Sequence record: NC_028999.1
Direction: 5' to 3' (one strand)
DNA: 64,000 bases
Shown: positions 1 through 64,000 of the stretch, one piece after another
Layout: every line of letters starts with the position of its first letter
Position numbering within the stretch: position 1 is the first letter of the stretch
Program-made: the position numbers and the translations under genes
Notes under the pieces: model-generated
What the model was told of the DNA's origin: nothing
Seen by the model: the letters and a program-made list of their open reading frames with translations, nothing else
Databases searched by the model: none

Positions 1-2
1 AA

Positions 3-275
3 GAGTTTCAAAAGTACGGCATTTATCGCACGTGCCGGGATTGGGAAGAAGCAGTGAAAGCCAGTGCGAAGGGGCTTAGTAAAGATGGCGTTAAGGCAAT
101 CATGGATGTCTTCCAGGAAGTCCACGGAATCAAACCTGAGGAAGATAAACCGAAGGCTGCGAGTATCCGTGACATTGTGATCGTCGGGGAATACACGATT
201 GGTAGTGTACTAGACTTCATGGGCGAATTGGCCAAAGCAGACTCCATACTCGAAAAGCTATTTAAGAAAAGGTAG
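3..275 (+). CDS. Hypothetical protein, 3' part (gene starts before the window)
   Basis: Frame is open from base 3 to TAG at 275; followed closely by the RNAP subunit gene. Confidence 0.6.
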   Translation, partial: EFQKYGIYRTCRDWEEAVKASAKGLSKDGVKAIMDVFQEVHGIKPEEDKPKAASIRDIVIVGEYTIGSVLDFMGELAKADSILEKLFKKR

Positions 276-286
276 GTAGGACCAAG

Positions 287-1909
287 ATGGATCCGTTTCT
301 CAACCAGAGAATCAAAGAAAGGACCCCAGAGTTCAATAAGACCCTTGCCAACGGTCTTGCGATTGAGCACATGATGGGCCTCAATGAGGCTGGGATCAAC
401 AACACCCGAGCGCTGATTGATAACCTGTTCCAGATCAACTCCGCGCTCTTTCCGGAGGGTTTTAAGTATCACGGTAACGTTGTTGTACGGGCTGAGAAAC
501 ACTTCGAAGAGATCACACGGGAATACGGTTCGCGGCGCGTTGCCAACATCGCGCCATCGAATCTGTACATGATCGCTTTGAAGACCAGCTTTAAGGGCGA
601 AGAACTCTTCGATCGCCACATGTTGATACCTTTCGTTGAACAAGGTGGTACGACTGTATTGAACGGGGCGCGTTACGGGATCGCCCCTGTTCTAACTGAT
701 GTGGGTTACTCAGTTCTGAACAACAGCATCTTCATTCCGTTCCGGCGGGCGAAGTTGACATTCAAACAGAAAGACCACCATTATTTGTGCAACGGTGATT
801 TGCAGATCATGTACGTGATCTGGTCACAGATCCACAACGAGATGTCGAAGCGAACCAAGCGAGATCTGGACAATCGCCAATACATCGAGTCGTGCCTGGC
901 ACATTACTTCTTCTGTGAATTCGGTCTGATTGAGACCTTCAAACGTTGGGGTAATGCAGATCTGCAAATCGGGTATCTCAAGGATTTCCCTGAGAGCCAA
1001 TACCCACGTGACCAATGGTGCGTCTACGAGTCAGCGTTCCTGACGGGTAAACATCCCACTGGTGACATGGTTCTGGTTATCCCACGTCATCAGGAAACTG
1101 ATTTCGTGAAACGCTTGGTAGCTGGTTTCTGGTATGTGGTCGACACGTTCCCCAGTCGGTTCTATGAGCCGAGCTATCTGGATAACAAATCGATCTGGCG
1201 TATCATCCTCGGCTTGATGATCTTTGGTGACTTTGAACACCAGGGTAAACTGGCTGAGAACATTGATAACCATCTGGATAGTTTTAACAACTCACTGGAT
1301 GAGATGACCATCGAGGAGCTTCGCTCGGTGGATGTCAATGTCAGCACTATCTGGGAACTGTTGTATGCCATCATGACGCACTTGGCACATCACCTGTATG
1401 CCACGGATATCGATGAAACCAGTATGTACAACAAGCGGTTGAGCATCCTGCGTTACGTAATGGATGAGTTCAACTATGCCGTAACCATGTTTGGTTTTAC
1501 GTTCCAAGCCAGACGTGATAAGGATTGGACTGCCCAGGAAATCAACGATGCCCTGAAACGTTCGTTCAAACTCAATACCTGTATTCGCAAACTCACCAGC
1601 GAACACGGGGAGATGGAGACGATCAGTATGCCTGGCGACAATAAGGCTATTAAGATCACCTCTATCTTGGTACCGCAAGATCGTGCTAAGACCAGCAAGG
1701 CGCACAATAAGTCTCTTATTGGCGACTCTACCAGGCTGATCCACGCATCGATTGCGGAGGTCGGCCAATATAAGAACCAACCGAAGAACAACCCGGATGG
1801 TCGTGGCCGACTCAATCTCTTCGTAGGTGTACGATACGATGGGATGATTGAACGGCGCGATGACGATCGGGAATTATTGGACGCCACCCAAAAGCGTTTC
1901 GCCCGTTAA
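287..1909 (+). CDS. Non-virion RNA polymerase beta-like N-terminal subunit (phiKZ gp123-like)
   Basis: 540 aa; PFVEQGGTTVLNGARYGIAPVL resembles the RpoB N-terminal G.F.ING.ERV region; size and position upstream of the portal block match phiKZ synteny (recall). Confidence 0.75.
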   Translation: MDPFLNQRIKERTPEFNKTLANGLAIEHMMGLNEAGINNTRALIDNLFQINSALFPEGFKYHGNVVVRAEKHFEEITREYGSRRVANIAPSNLYMIALKTSFKGEELFDRHMLIPFVEQGGTTVLNGARYGIAPVLTDVGYSVLNNSIFIPFRRAKLTFKQKDHHYLCNGDLQIMYVIWSQIHNEMSKRTKRDLDNRQYIESCLAHYFFCEFGLIETFKRWGNADLQIGYLKDFPESQYPRDQWCVYESAFLTGKHPTGDMVLVIPRHQETDFVKRLVAGFWYVVDTFPSRFYEPSYLDNKSIWRIILGLMIFGDFEHQGKLAENIDNHLDSFNNSLDEMTIEELRSVDVNVSTIWELLYAIMTHLAHHLYATDIDETSMYNKRLSILRYVMDEFNYAVTMFGFTFQARRDKDWTAQEINDALKRSFKLNTCIRKLTSEHGEMETISMPGDNKAIKITSILVPQDRAKTSKAHNKSLIGDSTRLIHASIAEVGQYKNQPKNNPDGRGRLNLFVGVRYDGMIERRDDDRELLDATQKRFAR

Positions 1910-1934
1910 CAATTAAGCAATAGGAATACACCAG

Positions 1935-2720
1935 ATGCAAAACATGAACCTTCCCCATTTCTCCCAACTCGGTCTGCCGGTACCATTTCACGGCGTCGAC
2001 CAGAATACCTTCAATGGTAATCTGCCAGCAATGAATGATAAGGTTCCTCCGGTACAACTGTCGCAGTTGATGATGCAGAATCAACAGGCAGTTTATCAAG
2101 TCATTGCGAAGTTTCGCCTCAACGCGCAGATGGCTGTAAACAAAGGCTATCTGCAAATGTTCTGCTACAACCTGTTGTCGCAGAATGGTTTTCAGAATCC
2201 GGTGTATCAACAATGGGCTCAAACTGCGGTGGACTTCTTTGAGTTCCTCGTAGTGGGTAAAGGGTATCAGCCTCAACAAGCGATTGATATGGCTGCACAA
2301 CGTGTCATGGAAGCTTTCATTGGCATGGCGTTCGCTACCTATCAACAGGGTCTGTCGCAGCTGGTGGAACCCTCCCGTATCCCCAGTCTGCAAACAGCAG
2401 TCCAAATCTATCATCAGATCACTGCGGATATCCAACGTTTCAAATCGGGTGGTGGCATGGCAATGAACATGGGGGGTGCTCCCATGGGTGGTGTCAGCAT
2501 GGGTACTCAGCTCCCCCCGATCAGCACTGTCGGCGGCACTCCGATGGGTGGTCTTAGCAATTTCGCTACCAGCAGCGCCCCTGCGTTCAGCAGTCCGCTC
2601 CACTCCATGTCCAACAACACGCCCGCCGCAACCAACACCAATAACACTGGTAGTGCCTTCTACGATGATCCTCCCCCCAGCGAAACCTCTTCAACCTGTA
2701 GAGGAATGGGGTTCTGGTAA
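1935..2720 (+). CDS. Hypothetical protein, N-terminal half of a probable frameshifted gene (Q/N/M/G-rich)
   Basis: RBS (aggaa) upstream; phage-like codon use up to ~2675, after which the tail SETSSTCRGMGFW looks out of frame. Confidence 0.6.
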   Translation: MQNMNLPHFSQLGLPVPFHGVDQNTFNGNLPAMNDKVPPVQLSQLMMQNQQAVYQVIAKFRLNAQMAVNKGYLQMFCYNLLSQNGFQNPVYQQWAQTAVDFFEFLVVGKGYQPQQAIDMAAQRVMEAFIGMAFATYQQGLSQLVEPSRIPSLQTAVQIYHQITADIQRFKSGGGMAMNMGGAPMGGVSMGTQLPPISTVGGTPMGGLSNFATSSAPAFSSPLHSMSNNTPAATNTNNTGSAFYDDPPPSETSSTCRGMGFW

Positions 2721-4026
2721 TCAAGCAGGTAACAACCAATACGGCACTTATTCGGAGCCCGCCACAATGCAAAATCAACCCCCGCAACAACCGAATGCAC
2801 CTGTGGTAGAAGAAACGAACCTCCCGATCCCAACGACTGTGAAGGAAGTTCAAATCGATCCGTCGTATTACCAGCCCGCAGGTTCCAAACCGAACTTCGA
2901 GCGTCCGTACGATCTGATCTGGAATCCGGGTGGTATCGAAATTCGTCCGGCCCATCAGACCGATTGGGAACGCACCGTGGGTGATGATACTCCGTACTCG
3001 GAGCTGCATGACCCAGCTAAGTGGTGCCTGTTCTATGTGAAGTTCCCTGATGGCGCCATCAAAGAAGCTTTCAAAGAATGGAATCCTCAGATGGAATACC
3101 TGCGTCACGAACTGAACGATGATCTGCGTCGTCAAACCTATCGTCCCTCCGGCGTGGTCTATGCGAACGATACTCCGGTATCCACCGTTGGTGGTAACCC
3201 CAACAACATGGCAGAAGTTGAGTCCATGGTAAAAGATGGTACCCTGCCGGAAACGGGCGCACGTTCTCCTCTGATCCTTGATCGGAAGCTCTATTTGGGA
3301 GCAACTGAACTGGAAGTGGAGGCCATGGTACGAGCTGATGTTCGTGAAATCCTGGAAGTGGAAGATGTTAATGCTGAACTGCCTGCTTATGAGTACACCA
3401 CTCTGAACATGCACAGCATGGATATTTCTGACGAGCTGTACAATGAACTCGTTGGTATCCTGTCTTCCACTGACATGATTGAGGTGGCTACTCGTCTGAA
3501 GGAACTGGTGCTGCGTGGTAGCCTGTCTATCCGCTACTTCCGTTTCCTGAATGAGCGCCTGACCAAGTGCATCAACGACTACATGGCTGATTCCATGTCC
3601 ATGTCTATCGATATCACTGATTTCTGCCAAGACATCGGTGAGCTGCTCGATTACATCGCCCAGAAGAAAGGTCAGCAGATGCTGAAAATTCTGAAGGATG
3701 GTGGCGCAGCCATTATCGGTAAAGCAGCTACTATGGTTGAAGTCGATGGTGATCGTGGTGTTGCTGATCAACTCGTTACTTTCCAAACGGGCTGGACTCT
3801 GGAACAACTGTCCACTCTGAACATCCTGACTGAGAAAGCGGTGCTGGTTTCTGGCGGTACTCATCCGACCGTTCTGGAAATCCTGCGTGGTATGATCAGT
3901 CGTTCTACTCAACAAGAACGTCTGCTCACCCATCGTCTGCGCATTGCTACTCTGGATGGCGTGTATCTGGAAGTGATCAAAGGTCAGCTGGCTGAACGTG
4001 CTGTTCTGCTCAAGCGCCTGAAGTAA
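2677..4026 (+). CDS. Hypothetical protein, C-terminal half of the same probable gene (+1 frame)
   Basis: Part of track ORF 2476..4026; reads as credible protein only from PAKPLQPVEEW onward; no good RBS/start nearby; ends just before a terminator. Confidence 0.65.
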   Translation, partial: PAKPLQPVEEWGSGNQAGNNQYGTYSEPATMQNQPPQQPNAPVVEETNLPIPTTVKEVQIDPSYYQPAGSKPNFERPYDLIWNPGGIEIRPAHQTDWERTVGDDTPYSELHDPAKWCLFYVKFPDGAIKEAFKEWNPQMEYLRHELNDDLRRQTYRPSGVVYANDTPVSTVGGNPNNMAEVESMVKDGTLPETGARSPLILDRKLYLGATELEVEAMVRADVREILEVEDVNAELPAYEYTTLNMHSMDISDELYNELVGILSSTDMIEVATRLKELVLRGSLSIRYFRFLNERLTKCINDYMADSMSMSIDITDFCQDIGELLDYIAQKKGQQMLKILKDGGAAIIGKAATMVEVDGDRGVADQLVTFQTGWTLEQLSTLNILTEKAVLVSGGTHPTVLEILRGMISRSTQQERLLTHRLRIATLDGVYLEVIKGQLAERAVLLKRLK

Positions 4027-4049
4027 TCCGCAATATTGCATCTGGTATT

Positions 4050-4078
4050 GCCCCACCTTCGGGTGGGGCTTCTTTTCG
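4050..4078 (+). terminator. Rho-independent terminator
   Basis: GCCCCACC-TTCG-GGTGGGGC followed by TTCTTTTC. Confidence 0.85.
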
Positions 4079-4090
4079 TCTGGGGGTTAA

Positions 4091-4600
4091 ATGAAACTGA
4101 TCAAACAGGAAGACGGTACGTTTAAGGCGATCGTCGAATGGGAAGTATTGAGACAACACATGGTGGAATCCCTGCGGTCCGATCCGTTCATTCCAGATGA
4201 ACTGAAAGACGCCATCGTGGAAAGGAATCGTCAGAAGAACTTGCTGACGATCTTCGAGAATTCCAGTTTGCGTAAACGAATTGATCTACAGTACATGCTC
4301 GCGGAGTTCAATACACCTGATCTCCAGCACTATTACAAAGCATACGAGCGAGCAGCTCGTCTGATGTACACGGATATCAATCGTGGCTGTGCCGCGGTGA
4401 CTGGTTATGAAATCATTAATAACAGTGCCCTGATGCTAGGTCCGCGTTTAGAGTTCAACCTGTCTGGGGCAGGCTTCATGGCTCGTGACATGTATCGTGT
4501 TTACGACCTGGGTGTTGAACTTAACCTTGATTTCCGCTTCATCCTCAACCAAGACTTCGATCTCTTCGACATCTATGGCGTTGACATACGCTTGGGCTAA
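4091..4600 (+). CDS. Degenerate prohead-protease paralogue 1 (predicted inactive)
   Basis: LAEFNTP and RLMYTDINRGCAAV align with FMEFKHP and RIRKIDDDRVCAHI of the protease at 61973..62812; His replaced by Ala. Confidence 0.5.
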   Translation: MKLIKQEDGTFKAIVEWEVLRQHMVESLRSDPFIPDELKDAIVERNRQKNLLTIFENSSLRKRIDLQYMLAEFNTPDLQHYYKAYERAARLMYTDINRGCAAVTGYEIINNSALMLGPRLEFNLSGAGFMARDMYRVYDLGVELNLDFRFILNQDFDLFDIYGVDIRLG

Positions 4601-4614
4601 CTAGGGTAATAACA

Positions 4615-5025
4615 ATGCTACAAACCGATTATGGAGTAAAAACGGAGTTTGTTACACTCGGTCGTTTACCCAAATGGATGCTTGATGCCGAGGGGATGGG
4701 TAAGGTAACTGATCAAATTCAAGCGGGTAAACTGCTATGTGAATTCGGCCATCCTGATATCGCAGGTTTGGATGACCATTCGATTGTTAAACGTTGCCGT
4801 GATATCAATTACAATCGCGTGTGTGCTCAGACCATCGGTATCACGCCGGTGTATGTGAATGCAACCTTGCAGGGATATAACGTCTCCGTACAGCCATGTG
4901 GTCCCATGCACTCTCTTTTGGAGACGGGGAATTATCGTCTGGGTGTTCGTGGGTTAAAACGAGAAGACGGAGAACTCGTGGAATTGATTACGTTCGACGT
5001 TTTACCGGTAAAGAATCGTAATTAA
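4615..5025 (+). CDS. Degenerate prohead-protease paralogue 2 (predicted inactive)
   Basis: LCEFGHP, RCRDINYNRVCAQT, VQPCGP and LGVRG align with EFKHP, RVCAHI, VKPYGP and CSVRS of the true protease; His to Gln, Ser to Gly. Confidence 0.65.
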   Translation: MLQTDYGVKTEFVTLGRLPKWMLDAEGMGKVTDQIQAGKLLCEFGHPDIAGLDDHSIVKRCRDINYNRVCAQTIGITPVYVNATLQGYNVSVQPCGPMHSLLETGNYRLGVRGLKREDGELVELITFDVLPVKNRN

Positions 5026-5039
5026 ACCGGTTTAAAGCC

Positions 5040-5047
5040 TACATTAC
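5040..5047 (+). promoter_or_regulatory. Possible early promoter (TACATTAC, 1 mismatch to phiKZ early TATATTAC)
   Basis: Preceded by TTTAAA, in the intergenic gap ~50 bp before the ATG at 5095. Confidence 0.3.
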
Positions 5048-5094
5048 AAATGAGATGTAGGCTAACCCAATCTAATGATCAAAAGGATATTCTA

Positions 5095-5766
5095 ATGCAA
5101 GCCATGATCAACGCTGTTCGTCGTATTCCGTTCTTCCGTTCGGTTGATAGCAATGCGATGGAACGTGAATTCTTTTCCACTATCCTCGATGACGATTATA
5201 GCGTCACTGTCATGGATAAGAAGGAGCCCATCATGAAAGAAGTATTCGCGATGGAAGATCTGCCTAGTGTAGGTGATCCCAGCCTCGTGTACAAGGTTAC
5301 CTCCACCTCGGACATGTTCCGTTGGGTTAACGGTCAATACGTCACCTACAACCCCTATCTGGATCCGAAGGAAATACATGATGAACGGGTCATGTTGATT
5401 GATCCATATGCTAACATGCCCTCGATCTCGGAAGACAAGCTCAAGGCCGGCGGCGACATGCGTTTGTCGATGATCTACAACGTGCAAGCTCTGCGTGAAG
5501 ATCTTCGCCGACTCAACGAACTGGGTGTAAACCTGGAAGTCTTGATTGATCGCAACCTGCGTCAATCTGGTTATGACACCCCGTCCACTTGGCTGATCCA
5601 GAACCATACCCTGCTCGTGCGCCAACTACGTTCCATCATGAAAGGCAAGAACAACTACGATAAGCATGTCGTAGAGGGACTGGCTTTGCAAGGCGTAGAT
5701 GTGTGGTATGACATCAAAACTCAACGTGTTGGTTTCCGTGATGGATTGTTTGTGGTAGCGGTATAA
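5095..5766 (+). CDS. Hypothetical protein
   Basis: Track ORF 5050..5766; ATG at 5095 follows AAGGA RBS. Confidence 0.7.
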   Translation: MQAMINAVRRIPFFRSVDSNAMEREFFSTILDDDYSVTVMDKKEPIMKEVFAMEDLPSVGDPSLVYKVTSTSDMFRWVNGQYVTYNPYLDPKEIHDERVMLIDPYANMPSISEDKLKAGGDMRLSMIYNVQALREDLRRLNELGVNLEVLIDRNLRQSGYDTPSTWLIQNHTLLVRQLRSIMKGKNNYDKHVVEGLALQGVDVWYDIKTQRVGFRDGLFVVAV

Positions 5767-5781
5767 GCCTAGTGATAATGA

Positions 5782-5832
5782 CGACATAGAGCCCCTCCGT
5801 AATGGAGGGGCCTTATGCCGTTATTTTTTTTT
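5782..5832. terminator. Bidirectional hairpin with CATA/TATG arms
   Basis: CGACATA-ga-GCCCCTCC-gtaat-GGAGGGGC-ct-TATGCCG then a T-run; lies between convergent genes. Confidence 0.8.
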
Positions 5833-6262
5833 ATGTTTCCGCAAACGTTAATGTAGCTGACGTTGTCGGTAGATATGCCATGGAGCGAGCTGATGGCTGT
5901 AGTGTTACAGTGTTCCCAGTGATCGGTACTTCAATATACTCATCAGGTTCCATTGGTATCCCAATGGTGTCACGCAATACACGAACAACGTCACGGTTCG
6001 TTGCGTATTGTCCACGCTTTCCCGGAATCTTAACCCCACGAAGGTCTTGCTCAATCGGACGACGATTAAAGTTGATAACTTGCGAACCAGTAAAATTCAA
6101 ACTGGTTGAAGTAGCTCGAATCGTTACCCGTGAATTACACTGCCCCTGTAACCAGATTTCAATATTATCCCACGTCACATCACTTAACGTGATGGGCGGG
6201 TTGATCCTGTTAGCTGCATTGAATTCATTGAGCAAAGCTTGACGAACATTCTTAACATGCAT
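5831..6262 (-). CDS. Virion/baseplate structural protein
   Basis: Start moved to ATG at 6262 (GAGGT RBS just after the upstream stop); shares L..IN..N and F.R..I motifs with 6271..7146 and 24583..25110. Confidence 0.6.
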   Translation of the reverse strand: MHVKNVRQALLNEFNAANRINPPITLSDVTWDNIEIWLQGQCNSRVTIRATSTSLNFTGSQVINFNRRPIEQDLRGVKIPGKRGQYATNRDVVRVLRDTIGIPMEPDEYIEVPITGNTVTLQPSARSMAYLPTTSATLTFAET

Positions 6263-6270
6263 AGCCCACC

Positions 6271-7146
6271 TCAGTCGTAATGTATCAACAATTGCCCCAC
6301 CACATCCAAACACTTGGTAGAACTAAGCTCTATAACGAGCACCATGCGTTTATCTTTGCGTGGGGTATACCGAGGTAGGGGGATGCCATGATAAACCACC
6401 TTGAAGCGTTGCTGGCCGTTTAAAACGTCATAGCACACATTGTGCGATACGGCTGATTCAGAAGTGGTCCATGGTTGTCCTGTGACTTTCTTCAAGATCG
6501 CTGCAAAGCGTTTGGTATCAGGGAAGAAATCCCCAACCTTAATGTTCTTCAAGTATTCACGATGAGGCGTGAAGTCATACCCGGTTACATAGTACGTACC
6601 AGAGATCTTAGTGCCATCGTTCCCTACTGGGAAACGGTTGGCGGTAGGAAACTCTAGTTGAGTAGAAAATGTACCTAGGTCTTTCTTCAGCGTATTCGAC
6701 AAACGAATTTTGAGAGAACCCACCCAACGTAGTGATTTAGGGTTTGCTTGAATAATGTATTCCTGCCCATATCGGTCCATCTCGAAATGCACAAGGTCAC
6801 TCACGTCGAAGACGATATCGTTCAGTTTTGCAATATCTGCCGCAAACTCTACAGTGGTGTAAGGTAGACGCTTTCCAGCGATGGTTTGTGTCCCAGACTG
6901 CCTAAAGAACGTAGCCAGATCTAAACGATCGTAGGTGTATTCAGTCAGTTCAACTTCCGGTAACATATTACCAGGACTGGTGCTACGATGGACACCAATC
7001 TTGATACGAGTCTTGGTACCGCCTAACGATTCGAACTCTTCCAACGTCGTGCTACCCGGAAACAACTGGGTTAAGCACGCCTCGTTGATCATGTCGATAA
7101 TGGCCGTCCAAGGAGAAGATTTAAGATAGTCCCTGGTGATGTACAT
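6271..7146 (-). CDS. Virion/baseplate structural protein (phiKZ gp127-like)
   Basis: 291 aa; YTYDRLDLATFF motif; synteny upstream of the portal. Confidence 0.6.
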   Translation of the reverse strand: MYITRDYLKSSPWTAIIDMINEACLTQLFPGSTTLEEFESLGGTKTRIKIGVHRSTSPGNMLPEVELTEYTYDRLDLATFFRQSGTQTIAGKRLPYTTVEFAADIAKLNDIVFDVSDLVHFEMDRYGQEYIIQANPKSLRWVGSLKIRLSNTLKKDLGTFSTQLEFPTANRFPVGNDGTKISGTYYVTGYDFTPHREYLKNIKVGDFFPDTKRFAAILKKVTGQPWTTSESAVSHNVCYDVLNGQQRFKVVYHGIPLPRYTPRKDKRMVLVIELSSTKCLDVVGQLLIHYD

Positions 7147-7149
7147 GTG

Positions 7150-9321
7150 TTACCCCGGTAATTTCGGCCAATTAGCATCGGTTGAGTTCTTATAATCGGG
7201 TAAATCACCCGTCTCGTTGGGATTATTCACCGGCTCAATCACTACGCTCCGTACTCCGATATCGCAACCACGGATATAATAGAGTGTGTCCTTAAAGCTG
7301 GTTTCTCGTACCTCAACGAATGGGTTAATTCGCCAACGATCTTCTTGGTCGTAACGATATCGAATATTAGGCGACAAAGCATCGTCGTAGATCCTCCACC
7401 GTTTACTCGATTCCGTGCGATAGGACCTCACATTGATGTTAGCTACAGGCGTAATCAGGTTACCATCCATTAGTGAGGTGATATCCCCTACTCGCGGCAC
7501 CACCATACCCAATACATGGAAATCGGTGAATGCTACGTTTCGCAGATACTGCAACGGGTAACTTGTCAATCTCCCCATCAATGCCAGCAACTCACGTTGA
7601 ATCTGACCTAGAGTAATCACTTCATGTAGGTTAGAACCCGTAGCAATATTGATCGTATCCTGACACAGTTGTTCCAGTTCCGATGTATCTAGATCCAGAA
7701 TGTCAAAAGCCGCTGCTCTGAAATAGGCTTCAAAAGTCATACCTATTTCGGGTACCAGGTCACACTTACGATTCATGTAGTGGTACTTAGTGAGTTGTTC
7801 ACAGTAAGCTCGACTACGTTGATGCTCTTGGAACGAATACATTTCCCATTGGCGCAGGTACTCTTGATGCAGTTTAGCGCAATCTAGATAGAACTGCTCG
7901 GTGGAGATATATTGCTTGAGTGGTGTATGCATGTCCTGAATCGCTTGAATCAGCTTGTCTGAGATCAGGCGTTTAGGTACTGCATTTCTCAACTCAGTAA
8001 AGGTTGGGAAACGATCACGTAGAACATCATAGGCGATCAAACGCGGAATGGTGGGCATGGGGATATCCCGTGCCTTGCAATACGTATAGACCGTTACAAT
8101 CAACGCTGCTCGAACAGACACTGTCATGTACTCACCCGTACGCGGGTTAGGTACCTGAATATAAGCCCGATAACGATCGCTAGTGGCTAGGTGTAACCAT
8201 TCGTTAAGTAATACGGACATTAAAGTCCTTACGTTGGAATTCGAACGGTCAATAACCTCAGAGTCAAAGACTTTGGTTTCCAGAATTGAATACTGGTCGC
8301 TACCCATCTGTTCGACAATTTCTTGCTCGGCATCAAATCGTACAATCGGGTTATCGCGTGCAAGATCATCTTCACGTTCCAGTAGATCAGCAACGGTGAC
8401 TTTCTCTTGACCAGGTTGGACAATCGGGAAGTTCACATCATGCTTCACCATATCTACAGCTGGACGAAGATCTTCTAACATGTCTTCGTTGTTCTGTTCG
8501 ATAGTGTACGAGATTAACGGAATACCCCGTGGCGTGAGAATATTGTCAACCAGACGTTGCCATGTATCTTGTTTGCCGGCGTTACGTTGTATGTAAGCAA
8601 TGTTCCGATATAACCACAATTTCTGACGAATATCCAAATAAGGCATGAACTCGTCAAGTCTACCATGGGAAGCCAGGTACTCGGTGATATGGTAGCTATG
8701 GGCTTTATTAGTCTTTGCGTTACGCAGTCGGATATTCATAATTGCCAGTGGTAATTGGCAATACATATTACCCAAAAACGTAGCCAGGTAAAGATCATCA
8801 GTTAAATTAAACTGACTATTGTACCAACGGTTGATGAAGGTAGTAACCCACTCCTGTAAAAGGAAAGCAAAATTGTCTTCTTGGTCTTCAACATAATCAG
8901 GATCATAGTACAAAATAGTACCATTATTTGAATTGATCGCCGTATTAATGTCGATGGGATAGAGGATTCCGTTGATCAATGGCGTCTGGTCAGGGTACTG
9001 AAGAGCCAGTGCGTTGTAAAGCTGTGAACCAGGATAATATTCCCGTGCAGTAGCACGGTGGAGCGCTAGATTTTCTTTTGTAAAATCTATCAACTCCAGG
9101 GTGTCAGCTGAACGTACTGTCATCATGACATCAGTGGAATGGTATTCCCCCGACATGTTCAGATAGTACTTCCAGGTTTCCGGATGCTCAGGATCGGATT
9201 CAACACCGATCTCTAAGAGTCGATCATTGATCTGCGTGGCGACATCGTCAAACTTAATGACGATAGATCTCGCCAATCTCATGACATCATCACGGTAAAC
9301 ACCAAAATACATGCTACTCAT
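7150..9321 (-). CDS. Virion structural/baseplate protein (phiKZ gp128-like)
   Basis: 723 aa ORF divergent from the portal, as in phiKZ-like phages (recall). Confidence 0.65.
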   Translation of the reverse strand: MSSMYFGVYRDDVMRLARSIVIKFDDVATQINDRLLEIGVESDPEHPETWKYYLNMSGEYHSTDVMMTVRSADTLELIDFTKENLALHRATAREYYPGSQLYNALALQYPDQTPLINGILYPIDINTAINSNNGTILYYDPDYVEDQEDNFAFLLQEWVTTFINRWYNSQFNLTDDLYLATFLGNMYCQLPLAIMNIRLRNAKTNKAHSYHITEYLASHGRLDEFMPYLDIRQKLWLYRNIAYIQRNAGKQDTWQRLVDNILTPRGIPLISYTIEQNNEDMLEDLRPAVDMVKHDVNFPIVQPGQEKVTVADLLEREDDLARDNPIVRFDAEQEIVEQMGSDQYSILETKVFDSEVIDRSNSNVRTLMSVLLNEWLHLATSDRYRAYIQVPNPRTGEYMTVSVRAALIVTVYTYCKARDIPMPTIPRLIAYDVLRDRFPTFTELRNAVPKRLISDKLIQAIQDMHTPLKQYISTEQFYLDCAKLHQEYLRQWEMYSFQEHQRSRAYCEQLTKYHYMNRKCDLVPEIGMTFEAYFRAAAFDILDLDTSELEQLCQDTINIATGSNLHEVITLGQIQRELLALMGRLTSYPLQYLRNVAFTDFHVLGMVVPRVGDITSLMDGNLITPVANINVRSYRTESSKRWRIYDDALSPNIRYRYDQEDRWRINPFVEVRETSFKDTLYYIRGCDIGVRSVVIEPVNNPNETGDLPDYKNSTDANWPKLPG

Positions 9322-9356
9322 GGTAATTTACTCACTTGTTAAATTAGGGGCTTCAA

Positions 9357-12059
9357 ATGGCTCAACGTCAAGTTAATGAGGTGGCGTATCCGAAGCTACA
9401 GGCGATCCGCTTGGGATCAACTGCAACGCCGACGAACGCACTCCTCAACCTTCTGCGTAAGGATCCAAACGCATTGGGTACGGAAGCCGCGAAACCTCGG
9501 GTTAACGTAAATCGTTTCACCCTGGACAAGGTTTCGCGCGACACCTCACAAGAGATCATCGATAGCGACTCTATTATGCAGTTGCTCCCTGACCTTGAGT
9601 TGGTGGAGACTGTATATGTAGGTTCGATTATCGACCCGAAGGCATTGTCAGATACTGATTTGACCTTCTCTGTCGATCAGGCTATTTTCGACAGTGAACT
9701 CTCCAAACACCTGCTTGAGCCTGTTGAGAAGTATTTTAAACGAGACTATAAGATTGACGAGCGCTTGGACCTGATCCTACGCGATTGTTTGTTCCGTAAA
9801 GGCGCTTCGATCCTAGCCGTTCTTCCCGAGAACGTACTAGATAATCTTATTAATGGTCGTCGTCAGGTTTCTATGGAGACCTTCGAACAGATCCGTAATC
9901 GCGTAGAGAATACTACTACTGATAACCTCGGGTTTTTGGGGCATCCCACTGATCAAACTATCTCGTTGGAGGGTTACGCTAATAACGCTACCACCAACCG
10001 GATACGCGGTGACAAACATCTTACCGTCACCGATAACTTCAACGTTTTGAAAGTCCCTGGGATGTCCCGCCGTGTACGCGAGATGTCAATCGCGAAGAAA
10101 CTTCGCGGTAACCAGGTTTCTTTGGAAGCTGAGGTACATAACTTCGGCAACGATGAAATCGAGAAGCTGTATCAGAGTCGCTTAGGGGGTACGGAACATA
10201 CACAAGTTGTAACGTCTCCTCGTTACATGGACCGTCCTTCGGTTGGCCATCCGCTGATCCTACCGTTACCAATGGAATCGGTCGTACCGGTGTTTGTTCA
10301 AGGTCGTCCTCATGAACATATTGGTTATTTCCTGTTGGTGGACCAACATGGTTATCCTATTTCGAAAGATTCGACCCGCGACTTCTATGGTGAACTGCAA
10401 GCTGGTTGGAAAGGTGGTAAGAACTCAGATAACAACTCCGAAGTTCTGCGACTGACCCGCGAAGCATTGGGTAACAATACTAAGCGACAAGATTTTGAAA
10501 TTGATGAGATCCAACAAACGTACAACGCTATTATCGTGAACGATCTGAACAACCGTCTGCGTAATGGCATGTACGACCAAGAACTGGAAATTGGGATCAC
10601 TGAAGAAATTCAGCGGATCATGCTCTATCGTTCTTGGAAAGCTAAGAATACTCAACTGGTATTCATTCCAGCAGAACTACTCACCTACATTGCTTTTGAC
10701 TATAATGTCAATGGTATCGGTGAGACGTTGCTGTCTCGGTCAAAAATGATCGCCACTATGCGTTCGACTCTGCTCATGGCCGAGACCATCGGCGGGATGC
10801 GTAACGCGGTAGGTCGTAAACGAGTGAATATCACACTCGATCCAGATGACGTTGATCCGGAACAAACGATCTCAAATATTCAATCCAACATCATGGAATC
10901 TGCACATCGTAGTTTCCCGTTGGCCGCTCCAGACCCTACTCAGGCAATGGACCACCTAATCCGTTCTGGCTTTGATTTTGCCATCAATACCAATGGTGCT
11001 GATTATGCAGAGACCAAAGTTGAATACGATGATTACAACACATCGGTAAACGCAGGTAATCCAGACCTGCAAGACCGTCTGCGTCGTATGCATATTTCGG
11101 GTATGGGTGTACCACCTGAGAAAGTGGATCCGATGTCTTCACCGGACTTCGCAACATCGGTGGTACAAAACGACCTCGTAATGTCCCGTCGTGTACGCGA
11201 TAAACAGAAGACATTCTGTCAACATCTGTCTAAGTTCATCCGTTCGTTCGTTACTCACAGTTCCATCATCCGTGAAGAATTGAACAAGATTGTAACAGAC
11301 AATGCTAAGATGTTGATTTCCCCAGAATTCAAACACATGACCGTACAGGAAGTGGTGGATGAATTCATCCTGTCGATCGAAGTTTCCCTACCGACTCCTG
11401 ACAACACGCAACATGAGCGTCAGTCTGAAGCATTGGAGAACTATGATCGCCTGCTGACTACTGCATTGGAATCGTATATCACTCCGGAACTATTCCCGGA
11501 TGAACTGACTCAGATTCCTGGATTGACAGACCAAGTCATGAATCATGTGAAAGCAATGTTCAAACGCCAGTTCATGGCACAGAACAATATTCTGCCGGAA
11601 CTGAATATCTTGACTGAGATGGACGGTGATAAACCGGCATTTAGTCTGTTGGACTTCGCAGCACTGCAACAAGGTACAATGGCGAAAGCCTTCTTGGCCT
11701 TTGCCAAGCATACACAGGAATCCAAACTCCATCTGGAGAAACTCTATAAGAACGTTATCGAAGGTAACGACGAGAACGGAATTACTCCTGGTGGCGGTGG
11801 TGATTTTGGGGGTGGCAATGACTTCGGTGGTGGAGACGAGTTCTCTAACATCGATGAAGGTGGTGGTGATATGGACCTGGGTGTCGATGGTGGCACTGGG
11901 GACGGCAGCGAGCAATCCGATGATTTCGGTGCTCCTGAATCGGATGTACTTGATGAGGGTACAGAAACCGATGAAGACAAACCACAAACCGATGGACTCG
12001 AAGACCCAATGGCTGAGGCGGAAGCTGAAGAAAACGGGAAAGACGAGGACAAGTTGTAA
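9357..12059 (+). CDS. Portal protein (phiKZ gp129-like)
   Basis: 900 aa; ESVVPV...EHIGYFLLVD..G motif; N-terminal S-x-E protease sites (VSME, ISLE, VSLE); acidic Gly-rich C-terminal tail; synteny. Confidence 0.8.
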   Translation: MAQRQVNEVAYPKLQAIRLGSTATPTNALLNLLRKDPNALGTEAAKPRVNVNRFTLDKVSRDTSQEIIDSDSIMQLLPDLELVETVYVGSIIDPKALSDTDLTFSVDQAIFDSELSKHLLEPVEKYFKRDYKIDERLDLILRDCLFRKGASILAVLPENVLDNLINGRRQVSMETFEQIRNRVENTTTDNLGFLGHPTDQTISLEGYANNATTNRIRGDKHLTVTDNFNVLKVPGMSRRVREMSIAKKLRGNQVSLEAEVHNFGNDEIEKLYQSRLGGTEHTQVVTSPRYMDRPSVGHPLILPLPMESVVPVFVQGRPHEHIGYFLLVDQHGYPISKDSTRDFYGELQAGWKGGKNSDNNSEVLRLTREALGNNTKRQDFEIDEIQQTYNAIIVNDLNNRLRNGMYDQELEIGITEEIQRIMLYRSWKAKNTQLVFIPAELLTYIAFDYNVNGIGETLLSRSKMIATMRSTLLMAETIGGMRNAVGRKRVNITLDPDDVDPEQTISNIQSNIMESAHRSFPLAAPDPTQAMDHLIRSGFDFAINTNGADYAETKVEYDDYNTSVNAGNPDLQDRLRRMHISGMGVPPEKVDPMSSPDFATSVVQNDLVMSRRVRDKQKTFCQHLSKFIRSFVTHSSIIREELNKIVTDNAKMLISPEFKHMTVQEVVDEFILSIEVSLPTPDNTQHERQSEALENYDRLLTTALESYITPELFPDELTQIPGLTDQVMNHVKAMFKRQFMAQNNILPELNILTEMDGDKPAFSLLDFAALQQGTMAKAFLAFAKHTQESKLHLEKLYKNVIEGNDENGITPGGGGDFGGGNDFGGGDEFSNIDEGGGDMDLGVDGGTGDGSEQSDDFGAPESDVLDEGTETDEDKPQTDGLEDPMAEAEAEENGKDEDKL

Positions 12060-12097
12060 CGACATAAAAGCCCCACCTTCGGGTGGGGCTTTATGCT
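12060..12097. terminator. Bidirectional hairpin with CATA/TATG arms
   Basis: CGACATA-aaa-GCCCCACC-TTCG-GGTGGGGC-tt-TATGC between convergent genes. Confidence 0.85.
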
Positions 12098-12100
12098 CTC

Positions 12101-13381
12101 TTAACCTTCTACACCCATCACACGGAAAAATGCAGTCTCATCTCTAAAGGGATGAGCCGGATAACGACCACCATTAATGATTCCTTGCTGTGTCCAGTTC
12201 ATGTGTTCGGCATCGTAATCGTGACGAACATTACGGGTGGCACAGTACACGTACATGGGTTCTTTATCAGGTACCAAATACGTTTCATGGGGTTCATGAA
12301 TTGTGTGATAATCAAGCATCCGACCGTACGCGCCAACCATCGGTAGACGGTTGTATGTCTCGTCGATAAACCGACCCGGTAGATTCAGATATTCGACAGG
12401 CTCATATCCATGGAAGAAAGTCGGGCTATCCACAATAACAAAGAACGTCTGCGATAAAGTAAGGTATGCTCGAATAACGGCATCATTTTTGAGTTCGTTA
12501 ACTACAAACTCCGTAGGATCATTAGCATTGATGGTTAACCCTAAACTAGATAGATCCATACAGCGAGCCGATTCAATATAACGGTCTAGGAACATCATTT
12601 TACCGAAGCTGATTCGCCATGTCCGTTCTGCTACACGGGTATACACGTTAGACAAAACGTTTAAATAACCGCCTGTTACCAACAATACTGTTTTATTAGT
12701 CAGATCGACACCAGCTGGCATTGTCAGATATGCACCATCCCACAGTGGAGCAGTTTCACCTTGTGAGGTGATCATTTCATCAGTCACGGGGATGTATGTC
12801 AGCTTACCAATGGTCTCAAACGAATAGATTCCAATTTGGTTATCGTTCGAACGGCGCAGTGTAGTATTACCGTCAATGACTCGAACTCCAGCATCAGTCC
12901 AATCTGTCAGATGGAACATGCCGTTAACCGTCACCATGCTGTAATCACGTATCTTTTGTGGAGCATGCTTGGGATGGGTCAGCAGTAGATCTTGCTTCTC
13001 GAATTTAGAAATCTGTTGATCAACATGCCCATTGGTGGCGACCGGTTGAACATTATAGCCGCAGTGCCATGCTTGAGCATATTTCACTAATCGAACATCC
13101 TCGTTCGGTAGAGTAGCATCAAATGGCAGAGTTCGATTACCAAGGCTGGTCAACCATTGCTGAACAGTGACTGTCGTATCAACCTCGTTTAACCAGTTGA
13201 TGACATTATCCCAATGCAGTGCCTTTTGTACCGCACCACCAGTACCAGGATACTCGATATAAAGGTAGACATCACCGTATTTAGCGGAGAGAGTAGTCAC
13301 TAGCTCGTTGGCAAGATTCGCCTCAATCCAGCGTCCGGCGCGGCGATCAAGCCGATACCTTGCACGTACTAAAGTGTACAT
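12101..13381 (-). CDS. Virion structural protein (phiKZ gp130-like)
   Basis: ATG at 13381 with GGAGG RBS; synteny after the portal. Confidence 0.65.
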   Translation of the reverse strand: MYTLVRARYRLDRRAGRWIEANLANELVTTLSAKYGDVYLYIEYPGTGGAVQKALHWDNVINWLNEVDTTVTVQQWLTSLGNRTLPFDATLPNEDVRLVKYAQAWHCGYNVQPVATNGHVDQQISKFEKQDLLLTHPKHAPQKIRDYSMVTVNGMFHLTDWTDAGVRVIDGNTTLRRSNDNQIGIYSFETIGKLTYIPVTDEMITSQGETAPLWDGAYLTMPAGVDLTNKTVLLVTGGYLNVLSNVYTRVAERTWRISFGKMMFLDRYIESARCMDLSSLGLTINANDPTEFVVNELKNDAVIRAYLTLSQTFFVIVDSPTFFHGYEPVEYLNLPGRFIDETYNRLPMVGAYGRMLDYHTIHEPHETYLVPDKEPMYVYCATRNVRHDYDAEHMNWTQQGIINGGRYPAHPFRDETAFFRVMGVEG

Positions 13382-13412
13382 TTTGCCTCCGGATGAAAAG
13401 ATCAAACAATCT

Positions 13413-13429
13413 TATGTGAATTTCACATC
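13413..13429. promoter_or_regulatory. Palindromic element with late-promoter TATG between divergent operons
   Basis: T-ATGTGAA-T-TTCACAT-C inverted repeat; TATG on + strand, GATG on - strand. Confidence 0.35.
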
Positions 13430-13472
13430 ATTACGCTAACAACCGCGCACTAGCGCTTCAAAGGAGGGCGCG

Positions 13473-15689
13473 ATGTCCACCGTTAGTACAACAGGCCTTT
13501 ATGATGAGGATCTGCACGGGACTAACCCCGCTAACCTCATTACTAATGAACTGCAAACTTTGCAGATTCCAGGCCCGAACGACTTCTACTTCATCATTCC
13601 GAAGGCCGCGCCGTTCTTTGTAGACTCTCTCGAAGTTTATAACGCTCAGACGGGCGTTAAATACGTAGAAGGCTCTGATTACATTGTCGGCCACCGTTTC
13701 GTAGAAGCGATGGAATCGATCGGTCGTCCGATCGCTGGTAGTATCCGTTTCATGAAACGGACTATTACTGGACAGGTAAGACTTAAATATCGGACGATTG
13801 GTGGTCAATGGGGCTTTAGTGACGCCGCTATTTTGGCCGAGCTGTCCCGTAAGCAATACAACCCACTCATTCGTAGTTGGGGTGATATTGACGTATTGCC
13901 GGCTTCATTCCCGGCATTGCAGCATGACCAATCTGTTGACAGTTTGGTGGGTTCGGAAGAAATTAATGCTTCCCTTAATCGGATTGCTGACATTCTGGAA
14001 GCAACTGCCTCTGGTACAACTGAAAGTCACTTGAAGGATTTTAATAACCCGCACCAAGTGACTAAGCAACAGGTACAGTTGGGTAACGTCCCGAACTACC
14101 TGATGGCTTCAGATCAACAACACATTGATGCTGCTCGTAACGATCTGTTTACCAACCCGCGTGGCGTGAAGCTGTCGATCCAAGAGTTTGCACTCAAACC
14201 TTTGAATGCTCACATTGCAGCAACTGGCAACGTGCATGGACTGACTACCAAGGATATTGGTCTGGAGAAGGTCCCGAACTATCCGGCTGCTACTGCACAA
14301 CAGGCTACGGATCCGACTAATAATGCAACGTTGATGACTCCGTACACAACGTCGCTATTAATCCAAGCACAACAGGCCGACCCGCGTTTAGATCAACTTA
14401 TTGCCGATTTCAACGCGCACTTGGCAGCAACCAACCCGCACAACATCGATCCACACATGATCGGTACTCTGTCAGAGGCTGAGATTCGTGCGCTGGTCCA
14501 ACAGGGTGGAGCTGGTGGTGATGCTACCACGTTCGGTGGAGAAACCCCTACTGACTGGGAAGCCAAATTCCCGGCAGTTGCCGACATTAATATAATTCTG
14601 GATGAACTGGCCACTACAGTTCAAGCAGGCGTTACGGCATTAACAGTCGTTGACGTAACCGATCCAGTTACCCCTGGTGATGAGACAGAGCACAAGATGC
14701 AACTGGCGACATGGGGCGAAGCTGGATATGGAGCGTATGCGATTTATAACGCCTTGGGTAACGTTCAGTATGTTGCATCCACTGACGCTGCTGGTTATCC
14801 AACAACGGTTCAATCACTGGGTCCGCTACAATGGGGTAGCACGCTCGATGCTAACTACATGTTGGACGCTCAAGGCGCATTGCGTTCTTGGGGTACTGCA
14901 AAAGTTGCTATTCCGACTGCGTATGCTTCGGGTAGTGGTTTCGTAGCGGCTAACAAAATGAATCAGATCTGGGTCACCAAAGGTGCAGTCTATGCTGTAT
15001 TGGCGAGTGCGGCCTCTGGTGCGATTGTCTTCCAAGGTGGTAACCCGTCTCCGGTTCTAGCGGGTCTGGTTATCACGGATATGTGGTTAGGACAGAGTAT
15101 CGTTGATACCCGTCGCATTGGTATTGCTGAGTCTGATGATGGCACCGATACACCGGTTTACACAGCTTTCGGTGATTCTTCTTTCGTCACAGCGATGACA
15201 GCACAACTCAATACCTTTAAATCACTCGGTAAGATCGAAGATATCCGTATCCTGGATAATTACATTGTGATTATAGGCACGAAGACTGGTTCGGCAGTGG
15301 GTAAGACGATGGTTGTTCTTCAAATCAACTACGGCGCCAACATTACACTGACCGATGTTACTACGACGTTTGATGTCTATAACCACCAGACCGGATTGAG
15401 CGTGAAGGCTAATACACTGAACCAGCTCGACGCCATCTCTGGTAATTATGGTCACGCTGTTATCACTCGCCAAATTGTTGGCACTGAGATCATGGAACTG
15501 TACAGCTTCGGTTCTAGTTCCAATGGTCAACGCTATATTCCGGGAACAGCTGGTCCGTTCTTGGCGGCTATGGCAGGCTTTGATTACACGGTGACTGTGG
15601 ATGCTACGAACTATGTGCAGTTCTGGGGTGACTCTCCTGATAACTCACTGCTCTGGCCTAACGGTCGTTACATTATTCCGGGAGGCTAA
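13473..15689 (+). CDS. Tail fibre protein (phiKZ gp131-like)
   Basis: 738 aa; shared fibre N-domain, three H...NPH..T..Q.GL..V.N repeats, beta-rich C-terminus compatible with a propeller. Confidence 0.7.
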   Translation: MSTVSTTGLYDEDLHGTNPANLITNELQTLQIPGPNDFYFIIPKAAPFFVDSLEVYNAQTGVKYVEGSDYIVGHRFVEAMESIGRPIAGSIRFMKRTITGQVRLKYRTIGGQWGFSDAAILAELSRKQYNPLIRSWGDIDVLPASFPALQHDQSVDSLVGSEEINASLNRIADILEATASGTTESHLKDFNNPHQVTKQQVQLGNVPNYLMASDQQHIDAARNDLFTNPRGVKLSIQEFALKPLNAHIAATGNVHGLTTKDIGLEKVPNYPAATAQQATDPTNNATLMTPYTTSLLIQAQQADPRLDQLIADFNAHLAATNPHNIDPHMIGTLSEAEIRALVQQGGAGGDATTFGGETPTDWEAKFPAVADINIILDELATTVQAGVTALTVVDVTDPVTPGDETEHKMQLATWGEAGYGAYAIYNALGNVQYVASTDAAGYPTTVQSLGPLQWGSTLDANYMLDAQGALRSWGTAKVAIPTAYASGSGFVAANKMNQIWVTKGAVYAVLASAASGAIVFQGGNPSPVLAGLVITDMWLGQSIVDTRRIGIAESDDGTDTPVYTAFGDSSFVTAMTAQLNTFKSLGKIEDIRILDNYIVIIGTKTGSAVGKTMVVLQINYGANITLTDVTTTFDVYNHQTGLSVKANTLNQLDAISGNYGHAVITRQIVGTEIMELYSFGSSSNGQRYIPGTAGPFLAAMAGFDYTVTVDATNYVQFWGDSPDNSLLWPNGRYIIPGG

Positions 15690-15693
15690 ATAA

Positions 15694-16017
15694 ATGGCTA
15701 TTGCTGATTTTCGGGTCAAGCTGGAGTTCTTGAAAGGTGTTCTTTCTAACTACCAGAACTTGATCACTAATAAATTCGCAACGGTTCGTGATCGCCTTAA
15801 TGCACATACCAGTGCTACAGGTAATGTGCACGATATGGAAGCAGAAGACATTGGTTTGGGACAGGTACCCAACTATCCTCCTGCTACCACGCAGCAAGCC
15901 ACTGATGGAATCAGCAACAACTCGTTGATGACTCCTAAAAGGGTAGATGACTATGTTGCCACGAATATCTTCCAAGTGATCGAAACTGCGTTCAACGACG
16001 CTGCTGATCGATTGTAA
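15694..16017 (+). CDS. Small tail-fibre-associated protein (single fibre repeat)
   Basis: AHTSATGNVHDMEAEDIGLGQVPNYPPATTQQA closely matches a repeat in 13473..15689. Confidence 0.65.
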   Translation: MAIADFRVKLEFLKGVLSNYQNLITNKFATVRDRLNAHTSATGNVHDMEAEDIGLGQVPNYPPATTQQATDGISNNSLMTPKRVDDYVATNIFQVIETAFNDAADRL

Positions 16018-16091
16018 CTACCCTGGCAGCAGAAGGAGTCACTGTGGCTAACACGGTGATTCCTTCTGTTGTTATTTGTTCGGAGTCAATC

Positions 16092-17462
16092 ATGACCGAT
16101 ACGTATGTTTCACTACCTCTAGACAAAACGGGTCGTGACCCGAATAACCTGATGGGTAGTGAAGAACACACCCTTGTAGCTACACCCAATTTTCCGTACA
16201 AAATTATCACCCTTTACCATGGCGGCTTTTACCTGAGAGATCTTCGTGTATACGACGCTCAGTACAAGCGCCTGGTTAAAGATGTCGACTACATTGTGAC
16301 CTACTACCATAAGGACGCAAGCGAATACATTGGTCTGGACATTTGTTCAGCGATTGTATTCTTGGACAAAACCCGCACGGGTAAAGTCTATACGTCTGCT
16401 CAAATGGTCGGTGGTGATCTGGCCTTTAGCTTTACAGTGGTTAACGATTACGTTCAGTTCTATCGTAGTAAACCAGCTAACTATATTCCGGTCAGTAAAG
16501 ACTACAACGGTAACGAACCGATCTGGAAACCCGGTGAACTGGAAGCTGAACGATGGCATTTGGATACCTATCAACCATTTAACAATGAGTTAGATCGGAT
16601 TGCAAGGGCTATTACTGGTTCTATCGGTGACTATGAGACCGATTACCATAACAACGTCGTATCAGCTTATAACCAGTTCATGGCACGGTTTGATAATCGT
16701 TTAGATAATCACATCAACGATAAAAACAACCCGCACCAAGATAATAAATCTCAGACTGAGATTGGATTACCGCGTCTTCAGAACTTCAAGGTCGCAACTC
16801 AAGCTGAAGCGAATGCCGCTGCATCAAATACACTGTACTTGACCCCAAAACTCTCTGCCGGTATCGTCACCACATTAGCCTTGACGCCTCTGAACAACCA
16901 CATCAATTCGACTGGGAACGTTCACCGAGTAACCCTGGCTCAGCTAAACACCCCTAGCAAAGATACTGTAGATGCTACAGTGAACACGAAGTACCTGCGT
17001 AACGAGACAGTGGAGGGGGCTAACTTAGGACTCTTCAATGGCGGTTATCGTGATTGGAACTACATGTCCACTGAGTTTCGTCGTAACATTCCAGCACAGA
17101 ACTTTGTAGCAGGTGGTGCGAATGGTTACATGCCTCCTAGACGTATCGGTAGGGGTAATCCTGATGGGAACTCAGCCATGCACTCGGATGGTAGTTGGTG
17201 GTCATGGCCAGCCATTTTCGCAAGGTATGGTACTACTACCCGATCAGCAGTGTACATTATGACCATGGGGAACGTTACACCAGCCCAAGCGCATGCTATC
17301 GCCACCAGTCAATCTTTTGCATATACCGCCCCTATCGGCTCTATCATCTTCTACAACCTCAACGAAACTCTAACATGGGGTCGTGGTAACGGTACATTCA
17401 CCGAGACTCACGTTCAGACGTTCGGTTCGATGAAAACTGCCAGTGGGTGGGTACAACTTTAA
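16092..17462 (+). CDS. Tail fibre protein, paralogue 2
   Basis: ATG 16092 with GGAG RBS; LPLDKTG..PNNL N-domain plus two NPH/NVH repeats. Confidence 0.7.
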   Translation: MTDTYVSLPLDKTGRDPNNLMGSEEHTLVATPNFPYKIITLYHGGFYLRDLRVYDAQYKRLVKDVDYIVTYYHKDASEYIGLDICSAIVFLDKTRTGKVYTSAQMVGGDLAFSFTVVNDYVQFYRSKPANYIPVSKDYNGNEPIWKPGELEAERWHLDTYQPFNNELDRIARAITGSIGDYETDYHNNVVSAYNQFMARFDNRLDNHINDKNNPHQDNKSQTEIGLPRLQNFKVATQAEANAAASNTLYLTPKLSAGIVTTLALTPLNNHINSTGNVHRVTLAQLNTPSKDTVDATVNTKYLRNETVEGANLGLFNGGYRDWNYMSTEFRRNIPAQNFVAGGANGYMPPRRIGRGNPDGNSAMHSDGSWWSWPAIFARYGTTTRSAVYIMTMGNVTPAQAHAIATSQSFAYTAPIGSIIFYNLNETLTWGRGNGTFTETHVQTFGSMKTASGWVQL

Positions 17463-17472
17463 GGACTTCGTA

Positions 17473-18906
17473 ATGAACCCATTTCTTCACGCCCTACCTT
17501 ACGATCCAACGGGAACAGCCATCAATAACAGAACCCGTGGTGAGGTGCATGACCTGTCCGCTCAGCACGAATACCCGTACAAGGTAATCGTGATGGAGAA
17601 AGGGTACTTCTATACCAAGGACTTAGTCATTATCGACAAAACAGGTTACCGTCTTGTAGAGAACCAAGACTATCAATGCACCATGATGAATGCCGAGATT
17701 GCCAAGAAGACTGGTAAGACGGCATGTGCTGTAATTGTGGTATCCAGTAAGAAGATCAATCCGGTCGTACGAATTGATGCTCAAATGGTCGGCGGGGTGT
17801 ATTGTCAGCTTGCTCCAGCGATCGCTCAGCAAGCACGCGGCTTACTCAACAACACTCGTTCTGTTCATTGGAACAACATTATTGATAAGCCCAATACATT
17901 TAAACCCAATGGCCATTTCCATGCGTTGTGGGAGTTGTTCCGCTTCACTCCCCAGGTTCTGATTCTTAAACGAATTGAATCTATTCTGGAGCGACAAATC
18001 GAGCGCGATATGGATGACGTGTTGGCTGAGTTCCAACGCAAACTCGATCAGATTGGTGATAACCTTGGCGATATCGATGCCCGGCTAACTACGCACATTC
18101 AAGATACCCGTAACCCGCACAACACGACTAAAGCCAAACTCCAATTGGATAAAGTCCAAGACGGTGCGGTAGCAACCCTGGATCAGGCACGTACTACGTC
18201 AGGGACCATTCTTGATGCCTACGCCACACCACTGCGTGCGGCAGATTCCATCGCTGTAAATTTTACCCCGATGTTGCAAGCGCACATCACTGACTACAAC
18301 AACCCGCATAAAGAAACAGCCGCTAAACTGGGTACACTGACTGTTCAAGAACATTTGAATCTTGCAGCCCAGTATTACGACCGTGGATCAGTTGTAGCAA
18401 TGACCGATCGCTTAGAAGGAGAACTCTTCAGTTCCATCTACGATCGTGCACGTAAGAACGTTCCGATTAACCAACTCACATCTGGTATTTTCCCGTCAGA
18501 GCGATACTCAACTCACCAGACGGGTACACCCATGGTTGATTCTTTGTTGGTGCCAACCGGCGATCCAAATTGGGTTGCCAATGACGGATACTTCATGGGA
18601 TGGCTAGGTATTGATAAAATCTTCGAGACGTACGAGAAGAAAGGTAATCAAATTTTGTATATGAGTGGTACAGTGGGTTCAATGTCTAAAGGCAATAACG
18701 CCGCTGACACTATCACCACGCTACGCAATACCTTTGGTTACAACGTACCATCAGGGACAATGGCCGTTTGGAGATATCTCACTGATTGGATTATCAGTAC
18801 AGGTAACGGTGCGTACACTACTCATCTCAGTGCTATTGGCATGGCAGTATTCCTAAACGGAGACTGGCGCATTCCAGGTATGGCTAATGGTAACAGTCCA
18901 TGGTAA
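17473..18906 (+). CDS. Tail fibre protein, paralogue 3
   Basis: ATG 17473 after AAGGA; LPYDPTG..INN N-domain plus two NPH repeats. Confidence 0.7.
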   Translation: MNPFLHALPYDPTGTAINNRTRGEVHDLSAQHEYPYKVIVMEKGYFYTKDLVIIDKTGYRLVENQDYQCTMMNAEIAKKTGKTACAVIVVSSKKINPVVRIDAQMVGGVYCQLAPAIAQQARGLLNNTRSVHWNNIIDKPNTFKPNGHFHALWELFRFTPQVLILKRIESILERQIERDMDDVLAEFQRKLDQIGDNLGDIDARLTTHIQDTRNPHNTTKAKLQLDKVQDGAVATLDQARTTSGTILDAYATPLRAADSIAVNFTPMLQAHITDYNNPHKETAAKLGTLTVQEHLNLAAQYYDRGSVVAMTDRLEGELFSSIYDRARKNVPINQLTSGIFPSERYSTHQTGTPMVDSLLVPTGDPNWVANDGYFMGWLGIDKIFETYEKKGNQILYMSGTVGSMSKGNNAADTITTLRNTFGYNVPSGTMAVWRYLTDWIISTGNGAYTTHLSAIGMAVFLNGDWRIPGMANGNSPW

Positions 18907-20312
18907 CTACAACTATTGAAAGTGGAATCACGTTCCTACCGCTGGATCTAACTGGAACAGCGGTTACAAACCGTATCGTGAATGAATCCCACACCCTGAC
19001 TAAAGTTCCAGGTAAAAATAATCGCGTTTTCGTTTGTACCCATGGGGGATACTACACCAATGGGTTTGAACTGCGAGATAACACTGGTCGTGCACTGATT
19101 AGAGGTCGTGATTATGTCATGACCTACCATTATCAACAGCTCACTGAAATGACGGGTAAGGGAGTGTACGGCCTGGTAGTTATTACAGATACCACCGCTG
19201 TATCTCCTGTAAGGGTGAGCTACCAAGCAGTGGGTGGTTTCTTTAGTGTTTCAGCTGATGAGCTTAAGGCACTGCTGGAAAAGCTGACTAACAGCGATGC
19301 CTTGAAGATCACGTGGGAACAGATCGTGGGTAAGCCAGATGCTTATGCACCGGCAGACCACCGACACGAACTTTGGCAGCTGTATGGCATGGAATCCATG
19401 GTCACCAACCTTGATCGGATTGGTGATGCTTGGGCACTTGGGCGTACAGCACTACTTAGTGAAGCCCGTTCGTACTACACCGGTTATCTTCAGCTTGCTC
19501 AACAAGCACTGGATAACTATATTGCACGAGTAAATGCTCACATCACAGACCAGAATAATCCACACCAGACGGATAAGGTTAAGATTGGGCTGAGCTTTAT
19601 CAATAACTGGCCAATGGCAACAGCTGCGCAAACCACGAACGTGAACCTGGATAACGTGTACATGCCCATTGGTGGTATTTACAACATGATCCAGTCTATG
19701 GTTATTCCAGCGTTGATAAACCACATCAGACGCCAGGACAACCCACACCAACTTAAACTCACGGATCTTAACCTATATAGCACCGCACAGATTAACGCCC
19801 TGTACGCAGCTAGATTGGCCAAAACCCAAGCGGCTTATAACTCGAAGTTGTTCGCGGGTAATAACAACTACACGTTGTACATGCAGCCTCGACTTTGGTT
19901 GGACATGGTAAACGTTGACCCAGGATCAATTTTCTCTCGGGATCGCTTTGCTCCGGATATCCCTGGTTGGGGCCCACGTGGATTACCGACCGACTTTGTT
20001 TGGAGTGGGGATAACGTATTCCGGTATTTTCCGACTGTGTTTGAACAATGGAACAACCAATCCAGTAATGTGTACTTCGTTGGTTCAAATAGCGCTACAT
20101 CAGGTCCATCGAACATTTACACCCGCCAAGGTGCTGAGTGGGCTATCCTTAATTCGAACCGCATCTATATCCAAGATATTCCCGTTGGCTCGCATTTTGT
20201 GGGTACCTACTTGCGTAACATGAACGGTGGGCGATATGTGCCACAGTTTGTTATCTGGCGTTATAATGGTGGTGACCGTACATCTTCCAACAGTTACACG
20301 GCCGTTCTATAG
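18900..20312 (+). CDS. Tail fibre protein, paralogue 4
   Basis: LPLDLTG..VTN N-domain plus two NPH repeats; start overlaps the upstream stop. Confidence 0.7.
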   Translation: MVTTTIESGITFLPLDLTGTAVTNRIVNESHTLTKVPGKNNRVFVCTHGGYYTNGFELRDNTGRALIRGRDYVMTYHYQQLTEMTGKGVYGLVVITDTTAVSPVRVSYQAVGGFFSVSADELKALLEKLTNSDALKITWEQIVGKPDAYAPADHRHELWQLYGMESMVTNLDRIGDAWALGRTALLSEARSYYTGYLQLAQQALDNYIARVNAHITDQNNPHQTDKVKIGLSFINNWPMATAAQTTNVNLDNVYMPIGGIYNMIQSMVIPALINHIRRQDNPHQLKLTDLNLYSTAQINALYAARLAKTQAAYNSKLFAGNNNYTLYMQPRLWLDMVNVDPGSIFSRDRFAPDIPGWGPRGLPTDFVWSGDNVFRYFPTVFEQWNNQSSNVYFVGSNSATSGPSNIYTRQGAEWAILNSNRIYIQDIPVGSHFVGTYLRNMNGGRYVPQFVIWRYNGGDRTSSNSYTAVL

Positions 20313-20320
20313 AGGTTAAC

Positions 20321-20917
20321 ATGCATTACATTGCTGCTCACGTATCCGCTGAGTCCGAACGCGTTCCTTCAACCTTGTTGTTTAACAAGATCACAGGGAT
20401 GTTCATTGTTGCAGTCAGTATTCCTTTCGAAGAGTACGAAAATCAAGCGGATTTCTACATCGCCATTGGCGCTGACTTTAATCACGTTAACGACACCGTT
20501 GTCGGTGGTCTCATCATTAAAGAAGATGGGACCTATGTTGAAGACTTTAAAGTCATGTCACGGGATGAAGCCCCGCGGATGGTTTACGAATCTCAGCTGA
20601 ACGCTCAAGCTGAGTACAAAATCACAAAGAAATACTCCATCGTAGATCAGATCAACGTGTTGTCGCGTGCAATCCAAGCCATTGCAAAGAAAGCTGGAGT
20701 TGACGTCTCTGAACTGACAGAGATGCAAGACTACATTGATCTTTGCTTGCAGACTAACGCAACGCAGAAGGCATTCTATCGTGACAACCCCGACATCGTT
20801 TACGTCAGCGACGAACAAAAAGAAGCTGATGACGCCGCCCGATTGGAAGGCGGTCTCCATGAAGCACTTGGCCCAAGAACTGTTGGCGGTATCCGTATTT
20901 CCGGAACAACAGGCTAA
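20321..20917 (+). CDS. Putative tail-fibre assembly/chaperone-like protein
   Basis: GAGG RBS; follows the last fibre gene; helical C-terminus (KITKKYSIVDQINVL). Confidence 0.45.
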   Translation: MHYIAAHVSAESERVPSTLLFNKITGMFIVAVSIPFEEYENQADFYIAIGADFNHVNDTVVGGLIIKEDGTYVEDFKVMSRDEAPRMVYESQLNAQAEYKITKKYSIVDQINVLSRAIQAIAKKAGVDVSELTEMQDYIDLCLQTNATQKAFYRDNPDIVYVSDEQKEADDAARLEGGLHEALGPRTVGGIRISGTTG

Positions 20918-21341
20918 GGACATCGTCGAGTATTTAGACGGGATTAACCCAAGTTACTGGTTCCATCGATCTAAAATCAACAGTATCCCCACCAAAGGGG
21001 ACCCTACTGCGGATTACTATTTCATGGGTGACCGGCAACAACCTACTGAACTACGTAAGTTCCTGTATGACCTAGCCCCTATTATCGACGGGTGGAAACC
21101 TACTGAAATGTGCTTGAACAAGTACGAAGTAGGAAATGGCATGCCTGAACATATTGACCTTGCAATGTATCGCCACAACATGGTTATCGCCTTGTGTGAC
21201 CATGGTGATGGATTGCTAATCAATGGTGAGTTCTACGTGGATACTCCAGGGCAAGGTGTTATCTTACCCTTTAAGTCTCCACCACATGAGGTTCCTCCCG
21301 TCAAGACTAGGCGTTATGTGTTGATCTATCTTTACGAATAG
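20859..21341 (+). CDS. 2OG-Fe(II) oxygenase-like protein
   Basis: LNKYEVG.GMPEHID (HxD) ... PPHEV (distal His) ... RRYVLIY (2OG-binding Arg); likely start ATG 20859. Confidence 0.75.
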   Translation: MKHLAQELLAVSVFPEQQAKDIVEYLDGINPSYWFHRSKINSIPTKGDPTADYYFMGDRQQPTELRKFLYDLAPIIDGWKPTEMCLNKYEVGNGMPEHIDLAMYRHNMVIALCDHGDGLLINGEFYVDTPGQGVILPFKSPPHEVPPVKTRRYVLIYLYE

Positions 21342-21349
21342 GTACTGAT

Positions 21350-21835
21350 ATGTACAAGCATTACGACCCCTTGACCGAAGCTGAGCTGGAAACATTGTTA
21401 ACGTTGAAAGATCAAGTTCCGTTTAAGATTGCCACCAGTTATAAGCGTCGAATGGGCGAGAATGGAAATAAAGCACTGAGTATTTACAATTACTCGAAAT
21501 GGTTCGAGTGGACCAAACCACAGCGTGAGTTGTTCAAAGAAGGCTTCAGTAACGATGCCCTCGATAAAGCTGTTCAGGGTTGGTTCTTGGAACTGCCTGC
21601 TGGTAAAGGTTTTCTTGACCGTATGACCACCTGGGTTGACAAACCTGGTTCAGGTACGATCATTGCAACCGCTCTGAAAGATCAGGACATTCTTCTGGAT
21701 GATAAGTCTGTACACCTAAAGAAAGGCGAACAGATTGGATTCCATCTGAGTACGATCCACCAGATAGCCCCCAGTAAAGAGGGCCAGCTCTGGGCTTGCA
21801 TCATGGTTCGTGGCGACCACGAAAAGCTCACCTGA
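21350..21835 (+). CDS. Cupin/2OG-oxygenase-fold protein with degenerate metal site
   Basis: WFLELPAGKGFLDRM, LKKGEQIGF, IHQIAPS double-stranded beta-helix pattern; proximal His absent. Confidence 0.45.
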   Translation: MYKHYDPLTEAELETLLTLKDQVPFKIATSYKRRMGENGNKALSIYNYSKWFEWTKPQRELFKEGFSNDALDKAVQGWFLELPAGKGFLDRMTTWVDKPGSGTIIATALKDQDILLDDKSVHLKKGEQIGFHLSTIHQIAPSKEGQLWACIMVRGDHEKLT

Positions 21836-21880
21836 AATTCCTGCACAATCTTACAGGTTTCGTATTCTTAAGGATTCATC

Positions 21881-22783
21881 ATGGCTGATTCGTCTAATCC
21901 CATCGATCAGCAGATTATCAACGTCGTACGCACATGCTACGCGTCTTATCTGCAAACGACCAAGTACCTGGGTCTTTCTCCGTTCCGCATGATTGCCAAC
22001 ACTACTCTTAATGAGAAGTTTGGTATTCAGCAGGGCGTTGCCCCTGCTGCCAGTGAAATGCCCAATGTCCGGTACATGGTTATCGGTAACATGGGTCACT
22101 ACACCGTTAAAGCAGCTGATGGTGCTGACGAGGTTGAACCGCGTATCCACCGGTCTAACCACGCAGCACTGTATAACCACATTCCATTCGTACTGCGTGA
22201 GATCACCAATGATCTTCCAGCCGGTGCTACCCGCGACAAATACTGTCTGCGTCGCCTGGAAACCTGGAACGGTAAACAGTACGTGGCTTACTACGGTCGC
22301 CGGATATCGGTAACTGGTGTACAACCCCAGCTGCTGCAAATCGAAATCATCAATGGTGTTGAGACTACCACACCGTACGTCCCAACAGTTGATGACCTGA
22401 ACCCTGTTCCGCCGGATATCTCCAACAATGGTACTGTAATTGGTTCTAACAAGACCATCTCGGCCTCAGCAATCGTCAAGGTTAGCCTTACTGCTGAAGA
22501 GATTCTGGAAATCACCAATGCTCATCGCATCCGTACTGGCTCTGCTCGTTCTCCGATCATTTCGGAAATTGGCCTGTGTTCGGGTGTAGATCGTCTGGTA
22601 GCTGGTCAAGGTTCTGCCGGTAGCTTCCAATACCAGGAAGTGCTGGCCTGCCAGGTCAACGTTCATATCGCAACCAACCATCCGATCGGCTACAGCTCTA
22701 ACGGGTTGAACCTGACCTTCGATATCGGCGGCGTAGAACCGACTCTGGGTGATAAAGCCGTCAACCAAGCAACCTTCGTGTAA
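21881..22783 (+). CDS. Virion structural protein (phiKZ gp139-like)
   Basis: 300 aa; [26 protein letters not shown] motifs; synteny. Confidence 0.6.
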
Positions 22784-22792
22784 GGATTTGCT

Positions 22793-23356
22793 ATGTTGTG
22801 GCTTCCAGATAGCATTGAACCCTTCCGACTGGCGTCATTCGACCCCGGTTCGAGTAATGTGGGATTGGCTCTCCTGGAAAATAGTTTAGATGGAAATGAC
22901 CCTGTGGTGCGCCAAGCTTTTACGGCGCACCTCAAGGACACCCATCCGGCATATTCTGAGATAACTGATTTGCACGGTTCCCGTACCGTTCGGTTGATGA
23001 TCTTAGCGGACATCGTAACAGATTTCTTGAGAACACATAGACCACATGCGGTCATTGTTGAATCGAACTATTTAGGTAAGTTTGCTAACAGCTTTGCAGC
23101 ACTTGTGGAATGCGTTATCGTCATTCGAAACGCCCTCTATAAGTACGATCCTTTTATTCCGCTTTACACCGTAGATCCTAGTACCGCGAAAATCAATGCG
23201 GGTATGGTTAAGGTGAAAGGCACGGATAAAGAGGACGTCCGCAAAGCACTTCGTAGCCGTACTGACCTTAAATGGGACATTGACATTGATAGTCTTGATG
23301 AACACGCAGTTGATGCGTGTGCCATTGGGTACTACTACATGTGTAAAGTTCTCTGA
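22793..23356 (+). CDS. ruvC: RuvC-like Holliday junction resolvase
   Basis: SFDPGSSNVG (Asp1), VIVES (Glu), DEHAVDACAI (C-terminal Asp pair). Confidence 0.8.
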   Translation: MLWLPDSIEPFRLASFDPGSSNVGLALLENSLDGNDPVVRQAFTAHLKDTHPAYSEITDLHGSRTVRLMILADIVTDFLRTHRPHAVIVESNYLGKFANSFAALVECVIVIRNALYKYDPFIPLYTVDPSTAKINAGMVKVKGTDKEDVRKALRSRTDLKWDIDIDSLDEHAVDACAIGYYYMCKVL

Positions 23357-23366
23357 TGAGGTTTTT

Positions 23367-23870
23367 ATGTTCCAACTGTTAAAGAGTTCTCCACTACGGT
23401 GGGTACTCGTCGGCTTGGTAATAGCCGTCGTTGGTGGTCTTGTCTTTTTCTACAATGAGTATACTGACGCCGTTAGGACAAATGGAGAACTTGTCCAACA
23501 AAACGATAAGCTTGAAAGGATTATCGAGCGTAACAATCAATCAGCGGCCATCACTGATCAGATTGTGTCAGACACTCTAAAACAAACCGTCGATGCGCAG
23601 AAACAGCAGGAACAATCACGAATAGAGGTGATTGATGAGTACATTAACTTGTCCCATCAAACCGCAATTAAATGGCCGACTGCTCCAAAGGGTCCGCCAG
23701 TGGTTGAAATTGGGAATGAGTCGGTTTCGGGTCACGCCACCAAACCGTCCAGTAATGATGTTAGTGGTGATAGTAGGGCTCTCTACGTTCTTGTTACACG
23801 GATGCGCGAACAATACTGCAAAGCCGGAGGAGAGGCCACCTACTGCAATACCCAGTCCACTACTCATTAG
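23367..23870 (+). CDS. i-spanin (Rz-like)
   Basis: ATG 23367 with GAGG RBS; N-terminal TM helix, coiled-coil periplasmic region, C-terminal Cys pair. Confidence 0.65.
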   Translation: MFQLLKSSPLRWVLVGLVIAVVGGLVFFYNEYTDAVRTNGELVQQNDKLERIIERNNQSAAITDQIVSDTLKQTVDAQKQQEQSRIEVIDEYINLSHQTAIKWPTAPKGPPVVEIGNESVSGHATKPSSNDVSGDSRALYVLVTRMREQYCKAGGEATYCNTQSTTH

Positions 23871-24078
23871 GTGCGAACCAGATGAACCGCCTGATCCGTT
23901 GGTGCTCATCAATGCCCTGGATCGATATAAAGGGCAAGGCATAACCGATGTTTGGGAAGCACGCTTTCTGATCATGTCGGAAGCGTGGATGAAACAAACT
24001 GGTAATATTGGGTTATGCAATATCCGAATCGACAAGCTGCGTGATTGGAACACAAAGCAATTTGGTTTGGAGAAGTAA
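23755..24078 (+). CDS. o-spanin (Rz1-like lipoprotein), overlapping the i-spanin
   Basis: Signal peptide MMLVVIVGLSTFLLHG-C lipobox, Pro-rich linker, two further Cys; +1 frame overlap with the i-spanin 3' end. Confidence 0.7.
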   Translation: MMLVVIVGLSTFLLHGCANNTAKPEERPPTAIPSPLLIRCEPDEPPDPLVLINALDRYKGQGITDVWEARFLIMSEAWMKQTGNIGLCNIRIDKLRDWNTKQFGLEK

Positions 24079-24081
24079 GTC

Positions 24082-24489
24082 ATGACGTTAGAAGATACAC
24101 TGTCGAACATGGGTGCTGAACCCATTTCCGCCGCCGAGAACTTCAGGCAGATGATGGCTTTCCTGAACGGAAGTCTTATTCGTGCTGGTCAAGAGAAAGT
24201 TACAGAAGCAACACCTAGTGATCAGGTGTTGCAGGCAATTTACTCTATCCCAGATCAGGCACAGCGTGAAGCTATCCTGTTCCGGGAGTACAAAGAGATG
24301 CCAAAAAAAGATTCGTACAAATCGGTAGTGATTGGCGCAACCACCATTATCGCTGCGATTGTTATCGCTGCATTGGTTGGAATTGTAAAAGCGGAAGGAC
24401 CGATGGATGCTAATACAGCAGATTTGTTTAAATTGATTAGCCAAGGCTTGATCGAGTTACTCAAAGCCATCATTGGTTCCGGACAGTAG
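24082..24489 (+). CDS. Membrane protein, possible holin/antiholin
   Basis: Hydrophobic segment VVIGATTIIAAIVIAALVGIV plus an amphipathic C-terminal helix; directly after the spanins. Confidence 0.4.
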   Translation: MTLEDTLSNMGAEPISAAENFRQMMAFLNGSLIRAGQEKVTEATPSDQVLQAIYSIPDQAQREAILFREYKEMPKKDSYKSVVIGATTIIAAIVIAALVGIVKAEGPMDANTADLFKLISQGLIELLKAIIGSGQ

Positions 24490-24493
24490 AAAA

Positions 24494-24530
24494 TATAAAA
24501 CCTCCCTCGGTTCTCGGGGGAGGTTTTATA
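24494..24530. terminator. Terminator hairpin
   Basis: TATAAAACCTCCC...GGGAGGTTTTATA inverted repeat; TATG at ~24536 downstream. Confidence 0.7.
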
Positions 24531-24582
24531 ATGCTATGTAGGCTGAGTAACTTTTTTCTTAAGCCCCATTAGAGGTTTTAGC

Positions 24583-25110
24583 ATGAGTGATCGTTTCCCA
24601 TACAACCTTCCTTCTAGGGAAGCGCTTGTACGCTTGATCCGAGAAACGTCCAAACATACTGGCATTCAATCGGACTACGTAAGTTTTGAGGACCTGTTCT
24701 ATTCTCCGACAGCGCAAGTTCCTGGTCGTACCTACATCGAAATGGAAGATCATATCGGTGCAGTGAAGGACTGGTTCGTTTTCCGCCGTTTGGATATGGC
24801 CACTGTTCTTGGTAACAACACAATTCTGCAACTGACTGAAGCACCGACTCCAGCGGCAGTTGCTACCGAGATTAACCGTTCCCGTAACATGCAGTTCGGG
24901 CCGGATGACCTGTCGTTCTCTACTGACGTAATCCCACATTCAGAGAACGAATTTATTTATACTGTCCGGGCAATGACTGGTTCGTACGCTTACTACGGTA
25001 GCGTTGACGTAACCATCCGTCTGGTTGGTGGTAGCCCCTATGCTCGGGTATTGGAAGACGGTACTTTCCGTTATACCGAAGATGGCAATCTCCGCGAGCT
25101 TGAACACTAA
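24583..25110 (+). CDS. Virion structural protein (phiKZ gp143-like)
   Basis: GAGG RBS; FVFRRLDMATVL motif shared with 6271..7146. Confidence 0.6.
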   Translation: MSDRFPYNLPSREALVRLIRETSKHTGIQSDYVSFEDLFYSPTAQVPGRTYIEMEDHIGAVKDWFVFRRLDMATVLGNNTILQLTEAPTPAAVATEINRSRNMQFGPDDLSFSTDVIPHSENEFIYTVRAMTGSYAYYGSVDVTIRLVGGSPYARVLEDGTFRYTEDGNLRELEH

Positions 25111-25121
25111 AGGTGAGTAAC

Positions 25122-25922
25122 ATGACATTACTGAAGAAAGGCGACAAGGGTGACGCCGTAAAACAACTACAGCAGAAACTCAAAGACCTTGGGTATACCC
25201 TGGGTGTCGATGGCAACTTCGGTAATGGCACCGATACTGTCGTTCGTTCTTTCCAAACCAAAATGAAGCTTAGTGTTGATGGTGTGGTTGGTAATGGTAC
25301 TATGAGTACTATTGACTCTACTCTAGCAGGCATTAAAGCGTGGAAGACTAGTGTACCTTTCCCTGCGACGAACAAATCCCGAGCAATGGCAATGCCAACG
25401 TTGACTGAAATAGGTCGACTGACAAACGTTGATCCTAAATTGCTAGCGACATTCTGTTCTATCGAAAGCGCGTTTGATTACACAGCTAAACCCTACAAGC
25501 CCGATGGCACAGTGTACAGCTCCGCCGAAGGTTGGTTCCAGTTCCTGGATGCAACATGGGATGACGAAGTGCGTAAACACGGTAAGCAATATAGCTTCCC
25601 TGTTGATCCTGGTCGTTCTTTGCGTAAAGATCCACGGGCTAATGGCTTGATGGGCGCTGAGTTCCTCAAAGGGAATGCTGCTATTCTGCGGCCAGTACTG
25701 GGTCATGAACCGAGCGACACAGATCTTTATCTAGCCCATTTCATGGGAGCAGGTGGCGCAAAACAGTTCCTTATGGCCGATCAAAATAAATTGGCTGCCG
25801 AATTGTTCCCTGGTCCAGCTAAGGCTAATCCTAACATCTTCTATAAATCCGGAAATATTGCCCGCACTTTAGCAGAGGTCTATGCAGTCCTCGATGCTAA
25901 GGTAGCCAAGCATAGAGCTTAA
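25122..25922 (+). CDS. Modular endolysin (PG-binding domain + SLT lytic transglycosylase; KZ144-like)
   Basis: LKKGDKGDAVKQLQ..L..LGY...VDG.FG..T PG-binding domain; SIESAF catalytic Glu; GWFQFL..TW; DTDLYLAHF; strongly similar to phiKZ gp144 as I recall it. Confidence 0.92.
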   Translation: MTLLKKGDKGDAVKQLQQKLKDLGYTLGVDGNFGNGTDTVVRSFQTKMKLSVDGVVGNGTMSTIDSTLAGIKAWKTSVPFPATNKSRAMAMPTLTEIGRLTNVDPKLLATFCSIESAFDYTAKPYKPDGTVYSSAEGWFQFLDATWDDEVRKHGKQYSFPVDPGRSLRKDPRANGLMGAEFLKGNAAILRPVLGHEPSDTDLYLAHFMGAGGAKQFLMADQNKLAAELFPGPAKANPNIFYKSGNIARTLAEVYAVLDAKVAKHRA

Positions 25923-25931
25923 GGAATAAAC

Positions 25932-26630
25932 ATGGCTAAGGCTACAAAAATCTCCGAATACGAAATTCTAACCGAGCTTACCGGTGACGAATACGTTGAG
26001 GTAATTGCACCCACCCCTGAAGGGGAACAACCTTTTAAAAACTACCGTGTATCGACGGCTAAGTTTGGTATGGGTAAATCCGCCTATGAACTGGCGGTTG
26101 AAGGTGGTTACACCGGCACTCAGGAAGAATGGCTGGCATCACTGCAAGGTGAATCAGCTTATCAAATCGCGGTTAAGTATGGCTATACCGGTTCCGAAGC
26201 CGAATGGAATGCCGTGTTTGATACCATCTACATTCGCGATGCATCTTCGGCCGGTAAGATCCTCGTAGTTGGTACGGCCGGTACACCGGAGTGGCAAGCT
26301 TTGACTAAGACCCGCGTTGGTCTGGATCAAGTGGATAATACTGCTGACGCCGATAAACCGATTTCCAACGCCGTAGCGGTAGCCCTGGCCAGTAAAGCGG
26401 ATCTGGGCGAAGACGGTAAGATTAATCCAGAACAACTCCCAGCTTCGACTGCCCCGGTTGCAGCCACTGTGGAAGAGGTTCTGGAAGGAGTAGATAATAC
26501 CAAGTTTATTACAGCTGAAACAGTATTTGCTCTGCTGGCTGAAATTGGTATTACAAAAGACGGCAGCGGTAATTGGACCATTGATAGTTCCAAGCTGAAC
26601 CCGCAACCTGAATTCCCAGTCGTGCCGTAA
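25932..26630 (+). CDS. Fibre/virion structural protein with SAY repeats
   Basis: N-terminus shared with 26758..29493; two G.SAY..AV..GY.G...EW repeats. Confidence 0.6.
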   Translation: MAKATKISEYEILTELTGDEYVEVIAPTPEGEQPFKNYRVSTAKFGMGKSAYELAVEGGYTGTQEEWLASLQGESAYQIAVKYGYTGSEAEWNAVFDTIYIRDASSAGKILVVGTAGTPEWQALTKTRVGLDQVDNTADADKPISNAVAVALASKADLGEDGKINPEQLPASTAPVAATVEEVLEGVDNTKFITAETVFALLAEIGITKDGSGNWTIDSSKLNPQPEFPVVP

Positions 26631-26639
26631 AAATATACT

Positions 26640-26668
26640 GGAGTCCCTTAGGGGACTCCTTTATGTCG
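26640..26668 (+). terminator. Hairpin followed by TTTATGTCG
   Basis: GGAGTCCC-TTAG-GGGACTCC-tt-TATGTCG. Confidence 0.7.
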
Positions 26669-26757
26669 ACTTTAAAATGCCTTACTGTATGAGTCTTATT
26701 TCTCTTAAGACGTGTAAGAAGTAGTTGAAAGACTCTCTTCACCCAAAGGAAGACACA

Positions 26758-29493
26758 ATGGCTGCTAATCCCAATCCGGGAATGATTTCCCAAATGCCCT
26801 CCCTCAACATCGTAACTGGTGAAGAGTTCCTGGAGGTCATCAAGCGTGAGACGGATGGTTCGTACAAGAACTATCGTCTCATGGTATCTAAGATCCGCAC
26901 AAATGAAGGCCTTTCCGCCTATGAAGTTGCCGTTAAGAACGGCTTCGTTGGTACAGAACAGGAATGGCTGGATTCCCTTCAGGGTAAGTCGATCTATCAA
27001 CTGGCTCTGGAACACGGCTTTGTCGGTTCTGAACAAGAGTACCTGGATTCGCTTAAAGGCGAAGCTGGTAAATCTGCTTATCAGACCGCAGTGGACGAAG
27101 GTTACACTGGTACGGAAGCTCAATGGCTCCAAACCCTCGTAGGTCAATCGGCTTACGACATTGCCGTCGAACAAGGGTTCGTTGGTGATAAAGACGCATG
27201 GCTGGCAAGCCTGAAAGGCGAGAAAGGTGACAAGGGCGATGATGCAGATCTCACTGCTGAGAAGCTGCAAGAACTCCTGAACCTGCATGGTTACACCATC
27301 GAACAATCTCTGCGTGTACTGGGTGATAACTCTGGTGTTATTGCTAACGCAGGCTTCTTCAACTTCCTGTTCCTGTTTGACAAGCGTTTGAATAACCGGG
27401 CTAACGACGATGTCGATAAAGTACCGCAGCGCATGGTCGAAATGGGTCGCATGGAAGCAGAAGGTTATTCCTATTGGAAAAACGAACCTGCTAGTACAGA
27501 TGACCCGTCAGGTCCTCTGCCGGCTGTACCAGATTCTGAACTGCGTCTGTTTGATGACGGTAAGTTCCAAATCGGTAGCCTTAACGATTACATTGAATTC
27601 GGCGATGGCTCTAAGGTAAGTATCGTTGTTGGCGGTTCTGCTGTTACTTACGATCTGGCTGAGGCAACTCAAGGTAAAGACGGTAAGTCTGCTTATGAAA
27701 TTGCAGTAGAACACGGCTATACGGGTACCGAGCAAGAATGGCTTACGTCTCTGCGTGGTCCGGCTGGCGCGTCCGCTTATGACGTTGCGGTAGAGCAGGG
27801 GTACACCGGTACCGAAACTGAGTGGGTAGCTAGCCTGCAAGGCACCGATGGTAAATCGGCATATGAGTCAGCAGTTGATGGCGGCTTCACGGGTACTGAA
27901 GAAGAATTCAATACTTCTCTTGCCCAACCAAAAGGAAAGAGTGGCGGTGTATTCATTACCGACATCACTCCCCAATCGGTAAGTGAAAACGTTGGTAACA
28001 AAGTCATGTCGGCCGATGGCTTCTCATTGGTCAGTGCGTCGTCGACTACTAAAGCCGTTACTGTGGCTGTGACTGCAATCACCGGACATACTAACTATCG
28101 TCCAGTGGTTAAGGTAAACGGCGTGACGGTTACCCTGACTGCTAAAGCAGATGCACCTCTGTGGACTGGTACAGCTAATATCACTTTGGCTGATCCTGCT
28201 GAAGGTGAAACCAATGTGGTTATCACCGCAGAACACGAAGATGGCGCTTCGGCTACCAGTACTGTAGCAATGGATACCCCGGCTGTAGTTCTGACTGGCG
28301 TATTCACCGGTAACTATCCGGGTACTCAGACTGAGCTTAAAGCTGGCGATACCATGTCGATTGCTATCACTACCGATCAACCGGTGGTGGCTTATGAGAT
28401 CGAGAACTCGGGTGCATTTGCTGCCAAGAGCGGCACTCTGACATCCGGTACTACGCACACCATCACGGGTGTAGCTATCGCTGATCGCGGTAATACCGCC
28501 GCTATGCATGGTTTCCGTGTACGTGTACGTAAGGCCTCTGGTTCTTGGTCGAACTGGTTCGATAGCTCTACCGTAGGTTCCACTGAGAAGACCCATGTCG
28601 TTAAGTTGAACAACCTGAAGCCAACCGTTACTATTGGTGCAGTAACGTATCCGGCTGGTCAAGGCGCGATTAAGGGTGGTGAATCGGCCCAAGTAGCTAA
28701 CACCCTGGCCAACTTCGACACAGTGTCTTATACCTCAGGTAATGGACAACTGACGGTAGCTAACCCGACTCAATCCGAAGCCAATAAGGTAGTTACTTAT
28801 CTGGCTGGCACATATAACGATTCCACTAACAACTTCACCATCACTGCCAATCGTGCAGCCAACGGTTCTAGCACTACAGCTAGTACTGTGGTGAAGATTG
28901 CTAACGTGGATGTTGCTGCTACTATTACTTACGCAGCACCGCGTCTGCGTTCTGGTGGTAATAATGGTACAGTTGCCCAGCAGCACACTATCACACTCAC
29001 CGCTACTCAAGCACTGACCGATCCGCCGAGCATGAACGTGCCGTCGGGTACCTGGGAAACAGCTGCGTGGCAACCGGACGCCGCTCGTAAAGTCTGGACC
29101 CGTAAACTCATTGTCCATGACAATGATTCCAAAGGTCAGTTTGATTACAACAACGTCGTCCTGAAAGGCCTGAGTGGTCGTGTAGTCTCTACTCTGGCAG
29201 GTGGCGGCACCTATGTAATCGGTGGCTTCGTATTCCGTACTCTGACTGTACCGGCCTATCCGAACCGTTCCACTGAAATTGGTACCGTCGTTGCCGACAC
29301 CAGCAAACTGCGTTGCTCTAACCTCTCGAAGGGAGCTAGTGGTAGTCTGAACTTTACTTATCAGGCAGCTACTACTGACGCGGTTGATCGTTACTCGATC
29401 ACTGGTGGTGACACTTGGTATAACTGCGACGCTGCTAACGCCGTATCTAACACATCCGGTCTGATGCAGATTGAACTTGAGGAAGTCGTATAA
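26758..29493 (+). CDS. Large fibre/virion structural protein (SAY repeats + Ig-like beta domains)
   Basis: ATG 26758 after AAGGA; seven SAY repeats; Thr/Val-rich beta-sandwich C-terminal half. Confidence 0.7.
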   Translation: MAANPNPGMISQMPSLNIVTGEEFLEVIKRETDGSYKNYRLMVSKIRTNEGLSAYEVAVKNGFVGTEQEWLDSLQGKSIYQLALEHGFVGSEQEYLDSLKGEAGKSAYQTAVDEGYTGTEAQWLQTLVGQSAYDIAVEQGFVGDKDAWLASLKGEKGDKGDDADLTAEKLQELLNLHGYTIEQSLRVLGDNSGVIANAGFFNFLFLFDKRLNNRANDDVDKVPQRMVEMGRMEAEGYSYWKNEPASTDDPSGPLPAVPDSELRLFDDGKFQIGSLNDYIEFGDGSKVSIVVGGSAVTYDLAEATQGKDGKSAYEIAVEHGYTGTEQEWLTSLRGPAGASAYDVAVEQGYTGTETEWVASLQGTDGKSAYESAVDGGFTGTEEEFNTSLAQPKGKSGGVFITDITPQSVSENVGNKVMSADGFSLVSASSTTKAVTVAVTAITGHTNYRPVVKVNGVTVTLTAKADAPLWTGTANITLADPAEGETNVVITAEHEDGASATSTVAMDTPAVVLTGVFTGNYPGTQTELKAGDTMSIAITTDQPVVAYEIENSGAFAAKSGTLTSGTTHTITGVAIADRGNTAAMHGFRVRVRKASGSWSNWFDSSTVGSTEKTHVVKLNNLKPTVTIGAVTYPAGQGAIKGGESAQVANTLANFDTVSYTSGNGQLTVANPTQSEANKVVTYLAGTYNDSTNNFTITANRAANGSSTTASTVVKIANVDVAATITYAAPRLRSGGNNGTVAQQHTITLTATQALTDPPSMNVPSGTWETAAWQPDAARKVWTRKLIVHDNDSKGQFDYNNVVLKGLSGRVVSTLAGGGTYVIGGFVFRTLTVPAYPNRSTEIGTVVADTSKLRCSNLSKGASGSLNFTYQAATTDAVDRYSITGGDTWYNCDAANAVSNTSGLMQIELEEVV

Positions 29494-32400
29494 TGGCATC
29501 TCCATTTGAGAACTTCGTTAACGGCGAATTGCCGAAGCGTATCGGTACCGAAGACGATCCTCTCAGTGTGCAACAAGGTCATGTCCCGGTAGCTACCGGG
29601 ACTGGCCTTAGCATTGAGTTTAAGGACCCCCAGGAGATTCCTGGTCTGAAAGGTGACGATGGTGCACCGGGTAAATCCGCTTATGAAATCGCCGTTGAAA
29701 GTGGTTTCCAGGGTACTGAACCCGAGTGGGTTGAATCCCTTAAAGGCGATAAAGGGGAAGACGGCACCCAGGGTCAACCTGGTCCGCCTCTGAAGATTAT
29801 CGCAGCTGTAACGCAAGATGACTTTGAAGCGAACATCGAACCGGAAGACACCTGGGATATTGGTGATTCGTGGTGGGTAATGTCGCAAACTGCAACGGTT
29901 CTGAAGATTTGGGGTTACCCGGATCCAGAAGTTCCTGGTCAGAAAGGCCAATGGATTACCACTGACGACATGCGTGGTCCAGCGGGTACTGGCCTGGTTA
30001 TTCGTGGTGAATGGCCTGACAACACCGAATTACCGACCCCTGCTCTGAAAGGTGATACCTACGGTTGGAAACACGCTCTGTGGACTTACATGCTCCGTGC
30101 GGGTATGGAAGATCTCCCAGAGAACTATGCCTATATCCAAGTCGTTCCTGAAGGCCCGGTAGGTCCCAAAGGTGATCAGGGTATTCAAGGCCTGAAAGGT
30201 GATAAGGGCGATAAAGGGGATACGGGTGCAGCAGCACGTCCGTTCTCAGTGGTTGATCAGCTCGCCGACCCATCAGAACTCCCCGATGTTGGTGTATCTA
30301 AACCTGAAGAAGCTTACTCTGTAACCGTAGATGGCGTTGCCCACCTGTACATCTTCTCCGTTACCAATAACCAGTGGATGGACTTGGGTGTTTGGCAGGG
30401 TCCACGCGGTGAAGCCGGCCTGAAAGGCGATAAGGGTGACAAAGGCGATAAAGGTGATTCCGGTGTAGCCGGTACCGATGGTCGTAACGTTACTATCGTT
30501 CAGGTCTTTGCAACCTATGATCTTCTGATTAGTAACCTGATTGGATTGGAACAGGACAAAGCGTACGCTGTTCAAGAAACCAACACAGTTTACTACGCTC
30601 CGGTTACCAGCCCGACAGAAGAACAACTCCTGAACCTGGGTTCCTTCCGTGGACCTCAAGGGGTGAAGGGCGATAAGGGTGACAAAGGCGATAAGGGAGA
30701 CAAAGGTGAGAAAGGTGATACCGGCGACGGTGGTAAGAACCTGACTATCCTGGGTACTCAAGCTGACCTCACCGCGATCGAAGCTCTGCCGACTCCAGTA
30801 GAACAAGATGCGTGGGTTGCTCTTGACAATCTTCATCTTTACATGTACATTGATGGTGCATGGGTTGACCTTGGTACGCACCAAGGGGCTAAAGGTGATA
30901 AGGGCGACAAGGGGGATAAGGGTGATCAAGGTATTCAGGGCCTGAAAGGCGATAAGGGTGACAAAGGTGACACCGGCGAACAAGGTAGATCCTTGGACAT
31001 TATCGCCATCGTTGATGCTGTAGATCAACTTCCTGCGCCAGCTCCTTCTAACCAATACAAAACCGCCATCGTTCGTGGCGGCAACATGTACTACAACCAA
31101 GACGGTTCCGCTTGGGTAGACATGGGTCCTGCTGGTGTTAAAGGTGACAAAGGCGATAACGGTGTTGGCGTTCGTATTCAGGGTGAAGTGGATACAGCTG
31201 CCGATCTGCCGGTACTGACTGATCCTGCTAACGATGAACTGGTGGATGGTGACGCTTTCATCGCTACCTACCAGAAAGATGGCGCTGACGCCAAAGGCCT
31301 CTACATCGTCAACCGCTCCACCAATACCTACGATGGTCCGTTCGACATCCAAGGTCCCGAAGGTCAACAAGGTCCTAAGGGTGACACCGGTCCTCGTGGT
31401 GACGTAGGTCAAGGGATCAAGATTGTTGGTGATTACCCTGACTACGCTGCACTGACCGCCGCACACCCGACGTCAAATATTGGCGACGCCTACTCAGTGG
31501 GTGCCGTTGGTTCCAAATCGCTGTACGTGTGGGCAGTTGATGGCGCTGACGCTACTGAAAAATACCTGAACCTGGGTTCTTTCACCGTAGGTGTGAAGGG
31601 TGACAAAGGCGATAAGGGTGACACCGGCGATACGGGTCCTCGTGGTCCAACCGGTCAGAAAGGCCCTGCTGGTTCCCGGTGGGTTATTCTTCCGGCTAAC
31701 ATGACTACTCCTAACAACACAGTCGGTGTTGAGAACGACTGGTGTCTGGATAAGTCAGGTCAGGTATGGTACCGCGATAGTTCTGGCTGGAAAGAGTTCA
31801 TCCAACTTATGGATGTACCGGTTCCGGAAGTAGATACTGCTGGTCAGAATACCCACATGGTCCGTTACCAAATGGGCTGGGTACCTCTGCCGGGTGGTGT
31901 TGTAGCTAACCCTGTGGATGGCGTACAGTATGTTCAAGAAGGCCAACCTGACGGCTCTACTCAATGGGTAGAACTGCAACTGCCGGGTGAACCGATCAAC
32001 GACATTCCAGGTGATGATCCTGATGCTGCCAAAGCCCATATCCGTGTACGCGGTGAATGGAAACTGGGTGCACCGACTGTCGTAGGTCTGGATTCGACCA
32101 AAACCTACCTGATGAAAACTACAGGTTGGGTACTGGCGGATGTCTACACCGAAGCGCCTAAAGCAGCTGGTGTGTACTATGGCCGTGTGAACGGTGCTTG
32201 GGGTGAGGTTCCTGGTGAGGCACCTACTGACTCTAAGCTGTATGGTCGTCAAGGCAAAGCTTGGGTAGAAGTACCTGCTGCCATCATCTCTTCCGATGCC
32301 CCCGATGCTAAGACCTATGCCCGTAAACAAGGCTCTTGGGTTGAGATCAAAGTCATCGCAGAACCGACCAACGATGGTAAGACCTATGGTCGTACTACGA

Positions 32401-32774
32401 CCGCAGGTAACGTATCGAGCTGGGTGGAAATCACCAAGACCTTTGATACTTACAACCTGAAGTCTTCCACCGTGACAGCTAACGTTACGGTTGACTACGC
32501 TACGCAGCAATGCTACGTGGTTGACGCAAGCGCATCGCGTCAGGTAACACTGAACGCAGGTCCGACTGGCAGGATGGTTACTTCGGTAATCGTTCTCAAA
32601 GGTAACGCTGCGACCAACAAACCGACATTCGTCGCTGGTACTGGTGCACCCACCATTGCCTTCAACGACGGCGTGACTGCTGCTGACATCAAATACGGTG
32701 CCAATAAGACAGTCATGGCGGCTCTGTGGGATGGTGAAACTACGTGGATCATCGCACGCGGTGCTGCGTATTAA
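29493..32774 (+). CDS. Collagen-like fibre protein with foldon-like repeats
   Basis: 1093 aa; (GDK)n and GP(K/R)G triplets interleaved with ~55-aa globular modules; C-terminal EAP.D.K.Y.R..G.W.E repeats. Confidence 0.8.
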   Translation: MASPFENFVNGELPKRIGTEDDPLSVQQGHVPVATGTGLSIEFKDPQEIPGLKGDDGAPGKSAYEIAVESGFQGTEPEWVESLKGDKGEDGTQGQPGPPLKIIAAVTQDDFEANIEPEDTWDIGDSWWVMSQTATVLKIWGYPDPEVPGQKGQWITTDDMRGPAGTGLVIRGEWPDNTELPTPALKGDTYGWKHALWTYMLRAGMEDLPENYAYIQVVPEGPVGPKGDQGIQGLKGDKGDKGDTGAAARPFSVVDQLADPSELPDVGVSKPEEAYSVTVDGVAHLYIFSVTNNQWMDLGVWQGPRGEAGLKGDKGDKGDKGDSGVAGTDGRNVTIVQVFATYDLLISNLIGLEQDKAYAVQETNTVYYAPVTSPTEEQLLNLGSFRGPQGVKGDKGDKGDKGDKGEKGDTGDGGKNLTILGTQADLTAIEALPTPVEQDAWVALDNLHLYMYIDGAWVDLGTHQGAKGDKGDKGDKGDQGIQGLKGDKGDKGDTGEQGRSLDIIAIVDAVDQLPAPAPSNQYKTAIVRGGNMYYNQDGSAWVDMGPAGVKGDKGDNGVGVRIQGEVDTAADLPVLTDPANDELVDGDAFIATYQKDGADAKGLYIVNRSTNTYDGPFDIQGPEGQQGPKGDTGPRGDVGQGIKIVGDYPDYAALTAAHPTSNIGDAYSVGAVGSKSLYVWAVDGADATEKYLNLGSFTVGVKGDKGDKGDTGDTGPRGPTGQKGPAGSRWVILPANMTTPNNTVGVENDWCLDKSGQVWYRDSSGWKEFIQLMDVPVPEVDTAGQNTHMVRYQMGWVPLPGGVVANPVDGVQYVQEGQPDGSTQWVELQLPGEPINDIPGDDPDAAKAHIRVRGEWKLGAPTVVGLDSTKTYLMKTTGWVLADVYTEAPKAAGVYYGRVNGAWGEVPGEAPTDSKLYGRQGKAWVEVPAAIISSDAPDAKTYARKQGSWVEIKVIAEPTNDGKTYGRTTTAGNVSSWVEITKTFDTYNLKSSTVTANVTVDYATQQCYVVDASASRQVTLNAGPTGRMVTSVIVLKGNAATNKPTFVAGTGAPTIAFNDGVTAADIKYGANKTVMAALWDGETTWIIARGAAY
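30150..31680 (+). repeat. Collagen G-X-Y coding repeats (9-bp GGY-GAY-AAR units)
   Basis: Repeated ggtgataagggcgacaaaggc; GDQGIQGLKGDKGDKGDTG occurs twice (~30172, ~30921). Confidence 0.9.
31820..32440 (+). repeat. Tandem foldon-like peptide repeats
   Basis: EAPTDSKLYGRQGKAWVEV, DAPDAKTYARKQGSWVEI, EAPKAAGVYYGRVNGAWGEV etc. Confidence 0.7.
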
Positions 32775-32780
32775 CCCTTA

Positions 32781-32812
32781 AAAATGGCCTCCGTTTGGAG
32801 GCCATTTTATTT
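32781..32812 (+). terminator. Rho-independent terminator
   Basis: AAAATGGCCTCC-GTTT-GGAGGCCATTTT-ATTT. Confidence 0.8.
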
Positions 32813-32869
32813 CGTCTTATTTATCAGAGAAATAATATATTGGGGCCCAGTTAAAATTCAGGAAGCGAT

Positions 32870-33274
32870 ATGGACGGCATCGATAGCTTCACTAGCTTCG
32901 TCAATTCGGAATTACCTAAACGTATTGGTACTGAAGTTGATCCCTTAAAAGTCGGGCAGGATAAAATCGCTGTAAGCACCGGCGTAGGTCTTAGCGTTAA
33001 ATTCGTAGATCCGTTGGAAATCCTACCTAATCAGGGTCTGATAACTGCGGAAAAACTCCCATTACAAGAAGACGGTACGGCGATACTCCCGCAACCGCCT
33101 AAAGGCGGTATTCTTTTGAATCTCGCTATTATTCACTTGAACGATGGTTCAGTGATTGAAGTGACTGGTGTGCACGTCAGGGATGATGTAATTCTGGTTA
33201 TCCCCACGGAAGATTTTGCAACGCTCCAGGATACTGCCGTTTCAGTGACAGTATCCTTCATTGGGGACCTGTGA
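32870..33274 (+). CDS. Small virion/fibre-associated protein
   Basis: N-terminus FVNSELPKRIGTEVDPL closely matches the N-terminus of 29493..32774. Confidence 0.7.
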   Translation: MDGIDSFTSFVNSELPKRIGTEVDPLKVGQDKIAVSTGVGLSVKFVDPLEILPNQGLITAEKLPLQEDGTAILPQPPKGGILLNLAIIHLNDGSVIEVTGVHVRDDVILVIPTEDFATLQDTAVSVTVSFIGDL

Positions 33275-33335
33275 TAGGTCTGGATTTGATGTACTTTAAA
33301 ACGATCGTTGTAAACCCTTGAATAGGTGTTAGAAC

Positions 33336-34373
33336 ATGGCTATTCTTAAACGCGCACAATCTTCCATCCAAGGCCTACCGGCCGCACTGACTAGTCTGCA
33401 AGACAATATCGACGCTGAAGCTCAGGCTCGTGCAGACGCTGATGGTATACTGTCCACTCTGGTTACCACCAACAAACAAAACTTGGTATTAGCCATTAAC
33501 GAAGTTTTCTCGACTGCTGCTGAAGGTCGTGACAACGCTACTATCGCCAGACAGGAAGTTTCTGATCTGGACGCAGTTACTCTGAAGGCAGCTAGTAATT
33601 TGTCCGATCTGGCTGACATTGCAGTAGCTCGTGGCAACCTCCAGACCCTGTCTGAAACTGAAATCGAAGCCCTGATCGATGCTGCTAAACTGGCAGGTGG
33701 TGTTAGCTACGATGTAGCCACTATTGCTGCACGTGATGCACTCACTGGACTCACCACTGCTGATCGCGTGTGGGTAGCTGACGACGGCGATACCAAGTGG
33801 GCTATCTATAAACCCACTGCGGTTGATGGGACGGGTAAAGGTACAGCTTGGCTGAAGCTGTACGACGAAGACGCCCTGACCAATTCGCTGACCGCCGCTG
33901 GTATCAAAGCTGCTTACGAGAGCAATGATGATACCAATGCCTTCACCGATGCTGAGAAAGCCAAACTGGCCTACATCACTGTCGCCGCTGCGGTTGATCT
34001 GGCTGCGCTGGCTAAATCCAGCGATGTGGTCGCTAAAGCCAGTCTGGTACAAGACCTTGAAGGTGGTACTGCTACTGATGCCGCTCCGTCTGTTAAAGCG
34101 GTGGTTGATTATGTAGCTGCTCATGCAGGCTCTGGTGGTGTACAAGCTGCATTGGAAAACGTTGTAGTCACCGATGGTCAGATCACTCTGGCAAATGCTC
34201 CGGCAGGTGGCCTGGCTGGCGTACTTAACTTCGCTACCGTTCGGTATATCACTGGTGGTGTTGCTTATGATGCTCCGGTTGTTGCTACTGCCGACCCGAA
34301 AGTGTTCGATGTATCCACTGATACTGCCAACCAGTGGGATGGTAACACTGTACAAGTTCAGTATGTGTACTAA
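33336..34373 (+). CDS. Virion fibre/structural protein
   Basis: Ala-rich coiled-coil N-terminus, SNLSDLAD...ARGNL fibre motif, VATIAARDAL module. Confidence 0.65.
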   Translation: MAILKRAQSSIQGLPAALTSLQDNIDAEAQARADADGILSTLVTTNKQNLVLAINEVFSTAAEGRDNATIARQEVSDLDAVTLKAASNLSDLADIAVARGNLQTLSETEIEALIDAAKLAGGVSYDVATIAARDALTGLTTADRVWVADDGDTKWAIYKPTAVDGTGKGTAWLKLYDEDALTNSLTAAGIKAAYESNDDTNAFTDAEKAKLAYITVAAAVDLAALAKSSDVVAKASLVQDLEGGTATDAAPSVKAVVDYVAAHAGSGGVQAALENVVVTDGQITLANAPAGGLAGVLNFATVRYITGGVAYDAPVVATADPKVFDVSTDTANQWDGNTVQVQYVY

Positions 34374-34384
34374 TCTGTAACAGG

Positions 34385-34415
34385 ATAGAGCGTGGGCCTA
34401 GTGCCCACGCTCTAT
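34385..34415. terminator. Terminator hairpin
   Basis: ATAGAGCGTGGGC-ctagt-GCCCACGCTCTAT. Confidence 0.75.
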
Positions 34416-34431
34416 TTAAGTGGTGAAAATT

Positions 34432-35619
34432 ATGGGTATTCTTGTTGCTAATGACGGTGATGTGGTAGTAGCCTCTATTGCGGCTCGTGATGAGATCGCG
34501 ATTAAGCGCCCACAAATGCTCGTCCTGGTAGAAGATGCAACTGCTGACCCTGTCTTCGGTGGTGGGTCCGTCCAGTATATTTGGGATCATGTTGCGTTGG
34601 GCTGGTCTCCAATCTGGTCTTCTCGTAAACCTAACCTTACGTTTGTAACCGAAGAGAAAGTTATTACGGGTGGTCAAGTTACTGCTGACCATGTCGTTAA
34701 AGATAATGTCGTGTTGTCGGCTATCATTCTGGATACCGACAATACAATCCTAAGTGATGCTGTTCCAACTGTAAGTGGTACTGCGATCAATTTAGGGACT
34801 AACACGTACGACGGTAAGAGACTACATTACACGTATGCGTATGGTAGCCTCACTCAACTCATCGAAAATATTTGGGAAACCAAAGCTGACCTGACTTACG
34901 TCAATACGAACTTTGCTAGTCAGCAATATGTTCAGGATGCAATAGGTGCAGGGAATTTCCTAACCGCAGCCGACTTGGATGGTTATGCCACTGAAACCTG
35001 GGTAACCAATCAGGAATATCAGACCAGTACTGACGTTGATAGTAAAATCACCGCTGCGCTCTCTGGGTATGCGACAGTAGCGTTTGTTAATGGTAAAGGT
35101 TATCAAACGGCTTCTGATGTTACAACATACGTAACGAGTCTTGGTTATCAAACGAGTAATCAAGTTGATTCTAAGATCTCCGCAGCCCTTAACGGTTATG
35201 CAACACAGAGCTATGTAACTTCACGTGGTTACATTACCGATGCCGCTAATGACGGTAAGAAATACATCCGCACTAACCAAGGTTGGGCGGAATTGACGGT
35301 TAGTTTCGATACATATTCTCTGTTGTCGAGTACTTCTGCTTCTGGGGATTATGTAGTTAACGCTACCAACCAACAGTCGGTTGCTTTAACAGCGACGGTT
35401 ACACGTAATGTAAGCTTTACCAATGGACCGGCTAACCGTACGATCACAACAGCATTAATCATGGTGGGTGCTAAGGCACCCAATGTCACCGGTTCCAATG
35501 TTAAATGGCAGGCCAATACTGCACTGACCGATGCAGATATGGGCGCAACCAAAACAGTTATCGTGGCGTTCTGGGATGGCATCGACACTTGGATCCTGAC
35601 CAAAGGTCCTTATTACTAA
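34432..35619 (+). CDS. Fibre protein with L.GYAT repeats and a single foldon-like motif
   Basis: LDGYATETWV / LSGYATVAFV / LNGYATQSYV repeats; GYITDAANDGKKYIRTNQGW; C-terminal domain homologous to that of 29493..32774. Confidence 0.7.
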   Translation: MGILVANDGDVVVASIAARDEIAIKRPQMLVLVEDATADPVFGGGSVQYIWDHVALGWSPIWSSRKPNLTFVTEEKVITGGQVTADHVVKDNVVLSAIILDTDNTILSDAVPTVSGTAINLGTNTYDGKRLHYTYAYGSLTQLIENIWETKADLTYVNTNFASQQYVQDAIGAGNFLTAADLDGYATETWVTNQEYQTSTDVDSKITAALSGYATVAFVNGKGYQTASDVTTYVTSLGYQTSNQVDSKISAALNGYATQSYVTSRGYITDAANDGKKYIRTNQGWAELTVSFDTYSLLSSTSASGDYVVNATNQQSVALTATVTRNVSFTNGPANRTITTALIMVGAKAPNVTGSNVKWQANTALTDADMGATKTVIVAFWDGIDTWILTKGPYY

Positions 35620-35623
35620 AAGA

Positions 35624-35663
35624 CGGCATATCGCCCCACCCGAAAAGGTGGGGCTTTATGTTG
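35624..35663. terminator. Bidirectional hairpin with CATA/TATG arms
   Basis: CGGCATA-tc-GCCCCACC-cgaaaa-GGTGGGGC-tt-TATGTTG between convergent genes. Confidence 0.85.
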
Positions 35664-36377
35664 TTATGCACGGAACATACTGAAGTACATAGCGTCGATA
35701 AATTCGAAGTCCATGTGAATCAGCTTCTCCATGCGAAATCGCCAGAGCGTATACTTCTTAGCTTCGACATTAATGTTTGATACGTCGTGCTCAAAGATCT
35801 TAGGTCCAATGAAATTGAAACAGTTCATTTTGACCTTACCCAGCTCTTCTGCATGATACTTTACCCACGGAATAAAATCGTAAGTAATGTACATAGCAAA
35901 TAAGGCGTCCATAAAGAACGGGGACAGTTCTTCCATGGAGTGTTTAACGATCTCGACGGTGGTAGATTGCCCATAGAGCTCTTTGATGATCTCTACGAGT
36001 TGTTCTTTATATTCACCATCTAAGTCATAGGGATGGATATTCACACATACACACACTTCATCCAACGGATTCCCCATGTTGTCCATGCGGTTAACGTTGT
36101 CTTCAGCTAGTACGCGCATGAGGAAAGGCATGATACCCGTCATTACTGAAGCATTAAGGGTATCTGCTGTATTTTGTCCGCCCCGCTCGGCATAGGCTTC
36201 TGCAAACTGTTCGTTAGTAATACGCCCTTTGGTTAACACATCCCAGAAATCATTCTCTCGTGTCCAGTAGTCTCTGGTCTTAACCAAATCCACAGCGGCC
36301 TCTGGACAGATGCGTTGAATGGTTCCTAGACGTGTATCCAAAAGCGCATCCAAATCAATCAAGATACGCTTAAGCAT
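35664..36377 (-). CDS. HAD-like fold protein
   Basis: N-terminal ILIDLDALLD resembles HAD motif I (DxD). Confidence 0.45.
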   Translation of the reverse strand: MLKRILIDLDALLDTRLGTIQRICPEAAVDLVKTRDYWTRENDFWDVLTKGRITNEQFAEAYAERGGQNTADTLNASVMTGIMPFLMRVLAEDNVNRMDNMGNPLDEVCVCVNIHPYDLDGEYKEQLVEIIKELYGQSTTVEIVKHSMEELSPFFMDALFAMYITYDFIPWVKYHAEELGKVKMNCFNFIGPKIFEHDVSNINVEAKKYTLWRFRMEKLIHMDFEFIDAMYFSMFRA

Positions 36378-36379
36378 AA

Positions 36380-36862
36380 TTATTCCTTACCTTTGAGCTT
36401 CGCCGCCGCTAGTACACTGTTCACCAGACGCATTTGGGTGGAAGCAAATACTAAGAAGAATAACCATTCGTTAGTGCTAAAGGTTTGTTGTAACGTTGGA
36501 TAGTTAGCCGCCTTACCCAATATCTCACGATCAACAATGGAACTTTCCACACTAAATGGTACCAGAGATCGAGCCAGGAGATTAATAGCTTCCCCAGGAG
36601 ACGACAATTCCATAATGAACGTGGTGGTTGTATTCATCAACGATGACAATAGAGCCTGATTCTCACGGATATCAGACCACAGATGCCTAACTACCAATGC
36701 GTCATTCAGCATAAACGTCATGTGGCGTAGGCGTAGTTCAGTAATCAGCGTGATTAGCTTCCCTACGATAATTTCATCTTCTGCCTGCATGAGTTCTGTC
36801 AAAGCGACAATCAAAGCTTCCTGCATGTCGATAACGCGAACACTGTTGTCGTTAATAGCCAT
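36380..36862 (-). CDS. Hypothetical protein
   Basis: 160 aa ORF tightly packed in the operon. Confidence 0.65.
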   Translation of the reverse strand: MAINDNSVRVIDMQEALIVALTELMQAEDEIIVGKLITLITELRLRHMTFMLNDALVVRHLWSDIRENQALLSSLMNTTTTFIMELSSPGEAINLLARSLVPFSVESSIVDREILGKAANYPTLQQTFSTNEWLFFLVFASTQMRLVNSVLAAAKLKGKE

Positions 36863-36865
36863 TTA

Positions 36866-37540
36866 TTAACCCGCAAGATTGTTGTTCAAGTGCATCCCTT
36901 TCAGGTACACCGACAACGTCAAGTTAGATTTAGTTTGGCTAGGCGTCTCGGCCATGATCGAATCCAAAGAAGCTTCACCTGTTTCAATGATCGACTTATT
37001 CATGGCATTATAAGCCTTCTCGTCACCCCCTCGGAACTTAATGAGTTCGAGTACCATGTTGTTAAGGCCTTTAGAGGCGTTAACCTGGATCTCTGGGGCC
37101 GATAGACGAGCACCCTTACTATCACCAGCGGCTTGACCAGATCGTTCGTCTACGATGTGATTAGAGCCCGGAATAGAGGACTTCTTCACCAGCATCTGAA
37201 CTTGTCGACGGAACGGAACCAAACCCACCAAATGTTTGTTCTGAGTCTTGTACGTCTGACCCGTTTGAGGGTCAGTCAGAATCAGATGTTGGAAGAGTTC
37301 GTGACCCAGGGCATCAGCAACTTTGTAGTTCTGATTAATACTGAGTTGAGGCTCTTCCAGGTTGGGAGCATAGAGCGCTAGAACTTCACCTGCCTCCAGC
37401 CGCTCCATCCATTCTTCGAACTCTTTGTCATTCATTCGAGCAAAGAGTTCTTCGTAGATCTTTTTGTTGTTCGAGCCAGGTCGGAACATGTCGATGAAGT
37501 AGAGGATTTCACGCTCTACAACTTTGCGATCGCCTTTCAT
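36866..37540 (-). CDS. Virion RNA polymerase beta-like C-terminal subunit (phiKZ gp149-like)
   Basis: GARLSAPEIQVNASKGLNNMVLELIKFRGGD parallels RpoB [31 protein letters not shown]. Confidence 0.8.
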   Translation of the reverse strand: MKGDRKVVEREILYFIDMFRPGSNNKKIYEELFARMNDKEFEEWMERLEAGEVLALYAPNLEEPQLSINQNYKVADALGHELFQHLILTDPQTGQTYKTQNKHLVGLVPFRRQVQMLVKKSSIPGSNHIVDERSGQAAGDSKGARLSAPEIQVNASKGLNNMVLELIKFRGGDEKAYNAMNKSIIETGEASLDSIMAETPSQTKSNLTLSVYLKGMHLNNNLAG

Positions 37541-37577
37541 TTAAGACTCCGTATGAATCGTTGGACATACGATTAGC

Positions 37578-37898
37578 TTAGATGGGTTTAGACTCACATT
37601 GGTACATGGCCGTAGCACGGGAGTCAGTACAGGGCGGCAATCGATGTTTAGACAGGAACGGTAAAACCTTCTTCTGGAAATTTGCACACCAAACTTCCAA
37701 TGGATCATTCGCATTAAGCAATGTCCGCAGTTCTAGAGTGGATTGTGCATAACTGGCCAGCAGTAATTGGAAATACTGATTCAGTTGTTCCAGTGTACCA
37801 ATTGCAGGCATGCGGCGATAAAGATCCTCTGACAGTTCCACATCAAAGGCACGGATACGCTGGATAACCATCATTTTTAAATCTACTACGGCGTTCAT
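37578..37898 (-). CDS. Hypothetical protein
   Basis: 106 aa with AAGG RBS. Confidence 0.55.
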   Translation of the reverse strand: MNAVVDLKMMVIQRIRAFDVELSEDLYRRMPAIGTLEQLNQYFQLLLASYAQSTLELRTLLNANDPLEVWCANFQKKVLPFLSKHRLPPCTDSRATAMYQCESKPI

Positions 37899-37918
37899 TG
37901 TTATTTACCTTAGCGGAA

Positions 37919-38269
37919 TCACTGTATTTCACCACAGTCCTCCACCTCATCTGAAATCTGCTTTAAGAATTTGACTATAAGCAAGCGGTGACAAAAGTTT
38001 CCCGCCTTGCAGTAACAACCGAGTGCTAGGCGATCGTGCGCCAATAGCCACTCGAAGTATTCTGGATACGCATGATAGCGATCACCGAGGAGTTGGAAAT
38101 AGAGTTCCTCGTACTCTTGATCGGAAACGGTCCCGGCCTTGTGACCCATGACCATATTCCAAGTCGGGGCGAGCATGCCTTCCCCGCTTTTGACAGTAGT
38201 GTCCAGCATGGGAATGCGCTTAGCGCGTACAGCACGCCACTTAGCGATTTGGTACGTGTATACCTGCAT
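37919..38269 (-). CDS. DUF488-like protein
   Basis: ATG 38269; LAPTWNMV..K...Y..LY, ALGCYC....CHR motifs. Confidence 0.6.
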   Translation of the reverse strand: MQVYTYQIAKWRAVRAKRIPMLDTTVKSGEGMLAPTWNMVMGHKAGTVSDQEYEELYFQLLGDRYHAYPEYFEWLLAHDRLALGCYCKAGNFCHRLLIVKFLKQISDEVEDCGEIQ

Positions 38270-38306
38270 GGAGTCTGTCCTGAATAAAAGGAGTGCCCGA
38301 AGGCAC

Positions 38307-38546
38307 TCATCTTTCTTTAGGTGGAACGGCATGCGGATCATTGGAACCGATGGGTTGGTAACCTTGACCTGCATTGGGTGCTGATATTGCTTTTATGCGT
38401 GCTTCTAGCTCAGCAATCCGAGCATGTAACGCTTGGTTCTCATCCACCAACTCTTCCCAGCTACGACGCTGTGTGATATTTCTGATACCTTCCATGGCGA
38501 ATCGTGGAGCTGCGCTAACTAACTTTTCGTTCACAATAGTCCTCAC
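38307..38546 (-). CDS. Small coiled-coil hypothetical protein
   Basis: LVDENQALHARIAELEARIK heptads; start uncertain. Confidence 0.45.
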   Translation of the reverse strand: MRTIVNEKLVSAAPRFAMEGIRNITQRRSWEELVDENQALHARIAELEARIKAISAPNAGQGYQPIGSNDPHAVPPKER

Positions 38547-38631
38547 TGGTGGGCGTGGTGGGGGAGTAGGAGCTTTCTTCGGTAAGGGATTACAATCAAG
38601 CAGAGCATTGACGTTCTCCCTATGCTCCGTA

Positions 38632-40062
38632 TCAGGCTGCGGCTTTCGCTAGATCAAGAGGAATGATTTTAGCTTTGTCAGCATCAGACATCCAGTAGGG
38701 CTTATACTCAGAACGCAGCATGCGAATGAGATCGAAGGTCGAAAGGAACTTCTTCTCCACCAGGTGTTCATCTTCTTCACAGACCCAGTAACCGCGAGTT
38801 TGATTCAGGATAACATCCCAATCGTAACCCATAGCCTTCAGGCCTTCGTAGAGTTCTTTCGGGTCCGGTACATCGGTCCAGCGTTGGAACTGGATCAGTT
38901 GCAGCATTTCCGATTGAATTTCAACAGCCCGTTGCAGAGCTGGGTTATCGTTCAGCTTCTTACGTACAGTAGTACGAGATAGCTTCACATCCGGCATAAG
39001 TTCCAGGTAATAGTTCTGAAGGTTGCCACCGATCCCATAACCCGCTTCTTTGCAGTAGTGGAACTCGGACAGCGAAGGCATGATACCTTCAGTCTGCGAC
39101 ACAATCAACGTGAACGGCAGACCAGTGATACCACCTTTACCACGCAGGTTCTTCACTTCCAGAATCCGCAGGTCAGAGTCACCTTCAATGGCGGTGGAAT
39201 TATCCAGCGGATAGACAGGCATCTTATCTTTGTTGAGTAGAGGCTTGTTGGACATTACGTCCCAGACGTTGTTCGGTAGGGAGTAGAAGCCAGAGCTTAC
39301 ACCCTTCAGTACGGTATCCTTCTTCATCTCCGACAGATTACGTTTGTCGGTCGGATACATTTCCATCTGGATGATGTCGCCAACGTGTGCGGTCAGGATC
39401 ATGTAGGTACCAGTCTTGGCACACACCTGAGGCAGCTGGTTGAACAACTGATTCTTCGCTTTACCGTTGGTCATTGCATCGGTGTTGTTACCAGAAGCAC
39501 CGATTGCGTTCTTCTCGTACATATCCGAAACGGCAGTTACGATGAACTTCGAGAAGCTATCGATAAAGCCAGTGGTCGGATACAGGCACTTCTTGTTATT
39601 ACCGTTCACATCAAGGAACGGAGTAGTACGCAAATGGTCTTTCTCTGCCTTCTCTTTCTCGGCTAGAGCTGTGCGGAACAGCTTGAAGAACTCATCACCG
39701 GTGTAACGAGAGAGGTCAGTGAACACGAACTGTTCGTCATCCGCCCAGTTGATACCCTGAAGTTCTTTGATCGAGGCAGCCAGCGCAGTAAAACGAGCAT
39801 CGGGGTTAAGAGTACCCTCGGTGTCGTAAACCATTGAATACGAACCGGGGAAAGCACGGCGAACCATCGCCAGCATGTACACCCCAAGAGCAGTCTTGAA
39901 GTTGTTCGGACGAGAAGCGATACCAGTCAGCGAACCCAGTCCGCCGTTCATGATCATCTCGCCGTGTTTGCCTTGTTCATATTTACCAGTGGATACGTCC
40001 ATCAGACAGCCGATGTTAAGGGCTGGCCGGAAGGCTGGACGTTCGAAATGTTTAGCGAACAT
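38632..40062 (-). CDS. uvsX: UvsX/RecA-like recombinase (phiKZ gp152-like)
   Basis: Walker A variant GIASRPNNFKT, YDTEGT, Walker B FIDSFS, MILTAHV; synteny. Confidence 0.85.
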   Translation of the reverse strand: MFAKHFERPAFRPALNIGCLMDVSTGKYEQGKHGEMIMNGGLGSLTGIASRPNNFKTALGVYMLAMVRRAFPGSYSMVYDTEGTLNPDARFTALAASIKELQGINWADDEQFVFTDLSRYTGDEFFKLFRTALAEKEKAEKDHLRTTPFLDVNGNNKKCLYPTTGFIDSFSKFIVTAVSDMYEKNAIGASGNNTDAMTNGKAKNQLFNQLPQVCAKTGTYMILTAHVGDIIQMEMYPTDKRNLSEMKKDTVLKGVSSGFYSLPNNVWDVMSNKPLLNKDKMPVYPLDNSTAIEGDSDLRILEVKNLRGKGGITGLPFTLIVSQTEGIMPSLSEFHYCKEAGYGIGGNLQNYYLELMPDVKLSRTTVRKKLNDNPALQRAVEIQSEMLQLIQFQRWTDVPDPKELYEGLKAMGYDWDVILNQTRGYWVCEEDEHLVEKKFLSTFDLIRMLRSEYKPYWMSDADKAKIIPLDLAKAAA

Positions 40063-40109
40063 CAATGTTACCTTTTTGTGATTAGCCAATCACTTTATTG
40101 ATATTGAGA

Positions 40110-40120
40110 GTAATTTTATG
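40110..40120. promoter_or_regulatory. Overlapping divergent promoter motifs (middle-type AAAATTAC on -, late-type TATG on +)
   Basis: GTAATTTTATG in the gap between uvsX (-) and a head protein gene (+). Confidence 0.35.
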
Positions 40121-40160
40121 TTAACAGTGTCGCGACTGTGATTAACTCTAGGATCCTAAC

Positions 40161-41123
40161 ATGAAACTCAATGTACTGACCAAGTATTCTCCAGGTATCG
40201 AAAACCACACCATCGAAGATGCGGTGTTTGATCCTTCACTCAACAAGTTCTTCACTGAAGGTGATCCGAACTCTGCTGAACAGACTGCTGAAACAGAAGC
40301 ACTGCCGATTGACCAGACTCCTACGGACAAGCTTTTTGATGCATTGCAAACCGTGTCAACTGAAGCTGGATTTATCGGTAATGTCTCTAACTGGTTTGCT
40401 CGTAAAGCAGGTAACCTGAACATGAACGTTCGGGAAGGTTTCCGTTATCTGACCAGTTGGAACTACGATCCCATGCAGAAACTTAATGTTCTGCAAATGC
40501 GTAACTTTGTTGAAACTTTGGACTACATGACCATTGAAACGCTGCGTGTATCTCAACCCGCTGGTTTTCGTGGTGAACTCCTACCGTATACAACTGGGCT
40601 GCAAAAGCGTGCTCAGATCATGGCTGAGGTAGTAGATAAGGTTATTAAACCTGCCACCGCTCGTTTTGGTCATTATCTGTCCACTCCGGAAGAACGTGCA
40701 GAACGTCGTCATTTCCAATATGGTGCTGAACTGGGCCATGACCTGGATGCACTTATCAAAGCTGACGCTGCTCATTTCTCCAGCAATCGTGTAGCCACTG
40801 CCAAGTTTGGTGAACTATTTAGTTCAATGAATGATTTCATTGAATGTGAACGCAACATGGTAGATGTCAATACCATCCTCAATGGCGGTACTACTTCCAC
40901 CGTGAAGAATGCCGTAGAAGCCCTGAGCCAAACTGCAACTGCTCTGGTGGATCGCATTGCCAAGGATAAAGACATCAAGACTTCCAGCGAATTGGCTAAG
41001 ATGATTGCTGAAGAGATCGCTGAAGTAGCCCGTTGGGTTGAATGGTACTCGGTACAGATGACACGCATCATCGAAACCAACAACGTACTGTATTCGATCG
41101 AACAAGAGCTGCGCGCTATGTAA
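40161..41123 (+). CDS. Internal head protein with propeptide (phiKZ gp153-like)
   Basis: Acidic N-terminus ending in VSTE-A (S-x-E protease site); synteny. Confidence 0.6.
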   Translation: MKLNVLTKYSPGIENHTIEDAVFDPSLNKFFTEGDPNSAEQTAETEALPIDQTPTDKLFDALQTVSTEAGFIGNVSNWFARKAGNLNMNVREGFRYLTSWNYDPMQKLNVLQMRNFVETLDYMTIETLRVSQPAGFRGELLPYTTGLQKRAQIMAEVVDKVIKPATARFGHYLSTPEERAERRHFQYGAELGHDLDALIKADAAHFSSNRVATAKFGELFSSMNDFIECERNMVDVNTILNGGTTSTVKNAVEALSQTATALVDRIAKDKDIKTSSELAKMIAEEIAEVARWVEWYSVQMTRIIETNNVLYSIEQELRAM

Positions 41124-41125
41124 GA

Positions 41126-41164
41126 CAACATATTGCCCTCTCCCGAAGGAGAGGGCTTATGCCG
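41126..41164. terminator. Bidirectional hairpin with CATA/TATG arms
   Basis: CAACATA-tt-GCCCTCTCC-CGAA-GGAGAGGGC-t-TATGCCG between convergent genes. Confidence 0.85.
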
Positions 41165-41575
41165 TCACACCTGTTCCCGACGTTCTCTCATGCAGAACTG
41201 CATCAGCTGTTTGAGGTCTTCTATAAACACACATTCGTCCGTGTACAGAAGCCAGCACGGGGTCTTCCGCGCAATGCGTTTATAGAACTTCTCGGAGGTG
41301 AGATCGTTTTTGTCGATCGGAAGAATGCCCTTCCACAGATAAGGCCCAAACAGGGTCGGAAGTCGAAGCGCACTCTCGTCACGAACCAAGCGCATCGTCG
41401 AATTAAGTCTTGCAATCCGAGAACACTCATGGTCACGACATTGCACTAAAGCAGCATGCAATGACGCCATCACACACAGCCGCTTGAGATCATCATCCAC
41501 ACGATTCCAAAAGAATAGCCATAATCCTTCGGCAACTTTGCGGACGGGTCTCATGATTCTGTTTGTAATGCTCAT
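41165..41575 (-). CDS. Hypothetical protein
   Basis: 136 aa, co-transcribed downstream of RNase H. Confidence 0.6.
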   Translation of the reverse strand: MSITNRIMRPVRKVAEGLWLFFWNRVDDDLKRLCVMASLHAALVQCRDHECSRIARLNSTMRLVRDESALRLPTLFGPYLWKGILPIDKNDLTSEKFYKRIARKTPCWLLYTDECVFIEDLKQLMQFCMRERREQV

Positions 41576-41586
41576 GGGTTACCCTA

Positions 41587-43059
41587 CTATTTCGGTAAAA
41601 TGAACTGCGTATAGGGAGAGCAGTAGATCGCAGCTCCACCCTCTGCTACAAACACAGTTGAGTATGAATAGGCTAACGGTCCATTCGCAACGATCAGAAG
41701 TTCAACCTTAACCCCGTCACACGATACCCGATTGAGTTGATTCCGTGAAGGAATGTCTTGCGCTAAGACCAACTTGATCTTAACCTTACGTCCTTTGTAA
41801 TCAATCGGAATATCGAGATGCGAGGTGTTCTGGGTAATAGTCTTCTTCAGTTGAGTGACCGTCTTCTTACCGGCCTGTACAGTCTCGTAGAAACTGTCGG
41901 TAATGTCGATTTTGCCAACCGACTCTCCAAGGGTACCAGCCAAGTAATCCGTCAAACGGCGTTCAAGAATATTGAATTCTCCAACTGCCTCGTTAGACAT
42001 CCTGGGTGGATTGAGAGTCCGACTAATCAACGCCATTTCTGGTGTTGACAGCACGCGGATATCATCGTGACGCATGAGTCCAGACAAACCCATAGATTCA
42101 ATCCGTTGACGCTGTTTGGCACTAAAGCAGTTGGCCAGGTTTAGAATACCCAGCTCGGGCATATCACTCCCGTAGGCTTCAGTGTGGATTTTAATCAACT
42201 CTTCAATGTACTCTTCAGCTTCATTGGCTTTGTAGACACCGAAGGTTGCCTCAGAAATCCTTCGTCCAAGTAAAAGATCTGATTTAGCAAGTTTATCTTT
42301 GGCCGTGTCCTTTGGCCGCAGGCCAGCATTATGCATTCGTCCAAGATTATACATGTAGTAGAACCCATCATGGGGCTTACCACTGTTAATCATGAACAGC
42401 AACCGAGACTCCATGATCAACGGACTCACCGGCTTCTTTTTCAATTTGTTGATGGCGTCGCCTTCAACTACTACCTGCACAGGCTCTGCCGTTTTAGACC
42501 CACCCCCCCTCAAGGCGTTTATATCTGCCTTGTCATTGCCCATGTCGCCGGAGTGACCCTCTACCCAAGTCATCTCCAATTTACGACCACCATTAATCCA
42601 CGCATCGCGTTGACTGATGAGATCCAACCAGAGTTCTTTGTTGGGCACTGGAGTACCATCTGGTTTAATCCAGTTGTTTTTAATCCATTTGGGTGACCAT
42701 TGCGTCAGTCCTTTGCGCACGTACTCACTGTCGAGCAACATGGTCAACTGTTTAGCTGGGGTACCAAGGGCGATTTTAAAGCCATTGATGGCAGCGCTAA
42801 GTTCTGCCGTGTTATTGGTCGGGCGATCAACGACCTTACCAAATGCATCGATATAGTCGATCACTGTACAAGTGTCTTCGACGCCAACATCCTTATAGCC
42901 TTTCGCCGTAGGTTGTTGTTTGGTTGCAGCCTTTGACTTCATCGGTGTGTCGGTGTAGGTATACCCGTGCACGCCCCAACCTGCTACGTTCTGACGAAAC
43001 GACCCGTCAGTATATAGCACAATACCATCACACATTGAATGTTCCTCTGTCGTTTCCAT
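41587..43059 (-). CDS. rnhA: Ribonuclease HI with C-terminal extension (phiKZ gp155-like)
   Basis: LYTDGS, TNNTAEL, DSEYV, WVEGHSG..GN..AD. Confidence 0.9.
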   Translation of the reverse strand: METTEEHSMCDGIVLYTDGSFRQNVAGWGVHGYTYTDTPMKSKAATKQQPTAKGYKDVGVEDTCTVIDYIDAFGKVVDRPTNNTAELSAAINGFKIALGTPAKQLTMLLDSEYVRKGLTQWSPKWIKNNWIKPDGTPVPNKELWLDLISQRDAWINGGRKLEMTWVEGHSGDMGNDKADINALRGGGSKTAEPVQVVVEGDAINKLKKKPVSPLIMESRLLFMINSGKPHDGFYYMYNLGRMHNAGLRPKDTAKDKLAKSDLLLGRRISEATFGVYKANEAEEYIEELIKIHTEAYGSDMPELGILNLANCFSAKQRQRIESMGLSGLMRHDDIRVLSTPEMALISRTLNPPRMSNEAVGEFNILERRLTDYLAGTLGESVGKIDITDSFYETVQAGKKTVTQLKKTITQNTSHLDIPIDYKGRKVKIKLVLAQDIPSRNQLNRVSCDGVKVELLIVANGPLAYSYSTVFVAEGGAAIYCSPYTQFILPK

Positions 43060-43086
43060 ACCACACTAGATAATTATCCTACCGGG

Positions 43087-43494
43087 TTATTTCTGTCGAC
43101 AGCTGTCCAACCACGACCTGTGGGCTTGCTCAATTTTGGACCGTTCGGAAGCAATGTATGTTCGCAGAGAATTCGCATAGGCAGATATCATTTTGTCAAC
43201 CTCAGCATCATTAATGGCTAATTCGAGGTCTTCTTCAGATGGCTGCTTAGGTACTTTCCCCGCTGGGGGAAGGTCAAACGGGCCACAATCAGCTAACAGA
43301 CGCTGAGCACTTGAATGTGGTTTGTTTGTTTGTCCCCGCTGTGTTACCGCATTCGTCGTTGTGGTCACGGTCGAATGGTTATCGACCGCCGAAGCGGCAT
43401 AGTGAATCACTGTCTCCTGACTGTTGTAGGTTGGTGCATACAGTACACAACCTGAGAGAGTGATACAAAGTGCTAACAGTAGGTTTTTGGACAT
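43087..43494 (-). CDS. Lipoprotein, o-spanin-like
   Basis: MSKNLLLALCITLSG-C lipobox; Pro-rich middle; helical C-terminus with two Cys. Confidence 0.6.
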   Translation of the reverse strand: MSKNLLLALCITLSGCVLYAPTYNSQETVIHYAASAVDNHSTVTTTTNAVTQRGQTNKPHSSAQRLLADCGPFDLPPAGKVPKQPSEEDLELAINDAEVDKMISAYANSLRTYIASERSKIEQAHRSWLDSCRQK

Positions 43495-43517
43495 GTGATC
43501 CACCAATCCTTACGGTA

Positions 43518-43808
43518 TTATTTCAGAAGTTCGCCAAGGGCTTTACGACGAGCTTTAAGGGCAGCGTCTTTGTCTAGTGTCGGACAGACTTGGGCGAGTT
43601 GCTTTTTAAGGGCAACATTCTCTGATCTGACTTCGTCCAACTCGCTAACAGTCATGATGAAGCTGAGTAGCAGGATCACCACTACCGCAAACATGAAGGT
43701 AACGTGTTTGTTTTCCAGCATCACTTCTTTTATCGTACGGTCTCCAAATACCGCACGCTTCAGGAAGGGCCAAATGAGGAGCAAGGCTTTAATAGTTACA
43801 CCGACCAT
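43518..43808 (-). CDS. Inner-membrane protein, i-spanin-like
   Basis: TM segment FMFAVVVILLLSFIMTV then coiled coil ELDEVRSENVALKKQLAQVC; GAGG RBS. Confidence 0.5.
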   Translation of the reverse strand: MVGVTIKALLLIWPFLKRAVFGDRTIKEVMLENKHVTFMFAVVVILLLSFIMTVSELDEVRSENVALKKQLAQVCPTLDKDAALKARRKALGELLK

Positions 43809-44006
43809 GATTACCTCTGTCGTTGATTAACTACGCCTACCCATACAAGCCTAAAGGCTAGAACAATAGACATACTGACAGCATATCTCTGCGGGTTATG
43901 TGTAGCATTTCCGCAGTAGTATACCCGACGTTTTTCAAGTTCACAAGCGTAAGTGACAAATTTTATAGATGGTAACCCATCCAAGCTCCGCTCATGAGGA
44001 AAGCAC

Positions 44007-45320
44007 ATGTACATTCTGAAAGGCTTTTACAGCTATCCAGCGTTAATCTCTAACGTTCCGGATGTTGTTGCTAAGTTTGGAGAACTCTCCAGCAATAGCT
44101 CAACCTATGCAAAAGACAAGACCATCCACACCGGTACGTCCACACCCAACACTTGTTTTATTTCTTTTCATAGCGTAAAGGATGAAACCACTGTTGTAGA
44201 TTTGACAGGTAATATGAAAGACCAAGTCTTGAAGATTGGTGAGTTCATTTATCAGCAATCTATTCAAGGTACAATTCGCGATAACCCTGACGTTCTGCGT
44301 CAGTTGGTTATGGCTGAGTTCGGTACTAAGATCAGTACGTTCACGTCTGGTCGTATGCTGACCAACAACACCATTTGGATGCCGGAATACGTTAAGTTTA
44401 CCGTCATCGAAGCTAATAACCCGAACGAAGTCACTATTTGGCTGTGCGATGAGTCCTTCGCTGCTCAGTACGATGAGTACGAGATCGAGATCGTTCACCC
44501 GCTGGTTCCGTATGACCAATTCTTCCAAGACCCGCTGATTGTTAAGCAATTGCTGGAAGCTTATGATCTCCCAGCTAAGCTGGAAGAAGTTCAGGCAGCG
44601 CGAGGGGATTACCCGTACACATTCCTGAAGGCGTTCATGTTTGCTTATCACAATCCCCGTGATACCACGATGCAGTTCCCTGCACACTGGATTGCGATCG
44701 TTTATGGTCAAGCGGGTAACAACCCCGATTTGATCAAAGACAAGATTGTGAAGGAAATCCTGGAGGGTTCTACCCATCCAAGAGAAGAATGGGAAGTAAT
44801 TCTTCCTGATCTGTTTCTGACCACCGAGTATATTTTCACTCCGTTCTGGAACCAATACTCCGTTCCAAACAGTGATTTCCGAGCAGGGATTTATAGCCCA
44901 ACGGTAGATCCGCGTAAACGGGTTGCTCTGCTGCGTCGTACCGCTCGTGGTTCGGGTTACACGGATGTGTGGGTAAACAACAACTATGAATTGTCTGCCA
45001 ACATCTACAAGTCGATTGCCTTTGGTGCAATTGGTAACCCGAAGAATCGCGGAGGTATCACAAAGTTCAGTCAGAAATGGCCGGACTACATGATCGTATC
45101 GAACGATTCGCCAGATATCGATCGGATGTCTCCAGATACTGTCGCTTGGACCATGTTGTTTAGTAAGTTGCTGAAGGCTGCTGAGGCCATGACTTTGTAC
45201 ACTTCTGTACCGGCTGGTGTTTCTCGAATGGTACGCGATGGCGTCATCTACGCCAGCGCCTACTATAAGAACGTGAACTACATGGTCGTGTCTAAGGCTT
45301 CGGTTGAGCAATTTGGTTGA
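44007..45320 (+). CDS. Virion structural protein (phiKZ gp157-like)
   Basis: 437 aa; GAGG RBS; TATG at 43897 upstream; synteny. Confidence 0.65.
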   Translation: MYILKGFYSYPALISNVPDVVAKFGELSSNSSTYAKDKTIHTGTSTPNTCFISFHSVKDETTVVDLTGNMKDQVLKIGEFIYQQSIQGTIRDNPDVLRQLVMAEFGTKISTFTSGRMLTNNTIWMPEYVKFTVIEANNPNEVTIWLCDESFAAQYDEYEIEIVHPLVPYDQFFQDPLIVKQLLEAYDLPAKLEEVQAARGDYPYTFLKAFMFAYHNPRDTTMQFPAHWIAIVYGQAGNNPDLIKDKIVKEILEGSTHPREEWEVILPDLFLTTEYIFTPFWNQYSVPNSDFRAGIYSPTVDPRKRVALLRRTARGSGYTDVWVNNNYELSANIYKSIAFGAIGNPKNRGGITKFSQKWPDYMIVSNDSPDIDRMSPDTVAWTMLFSKLLKAAEAMTLYTSVPAGVSRMVRDGVIYASAYYKNVNYMVVSKASVEQFG

Positions 45321-45324
45321 CATT

Positions 45325-45357
45325 ATAAAGGAGAGGGTTTCGACCCTCTCCTTTTAT
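45325..45357. terminator. Terminator hairpin
   Basis: AAAGGAGAGGGT-TTCG-ACCCTCTCCTTT-TAT. Confidence 0.85.
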
Positions 45358-45375
45358 TAGCTTAAGGTATTGACA

Positions 45376-46335
45376 ATGCGTCGCATCACTTTGAAGCTAG
45401 CAGACAATCCCATCGGCGCTAACCCCCTTGTGGGGCTATACAAGGCCATTACTGCCACGTACGCTAATCTGGGCTTGACTCAAGCAAACTCCGCTGTAAT
45501 CAAAATACAGCCAGCCGCAACACTGGAAGAACCCAATTTAACGATTGTCGTTGTTCGTAAGGATAATGATCCTAACAAAGACTACGAATTCTTTTACAAT
45601 CGTTTCAACATTAATACCTACATCAACAACCCTTACTGGACTGAAGCCGAGGTTCCAGTTGTCCAAGCTATCAACAACTCGAAAGAACTGTTGGCTAAGA
45701 TTGCTACTAAGTCAACCCTTAATCTAACTGAGAAAGATGTTTGGGTAAATATAGCCTCGATCGACTATGCAGGGGGTACGATTACACCCAACTGGTTAAT
45801 GACATGCATCTCTAACTCAGTGTACTTCACAGGTAAATTGATCCTGTGGTTGCATGGTGGCGGTGGTCCAGGTCCTGACCCGGAACCAGGTGATGGTGAT
45901 TATTCTCAGATGTTCCCGGCTTTGTTCTTAAAGCCAGTTCAAACGGGTGTAATTGAAACGTTCATAACCTACACCTATCCTGTTCCGACGTATGCTGAAG
46001 CTATTGGTCGTACTCTGGTATATCTACCGCCTCCGGCAAACAACTGGACGCTAGACGATGACACTGATGAAAACGGAGTCATACTGCCAAATACGTCTAA
46101 TGGTAATGCTGCTACTGTAAAGGCAGGTATGGAATATCGTATTGCCAACCGGAACACGGCTACTTTACGTCTGAGAGTTGACTACAATAACGACTTCCTG
46201 AAGGAAGGCCCGTCAATGATCAGATTTGTTCAACTTGGTCCATGGCAGCGTACTCGTGCTGTGTGTTATGAAAATACCGGCATTGCACCTAAGTGGACAC
46301 TGATAGGCGGTCACCGCACCGTGCCGTGGACGTAA
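45376..46335 (+). CDS. Two-domain virion protein (baseplate-family N-domain, Gly/Pro hinge, beta C-domain)
   Basis: FFYNRFNI motif; hinge GGGGPGPDPEPGDG. Confidence 0.6.
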   Translation: MRRITLKLADNPIGANPLVGLYKAITATYANLGLTQANSAVIKIQPAATLEEPNLTIVVVRKDNDPNKDYEFFYNRFNINTYINNPYWTEAEVPVVQAINNSKELLAKIATKSTLNLTEKDVWVNIASIDYAGGTITPNWLMTCISNSVYFTGKLILWLHGGGGPGPDPEPGDGDYSQMFPALFLKPVQTGVIETFITYTYPVPTYAEAIGRTLVYLPPPANNWTLDDDTDENGVILPNTSNGNAATVKAGMEYRIANRNTATLRLRVDYNNDFLKEGPSMIRFVQLGPWQRTRAVCYENTGIAPKWTLIGGHRTVPWT

Positions 46336-46736
46336 TGGAATTCTGTCAGTTCTACCCAGCCGTTAAGAAAATAACCATTAATGAAACCACCATGAAATAT
46401 ACGGCGGTTTCTGGGGATTGTGTAAGCCATCTGTTCTTTACACATGCATCGTTTGATCCAGACAACGTAAGTGGCGAACGGTTTGATGTGGATATCCCTG
46501 CGAGTATTTTAGATCTGTCTCAGGGCGATTACAATTTCACGGTAATAAACAAAACAAATTATCGTTTGTGGGTGAAGTTGTACCAACCACAATGGACACT
46601 TGATTACTACCCCACGACGTTGGTGAGCATTAGGCCAGCCACCTCAGTAGAATTCAAGATGGTTCGTAATCCCCACAATGAAAAATCGTACTGGCTAGTT
46701 TTGGGCGAAGCTAGCAGGGAGTATGACGATGAGTAA
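46335..46736 (+). CDS. Small beta-rich protein paralogous to the C-domain of 45376..46335
   Basis: ATG overlaps the upstream TAA; FTVINKTNYRLWVK / WLVLG align with YRIANRNTATLRLR / WTLIG. Confidence 0.55.
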   Translation: MEFCQFYPAVKKITINETTMKYTAVSGDCVSHLFFTHASFDPDNVSGERFDVDIPASILDLSQGDYNFTVINKTNYRLWVKLYQPQWTLDYYPTTLVSIRPATSVEFKMVRNPHNEKSYWLVLGEASREYDDE

Positions 46737-47202
46737 CGATTATTCACAGTGCACGAACTGGATACAATCTGTTCCAAATGTCTTAATCAATGCATACCCT
46801 GAACGAGGGCGCCATCCGAATCATGCGCCTGAAATTATGGCCTATGCAATGGTCAATCCGAAAGAACTCAAACTGCATGACGCTTTTTTAGTTTTTAGGT
46901 TGCCAGCCAATATTGATTGGGACGGATATAATTGGTTTGGTGCCGTATTGGCGTATGACCCCTCTTTACCCAATGGGTTCCATATGCGAATTGTTTTCGA
47001 TGCTCCCGAAGAAGAGAACCCCGAAGCGGGTGAGATTAACATCTACTACGAGAACGCAACGGAAGACTTCGCAACTCCATTGGGTCTTGACGGTACACGG
47101 ATTGTGAATCGTGACGTATGGGACTTGTACGTGGAACGGGAAGATGGCTCTACGTCGGGTGATTATCGATTAGTTGCTTATGATCCGGGTTATTCGTGGT
47201 AA
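46723..47202 (+). CDS. Small beta-rich protein, possibly the same family
   Basis: Starts DYSQ like the upstream C-domain; LP...G..MRI pattern; translationally coupled. Confidence 0.55.
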   Translation: MTMSNDYSQCTNWIQSVPNVLINAYPERGRHPNHAPEIMAYAMVNPKELKLHDAFLVFRLPANIDWDGYNWFGAVLAYDPSLPNGFHMRIVFDAPEEENPEAGEINIYYENATEDFATPLGLDGTRIVNRDVWDLYVEREDGSTSGDYRLVAYDPGYSW

Positions 47203-47205
47203 CCA

Positions 47206-47240
47206 TAATGGCGGGGAATCAATAAGATTCCCCGCCATTA
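47206..47240. terminator. Terminator-like hairpin
   Basis: TAATGGCGGGGAATC-aataa-GATTCCCCGCCATTA perfect 15-bp stem. Confidence 0.75.
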
Positions 47241-47288
47241 AAGGAACTATTGAACCCAATCAGATGACAACCAATTCGAGAACCCGCC

Positions 47289-47921
47289 ATGGCTGATAAC
47301 ACAACCATTCTTGTCCCGCCGCCTAATACAAAAGGCCTATACACGCTGTACGCTCCGTTTGATCAGCAGATGGTACCAAATGAACTGTACACTTGTGCAG
47401 CCATCCGGCGTTTCGAGGACATTGAAAATAATGGTCGTAATGTCTTCTCTGTTTATTACGAACCGTTTGGTCTGACCGAACAACAGTGTCAGTCAGACCG
47501 TGCAGCAGGGCACTTTATCGTTACTCTGCTCTCCACCAAATATCCACCCCTGTACGTACCGACGAGCTTTATCAAGTCGTATCCTAACTTGAACTCGAAG
47601 CAGTACAATCAGGTTATTCTTACTCTGTCGCTAGGTCCTCTTCCGGATGATGTCATTTTAGACTCCGCTATGGATGCGGCAGCCAATGCCGTTAGTGACT
47701 TCCTCGGTGTTACTCCGGAAGTACACATCGGTATCATGCCGCTATCGGATGCAGTTACTCCTGAGCAGCATGAAACCCGTGAGGCGAATCGTTTGGCAGC
47801 TATTGCCAACAGAACCACAGATTACGCCCGTCTCGCTGAAGAACAAGCCAAGAACGCACAACTCTCTCAACGCCTAGCGATTGCCGAGAAAATGCTGAAG
47901 GATAACGGCTTACTCCCTTGA
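47289..47921 (+). CDS. Virion structural protein
   Basis: 210 aa; synteny upstream of the inner-head paralogue pair. Confidence 0.6.
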   Translation: MADNTTILVPPPNTKGLYTLYAPFDQQMVPNELYTCAAIRRFEDIENNGRNVFSVYYEPFGLTEQQCQSDRAAGHFIVTLLSTKYPPLYVPTSFIKSYPNLNSKQYNQVILTLSLGPLPDDVILDSAMDAAANAVSDFLGVTPEVHIGIMPLSDAVTPEQHETREANRLAAIANRTTDYARLAEEQAKNAQLSQRLAIAEKMLKDNGLLP

Positions 47922-47969
47922 CAACCTTATGTAGTTTCAAACCTCGATATCCCCTTAGTGGAGCTCAAA

Positions 47970-49712
47970 ATGGCCCGTGTTAAACTGTTTCAAATGATCA
48001 ATGCGATCTCAATGGAAGACGTCGAGAAAGCTAACGACGCAAACGTAGAAGTTGAAGGTAAGAAAGACCTCGAACCGCAACTCAAAGGCGATGAAGGTGA
48101 GAAGCCTAACGCAGATGACGTTGATGCCGCTGTTACCAATACCCAAACTACCGAACCGGGTCCGTCCGAAGGCGGTGGCGACGGTACCGCTCAGACTGTT
48201 GACGTGAATCACGTTGAGTCCAGCGATAAAGTAGAAAACCATGTTAAGCCCGTTGACCAAGCCAACAATGGCGAAGGTGACGACGCTCCGGAAAAAGTCA
48301 ATGCTGACGACGATAATGTCGCCACCACTACTTCCGTAGAAGAACATGATAACGACGGTCTGCAAACCATCGAGTCTGGTGAAACCGAATGTGTCGGTGA
48401 AGCGGATGACCTGGTTATGGACATCGAAGAAGTCACCAATGACGTAGATGCTTCCGGTATTACTGAAGCCATCGATTCCAAGTCGGATGCCGTTCAGGGT
48501 ATCGTTGAAGAAATCCGCGAAATGGAAAACGTTGAAGCGGCCGTAGAATCTTACCTGGGCGTTCTGCGTGGCATGCGTAACCGTGGCACCGAGATTTCCC
48601 CGGAACTGCAAGAGACCATGCGCATCGGTCTGGAAGCCATGGATTCGACCTTCTTCAAAGGCTCTGTGGTTTCTGTTGAAGACATCGATGATGGTGAAGG
48701 TCACAAGACTGCTCGTGACGCTACTGAAAGCAAACTGTCGGCTAAAGCTAAGCAGATCTGGGAAGCTCTGAAGCGTGCCTTTATGCGTGCTCTGGCTGCT
48801 CTGCAAGACGTATTCGTTTCCGTCATGAATAACGCCGGCAAACTGAAAGAACGTCTGGGTAAGCTGCGCTCGGAAGTTAACGTTCTTGAAGGTGGTAAAG
48901 AAGTCAAAGTTGCCAACGCCATGGGTCTGTCCATGAATGGCGAGTGGGTAGGTGACTCAGATCAAGGTCTGAAGAACATTCGTCGTACCGCTGACGAAGC
49001 CCTGCTGAACTTCCCCAGCAAACTGGCTGATGGTCTAGTTGCACTGAATCGTCGTTATCGCGACAAAACTCAGGAAGGCATCGAAGCCTACGAAGAAGCC
49101 ATCAACTCGGTTATCAAGATCTACAACCAGTCCTTCACCAGCTTCAAGTCCAGCAATGCTCGTGGTGAAATCACCGATATTGACACCAGTCGCTACAACC
49201 GTATCCTGCTTGGTCCAGTAATGCCGGGTAACCGTGTTCTGGCAGTAGCTTTCAGTTCCACGAAGACTGAAAGCGGCGGTTCTGCTGTCGGTGACACTGA
49301 AGCCAAGAACCTCACCAGCGTGATCAAAGAGAAGCTCGCTACCCTGAACAGTGAAGCCTACTCCGGTACTGTGAAAACCCCGAGTGCTTCTGAAGCACGC
49401 GCTGTTGTTGCTGCTCTGGAAGGTATCGTGGATAGCGTACTGGCTCGTAACGAAGGTCGTACTTCACTCAAGAAGCTGGCTAACATGGTTCAGGGCATCG
49501 CTCAAAACCGTAATGAGAATCCGAGTGCTATGGCCAAAACTCAAGGTGGTCATTGGGTTGACCAGATTGCTATCTCGGTAGCTCGTCGCGCCCTGGAAAC
49601 CAACCACGAGTTGATCGCATACATCATGCGCACCATCAAGACCTACATTGGCTTCCTGGAAGCCAGTATCAAGGCCGAAGCTGGTGGTGAAACCATCAAC
49701 CAAACTGCTTAA
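47970..49712 (+). CDS. Inner head protein with long acidic propeptide (phiKZ gp162-like)
   Basis: GGAG RBS; TATG at 47928; several S/G-x-E sites (ISME, SVEE, GLEA, SVED). Confidence 0.7.
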   Translation: MARVKLFQMINAISMEDVEKANDANVEVEGKKDLEPQLKGDEGEKPNADDVDAAVTNTQTTEPGPSEGGGDGTAQTVDVNHVESSDKVENHVKPVDQANNGEGDDAPEKVNADDDNVATTTSVEEHDNDGLQTIESGETECVGEADDLVMDIEEVTNDVDASGITEAIDSKSDAVQGIVEEIREMENVEAAVESYLGVLRGMRNRGTEISPELQETMRIGLEAMDSTFFKGSVVSVEDIDDGEGHKTARDATESKLSAKAKQIWEALKRAFMRALAALQDVFVSVMNNAGKLKERLGKLRSEVNVLEGGKEVKVANAMGLSMNGEWVGDSDQGLKNIRRTADEALLNFPSKLADGLVALNRRYRDKTQEGIEAYEEAINSVIKIYNQSFTSFKSSNARGEITDIDTSRYNRILLGPVMPGNRVLAVAFSSTKTESGGSAVGDTEAKNLTSVIKEKLATLNSEAYSGTVKTPSASEARAVVAALEGIVDSVLARNEGRTSLKKLANMVQGIAQNRNENPSAMAKTQGGHWVDQIAISVARRALETNHELIAYIMRTIKTYIGFLEASIKAEAGGETINQTA

Positions 49713-49721
49713 GGAACTACC

Positions 49722-50900
49722 ATGACCACCATAGCCGCATGGGACGAAGTTTGCAGTGACTGGGATAAGATCACCAAGATCCAATCCTCGCTCGAACGCT
49801 TTGCGGATGTGCTGGCTGGACGTGACGAAGCTACTGAGGAGATGGCGCAAGTCATCTCCATTGGTCTGGAGTCGATCGACCCTAACTTCGATATCAAAGA
49901 AGGTAGTAAGATCACCCTCCGAGCTATTAAAGAAGGGATCGTGATGGCAGCTAAGGCTGCCCGCGATCTTATTCGTTATCTCTGGGAACTCCTGAACTCA
50001 TTCTACGTCAAATTCACTGGTAGTATCCGTCGAGTTCGTCGTACACAAGAAGGCATTAGTCGTCGACTGGGTAAGCTCGGTTCTAAGACCACTTACCAGA
50101 AGATGTCTGTGTCGGGTATCCAGCGTTTGTCCATTGACGGTAACTTTGTTGGTACCGAACTGAGCAACCTGCAAGATATCCACCAACTAACCAACTACAT
50201 TCTTAATCAGTATCCCAAGAGCGTCGTTAAGATTGCTCGTGACGCTAGTCGCCAGTTCCTGAACATTCTGGATCAAGGTGGTGAGCGTCAGGTCGTGATG
50301 GAAAATGCAGTTGATGCATTTGCTGATATTCTCCAGCGGGACTTCATACCCCCGCAAGGTTTCCGTCCTGTGCAACCACGGGAACTGGGTAGCCTTGAGA
50401 AAGGTGTTAATCGCAGTGAGATCCTGCCAGGTAACGTAGCCTTCCTCTATACTCCGCCAGATGTAATTCGCCAACAGCTGAAGTCTGGTAAGGGTAACCT
50501 GGAGAATATCATCAAGAGTTCGTTCACTATGCAATTCTCTGAATTGCAGCTCAATGTGGCTGACCGTTCTGAACGTGAGATCGAGGTGCCCTCAGTCCGT
50601 ACTTTGAGTGAAATCACCGAAAAGATTTCCAGCATCCTGTCTCTGGCCGAGCGGGCTGAAGCGGGTCGAAAGGACTTCGCCACGGTCAAGGTTGTAGTGG
50701 ACGACGCTATTCGCCAAATTGCTGAGCGTAGTAGTGAAGAGAACAATTCCGGTAATGTGCTATTACATATCACGGGTGAGATCTCTAAGAAACTAGCTGA
50801 GCCCATGGGTTTCTATACCCACTGGTTGGCAGTAACGCTGAACGTGTGGCTGAACTTTGTAAGTCAGTGCATTAAGCATTACGAAGACGAAGGCGTATAA
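49722..50900 (+). CDS. Inner head protein (phiKZ gp163-like paralogue)
   Basis: SLER and GLES sites; similar to the mature region of 47970..49712. Confidence 0.7.
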   Translation: MTTIAAWDEVCSDWDKITKIQSSLERFADVLAGRDEATEEMAQVISIGLESIDPNFDIKEGSKITLRAIKEGIVMAAKAARDLIRYLWELLNSFYVKFTGSIRRVRRTQEGISRRLGKLGSKTTYQKMSVSGIQRLSIDGNFVGTELSNLQDIHQLTNYILNQYPKSVVKIARDASRQFLNILDQGGERQVVMENAVDAFADILQRDFIPPQGFRPVQPRELGSLEKGVNRSEILPGNVAFLYTPPDVIRQQLKSGKGNLENIIKSSFTMQFSELQLNVADRSEREIEVPSVRTLSEITEKISSILSLAERAEAGRKDFATVKVVVDDAIRQIAERSSEENNSGNVLLHITGEISKKLAEPMGFYTHWLAVTLNVWLNFVSQCIKHYEDEGV

Positions 50901-50938
50901 CGGCATAATAGCCCCTCCTTCGGGAGGGGCGTTATGTT
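50901..50938. terminator. Bidirectional hairpin with CATA/TATG arms
   Basis: CGGCATA-ata-GCCCCTCC-TTCG-GGAGGGGC-gt-TATGTT between convergent genes. Confidence 0.85.
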
Positions 50939-50939
50939 A

Positions 50940-51206
50940 TCATTGACTTACTGTCATCTTCGAGTTATCAGTGAGTGTATGGCCACAACTTGCGGCATCT
51001 CCGACTTTACAGATGGGGATTCCTTGTACGCGCAGTTTAGTAGAACCCTGTACCATACGTGCATTGTTGTGTGACCCGTTACCATGTCCTCGAATCTGAT
51101 CACCAAGCTGGGTTGCTACAATACCGCCAATGCGTAATTTAAGTGCACCTGGTCCCAACACCGTACCACCTGCTACAGCGATACCGATTCTTCCGACAGC
51201 TGGCAT
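50940..51206 (-). CDS. PAAR-like spike tip protein
   Basis: ATG 51206; MPAVGRIG, GD.I.GHG..SH, GSTKLRVQGIPI..VGD.ASCGH (His/Cys metal ligands). Confidence 0.85.
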   Translation of the reverse strand: MPAVGRIGIAVAGGTVLGPGALKLRIGGIVATQLGDQIRGHGNGSHNNARMVQGSTKLRVQGIPICKVGDAASCGHTLTDNSKMTVSQ

Positions 51207-51216
51207 ATAAATCCCC

Positions 51217-52002
51217 TTAGATGATGTCGAATCCACCAGTAGTGTATTTGGTCGCCCCGGCAGTGACGTCCCAGTTACCAGTGGTGGAAGTAATGGCACT
51301 GGGAGTCCATTCCGTAGTCGAACCGCCACAGACAATCTTCACTGATTGATCTGCTTTGATTTCGATAGACTGCTTCTCTACTTTCACGTACGACTGATCA
51401 GCGTTGATCATCTGCAAACGACGTTCTTTTGCATCCAGTTCGAACATGTCCCCTACATCATCCATGCAATACCAAGAACCGTACTTGGTGTTAAACTGCA
51501 TGGTAAAGGCAAAGGGTTCACCATTTGCCTTAGAGGTACCCATAGTGACGTGACCGTCCATGGGGGACCACTGCATGAAGTAACAAGTTGTGAAGTCAAT
51601 ACCAGCACCACCTGCTTTAGGAGCAGCGTTATACACATAGACAACCGATTCCAGTTGTCTAAGGTTATTACGTAAGCCTAAACACCGCCAGAAGTACTGA
51701 GTGGTGTTAGCCATCCGCCAAATCTCAACCAGTTCACCCCGAACAACATCTGGTGGTGTGGCACGGTTATCTTCACTGGGGAGCCATTCACAGTTAAATG
51801 TTCGGTTGTTGGTAATCTTTACTTCGAAGGTATTGCCTGAGGAATCTAAAGCTTGAATGGTTTTCTGTTGGGGATTGTTGGTTACTTCCCCGTCTGTGGC
51901 GGTGGCGAGTTCTACGGCTACACAGGCGACGTGTCGAGAAGCTCTTGCTTTATTCTCAGCTACACGTCCCAGGCTAACCAGTTTAAACGAGGACGCTTCC
52001 AT
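51217..52002 (-). CDS. Baseplate central spike (gp5/gpV-like; phiKZ gp164-like)
   Basis: OB-fold N-terminus (WLP...PPDVVRGE.VEI), beta-helix C-terminus; adjacent to PAAR. Confidence 0.75.
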   Translation of the reverse strand: MEASSFKLVSLGRVAENKARASRHVACVAVELATATDGEVTNNPQQKTIQALDSSGNTFEVKITNNRTFNCEWLPSEDNRATPPDVVRGELVEIWRMANTTQYFWRCLGLRNNLRQLESVVYVYNAAPKAGGAGIDFTTCYFMQWSPMDGHVTMGTSKANGEPFAFTMQFNTKYGSWYCMDDVGDMFELDAKERRLQMINADQSYVKVEKQSIEIKADQSVKIVCGGSTTEWTPSAITSTTGNWDVTAGATKYTTGGFDII

Positions 52003-52068
52003 GGAAACTCCGATAAAATACTGATGTGCTTTTCTCTATAGGGTAACGATCGTTTTTAAGGACTTACG

Positions 52069-54561
52069 ATGCGCATTGTTTATTTTCGGTTGAGCAAATA
52101 TACTCGACTGATGGCGACTAACATTCAATCTTTTGAGTGGACGCCAACCAAGAATCTGATGATCATGATTGGATCTAATGGATCAGGTAAGTCCTCGATT
52201 ATGGATGAACTGTCCCCGTTACCCGCAAAAAAGGATGAATTCGAAAAAGGCGGTGAGAAAGAGGTCCATTGCTATCATCGCGATCACTTTTATGTGGTTC
52301 ACTCAGTTTATGGACATGGTACTGGACGACATTCATTTAAGCGTGATTCAGTTGAATTGAACCCTGGGGGTACATTCAAAGTTCAAGAAGAACTCTGTAT
52401 GCAGGAATTTGGTCTGAACGTCGAACGGCATCGTATCATGACTGGTCGTATTAAGTTCACCAACCTGCCAGTGTCTAAGCGTCGTGAATACCTAACCGAG
52501 ATGTCGGTAGTTAACCTCGACTTCGCCTTTGATACATTTAAGATGGTGTCTACTGAACAGCGTAACCAGAAAGGGGTTATTGACACTATCACCAGGCGCT
52601 TGGTGGCTGAGAACCACGACATTCCATCTGATACGGAAATGTCGCTGATGCGTGATAATGTTGCCGCCATGACTAAACGATTGAATCGATTGTTCCAAGA
52701 GAAGCAATCGAATGCACCGAAGGCGCAGTTCTTCTCCACGGATGCTATCGAACAGGAACGTGAGGCTATTATTACTAAGGCCAAGCAACTGCTTAGGTCA
52801 TACATGTACATTCCATCTAGCGTCAAGTGTCATGGTAGAGATGGTGCGATTGCTCAGCTCAATAGTGTCAAACAGGAACATTCAGCCATCACCGCTGTGA
52901 TCAATCGATTGGCAGAAGAACTTGAGAAGCTTCGTACATCTACTCCACAGTCGATGGAAGTCTCGCCTGATGAGATCAGATCTTTGCGGGAACAATACGA
53001 CACCTTGTTGGACATTTATGTCCGTAAGTCTAATCAAGTCGGTCAATACAATGCCTCGTTCCCGTTGGTGCAATTTGATCTAGCTGGAGATCCTCATCAA
53101 AAACTAGATACTCTGTTTGAACGGTGGTTTGCATCGATCAATGCCTTTCCTGACAATGCTGACGCACGGATGTCACGTGAAGAAGCGGTTACTCGTCAGG
53201 CGCGTCTGAAAGAACTCAAAGGCGTTCGTCGTCAAATCGATGACAAACACCAATCGGTTTGCCAGCGCATTGCACGGATGAAAGGTTGTGAGCATGTTAA
53301 GTGCCCGAACTGTAATCATGACTTCCAACCAGGGGTTGCTGAAACCGAAGCAGTTGAGCTAGAGGCTTCTAAACTTAAATTAGAAGAAGCCATGGATCGT
53401 CTGGATATCGAAGTAAAAGAACATGAAGAGTATTTGGAACAGTTCCAAGATTACTCCGGTCATGTTTACAACTTCGTGCAGATTAACAAAGACTATCCCG
53501 AATTCCATGAACTGTGGAGTTATTGTGCTAGTAAGTTGATCATGTTCCGTACCCCAGCTCAACATAAGACTGACGCCATCATGTGGCATACAACGATGCG
53601 GACTTGGGTGGATGCTCAGCAAGCACTAGCTCGTGCTCAGGTTATCGAACAACGTCTGAAAATCATCGATGAGATCGATCAAGATGCGATCGGTTTCATG
53701 AAGCGCCGGACAGCTGATCTAGAAACCGAGATCAACGAGATGTATACGCGCGCTGATGTCTTTCGTCATGGTGTTCTGGAAATCGAAGAAGCGATTGATG
53801 AAGTTGATAACTACGTTGCTGCTGCTCAAGCAGTCTTTGATGAATATGAGATTTGGCAAACCAAAGTTCGTAATCATTGTGAGCATCTTCTGGACCGGGC
53901 ATATACCGAAGAAATCAGCGCTATTCAACTGGAACTGGCTGAACATAATCGACAATTGAATATCCTGCAACAAAGGGAAACTACAATCCGCACATTGGAG
54001 AACGAAGTAGCCTTATCCACGGAAGCTTATGACGAACTCTCATTGATCATCAAAGCGTTGTCTCCGAAAGGAGGGTTGATTGGTAGATATCTACTAGGGT
54101 TCCTACAGGGGGTGGTGTCTGTAGTGAACGCACACATCGACGAAGTCTGGTCATATCCGATGGAAGTTCTGCCATCACGGGTAGATCGCGATGAACTCGA
54201 TTACCGTTTCCCGCTTAAGGTGGGTGGTGGTAAAGTGATCACTTCAGATATCGAAGATGGTTCGAGCTCTCAGCTAGAAATGGTGAACTACGGTTTCCGT
54301 ATGGCTCAACTGAAGTTCTTAGGTCTGGAAGACTATCCGTTGTTCCTGGATGAATTCGGTCGTACCTTTGATGAACAACATCGGGCTAACCTGATTCCAT
54401 ATCTCAGTCGTTTGGTTGAGAACGGTCTAGTGGAACAGATATTCTATATCAGCCATTTCCAATCAACTCATGGCGCTTTCAATCAGGCCGAGTTCATGGT
54501 CTTGGATCCAACCAACGTGACCGTTCCAGAAGTTTACAACAAGAACGTTGTAATCAAATAG
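52069..54561 (+). CDS. sbcC: SbcC/Rad50-like SMC ATPase (phiKZ gp165-like)
   Basis: Walker A GSNGSGKSS, zinc hook CPNC in the coiled coil, signature SSSQ, Walker B LFLDEFG. Confidence 0.88.
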   Translation: MRIVYFRLSKYTRLMATNIQSFEWTPTKNLMIMIGSNGSGKSSIMDELSPLPAKKDEFEKGGEKEVHCYHRDHFYVVHSVYGHGTGRHSFKRDSVELNPGGTFKVQEELCMQEFGLNVERHRIMTGRIKFTNLPVSKRREYLTEMSVVNLDFAFDTFKMVSTEQRNQKGVIDTITRRLVAENHDIPSDTEMSLMRDNVAAMTKRLNRLFQEKQSNAPKAQFFSTDAIEQEREAIITKAKQLLRSYMYIPSSVKCHGRDGAIAQLNSVKQEHSAITAVINRLAEELEKLRTSTPQSMEVSPDEIRSLREQYDTLLDIYVRKSNQVGQYNASFPLVQFDLAGDPHQKLDTLFERWFASINAFPDNADARMSREEAVTRQARLKELKGVRRQIDDKHQSVCQRIARMKGCEHVKCPNCNHDFQPGVAETEAVELEASKLKLEEAMDRLDIEVKEHEEYLEQFQDYSGHVYNFVQINKDYPEFHELWSYCASKLIMFRTPAQHKTDAIMWHTTMRTWVDAQQALARAQVIEQRLKIIDEIDQDAIGFMKRRTADLETEINEMYTRADVFRHGVLEIEEAIDEVDNYVAAAQAVFDEYEIWQTKVRNHCEHLLDRAYTEEISAIQLELAEHNRQLNILQQRETTIRTLENEVALSTEAYDELSLIIKALSPKGGLIGRYLLGFLQGVVSVVNAHIDEVWSYPMEVLPSRVDRDELDYRFPLKVGGGKVITSDIEDGSSSQLEMVNYGFRMAQLKFLGLEDYPLFLDEFGRTFDEQHRANLIPYLSRLVENGLVEQIFYISHFQSTHGAFNQAEFMVLDPTNVTVPEVYNKNVVIK

Positions 54562-54581
54562 ATTTAAACCCGTTACACGCC

Positions 54582-54589
54582 TATATTAC
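54582..54589 (+). promoter_or_regulatory. Early promoter (phiKZ-type TATATTAC)
   Basis: Exact motif, with ATTTAAA upstream, just before a run of small genes. Confidence 0.6.
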
Positions 54590-54613
54590 AAACGTGATTA
54601 ACAAGGAGCTACT

Positions 54614-54826
54614 ATGGACGCTTCACTGATGAAATTAGTGTTGTTTATGGTTTTGTTGATTACGTTTGTATTGGCTGTAGTATTCTGGGTCTACTGGAAG
54701 ATGGTAGCTTTCGAGAAACTCGAAGAACAGAAGAAAATCATTGCGTGTAAACGCTGGAGAGCTGTATCAAGTTCTGGTGTAACCACCGCAGGTATCTTTT
54801 GTTATTGTGGGCATTGCGATGGATAA
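54614..54826 (+). CDS. Small membrane protein
   Basis: AGGAG RBS; N-terminal TM helix. Confidence 0.6.
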   Translation: MDASLMKLVLFMVLLITFVLAVVFWVYWKMVAFEKLEEQKKIIACKRWRAVSSSGVTTAGIFCYCGHCDG

Positions 54827-55112
54827 ATTCGATAGTCTCGCAGGTTTGGTATGTTTCCTCGTATTGCTTTTCTTCGTAGGGAAGATTATCTTGTCGGATA
54901 TTTTCTCAACTCTAGAGAAGCAACAACATGATGAACTGCATAAACAACATGCGGAGCAGTTACGTCTTGATGCCGAACGCTATCAAGAACGATTAAACGA
55001 AATTGGTCGGGGTCGAATAGACATTGGGTATGTTTTCGATTACGAAGATTGGTTACTAGATAAACAAGACCATCAGCGTAATGGAACCCATTATGAAGTC
55101 ATCAACATTTAG
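54819..55112 (+). CDS. Small membrane protein
   Basis: ATG overlaps the upstream gene end; TM LAGLVCFLVLLFFVGKIIL then coiled coil. Confidence 0.55.
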   Translation: MDKFDSLAGLVCFLVLLFFVGKIILSDIFSTLEKQQHDELHKQHAEQLRLDAERYQERLNEIGRGRIDIGYVFDYEDWLLDKQDHQRNGTHYEVINI

Positions 55113-55136
55113 CCTCCTTCGGGAGGCTCTATGTCG
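55111..55136 (+). terminator. Hairpin followed by TATGTCG
   Basis: AGCCTCC-TTCG-GGAGGCT-c-TATGTCG. Confidence 0.7.
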
Positions 55137-55157
55137 TAAAACCTAAAAGGTGTTATC

Positions 55158-55532
55158 ATGAGCATCGCCGCGATGATGAATCGTATCGCGAAACGTATCC
55201 GTTTGATCCAGGTATGTCCAATGAGGGTCTACGTGACCCTTAGAGCGGCCACAGGCGCGTATTTCGACGTAGACATAGACAACGGTAGCTTTTGCTTTAC
55301 TGTGCGTTCTAGCGCGTCTGAAGGGCGCCGCGTGATGGGTACATTTCAGATCGATTCAGAAACCGGTTGGGTGATGCTGACTAGTTTCTATAACGAGATG
55401 TATAGTACCGAGTTCGGTGACCTATTACATTCAATTGACAGGACTCTGGAACTGCACAAAGATTGCTATGGGTTAGTCATCAACAATCTCCAGTTAATGG
55501 AGGAAGACGCTCGCGTCCGTTGGTTTCACTAA
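55158..55532 (+). CDS. Hypothetical protein
   Basis: AAGGTG RBS, 124 aa. Confidence 0.6.
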   Translation: MSIAAMMNRIAKRIRLIQVCPMRVYVTLRAATGAYFDVDIDNGSFCFTVRSSASEGRRVMGTFQIDSETGWVMLTSFYNEMYSTEFGDLLHSIDRTLELHKDCYGLVINNLQLMEEDARVRWFH

Positions 55533-55546
55533 AAGGAAGAAAGAAT

Positions 55547-55801
55547 ATGCATGGCAAAAGTAATGATCTGTTCAGTGGTATCTTCGCTAACTTCTTCAAT
55601 ATCGATAAACCCAAGGTAGATACCTGGGTGATTGAGGTTGCTGGGCAACGCTCCACCATTCTCCCAGGTGAGTATCACTCTGAACGAAATGCACGTTTGG
55701 CGTGTGAAATCATCAACATGACCCCAACAACCGAACTGGTGGAAATCTTTGGTCATGGTTCGTGCCGACTGAACCCAGTCAAAACCCAAACCAAAGCTTA
55801 A
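55547..55801 (+). CDS. Hypothetical protein
   Basis: ATG 55547 after AAGGA. Confidence 0.55.
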   Translation: MHGKSNDLFSGIFANFFNIDKPKVDTWVIEVAGQRSTILPGEYHSERNARLACEIINMTPTTELVEIFGHGSCRLNPVKTQTKA

Positions 55802-55838
55802 TCACCAAACTAATTCAATTTAGAAAAAGGAAATTATC

Positions 55839-56234
55839 ATGTCTCAAGTAGCTCGTATGGCCACCGCTCTGCATCAACTCAACATCGCCATGTCTCAGGT
55901 TCAGGAGGCTGCCAAGCAACTGATGAAGGAAGGTGATCCGCGCACCGTGGAAAAGTTCGCGGATGAATACAGCGGCCTGACCTTCCGTGAAGCCCACATC
56001 TACCTCTTGGACTCCGGCACCAAAGTGGCCTACACCATCGAACAACTGAAAGAAGTGCTGTACCTGCAAGACCTGGAATCCATCCACCCGGATCGTAAGG
56101 GGTGGCGGGAAGCCGCCAAGGCTGCATCGCACACCATCCTCGCCATCAAGGAGCTGCGCACTCAGTTCCCTGAGCTAGATGTCCGTTCGGCGAAGCTGAT
56201 CGTCGAAGCCTATCGTGAGGGTCTGTTTGAATAA
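55839..56234 (+). CDS. Protein with ribosomal bL12 (L7/L12) CTD-like motif
   Basis: KAASHTILAIKELRTQFPELDVRSAKLIVE vs bL12 [30 protein letters not shown]. Confidence 0.55.
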   Translation: MSQVARMATALHQLNIAMSQVQEAAKQLMKEGDPRTVEKFADEYSGLTFREAHIYLLDSGTKVAYTIEQLKEVLYLQDLESIHPDRKGWREAAKAASHTILAIKELRTQFPELDVRSAKLIVEAYREGLFE

Positions 56235-56247
56235 CAGCACCAACTGA

Positions 56248-56300
56248 CGGCATAACGCCCCTCCTTCGGGAGGGGCTTATGTCTACTAAATTTTTTTTCA
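56248..56300 (+). terminator. Hairpin with CATA/TATG arms
   Basis: CGGCATA-ac-GCCCCTCC-TTCG-GGAGGGGC-t-TATGTC, T-run further on. Confidence 0.85.
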
Positions 56301-56304
56301 CATC

Positions 56305-56312
56305 TATATTAC
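56305..56312 (+). promoter_or_regulatory. Early promoter (TATATTAC)
   Basis: Exact motif after an AT-rich tract, upstream of small genes. Confidence 0.6.
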
Positions 56313-56357
56313 CTATCTGAGCAATATCCCGCTGGCTCAAGCATGAGGTAAATAAAA

Positions 56358-56498
56358 ATGGGTTGGAAAAGTTATGTTGCCCTGTCATTGGGCGTGGTAC
56401 TGGGCGCCGTGATCTTCGTTGCAATCAGTGAAGATGGTTTACCCGAGCGAATCGAAAACATCGAAGAGGCTGATGCCAGTCCGATCAATATTGAGTGA
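56358..56498 (+). CDS. 46-aa membrane microprotein (absent from the ORF track)
   Basis: GAGGT RBS; MGWKSYVALSLGVVLGAVIFVAISEDGLPERIENIEEADASPINIE. Confidence 0.65.
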   Translation: MGWKSYVALSLGVVLGAVIFVAISEDGLPERIENIEEADASPINIE

Positions 56499-56504
56499 TC
56501 GGTT

Positions 56505-56933
56505 ATGTACAAGAAACTCACCGCACTTAAACGACACTACAGACGAGAGCGTATTCTCGACCTGTTCCTAGATCCGGAAATTAAGGAGAAGCTCGCACAC
56601 ACTCCAATGTTCTGGAGAGGCGAAGAGATCACGTTCTATTGGAACGGATCTGAGCTGCGGTATTATCATCTCGATCGAAATGGGGATTGGCGAGTCCTCA
56701 TTGCAGATGAAGGCTTTCTACACAGCATCAAGATACTTCAGTATGATTTTTGTAAGATCACAGGAATCCCCTATAAGGGACCTGAGATCGATAAGAGCGT
56801 ATCAGTTGATGTAATGCCAGTAAGGACAAGGAATCAATGTAAGGAGGAAGCTGAAGCTCTATTTGGAATGTTTGGTGTTGGTTCACTGTTAGCTCTAACG
56901 AGTTTATATATCTACAAAGCTTGGAAGAGATAA
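56505..56933 (+). CDS. Hypothetical protein with C-terminal TM anchor
   Basis: C-terminus LFGMFGVGSLLALTSLYIYKAWKR. Confidence 0.55.
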   Translation: MYKKLTALKRHYRRERILDLFLDPEIKEKLAHTPMFWRGEEITFYWNGSELRYYHLDRNGDWRVLIADEGFLHSIKILQYDFCKITGIPYKGPEIDKSVSVDVMPVRTRNQCKEEAEALFGMFGVGSLLALTSLYIYKAWKR

Positions 56934-57039
56934 TGTACTCGGGTGTTTATGATTTGTAGCTAGGACTAAAGAATTCGGAGGGAGGCTTTTTATATTCTTT
57001 TATCCTACAGTTCTTTTCTATAAACACCAAGGTATAAAC

Positions 57040-57498
57040 ATGAGCAGCATCATTCGATACAACATCAAGACTGCGAATAAACCGATTCTTGATGTTCTAC
57101 ATCTGTATCTGGGTATTCGTGAAAGAGTCGATGAAGTCAACAAGACTGTAATCGACGGAACTACTGTAGAACTGAACCTAGTCCTGGTAGTAAACCATCG
57201 CTATATCCGAGACTATGATGAGATTGCCGATACATTGGCAAATCTATCAAAAGGAACTCCGTATGAACTCTACATACTGAGTAATCGATTCCTGTTCAGT
57301 TGGATGACTGATAACTTCAATGACCTGGGTGGTTTACAAGAACGTTATCAGACTGTTTTGGAAAGTGATGTCTATGGTACCGTATACGACACCACCAGAG
57401 CACGATACACGAAAACACCGGAATGGCGATCCCCACATTTAGGATGGGCTGAGACCTTTAATCGGGGTTTCAATAGTTTGGTGAGTGTATTTGGATAA
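57040..57498 (+). CDS. Hypothetical protein
   Basis: AAGG RBS, 152 aa, ends at a hairpin. Confidence 0.6.
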   Translation: MSSIIRYNIKTANKPILDVLHLYLGIRERVDEVNKTVIDGTTVELNLVLVVNHRYIRDYDEIADTLANLSKGTPYELYILSNRFLFSWMTDNFNDLGGLQERYQTVLESDVYGTVYDTTRARYTKTPEWRSPHLGWAETFNRGFNSLVSVFG

Positions 57499-57500
57499 GT

Positions 57501-57539
57501 CGGCATAAGCCCCACCCGAAAAGGTGGGGCAATATGTCG
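57501..57539. terminator. Bidirectional hairpin with CATA/TATG arms
   Basis: CGGCATA-a-GCCCCACC-cgaaaa-GGTGGGGC-aa-TATGTCG between convergent genes. Confidence 0.85.
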
Positions 57540-58058
57540 TTAGAAACCAAGAAGTGCTTCTTCTTCTTTGCGTGCCTTTTCACGAATAGCTTCCATGCGT
57601 TCAGTGAATTCTTCCGAAGTCTCAGCGATCACACCGATTTCGTCTTCACCTTCAGCATGGGTAAATTCGCCCAGATCTTCTTGATCGATTTGTGGTTCCA
57701 TACCACGACCATCACCTTCAGTGGCGACGAATGGGTTCTTGTTCTTTGCATTTTGAATAAATGCAGCCATACCAGCCAATAGGTCTGCCGAAGTACGGTT
57801 GGCTTCCTGATCGACACTGATACGCTTGTTAGCGATCGCTGTACGATCCATGGAGTCCATGACCTTAAGCATGGTATCAACAGATTCTTTATCTGTAGGG
57901 ATGGTTCCTACTGGATTGGAGAACGCCAGCTGATGCAGAATGCGTTGTTTGGTATTCTGAGTATACTGGATCTGTTCTTCATAGGTCATGTCCGAGTATT
58001 GCCGTTCAGGCTCTACTGGTACAAATACGTGGGGCTTCTCAGCGGGATACTGTTCCAT
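57540..58058 (-). CDS. Hypothetical protein
   Basis: ATG 58058 with GAGG RBS; helical and acidic. Confidence 0.65.
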   Translation of the reverse strand: MEQYPAEKPHVFVPVEPERQYSDMTYEEQIQYTQNTKQRILHQLAFSNPVGTIPTDKESVDTMLKVMDSMDRTAIANKRISVDQEANRTSADLLAGMAAFIQNAKNKNPFVATEGDGRGMEPQIDQEDLGEFTHAEGEDEIGVIAETSEEFTERMEAIREKARKEEEALLGF

Positions 58059-58132
58059 GGGACACCTCTCGTTGGTAAAAATACCCAACGGAATAACTAT
58101 ATGCCATAAAATGCGGATTGGAGTTCTATACA

Positions 58133-58675
58133 ATGATTACAAGGCTACGCCAATGGTGGCGCGGACTATCGGCAACACCCAAACAAAAGTATACCCGCTG
58201 GCTGGAAGAGATCAATGAAATCCCTACGTTATCAGAGGAACTCCCCGACGCATTAGTTGAGCTCTGGCGGCGAATCGACGTTGATGCAATCAGTCGTCAA
58301 AACCCCCGAGTGATGATGTCAGCCTTCTTCGAGCTGCGTCATGCCAATATCCAGGAATTGATCCAAACCCTACATCAGGTCAATGACCACGTTGCATCGG
58401 GATCAGCTTCTAAGATTGAATACCTATCGAAGAACGATTTCATTAAGCATCGCGAAATGTCCTTGGATAATTATTTCGTGGATGCTGAAAATTACGCTGT
58501 CGATATTAAAGAACATCTATCCCAACTTAAAGACTTGCTGATTACCCATGGTCAGATTCTGGAAATTAAGGAGGAGAGTTTTTATCGTCGCATGTTAGGT
58601 CGCTTATACTTCGATGTACTAGCACTGACAGAAACACTCGTTAAACATATGCAAGAGGGCACCGATATGAAGTAA
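58133..58675 (+). CDS. Hypothetical protein
   Basis: ATG 58133 after GGAG. Confidence 0.6.
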   Translation: MITRLRQWWRGLSATPKQKYTRWLEEINEIPTLSEELPDALVELWRRIDVDAISRQNPRVMMSAFFELRHANIQELIQTLHQVNDHVASGSASKIEYLSKNDFIKHREMSLDNYFVDAENYAVDIKEHLSQLKDLLITHGQILEIKEESFYRRMLGRLYFDVLALTETLVKHMQEGTDMK

Positions 58676-58727
58676 CTGGGAATACGATCACGAAACCTTT
58701 AGTTCAATTCACCGTAGGTGTAAAGCA

Positions 58728-59483
58728 ATGGATTCTATCAAGGACCTTTTGGCTGATCCTCTTAAGGGTACCAAACAGGCTCAGGGCGTTCTGTGTTATT
58801 TGTTTCGTGAAGTGTTGTTATGGCGTAAGATTAATTGGTTTACCTGGAATCGTCGTCAGAAAGCATACTTCGAGAAACCTCACAACGCAGTCAATCCCGA
58901 TAAAGGGAATCTGAATAAAGCGTTGAAGGCTGATGACATGAACTGGCCAGGCTTCAAGAAAGGGATCGACTTCCTTAACCCGGAATCCGCTACCCTGGAA
59001 GTGAAGCTGAACTGGACCCATAAGGAAAGTACGAGCTATGTGATTGTCATCGACCCCACGGAAGATGAGAAAAATCCCACAGTCAATAATTTCCCATGGC
59101 AGGACTGCCCGATCTTCAAAAGTGCTAAACCCGCTGAAACATTGATGTCTCATCTTTTTCGTCACATTGTGGCGGAGGAAGGGAAAGGTGAACCCGACAT
59201 CATGGTCTGGTGGGAGAAGAAGTTCGATGACTACATTAAGAACCCAGTTAATGTAGTTGGCCTGAACCAAAAGGAAATCAACCAAAACATCGCAGCATTG
59301 CGACGTTCGTTGATGGAAGCTCGCATGTCATGGAACGTGTTCCGCCGTGGATTGCATTTGTTGCGGCCTCGCTCGGAGGAATACATTCTGACGCTCCACT
59401 GGACGACAGACCCGGAAATGAAGAAAACATTACCGGACTCGATTCACCCAATCAAGATCGCCGACCCGTACTTTGTGGAATAA
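58728..59483 (+). CDS. Hypothetical protein with internal domain duplication
   Basis: Two copies of L..LFR...W...Y...P.N...L.+.L....M.W..F++G+..L.P. Confidence 0.65.
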   Translation: MDSIKDLLADPLKGTKQAQGVLCYLFREVLLWRKINWFTWNRRQKAYFEKPHNAVNPDKGNLNKALKADDMNWPGFKKGIDFLNPESATLEVKLNWTHKESTSYVIVIDPTEDEKNPTVNNFPWQDCPIFKSAKPAETLMSHLFRHIVAEEGKGEPDIMVWWEKKFDDYIKNPVNVVGLNQKEINQNIAALRRSLMEARMSWNVFRRGLHLLRPRSEEYILTLHWTTDPEMKKTLPDSIHPIKIADPYFVE

Positions 59484-59487
59484 CTCG

Positions 59488-59865
59488 ATGGATAACACAA
59501 TCGACCTCAGCTCCCCTCAATGCCCAGAAGTATTGCAGTTTCATGGAAGCCACCTGAAATGGACTGCGACAGGTAAGGCATTTTACAGCTGGAATGGATT
59601 GCGACTTTACCTGATCACCGGTAAACAACATCCTAAATACCTCGATGGTATCGGACTGGAAGAAGCTGGTGTTGAGAATAAATACGAGTTTGTCGAATCG
59701 CTGTACCAACAGCTGGAAGATGCACTACGTATTAACATCGCGAAGTTTCCTCTGCTGCGCTTGAAGTTGAACAAGCGTACGCGAATCATCTGGACGGCTT
59801 ACGGTATTACTCCGGCTGAAGAGGAATGGGTGAAAATTGTTCAACGCGTAGTGGCGAGCATGTAG
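59488..59865 (+). CDS. Hypothetical protein
   Basis: ATG just after the upstream stop; ends before a hairpin. Confidence 0.55.
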   Translation: MDNTIDLSSPQCPEVLQFHGSHLKWTATGKAFYSWNGLRLYLITGKQHPKYLDGIGLEEAGVENKYEFVESLYQQLEDALRINIAKFPLLRLKLNKRTRIIWTAYGITPAEEEWVKIVQRVVASM

Positions 59866-59871
59866 TTGAAG

Positions 59872-59907
59872 GACATGGGGCGTCTCCGAAAGGGGACGCC
59901 TTATGCC
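59872..59907 (+). terminator. Hairpin with CATG/TATG arms
   Basis: GACATG-g-GGCGTCTCC-GAAA-GGGGACGCC-t-TATGCC. Confidence 0.7.
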
Positions 59908-59952
59908 TCCAATTGTATGACCTATTATTTTTTTGTCTGAACAGGTGTAACC

Positions 59953-61125
59953 ATGCCTACTCTCGCATCAGCTTCCTTTACAGGTATACCAACAGATCCC
60001 GTCAAAACGGTGGATGCCTATAAAGACGTAGTGGACACAACCCTACAGAACACGCTTCAACCTAAAATCTCTGCCTTTGAAATTGGCATGGATGACCTGC
60101 TCGCCAAAACTACCAAAGTTGTAAAAGGTATTGGTAGTAGTTTGTTGGGTAGTGGAGGTATTGACCTCAACCAAGCTAAAGATCGAATCGTTGATGCCTT
60201 AAAAGGCTCCCGTTCGAGCATTGTGTATTTGGGAGAAGCCCTAGAACGTTCGATTAACGAAGAACTCACTGGAACCGATACAGGTACAGGTTACGTCCGC
60301 AAGGCTACGGATATGCTCGATGGCGTAAAAGCCATCATGCAGAACAAAGAGTACTACTTCGAAAATGGAAACTTCCAAGGTGTCAACGGCATCATGGGAT
60401 TCTTGGGAGATCTGACCAATAACTCCATTCTTCGTGCAGTTGACTTGGGTGCCAATGCTGCCATTCTGAAAGGAGTGTTATCCCAGGTATCAGCCTGGGG
60501 GATTCCTGATCTGGTTGATACCACATTCGGGGCATCGTGGAATGACCAGTACAAGCGCTATGATTACCAGTATGACGATAATTTCCGATTCACTGTAGCC
60601 AAGCGTACATCTAAAGATCTCTCGCCGGGCACTGATCTGCTCACCATTGATCGCATCATGGTACATGGTGGAGATATGGCCCTGGTTGCTGAGAACCCAG
60701 ACTTCCCTATCCAACTGCTGAGTTCATACGTGTTCCCAGCTGGTACTGTACCCGGTGGTCCATTCCCAGTAATGATCCCAGATCCAGCTAATCCAAGCGG
60801 CCCTATGATCCCTGACCCGGAAGGTACACAGACCGTACCCAATTACGCGAATGAACTCGCATTGTTGTTGGAGATCATGGATCGCTTGAAACCAGACTGG
60901 TTCTATTACTTGCGTCGAGTATTTATTGATCGGAATGGCGATGGCGATTATTACCGTGATGATAAGGTTTGGAATCTTCGGGTTATTGCTCAAGCTTCTC
61001 AAGATGCAACAACATTACTGTTAACCAGTGATGAGCACCGTGATGCTGTTCTGACTGCTCCGTTTTATAAGGTGGAGAGTGCCACAGCTGAACTCAAAGC
61101 GATGTATCCCTACTTTGCTGAATGA
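59953..61125 (+). CDS. Virion head protein (phiKZ gp174-like)
   Basis: 390 aa; CAGG RBS; synteny next to the prohead protease. Confidence 0.6.
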   Translation: MPTLASASFTGIPTDPVKTVDAYKDVVDTTLQNTLQPKISAFEIGMDDLLAKTTKVVKGIGSSLLGSGGIDLNQAKDRIVDALKGSRSSIVYLGEALERSINEELTGTDTGTGYVRKATDMLDGVKAIMQNKEYYFENGNFQGVNGIMGFLGDLTNNSILRAVDLGANAAILKGVLSQVSAWGIPDLVDTTFGASWNDQYKRYDYQYDDNFRFTVAKRTSKDLSPGTDLLTIDRIMVHGGDMALVAENPDFPIQLLSSYVFPAGTVPGGPFPVMIPDPANPSGPMIPDPEGTQTVPNYANELALLLEIMDRLKPDWFYYLRRVFIDRNGDGDYYRDDKVWNLRVIAQASQDATTLLLTSDEHRDAVLTAPFYKVESATAELKAMYPYFAE

Positions 61126-61158
61126 CAACATAAACGCCTCCCTTCGGGGAGGCTTTAT
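61126..61158 (+). terminator. Hairpin with CATA/TATA arms
   Basis: CAACATA-aac-GCCTCCC-TTCG-GGGAGGC-tt-TATAT. Confidence 0.75.
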
Positions 61159-61178
61159 ATTTGAATGCATCTAAACCC

Positions 61179-61186
61179 TATATCAC
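61179..61186 (+). promoter_or_regulatory. Possible early promoter (TATATCAC, 1 mismatch)
   Basis: Just upstream of the small gene at 61220. Confidence 0.4.
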
Positions 61187-61219
61187 TAACATGAATCCAA
61201 TAACCAAGAGGAAAATACA

Positions 61220-61480
61220 ATGACTGAACGTTTGAAATCGGTATGGGTTGCTTGCTCCCTGTTGCGGACACGGTGGCCCACTATCCAAGATCTTCCGGTC
61301 GGTGAAGACTATCATGTCATCGTTAAAAATGACTCACTGATGGTCTTCAAAGGTCAGACTCCTGTCGGTTCTATGCATAGAACTGATAGCGAGCCACGTA
61401 TCTTCGAGGGGCATACTCTTGAAGAATTTACCAAGGTCGTTCTGGACTTGGAATACGATACCCATGAGGGTCATCGTTAA
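61220..61480 (+). CDS. Small hypothetical protein
   Basis: GAGGA RBS, 86 aa. Confidence 0.6.
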   Translation: MTERLKSVWVACSLLRTRWPTIQDLPVGEDYHVIVKNDSLMVFKGQTPVGSMHRTDSEPRIFEGHTLEEFTKVVLDLEYDTHEGHR

Positions 61481-61482
61481 TG

Positions 61483-61522
61483 CGATATAAAACCCTCCCC
61501 GCCAAGGGAGGGTTTTATGCCG
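61483..61522 (+). terminator. Hairpin with TATG arm
   Basis: CGAT-ATAAAACCCTCCC-cgccaa-GGGAGGGTTTTAT-GCCG. Confidence 0.75.
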
Positions 61523-61609
61523 TTCAGAGTGTTAACGCAAACTGAATGGAGTGGTAACCGCGGTCCCGCTCTCGCAAAAGTACCGTAGACAAAACTAAAA
61601 GGGCCACCC

Positions 61610-61921
61610 ATGAAATGGTCTTTTATCAACGAGCCATTCCGGCGCCTTTTACGGGTGCGGGACGTGGTTTGTAACCGAGATTATTATCTTACTACTGAAG
61701 GTTGGACGCCGGATGAAGTGGATAATACTCTCGCATATAATACGGTAGCAGAGTATAATAAAGCTCTGGCCCGTGCTAAAATGGATGTATTAAACGGTTT
61801 GTTCAGCAACAACGTGTTGTTGGACGGTCTTGATGTAACCCAGGAAGTCATCGACGGTAACGTTAAGCTTGTCAGGTGGCCTCCAAGTTGTGAACTACAT
61901 CACGTGCAGCTAGCTGCCTAA
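61610..61921 (+). CDS. Small hypothetical protein
   Basis: 103 aa; AAGGG RBS. Confidence 0.55.
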   Translation: MKWSFINEPFRRLLRVRDVVCNRDYYLTTEGWTPDEVDNTLAYNTVAEYNKALARAKMDVLNGLFSNNVLLDGLDVTQEVIDGNVKLVRWPPSCELHHVQLAA

Positions 61922-61922
61922 G

Positions 61923-61974
61923 AACATAAAGCCCTCTCCTTCGGGAGAGGGCGATTATGCTTTCTTTTTTTTTT
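61923..61974. terminator. Bidirectional hairpin with CATA/TATG arms
   Basis: AACATA-aa-GCCCTCTCC-TTCG-GGAGAGGGC-gat-TATGC then a T-run; convergent genes. Confidence 0.85.
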
Positions 61975-62812
61975 ATCGTTTCCGCATGTAGTGCGGAATA
62001 CGAGCTGGCTGTTTGCGCGTCCAACCGAGTTGTTCGATCAGTTCGCTTACATCCATATTCGCATCAGACTCCAGACCCAGTGATTTCTGTTTCATTGCCT
62101 GATCCTGCATACCCCAGAGAGTAGCAGGTGTAATGACAACTTCAGTTTCAGCAAAGCTTTCTAGTGCTGGTGACTTATACTTGTTAGCGATGTAAATACC
62201 GCCTTCACCCACAAAGTCCCATGTAGAAATCTCACGGGTGTATTTGATGCCACGCATCATGTCATCTTGAGTAATCGAACGTACCGAACAATAGGTGTTG
62301 ATACTCGGATTATCGAGCGACTCTTTGAAGATATGGCCGAATGGACCGTAAGGCTTGACTTCACCTACGACCATTTTGACCCGACGACCTTCCTCATTGA
62401 TGGTATCAACAATGGACAGTGCACGGATGTGCGCACAGACGCGATCGTCATCGATTTTGCGGATACGTTGCAGATATTCCCGATCAGACAGTTGTCGTTT
62501 AACAACACGACCTTCAACCAGGATTTCTTCCCAGGGTTCAGGATGCTTGAACTCCATGAACAGTACGCCCTTTTTCAGACGACGCATCAGCGGGCTGTCA
62601 GGGTTGAACATGGAGACACCACTGGCTTCGTCATAAAACATACCAGCAGAGTTATGGGTACCATAGGCACCGAGAACGACTGTGTAATAACCGTCCGCAC
62701 TTGGGGCAAGAATGCCCTTCTTGTCAGTACCGGCGAGCATCGTACAACCAATGCGGACTTGGTTGGCTACGTTGTTAGCGCGCTGCGGTTGCGTTCCGAA
62801 TTGCATTTGCAA
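61973..62812 (-). CDS. Prohead (head maturation) serine protease (phiKZ gp175-like)
   Basis: EFKHP, RVCAHI (His), CSVRS (Ser), TWDFV.E motifs of the T4 gp21-type fold; C-terminal ALES/GLES self-cleavage sites; synteny. Confidence 0.85.
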   Translation of the reverse strand: MQMQFGTQPQRANNVANQVRIGCTMLAGTDKKGILAPSADGYYTVVLGAYGTHNSAGMFYDEASGVSMFNPDSPLMRRLKKGVLFMEFKHPEPWEEILVEGRVVKRQLSDREYLQRIRKIDDDRVCAHIRALSIVDTINEEGRRVKMVVGEVKPYGPFGHIFKESLDNPSINTYCSVRSITQDDMMRGIKYTREISTWDFVGEGGIYIANKYKSPALESFAETEVVITPATLWGMQDQAMKQKSLGLESDANMDVSELIEQLGWTRKQPARIPHYMRKR

Positions 62813-62817
62813 CCCCG

Positions 62818-63540
62818 TTAAGTTCTCAAGAGTTCTTCGATTACTTCGACAGACTCACTCGGATTCACCAGAGCAGAGTTGATACTGTCGCTAAAGTAAG
62901 CACCATTAAGTTTCGAGGTTGTATCCGAGGTGTTCCAAATTACCGAGCGGAAAGGCACAGTCACCGGAGGGACCTTACGTACGTCATCGTGGCTGGAAAG
63001 CCTGTGACGATACAACCTAGTCATATCATCCGGATCACGAGCGATAGTGGAGATAATCAGCTCTACGATCGAACGACCACCTAGGTTAACCCCAGCATGT
63101 AGATCAGCTGTCTCAAACATCTTAGCCATGTCGTAATAGTCCATATACCAAGGGATGTTTCCCTTAGAAATGAACTCATCGTACATGTAGTACGCCAAGG
63201 TATCGTTCACAACCAAAGCCGTGGAAAAGAACACCTTATCACCCGCCTCAAACGAGAACTCGTAATAGGGTTCACTCTCGATCACTACCCGTTCTGTAGA
63301 ACTGGGGAGGATCCGCATCATGGCAATGGTGTTCGATACTCCGTAGTATTCTTCATTGAAGATGATCGGGAAGAAACCTAAGATGAAGACCTCCGAACCT
63401 AACACGGCCAGATTCTTCGCTGTGAATCGCTCAGGGATCTGAATTTTACAGGCAGCATTGGTAACTACGCTACCATTCTCTAGTTCAGTGAGGTGCGTGA
63501 GAGCACGAGCAGCATCACGCTTAAGAGATCTTACGTTCAT
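62818..63540 (-). CDS. phiKZ gp176-like protein (reported virion RNAP subunit)
   Basis: 240 aa directly upstream of the protease; assignment from synteny recall only. Confidence 0.5.
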   Translation of the reverse strand: MNVRSLKRDAARALTHLTELENGSVVTNAACKIQIPERFTAKNLAVLGSEVFILGFFPIIFNEEYYGVSNTIAMMRILPSSTERVVIESEPYYEFSFEAGDKVFFSTALVVNDTLAYYMYDEFISKGNIPWYMDYYDMAKMFETADLHAGVNLGGRSIVELIISTIARDPDDMTRLYRHRLSSHDDVRKVPPVTVPFRSVIWNTSDTTSKLNGAYFSDSINSALVNPSESVEVIEELLRT

Positions 63541-63549
63541 AGGAAACCT

Positions 63550-64000
63550 TTAAATAGACGAACTCATCAACTTGCTCAAGTCTCTTAGCAAGTTCTTCTT
63601 AATGGTGTCGAAGCCTTCGTTACTCTGCATATCCAGCTCAGTGTCACTATCGATAGCGCCTTTGATCACAGCTATTACTGCACGACAAATCAAGTCAGCA
63701 TCAGTGTCATGCTCGACACTGTGACGCAATTTATGCCAGGTCTGTTGTAACTCTTCTACATATTTGTTAGTACTGAGCAGATTAGTGCGGTCATTCAAAA
63801 CGTCCACATAAACCCTAGCCGCAGATTTAAGACCATCTCGACTGAGAGTAGACAATTCCTGTGTTGGCCGAGCAGGTAGACCATGGAGTTTAAGCTCCAA
63901 GCCTTCGGCCTCTTCAACAGCGTTGGGATTATCTTGCTTGGCCTGTACAATTTTCTTCAGAGGTGCAGTACTAGCATCGAACTTTTTCAGGGTAGCAATG
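63550..64000 (-). CDS. Virion protein, 3' part (gene starts beyond the window; phiKZ gp177-like)
   Basis: Frame stays open from 63550 to the window end (IATLKKFDASTAPLKK...). Confidence 0.55.
   Translation of the reverse strand, partial: IATLKKFDASTAPLKKIVQAKQDNPNAVEEAEGLELKLHGLPARPTQELSTLSRDGLKSAARVYVDVLNDRTNLLSTNKYVEELQQTWHKLRHSVEHDTDADLICRAVIAVIKGAIDSDTELDMQSNEGFDTIKKNLLRDLSKLMSSSI

Follow-up and report, generated by a model that had tools for sequence, protein, structure and literature searches.

Two short homologues of the prohead-protease core in Pseudomonas phage PhiPA3 lack the serine nucleophile

Two adjacent small genes of the jumbo phage PhiPA3, gp142 and gp143, are each annotated in its sequence record as "hypothetical protein" with no note of similarity, and their products carry motifs that recall the prohead protease encoded elsewhere in the same genome. 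What are these proteins, and what might a protein built like a protease do if it cannot cleave? To address these questions, we analyzed a 64,000-nucleotide stretch of the PhiPA3 genome (NC_028999.1, record positions 124001-188000; hereafter the window), whose positions 3500-6500 are 100% identical to positions 127500-130500 of the PhiPA3 sequence HQ630627.1. An initial annotation, made from the letters of the sequence, had described the two genes as a tandem pair of catalytically dead paralogues of the protease. Both open reading frames are present in the window with the motifs that were quoted for them (Table 1).

Table 1. Features of the gp142-gp143 locus and the prohead protease gene (window positions)
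Feature	Coordinates	Strand	Description
phiKZ gp124-like gene	1935..4026	+	Upstream of the pair; frameshift near 2680-2696 in this record
Terminator-like hairpin	4050..4079	+	GCCCCACC-TTCG-GGTGGGGC, then T-rich tail TTCTTTTCGT
gp142	4091..4600	+	169 aa; 142-type short pseudo-protease; extra helical insert at about residues 17-65
gp143	4615..5025	+	136 aa; 143-type short pseudo-protease
gp144	5050..5766	+	phiKZ gp125-like gene; phrog_14839 at 9e-94; start in the record at 5095
gp205	61973..62812	-	True S80 prohead protease; annotated in the record as "virion structural protein"

The true protease, gp205, lies about 57 kb from the pair. It matches the Pfam family Peptidase_S80 at 4e-97 and is 60-78% identical to the proteases of phiKZ, 201phi2-1, Phabio, and Pawinskivirus. 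When six-frame open reading frames from the whole PhiPA3 genome were scanned with HMMs, the only S80-like sequences recovered were gp205, gp143, and gp142.

The pair occupies a slot between genes that resemble gp124 and gp125 of phiKZ, with the major capsid gene 5.5 kb upstream. Between the stop codon of the gp124-like gene and the start of gp142 sits a terminator-like hairpin that was graded strong, with a stem of 8 bp (7 of them G-C pairs) and a TTCG loop. Because no terminator-like site was found in the interval between gp143 and gp144, and because the genes after gp144 are convergent on the minus strand, we take the transcription unit to be gp142-gp143-gp144 rather than the pair alone. Thus, the earlier proposal that the two genes form their own unit after a terminator, far from the protease gene, holds for the hairpin and for the distance but not for the extent of the unit.

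Some of the surrounding gene models also appear to need revision. The gp124-like gene is read in two frames, with frame 3 matching residues 5-250 and frame 1 matching residues 239-687 of a 687-aa Pawinskivirus protein. The frameshift between them may reflect recoding, a genuine disruption of the gene, or an error in the sequence. The gp141 gene of the record (2587-4056, minus strand), which lies opposite the gp124-like gene, is probably spurious. The same is probably true of gp145 (5802-6242, plus strand), which overlaps a minus-strand open reading frame at 5831-6313 that is homologous to phiKZ gp126 (35% identity, E 2e-29). The homologue of this frame in 201phi2-1, gp211, is a virion protein.

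The resemblance of gp142 and gp143 to the core of gp205 is beyond chance, and the homology claimed in the initial annotation is borne out by several methods. For gp143, the score against Pfam PF20034 (Peptidase_S80) is 26.2 bits, above the curated cutoff of 23.4. This protein also matches gp205 itself by BLASTP at 2e-5 and, at 3e-10, phrog_7478, whose 147-position profile bears the name "head maturation protease." No Pfam match and no BLAST match to gp205 were found for gp142, which is linked to phrog_7478 at 1e-3 and to gp143 by BLASTP at 2e-3. Its membership in the short family was tested independently with a leave-out HMM, made from 11 short paralogues with all 142-type sequences excluded, and among 903 open reading frames gp142 was recovered at E 7e-10, with noise starting at E 0.15.

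Comparisons between profiles gave the same picture. A profile of eight short paralogues aligned with a profile of six true proteases over 112 columns (hhalign 98.3%, E 1.5e-14), and the 142-type profile aligned with the protease profile at 88% and E 3e-6. An HMM of 110 short representatives, whose training set includes both sequences, scores gp143 at 2e-25 and gp142 at 8e-19. The outcome of homologue searches depended on the query. A word-indexed search with gp143 alone found only gp143, whereas a 15-sequence profile found nine proteins. Scans for the locus with single proteins returned the source phages, three SPN3US-like contigs, and nothing else, and an S80 protease profile did not reach T4 gp21 among PDB sequences.

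AlphaFold models of the two proteins have pLDDT values of 77.7 (gp143) and 89.5 (gp142), and the outcome of structural searches with them differed between predicted and solved structures. In BFVD, both models match many short uncharacterised Chimalliviridae proteins, including a match of the gp142 model to 201phi2-1 gp206 at 1e-10, and full-length prohead proteases match the two models at E values from about 1e-6 to 2e-3. Names among these matches include "Prohead core protein serine protease" and "Peptidase U9, T4 prohead protease." A Foldseek search of solved PDB structures with the gp143 model returned nothing significant, with a best E value of 0.53 and the KSHV protease at only 4.9, so the fold link rests on predicted structures. 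The models suggest that both gp142 and gp143 adopt a prohead-protease (assemblin-like) fold.

Whether such proteins could be enzymes depends on which residues are catalytic. The initial annotation had assigned the catalytic histidine to a V(S/C)(A)H motif, and this assignment proved to be incorrect. T4 gp21 has His85 in the sequence GELNHP and Ser140 in VSSRG, which we take to be its catalytic residues. In a near-identical copy of SPN3US gp245, the triad residues lie in EEDHPQ, CFSLR, and TFDWV. The catalytic triad of SPN3US gp245 itself is H77/S153/D178 (Ali et al. 2017, PMC5694885), and in a joint alignment these residues fall on H90 (EFKHP), S176 (YCSVR), and D199 (TWDF) of gp205. Based on the SPN3US and T4 mapping, the catalytic histidine is therefore that of an E-x-x-H-P motif and not the VCAH histidine (H128 of gp205).

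With the residues placed in this way, gp143 has Glu43, His46, Pro47, Gly110, Arg112, and Asp128, where His46 and Asp128 are the retained catalytic histidine and aspartate and Gly110 stands at the position of the serine. The corresponding residues of gp142 are Glu72, Thr75 (histidine position), Pro76, Asp147 (serine position), Arg149, and Asp165, the last of which is the retained catalytic aspartate. A Gly-Pro motif is present in gp143 and is Gly-Phe in gp142. Together, the Glu, Pro, Gly-Pro, Arg, and Asp positions frame the active site and substrate groove of the protease. In neither protein do the surroundings of the nucleophile position contain Ser, Thr, or Cys. Because the serine nucleophile is lost in both, gp142 and gp143 cannot work as serine proteases. 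The description of the pair as dead proteases thus survives, although partly for a different reason than originally given, since the histidine is missing from gp142 but kept in gp143.

The two proteins are also shorter than the enzyme. In the joint alignment, short forms correspond to approximately residues 33-205 of gp205 and therefore lack its first 30 residues or so. At the other end, gp142 and gp143 stop 8-11 residues past the catalytic aspartate, whereas gp205 continues for about 80 more. Because the alignment ends just past this residue, both proteins lack the C-terminal propeptide. In SPN3US gp245, auto-cleavage removes the last 64 residues, a propeptide that presumably directs the enzyme into the prohead. 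Judged by their sequences, gp142 and gp143 are homologues but not enzymes of the Peptidase S80 family, with both the auto-cleaved, prohead-targeting C-terminal region and the triad absent.

To place the pair in a wider family, we compared a profile of 12 short paralogues with 1.84 billion cluster representatives, which yielded 394 matching proteins at E<=1e-3. The best 150 of these 394, plus matches from earlier searches, were tabulated (156 proteins), and 110 of the tabulated proteins are shorter than 200 aa, corresponding to at least 110 clusters of short forms at 50% identity. The short family falls in a length class of about 115-190 aa. Four positions of the active-site frame are nearly invariant among the 110 short representatives: Glu in 106, Pro in 106, Arg in 109, and Asp in 105. 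The serine position is Gly in 59 of the 110 and Ala in 22, and is Ser in just 14; the histidine position is His in just 25. The commonest pattern at the three triad positions is H-G-D (n = 18), the pattern of gp143. The intact pattern, H-S-D, does not occur among the 15 most frequent short-form patterns listed and is thus rare at most, whereas 34 of the 46 long forms have it. From these counts, the short family is a large and old group of pseudo-proteases in which the frame of the active site is partly kept.

Loss of catalytic residues across the family is patchy. The Phabio copy keeps the serine and has Cys at the histidine position, and 201phi2-1 gp206 and SPN3US-like copies have lost both the catalytic histidine and the serine. 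A 142-type gene on a metagenomic contig (ENA ERZ18242340, 5000-5539) has Ser at the nucleophile position (LSPR) without the His and Pro of E-x-x-H-P. A FastTree phylogeny of 175 core domains was poorly resolved with respect to a single or multiple origin of the short forms. Twelve of the 46 long matches (at least 200 aa) to the short-family profile are missing the serine nucleophile, and full-length or fused pseudo-proteases may therefore exist as well.

Occupancy of the slot differs markedly among related phages. In phiKZ, only an 80-nt gap separates gp124 from gp125, and an HMM scan of six-frame open reading frames over about 97% of phiKZ found gp175 and no short paralogue. The slot of 201phi2-1 holds an unrelated gene, also numbered gp205, and then gp206, with a second paralogue, gp210, located 1.4 kb further on. 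The latter (125 aa; locus coordinates 5813-6190) matches phrog_7478 at 5e-32 and is a structural match to both models. In Phabio, Psa21, and Viktualia, small genes fill the slot (one to three per phage), including at least one that is protease-like, and Phabio has at least three structural matches. In Pawinskivirus (PS119XW and relatives) and in one metagenomic contig, a 143-type gene is followed by a 142-type gene, which is the opposite of the order in PhiPA3. Only in PhiPA3, Pawinskivirus, and this one contig was a 142-type gene with the extra helical insert found. All lineages examined have intact reading frames.

A different arrangement occurs in Salmonella phage SPAsTU (locus coordinates 408-3327), where paralogues of 161 and 148 aa flank a gene for an AAA+ "HslU domain" ATPase (phrog_4339). 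This ATPase-flanking arrangement was not seen in the Pseudomonas phages. We also considered whether the Pseudomonas and SPN3US-like loci share a common gene neighbourhood and rejected this, because the neighbouring SPAsTU gene codes for a 586-aa AAA+ ATPase and bears no relation to the gp124-like gene.

The initial annotation had named decay in relatives, with no interaction or phenotype, as an outcome that would speak against it, and decay is not what the substitution rates or the conservation of Glu, Pro, Arg, and Asp over at least 110 short clusters indicate. Within Pawinskivirus, dN/dS is 0.05-0.07 for 143-type genes and 0.07-0.09 for 142-type genes, comparable to the values of 0.01-0.11 for neighbouring genes. 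In the least saturated comparison, PS119XW versus HPP-Temi, dN and dS are 0.013 and 0.21 for the 143-type gene and 0.065 and 0.76 for the 142-type gene. Such ratios reflect purifying selection, and the genes are therefore not decaying.

These genes nevertheless differ from their flanks in divergence. When PS119XW is compared with phiHQ, BRkr, and HHBS36_1, dS reaches 1.4-2.2 for the 143-type and 142-type genes versus 0.003-0.09 for the flanking gp123-, gp124-, and gp127-like genes, and the module has therefore been exchanged by recombination. The Pawinskivirus loci form a recombination mosaic at about 4000-5760 (locus coordinates), in which the gp125-like gene has a dS of 0.75. The 143-type and 142-type genes are also the fastest-diverging genes of their block. 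Between PhiPA3 and Pawinskivirus, identity is 78% for the protease, 79% for the gp123-like protein, and 53% for the gp125-like protein, and it falls to 44% for the 143-type and about 30% for the 142-type protein. Likewise, the metagenomic lineage and Pawinskivirus share 95% identity in the gp123-like protein, 73% in the gp124-like protein, 52% in the 143-type protein, and 30% in the 142-type protein.

The initial annotation knew of no description of such a pair, but part of the family has been reported. Ali et al. (2017, Front Microbiol 8:2251, PMC5694885) listed PhiPA3 gp143 (136 aa) and 201phi2-1 gp206 as proteins with a diverged match to the prohead protease of the same phage, grouped SPN3US gp117 alongside them, and noted phages with two copies. 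They also considered that gp117 might be what is left of an ancestral protease gene after a truncating event. Furthermore, PHROG 7478 and PF20034 include the short family, and both genes of the homologous pair in the HPP-Temi record are annotated "head maturation protease." Therefore, gp143 and its relatives are already known, from the 2017 report and from public family databases. New here are the recognition of gp142 as a second paralogue and divergent member of this known family, the corrected map of catalytic residues, the evidence for selection, the mosaic and fast-evolving behaviour of the genes, and their apparent absence from phiKZ. No mention of gp142 was found in the searchable literature and no functional study of the short family in the literature, and the literature and one supplement yielded no expression, virion, or interaction data on gp142 or gp143.

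Comparison with these known proteins sharpens the description of the pair. In its length class, core alignment, truncation after the aspartate, and lack of an intact triad, gp143 is like the group containing SPN3US gp117 and 201phi2-1 gp206. It differs from gp117, for which the serine and aspartate align but no histidine does (PMC5694885), in having the reverse combination of histidine and aspartate without serine. In contrast, gp142 is not listed in that group, and the 142-type has its extra helical insert. With the S80 proteases of MEROPS and PF20034 (phiKZ gp175, SPN3US gp245, and gp205), both proteins share a homologous core and the E-x-x-H-P, G-P, x-R, and Asp motifs. Unlike these enzymes, gp142 and gp143 lack the serine nucleophile and the C-terminal propeptide or targeting region, have about half the length, are not annotated as virion proteins, and evolve far faster. 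According to record annotation only, virion labels are absent for gp142, gp143, and 201phi2-1 gp206 and present for gp205, gp268, and the neighbouring structural genes.

More distant parallels come from phage T4 and from the herpesvirus assemblin fold. The T4 protease gp21 (Peptidase_S77) carries motifs of the same type, ELNHP and VSSRG, but has no significant sequence match to the short forms. Two small T4 proteins that modulate gp21 or co-assemble with it, Inh ("minor head protein inhibitor of protease," likened by annotation) and gp68, are possible functional analogues. No literature report of either as a protease paralogue was found. We examined gp68 as a candidate paralogue of gp21 and found no sequence support for it: BLASTP against gp21 gave E 3.2, the hhalign probability was 0.1%, and there is no Pfam family in common.

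It is very probable that gp142 and gp143 belong to a functional pseudo-protease family composed of short S80-type core homologues that lack the nucleophile. The initial annotation had suggested that such proteins could poison or time the protease oligomer, shield S-x-E propeptides, or serve as decoys against host defences. Regarding their role, the explanation we favour combines such a family with a non-cleaving modulator of the protease system, and as a whole we put it forward tentatively, as quite possible. Its mechanistic part, in which the proteins act as binders or modulators, is possible if somewhat doubtful when taken by itself. In T4, gp21 forms a pentamer that blocks its own activity ahead of assembly (PMC9958956). 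As cytoplasmic, non-cleaving binders, gp142 and gp143 would tie up the protease, in assemblies that are mixed or blocked, until it enters the prohead. Alternatively, their target may be the head proteins, whose S/A/G-x-E cleavage motifs they would occupy.

Under either version, gp142 and gp143 would be dispensable, lineage-variable modulators and not core assembly factors. An accessory rather than a core role in maturation is argued by the absence of the family from phiKZ, the variable copy number, and the fast divergence. Two observations in particular count against the binder mechanism. First, PhiPA3 and Pawinskivirus share 78% identity in the protease but only 44% and about 30% in the paralogues, which is odd for partners of a conserved enzyme or motif. 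Second, phiKZ assembles its heads without a detectable paralogue.

These same features suggest another explanation, in which the genes are accessory genes for host interaction and the protease-like fold has been re-used outside head assembly, for example as a decoy or inhibitor directed against host defence or a competing phage. This would account better than the binder mechanism for how fast the genes diverge, for their exchange as cassettes, and for their absence from phiKZ. The presence and copy number of the genes vary (none in phiKZ and one to three in relatives), their order is swapped between PhiPA3 and Pawinskivirus, their dS values relative to the flanks are those of a recombining cassette, and they diverge fastest in a block where the gp123-like protein is 95% identical. 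However, the matches are to protease families only and to no known defence or anti-defence family (the PADLOC library lay outside the scope), and strong purifying selection within alleles, together with the conserved active-site frame, points to a conserved ligand. On balance, we consider a host-interaction role unlikely, if still the strongest competitor of the modulator explanation.

The proteins might instead be transient components of the prohead core or scaffold, similar to the non-essential T4 proteins gp67 and gp68, that co-assemble, are then degraded or expelled, and are absent from mature virions. Core proteins of T4 are indeed non-essential and degraded by gp21, the pair is only 5.5 kb downstream of the major capsid gene, and one SPN3US-like homologue is labelled "virion structural protein." Moreover, both models match a BFVD "Prohead core scaffold protein" (142 aa) and fused "scaffolding protein and protease" entries. 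This explanation is nonetheless improbable given that T4 gp68 resembles neither gp21 nor the short family in sequence and that the paralogues lack the C-terminal region presumed to target the protease to the prohead. Furthermore, gp143 contains no S/A/G-x-E motif on reading its sequence, and by eye the counts of this motif in gp142 and gp143 are at chance level. Finally, it is very improbable that the two genes are decaying relics, left by an ancestral or duplicated protease gene after loss of its 3' end. This explanation would fit their truncation and the uneven loss of catalytic residues among Phabio, 201phi2-1 gp206, SPN3US-like phages, and gp143, and Ali et al. (2017, PMC5694885) raised a similar idea for SPN3US gp117 in their discussion. 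It is, however, largely refuted by dN/dS values of about 0.05-0.09 and is opposed by intact frames in every lineage examined, four almost invariant positions across 110 clusters, and confident AlphaFold models.

Returning to the explanation that gp142 and gp143 are non-cleaving modulators, a more general form of it can be proposed for the whole set of at least 110 clusters. The short S80-like proteins might be a distinct class of phage pseudo-enzymes that keep the substrate-binding frame of the protease and evolve as exchangeable cassettes. They would then either time or inhibit capsid maturation in a tunable way, or act as decoys when a phage is in conflict with its host or with another phage. 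Within such a class, the 142-type and 143-type proteins might cooperate, for example as a heteromer. We regard this generalization as speculative and unlikely.

The prohead protease is the switch that commits the capsid to maturation, and for jumbo phages little is understood of how it is restrained while assembly is still under way. A conserved family of protease copies, maintained by selection, that has neither the nucleophile nor the prohead-targeting tail is a plausible missing regulator of this enzyme. Because antisense knock-down has already been used on PhiPA3, this phage is tractable, and gp142 and gp143 offer an entry point to the function of the short S80-like family.

Follow-up and report, generated by a model that had tools for sequence, protein, structure and literature searches.

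Transcription terminators have been described in two relatives of Pseudomonas phage PhiPA3. In phiKZ, the motif BCCYCCCCHWWDGGGRRGGBYTTATKYYGT was built from 61 mapped terminators (Putzeys et al. 2024, microLife; PMC10914365). In 201phi2-1, eight copies terminate host RNAP in vivo, lowering the expression of a downstream reporter in uninfected P. chlororaphis, and two-motif terminators, which have elongated stems, are stronger in vivo (PMC11512511). The latter report describes a motif A said to resemble the phiKZ motif and a co-occurring motif B which elongates the hairpin, and its authors propose resistance to antitermination as the reason for the long stems. TATG, with its G as position +1, is also the core of the late promoter, where it is needed for initiation by nvRNAP although insufficient alone (Yakunina 2015, PMC4666361), and the gp123 subunit binds the non-template TATG (structure PMC12809450). 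A further point of comparison is the elemental pause, with the consensus G-11 G-10 T-3 G-2 Y-1 G+1, defined for E. coli RNAP (PMC6062546, PMC6336406).

The window analysed here is a stretch of 64,000 nucleotides, bases 124001-188000 of PhiPA3. A preliminary description of this stretch had listed 13 members of a hairpin family flanked by CATA and TATG boxes, and the sequences described are present at all 13 of the coordinates; the spacer between box and GC stem varies between 1 and 3 nt, as claimed. These hairpins are very probably factor-independent terminators of the phiKZ-like (Chimalliviridae) type, a function transferred from the RNA-end maps of the relatives, and would stop transcription, often in both directions. 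They represent an already-known kind of terminator, to which one new anatomical rule is added.

Hairpins with a perfect core and an energy of -10 kcal/mol or lower number 29 in the window, against a mean of 7.8 in 30 dinucleotide shuffles. When the TATG box is scored at -4..+6 from the 3' end of the stem and CATA is mirrored, TATG accompanies 11 of the 29 hairpins (0.1 in shuffles) and CATA 10 (0.4 in shuffles), whilst both boxes are found with eight of them and with no hairpin in any of the 30 shuffles. The listed hairpins are therefore real and lie far outside chance expectation, and the enrichment of TATG extends to the whole genome. PhiPA3 possesses 164 strong hairpins, 101 intergenic and 63 genic; TATG lies 3' of 52 of the former but only three of the latter (3.3% by chance), and CATA lies 5' of 53 and four respectively (2.2% by chance). 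The elements directly follow stop codons and are nearly absent within genes. Two-armed copies are commonest at convergent gene junctions, and seven of the eight in the window are so placed (Table 1). The preliminary description had given the same number, which is correct, but the copy at 5782 can be counted only after correction of gene 145. This deposited gene (+ strand, start within the hairpin loop) is spurious, as judged by codon score and by the homology of the replacement ORF; the true neighbour is an ORF at 5831-6313 on the - strand, homologous to phiKZ gp126 (E 1e-29).

Table 1. Candidate terminators and associated promoter cores in the window (window coordinates), with orthologues and mapped phiKZ ends
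Feature	Position	Strand	Genes	Anatomy	Orthologue and mapped phiKZ end
Two-armed candidate terminator	5782..5821		gene 144 (+) / gp126-like - ORF	CATA 5785-5788, GC stem 5791-5811 (loop GTAAT), TATG 5814-5817; flanks A..C	
Two-armed candidate terminator	12060..12099		convergent 148 (+)/149 (-)	CATA 12063-12066, stem 12067-12092 (loop TTCG), TATG 12092-12095; flanks A..C	PS119XW; phiKZ 133072, TTS T059/T060, both strands
Two-armed candidate terminator	35624..35664		169 (+)/170 (-)	CATA 35627-35630, stem 35633-35654 (loop CGAAAA), TATG 35657-35660; flanks G..T	
Two-armed candidate terminator	41126..41165		176 (+)/177 (-)	CATA 41129-41132, stem 41135-41156 (loop CGAA), TATG 41158-41161; flanks A..C	phiKZ 158212, TTS T070/T071, both strands
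Two-armed candidate terminator	50901..50940		187 (+)/188 (-)	CATA 50904-50907, stem 50911-50930 (loop TTCG), TATG 50933-50936; flanks G..T	phiKZ 167840, TTS T076
Two-armed candidate terminator	56248..56285	+	co-directional 195/196	CATA 56251-56254, stem 56257-56276 (loop TTCG), TATG 56278-56281; flanks G..T	
Two-armed candidate terminator	57501..57540		197 (+)/198 (-)	CATA 57504-57507, stem 57509-57530 (loop CGAAAA), TATG 57533-57536; flanks G..T	phiKZ 173802, TTS T081
Two-armed candidate terminator	61923..61962		204 (+)/205 (-)	CATA 61925-61928, stem 61931-61952 (loop TTCG), TATG 61956-61959, T-tract next; flanks A..C	
One-armed candidate terminator	26640..26669	+	3' of 164	stem 26640-26659, tail TTTATGTCG, TATG 26662-26665	
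One-armed candidate terminator	55111..55137	+	3' of 192	stem 55111-55128 (loop TTCG), tail CTATGTCG	
Variant copy	59872..59910	+	3' of 201	upstream GACATGG, stem 59879-59900 (one U.G pair, + strand), tail CTTATGCC, TATG 59902-59905	
Variant copy	61126..61165	+	3' of 202	CATA 61129-61132, stem 61136-61153 (loop TTCG), tail TTTATATTTG; + strand tail keeps TTAT, without G; - strand reads TATG-type tail	
One-armed copy	61483..61525	+	3' of 203	13-bp stem 61487-61518 absorbing ATAAAA/TTTTAT, TATG 61516-61519, tail GCCGT	
GC hairpin	4050..4080	+	ends gp124-like + strand ORF	GCCCCACC-TTCG-GGTGGGGC, T-rich tail TTCTTTTCG, without boxes	
Hairpin	24497..24538	+		tail TTTTATAA; separate GCTATGT after hairpin, TATG 24535-24538	
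Strong intergenic hairpin, T-rich class	32781..32808	+		12-bp stem, tail ATTTCGTCTTATTT, without TATG	
Strong intergenic hairpin	45327..45354	+		12-bp stem, loop TTCG, tail TATTAGC, without TATG	phiKZ 162423, TTS T074
Early-type promoter core (C)CTATATTAC	54575..54589	+		outside hairpin family; unit starting 54582 ends at 55111 element	
Early-type promoter core TCTATATTAC	56298..56312	+		24 nt downstream of 56248 element	

Strong intergenic hairpins without TATG also occur at 4050, 24497, 32781, 34385, 45327 and 47206, none of which had been listed previously. Rfam covariance models gave no matches at gathering thresholds anywhere in the window. A dispersed mobile repeat of the REP or MITE kind was considered and rejected, as stems, loops and spacers differ among copies and orthologues, and positions are conserved across three genera.

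The assignment of function draws on mapped RNA ends. The published phiKZ motif matches four sites in the window at three mismatches or fewer, with none expected. In phiKZ, 75 of 118 TTS are found 0-16 nt beyond a correctly oriented census hairpin, and in phiKZ and 201phi2-1 alike the mapped 3' ends fall no more than about 2 nt from the G of TATG and about 8 nt past the GC stem. The activity of the 201phi2-1 copies in uninfected P. chlororaphis speaks indirectly for termination unaided by an accessory factor. Relative to that G, the ends at 29 phiKZ TATG tails are found at -3 (2), -1 (9), +1 (8), +2 (9) and +3 (1), whilst at the eight validated terminators of 201phi2-1 the TTS is at the second base after TATG in six, at the first base in one and, in the last, at the corresponding position in a TATAC variant. 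Since a convergent site is a near-palindrome, each strand there reads a hairpin followed by TTATGYYGT, the CATA of one strand being the TATG of the other; TTS on both strands are found at five of the 12 convergent two-armed elements of phiKZ. At co-directional sites in PhiPA3, however, an upstream CATA (31/65) is as frequent as a downstream TATG (29/65), which would not be expected were CATA only the tail of the opposite strand, and antisense TTS are rare at the arm-bearing co-directional sites of phiKZ (2/25). TATG is itself not required, since hairpins lacking it also terminate: armless co-directional hairpins in phiKZ have a sense TTS in 21 of 37 cases.

The preliminary description had overlooked the reverse complementarity of CATA and TATG, and with this the predicted outer helix. 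All 15 of the window RNAs that were folded contain a CAUA/UAUG helix (z-scores -4.1 to -7.1), which in the predicted folds sequesters the tail and leaves an overhang of 0-2 nt. Among 123 PhiPA3 sense tails the profile is T T T A T G/T Y Y G T, and 99 of them have TAT within 7 nt. As the sequence and the RNA-end maps of the relatives show, the nascent sense RNA folds into a C-rich/G-rich stem of great stability, mostly with a UUCG cap, and the transcript ends some 6-8 nt past the stem within UU-UAUG-Y-Y-G-U, at the G or no more than 2 nt from it. In the mechanism proposed here, pairing of CAUA(A) with (U)UAUG on one RNA would lengthen the stem, strip the tail from the template and strengthen termination, leaving almost no single-stranded 3' end. 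The proximal UUU together with a pause-like signal would take the place of a long U-tract, and the likeness to the four-nucleotide core of the late promoter would not be used for initiation.

The new rule concerns the bases which flank the two boxes. These are A..C or G..T in 60 of the 65 elements with R/Y flanks, and a non-Watson-Crick pair occupies this position in 106 of 112 metagenomic relatives. The two half-sites of each two-armed element are thus unlike, one being TATGC and the other TATGT. RNA ends in phiKZ fall at the C of TATGC tails, and a base later at TATGT tails. The rule is previously unreported, highly significant and unexplained. It is possible, albeit rather unlikely, that nvRNAP reads the TATG of the tail during elongation through the non-template pocket of its gp123 homologue, halting about 8 nt past the hairpin, with the flank pair setting the limit of the extended hairpin and hence the RNA end. 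If so, a single four-nucleotide word would be a start signal in one context and a pause or stop signal in another.

The same TATG core had suggested that the elements are terminator-promoter hybrids, the tail TATG firing outward as an nvRNAP late promoter and producing, amongst others, antisense RNA into the oncoming gene. The need of nvRNAP for TATG and the binding of it by gp123 speak for this, and promoters do often lie close downstream of these terminators. This proposal is contradicted in phiKZ and appears very improbable for PhiPA3, as none of 123 mapped TSS (a set which leaves out 26, P005-7 and P127-149) falls within 5 nt of the G in 92 terminator-tail TATGs. The nearest starts use a second TATG or an early promoter 6-49 nt downstream: P049, the closest, is on a second TATG 5 nt further on, and distinct promoters, early or late, account for the rest at 21-49 nt. 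The base after TATG differs also: at phiKZ TSS it is T in 23, A in 19, C in five and G in five (T/A in 42 of 52), whereas at terminators it is C in 38, T in 28 and A in two (C/T in 97%). Only four phiKZ antisense RNAs with a defined TSS have been reported, TATG alone does not suffice for initiation, and two-armed copies abound at precisely those convergent sites where a promoter would be harmful. Start signals are instead separate from the terminator TATG, as the promoter core beyond the 56248 element indicates. A distinct TGTATGAG about 25 nt downstream of the 26640 hairpin is orthologous to the mapped late TSS P078 of phiKZ, and the arrangement of hairpin and second TATG at 24497 is kept in PS119XW and phiKZ, where the hairpin corresponds to TTS T064 and the second TATG to the mapped late TSS P075.

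A cruciform, or a palindromic site for a DNA-handling protein in the phage nucleus, had also been suggested. The architecture is indeed near-palindromic, and the boxes are conserved in sequence beyond mere complementarity: at the same gene junctions in PS119XW and phiKZ they are kept, whilst stems and loops are swapped for other perfectly complementary sequences. A symmetric DNA function would not, however, predict that loop orientation tracks the transcribed strand. Sense-strand loops are UUCG in 42 cases and CGAA in one in PhiPA3, and 27 and none in phiKZ (69 versus 1 in total), which points to selection on the sense RNA rather than on a DNA cruciform. With the placement of sites after stop codons, the systematically non-complementary flanks and the coincidence of the relatives' RNA 3' ends with the elements, a DNA-level role is very improbable. 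Improbable, though less so, is that the 3' ends arise by trimming or cleavage back to the long hairpin, with UAUG and its flank as the determinant for a nuclease or RNA-binding protein. The outer helix would hide the tail in just this way, the G.U <-> A.C exchange seen at the flank position is typical of a recognised wobble pair, and 3'-end methods alone cannot separate termination from trimming. Against this, the reduced reporter expression from cloned 201phi2-1 elements in uninfected cells signifies termination, the distance from stem to end is canonical for intrinsic termination, and ChmC eCLIP, the sole survey of RNA binding in PhiPA3, yielded no motif, binding being near start codons. Of the suggestion that the hairpins are phage-RNAP-specific terminators, the part that stands is termination, the motif marking the 3' ends mapped in both relatives; the specificity is not supported, the eight 201phi2-1 copies stopping host RNAP in vivo. 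PhiPA3 units with early-type promoters end at TATG-type and T-rich candidate terminators alike.

PhiPA3 is a widely used model of a nucleus-forming phage, for which the census provides about 100 candidate terminators, delimits operons and puts right two gene annotations in the window. More generally, existing phiKZ data settle that no promoter activity is detectable at the TATG of terminators, and the flank rule renders termination by two non-canonical phage RNAPs directly testable with few point mutants.

A number of parallels can be drawn with known systems. The PhiPA3 elements share with the phiKZ motif (PMC10914365) a GC hairpin of C-arm and G-arm, a mostly UUCG-type loop and the ensuing YTTATKYYGT, as well as their location after stop codons, the overlapping bidirectional pairs at convergent genes and orthologous positions. 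The stems of PhiPA3 have a higher GC content and greater variety (GCCCCACC, GCCCCTCC, GCCCTCTCC), and the published motif, which is gapless, describes neither the CATA arm nor the flank rule. The PhiPA3 elements also match motif A of 201phi2-1, and, judged from the eight terminator sequences of that phage, motif B may correspond to the CATA arm, in keeping with its elongation of the hairpin. With the nvRNAP late promoter (PMC4666361; PMC12809450) only the four bases TATG are held in common: in promoters the G is +1, the next base T or A, and GC often stands in front (GCTATGT), whereas in terminators TATG is among the final 6 nt of the transcript, preceded by the GC stem and TT and followed by Y-Y-G-T. 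The tail also appears to resemble the extended elemental pause of E. coli. GGGC-TT-TATG-Y ending at the first Y matches five of the six consensus positions (G-11, G-10, T-3, G-2, Y-1) and an end at the second Y matches G-11, G-10, Y-1 and G+1, the register being uncertain since ONT-cappable-seq places an end with a precision of only about 2 nt, and the consensus being that of E. coli rather than of phage RNAPs. Finally, bacterial bidirectional intrinsic terminators (A-tract, hairpin, U-tract) likewise serve both strands of convergent genes with one hairpin, the upstream flank complementing the tail and extending the stem, and the 3' end lying some 7-9 nt after it. The PhiPA3 elements differ in that the tail is a specific UUAUGYYGU instead of a U-tract, that conservation of the boxes goes beyond A/T richness to the sequence itself, and that the outer pair is kept non-Watson-Crick.

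The window corresponds at 100% identity to bases 124001-188000 of Pseudomonas phage PhiPA3 (NC_028999.1) and spans genes 138-207. The dispersed family of CATA/TATG hairpins in the window is real. Every hairpin listed in the preliminary description is present at its position, and a census blind to the boxes (perfect Watson-Crick core, loop of 3-9 nt, -10 kcal/mol or below) yielded 29 hairpins in the window against a mean of 7.8 in 30 dinucleotide shuffles. TATG is enriched beside these hairpins over the shuffled controls, beginning between -4 and +6 from the 3' stem end in 11 of them versus 0.1 in shuffles. The mirrored CATA accompanies 10 (0.4 in shuffles), and both boxes flank eight, a combination absent from all 30 shuffles. 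Across the whole 309-kb PhiPA3 genome, TATG adjoins 52 of 101 intergenic versus 3 of 63 genic hairpins (chance expectation 3.3%) and CATA 53 of 101 versus 4 of 63 (2.2%), gene contexts being taken from a codon-score gene caller compared with the annotation only inside the window. The anchored census was used because a MAFFT alignment of the eight copies places spacer and loop indels wrongly. Rfam and tRNA scans gave no hits, and most copies escaped a generic terminator scanner, which requires a T-run.

The deposit places gene 141 on the - strand at 2587-4041, probably wrongly: its codon score is -54, against +149 for a + strand ORF that overlaps it (2476-4026). This ORF aligns to phiKZ gp124 residues 251-721 (42% identity, E 6e-109), and residues 2-208 of the same protein are matched by gene 140 (1935-2720; E 1e-36). 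The gp124 orthologue, a single gene in PS119XW and phiKZ, is thus split in PhiPA3 into two overlapping frames (window 1935-4056), either by a frameshift or through an error in sequencing, located between ~2476 and 2720. Deposited gene 145 (+ strand, 5802-6242) has its ATG start within a hairpin loop and a codon score of -22; on the - strand, ORF 5831-6313 has a score of +7 and shows homology to the virion structural protein gp126 of phiKZ (35% identity, E 1e-29).

By analogy with mapped sites in related phages, the PhiPA3 elements are best read as terminators, members of a kind recently described in phiKZ and 201phi2-1. In phiKZ, ONT-cappable-seq of 61 terminator regions gave the motif BCCYCCCCHWWDGGGRRGGBYTTATKYYGT, described as a hairpin with a TTAT region after it; six overlapping bidirectional terminators lie between convergent genes (PMC10914365). 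In 201phi2-1, 132 TTS were mapped, 15 of them bidirectional, and a reporter assay in uninfected P. chlororaphis showed greater strength for multi-motif terminators (PMC11512511). The same study likens its motif A (n=59) to the phiKZ motif and has motif B co-occurring with motif A and lengthening the hairpin (PMC11512511). The consensus of the preliminary description, ending GGGGC-N1-3-TATG(C/T)(C/T)G, proves to be the same as the published phiKZ motif, which in gapless form matches four window sites at three or fewer mismatches where none is expected.

Mapped RNA ends in the relatives locate the point of termination. Of the eight validated terminators in 201phi2-1, six have their TTS two bases past TATG and one has it one base past; the eighth, with a TATAC variant, has it at the equivalent base. 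For phiKZ, TTS T001-T118 of a longer list and the TSS tables come from the supplement to the phiKZ preprint on bioRxiv, and 75 of these 118 TTS fall 0-16 nt past a census hairpin in the right direction. Offsets from the G of TATG tails (n=29), to the ~2 nt precision of ONT-cappable-seq end positions, are -3 (2), -1 (9), +1 (8), +2 (9) and +3 (1); RNA ends at the C of TATGC tails in 7/10, and in TATGT tails one base further in 8/15 and at -1 in 5/15. In both phages, therefore, RNA ends within or just beyond UAUG, ~6-8 nt past the GC stem, as is canonical for intrinsic termination. Convergent phiKZ elements with both boxes (two-armed) have TTS on both strands in 5/12 cases, and those with the CATA arm only have a - strand TTS in 4/8; thus the CATA arm is a working tail for the opposite strand.

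Three readings had been offered for the family: phage-RNAP-specific terminators, terminator-promoter hybrids, and cruciform or protein-binding sites for RNA processing/export or DNA handling in the phage nucleus. Of the first, the terminator part stands on the shared motif and the 3' ends mapped in relatives, but the specificity is dropped. The early-type core CTATATTAC occurs 18 times on the + strand of PhiPA3, typically 27-52 nt past a hairpin, and units begun there end at seven TATG-type and ~10 other hairpins. A division of TATG-type and T-rich tails between the late (nvRNAP) and early (vRNAP) polymerases is not supported, since these units use both. Furthermore, 201phi2-1 copies also halt host RNAP (PMC11512511), and armless phiKZ hairpins, which have neither box, terminate the sense transcript in 21/37 cases. 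The early-type promoter motif (Table) resembles the early promoters listed for phiKZ (..GATCTATATTAC..); this would make genes 191-192 and 196-197 early units inside a late structural region. As for a cruciform, a symmetric DNA function is indifferent to strand, and the C(UUCG)G tetraloop matters in RNA only. The sense-strand loop at co-directional sites is UUCG rather than CGAA in 42 versus 1 cases in PhiPA3 and 27 versus 0 in phiKZ, and this strong strand-specificity leaves the cruciform without support. At orthologous junctions of PS119XW (~76% identical genes) and phiKZ, stems and loops differ, complementarity is still perfect and the boxes are kept. Enustun et al. (PMC11077065) mention a peak of eCLIP coverage 'between gp203 and gp204', where nothing is annotated. 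If gp numbering follows gene names, this interval is 61483-61610, with the hairpin at 61483, and a small RNA possibly ends or starts there.

The hybrid reading draws on the fact that TATG, with G at +1, is the core of the phiKZ late promoter (PMC4666361). Among 123 of the 149 phiKZ TSS (all but P005-7 and P127-149), none lies within 5 nt of the G of any of 92 terminator-tail TATG sites on the same strand, which argues against it; only four phiKZ antisense RNAs with a defined start have been reported. Nine TSS do lie within 60 nt downstream of terminator tails, all on separate signals: an early promoter 37-49 nt away, another TATG 21-43 nt away or, at TSS P049, a second TATG 5 nt beyond that of the terminator (TTATGCTATGT). 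The base after TATG is T or A at 42/52 mapped phiKZ starts and C or T at terminators; GCTATG(T) is common to several mapped late starts. Past the hairpin at 24497 lies a conserved TTATAATGCTATGT, whose orthologous counterpart in phiKZ is TTS T064 together with late TSS P075, a layout which shows an adjacent terminator and late promoter as two separate words. The promoter sequences suggest that the late word may be longer than TATG.

Table. Promoter motifs, phased stop codons and exceptional hairpins in the window
Feature	Coordinates	Strand	Sequence	Remarks
Early-type promoter motif	54582-54589	+	..TTTAAA..N..CTATATTAC(A)	
Early-type promoter motif	56305-56312	+	..TTTAAA..N..CTATATTAC(A)	
Probable late promoter	TATG 24535-24538 (hairpin region 24497-24538)		GCTATGT	Orthologous to mapped phiKZ late TSS P075
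Probable late promoter	26683-26691		TGTATGAG	Orthologous to mapped phiKZ late TSS P078
Stop codon phased with arm	12054-12066			
Stop codon phased with arm	50895-50908			
Stop codon phased with arm	56242-56255			
Long perfect hairpin	34385-34415		Tail TTAAGTGG	Stem 13 bp; -24 kcal/mol
Long perfect hairpin	47206-47240		Tail AAGGAACT	Stem 15 bp; -27 kcal/mol

A new rule governs the flanks of the boxes: the two bases just outside them, one preceding CATA and one following TATG, hardly ever make a Watson-Crick pair. The flanks are A..C in 22, G..T in 12, Watson-Crick in one and other in four elements of PhiPA3, the corresponding numbers being 5, 12, 3 and 6 in phiKZ and 3, 6, 1 and 1 in PS119XW (68 kb). 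One TATGC and one TATGT half-site per element are found in 60 of 65 with R/Y flanks (p = 2e-13), and all eight two-armed window copies obey the rule. IMG/VR supplied 122 distinct elements with CCCCTCC stems, many from contigs of 230-325 kb; 106 of them have A..C or G..T flanks and six have Watson-Crick ones. Full two-armed elements (CATAAAGCCCCTCC...GGAGGGGC..TATGYYGT) occur on some viral contigs of 20-48 kb too (L044, L069 and other IMG/VR loci). The window elements at 5782 and 41126 are A..C and their phiKZ orthologues G..T, so both sides have changed and the non-Watson-Crick state has been kept. Pairing extending past the boxes was rejected, there being no covariation at offsets 2-5.

Folding makes the G.U strand 1-5 kcal/mol more stable than its complement in six of the seven convergent window elements, the two being about equal at 12060. 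The A..C or G..T state has no relation to loop orientation (14 vs 9) and a weak link to the sense strand (19 vs 7). On the + strand of convergent sites, G..T and A..C number 9 and 1 in phiKZ (L011-L016) and are balanced in PhiPA3 (6 vs 7). In the convergent phiKZ copies, a T-run usually follows the TATGT side, and GTTAA, including the neighbour's stop codon, the TATGC side. Candidate reasons for the rule are a required pair of wobble geometry, an outer helix stopped at its C-G pair so as to leave the last one or two nucleotides free, or a strength purposely made different for each direction.

CATA is the reverse complement of TATG, and an outer helix between them is predicted in 15/15 folded window RNAs, on both strands, with a 1-3 nt bulge or internal loop before the GC stem (-20 to -30 kcal/mol; z-scores -4.1 to -7.1). 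Anchored on the GC core, 123 sense tails read T(69%) T(69%) T(76%) A(53%) T(60%) G(40%)/T(34%), TATG being followed by Y(97%) Y(96%) G(59%) T(79%), and TAT lies inside 7 nt in 99/123. In roughly half of the intergenic hairpins the G is missing, and the tail is of the TTTATTT or TTATATTT type. The two unusually long perfect hairpins (Table), between co-directional late genes, have neither TATG nor a T-rich tail and do not fit either terminator class. Confinement of CATA to convergent sites was rejected, CATA (31/65) and TATG (29/65) being equally common at co-directional ones. The upstream arm usually starts 3 nt past the stop codon (TAA/TGA-CGR-CATAA) or else is fused to it (TAACATAA), a phasing seen throughout the PhiPA3 genome with CGR or CAA as the 3 nt. 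Stems therefore start only ~8-12 nt past the stop codon, which would be tolerable if translation is not coupled to transcription in the phage nucleus.

In the mechanism proposed here, the tail would provide three proximal U and then a pause-like word in place of the distal U-tract, and the CAUA arm would zip onto UUAUG after stem formation. An attractive alternative is that nvRNAP may pause as its promoter pocket grips the non-template TATG. The reading as three U plus a pause-like word follows from a match to the extended E. coli pause consensus in the commonest tail geometry, GGGC-TT-TATG-Y-Y-G: with the 3' end at the first Y, G-11, G-10, T-3, G-2 and Y-1 fit that consensus, and with the 3' end at the second Y, G-11, G-10, Y-1 and G+1 do so.
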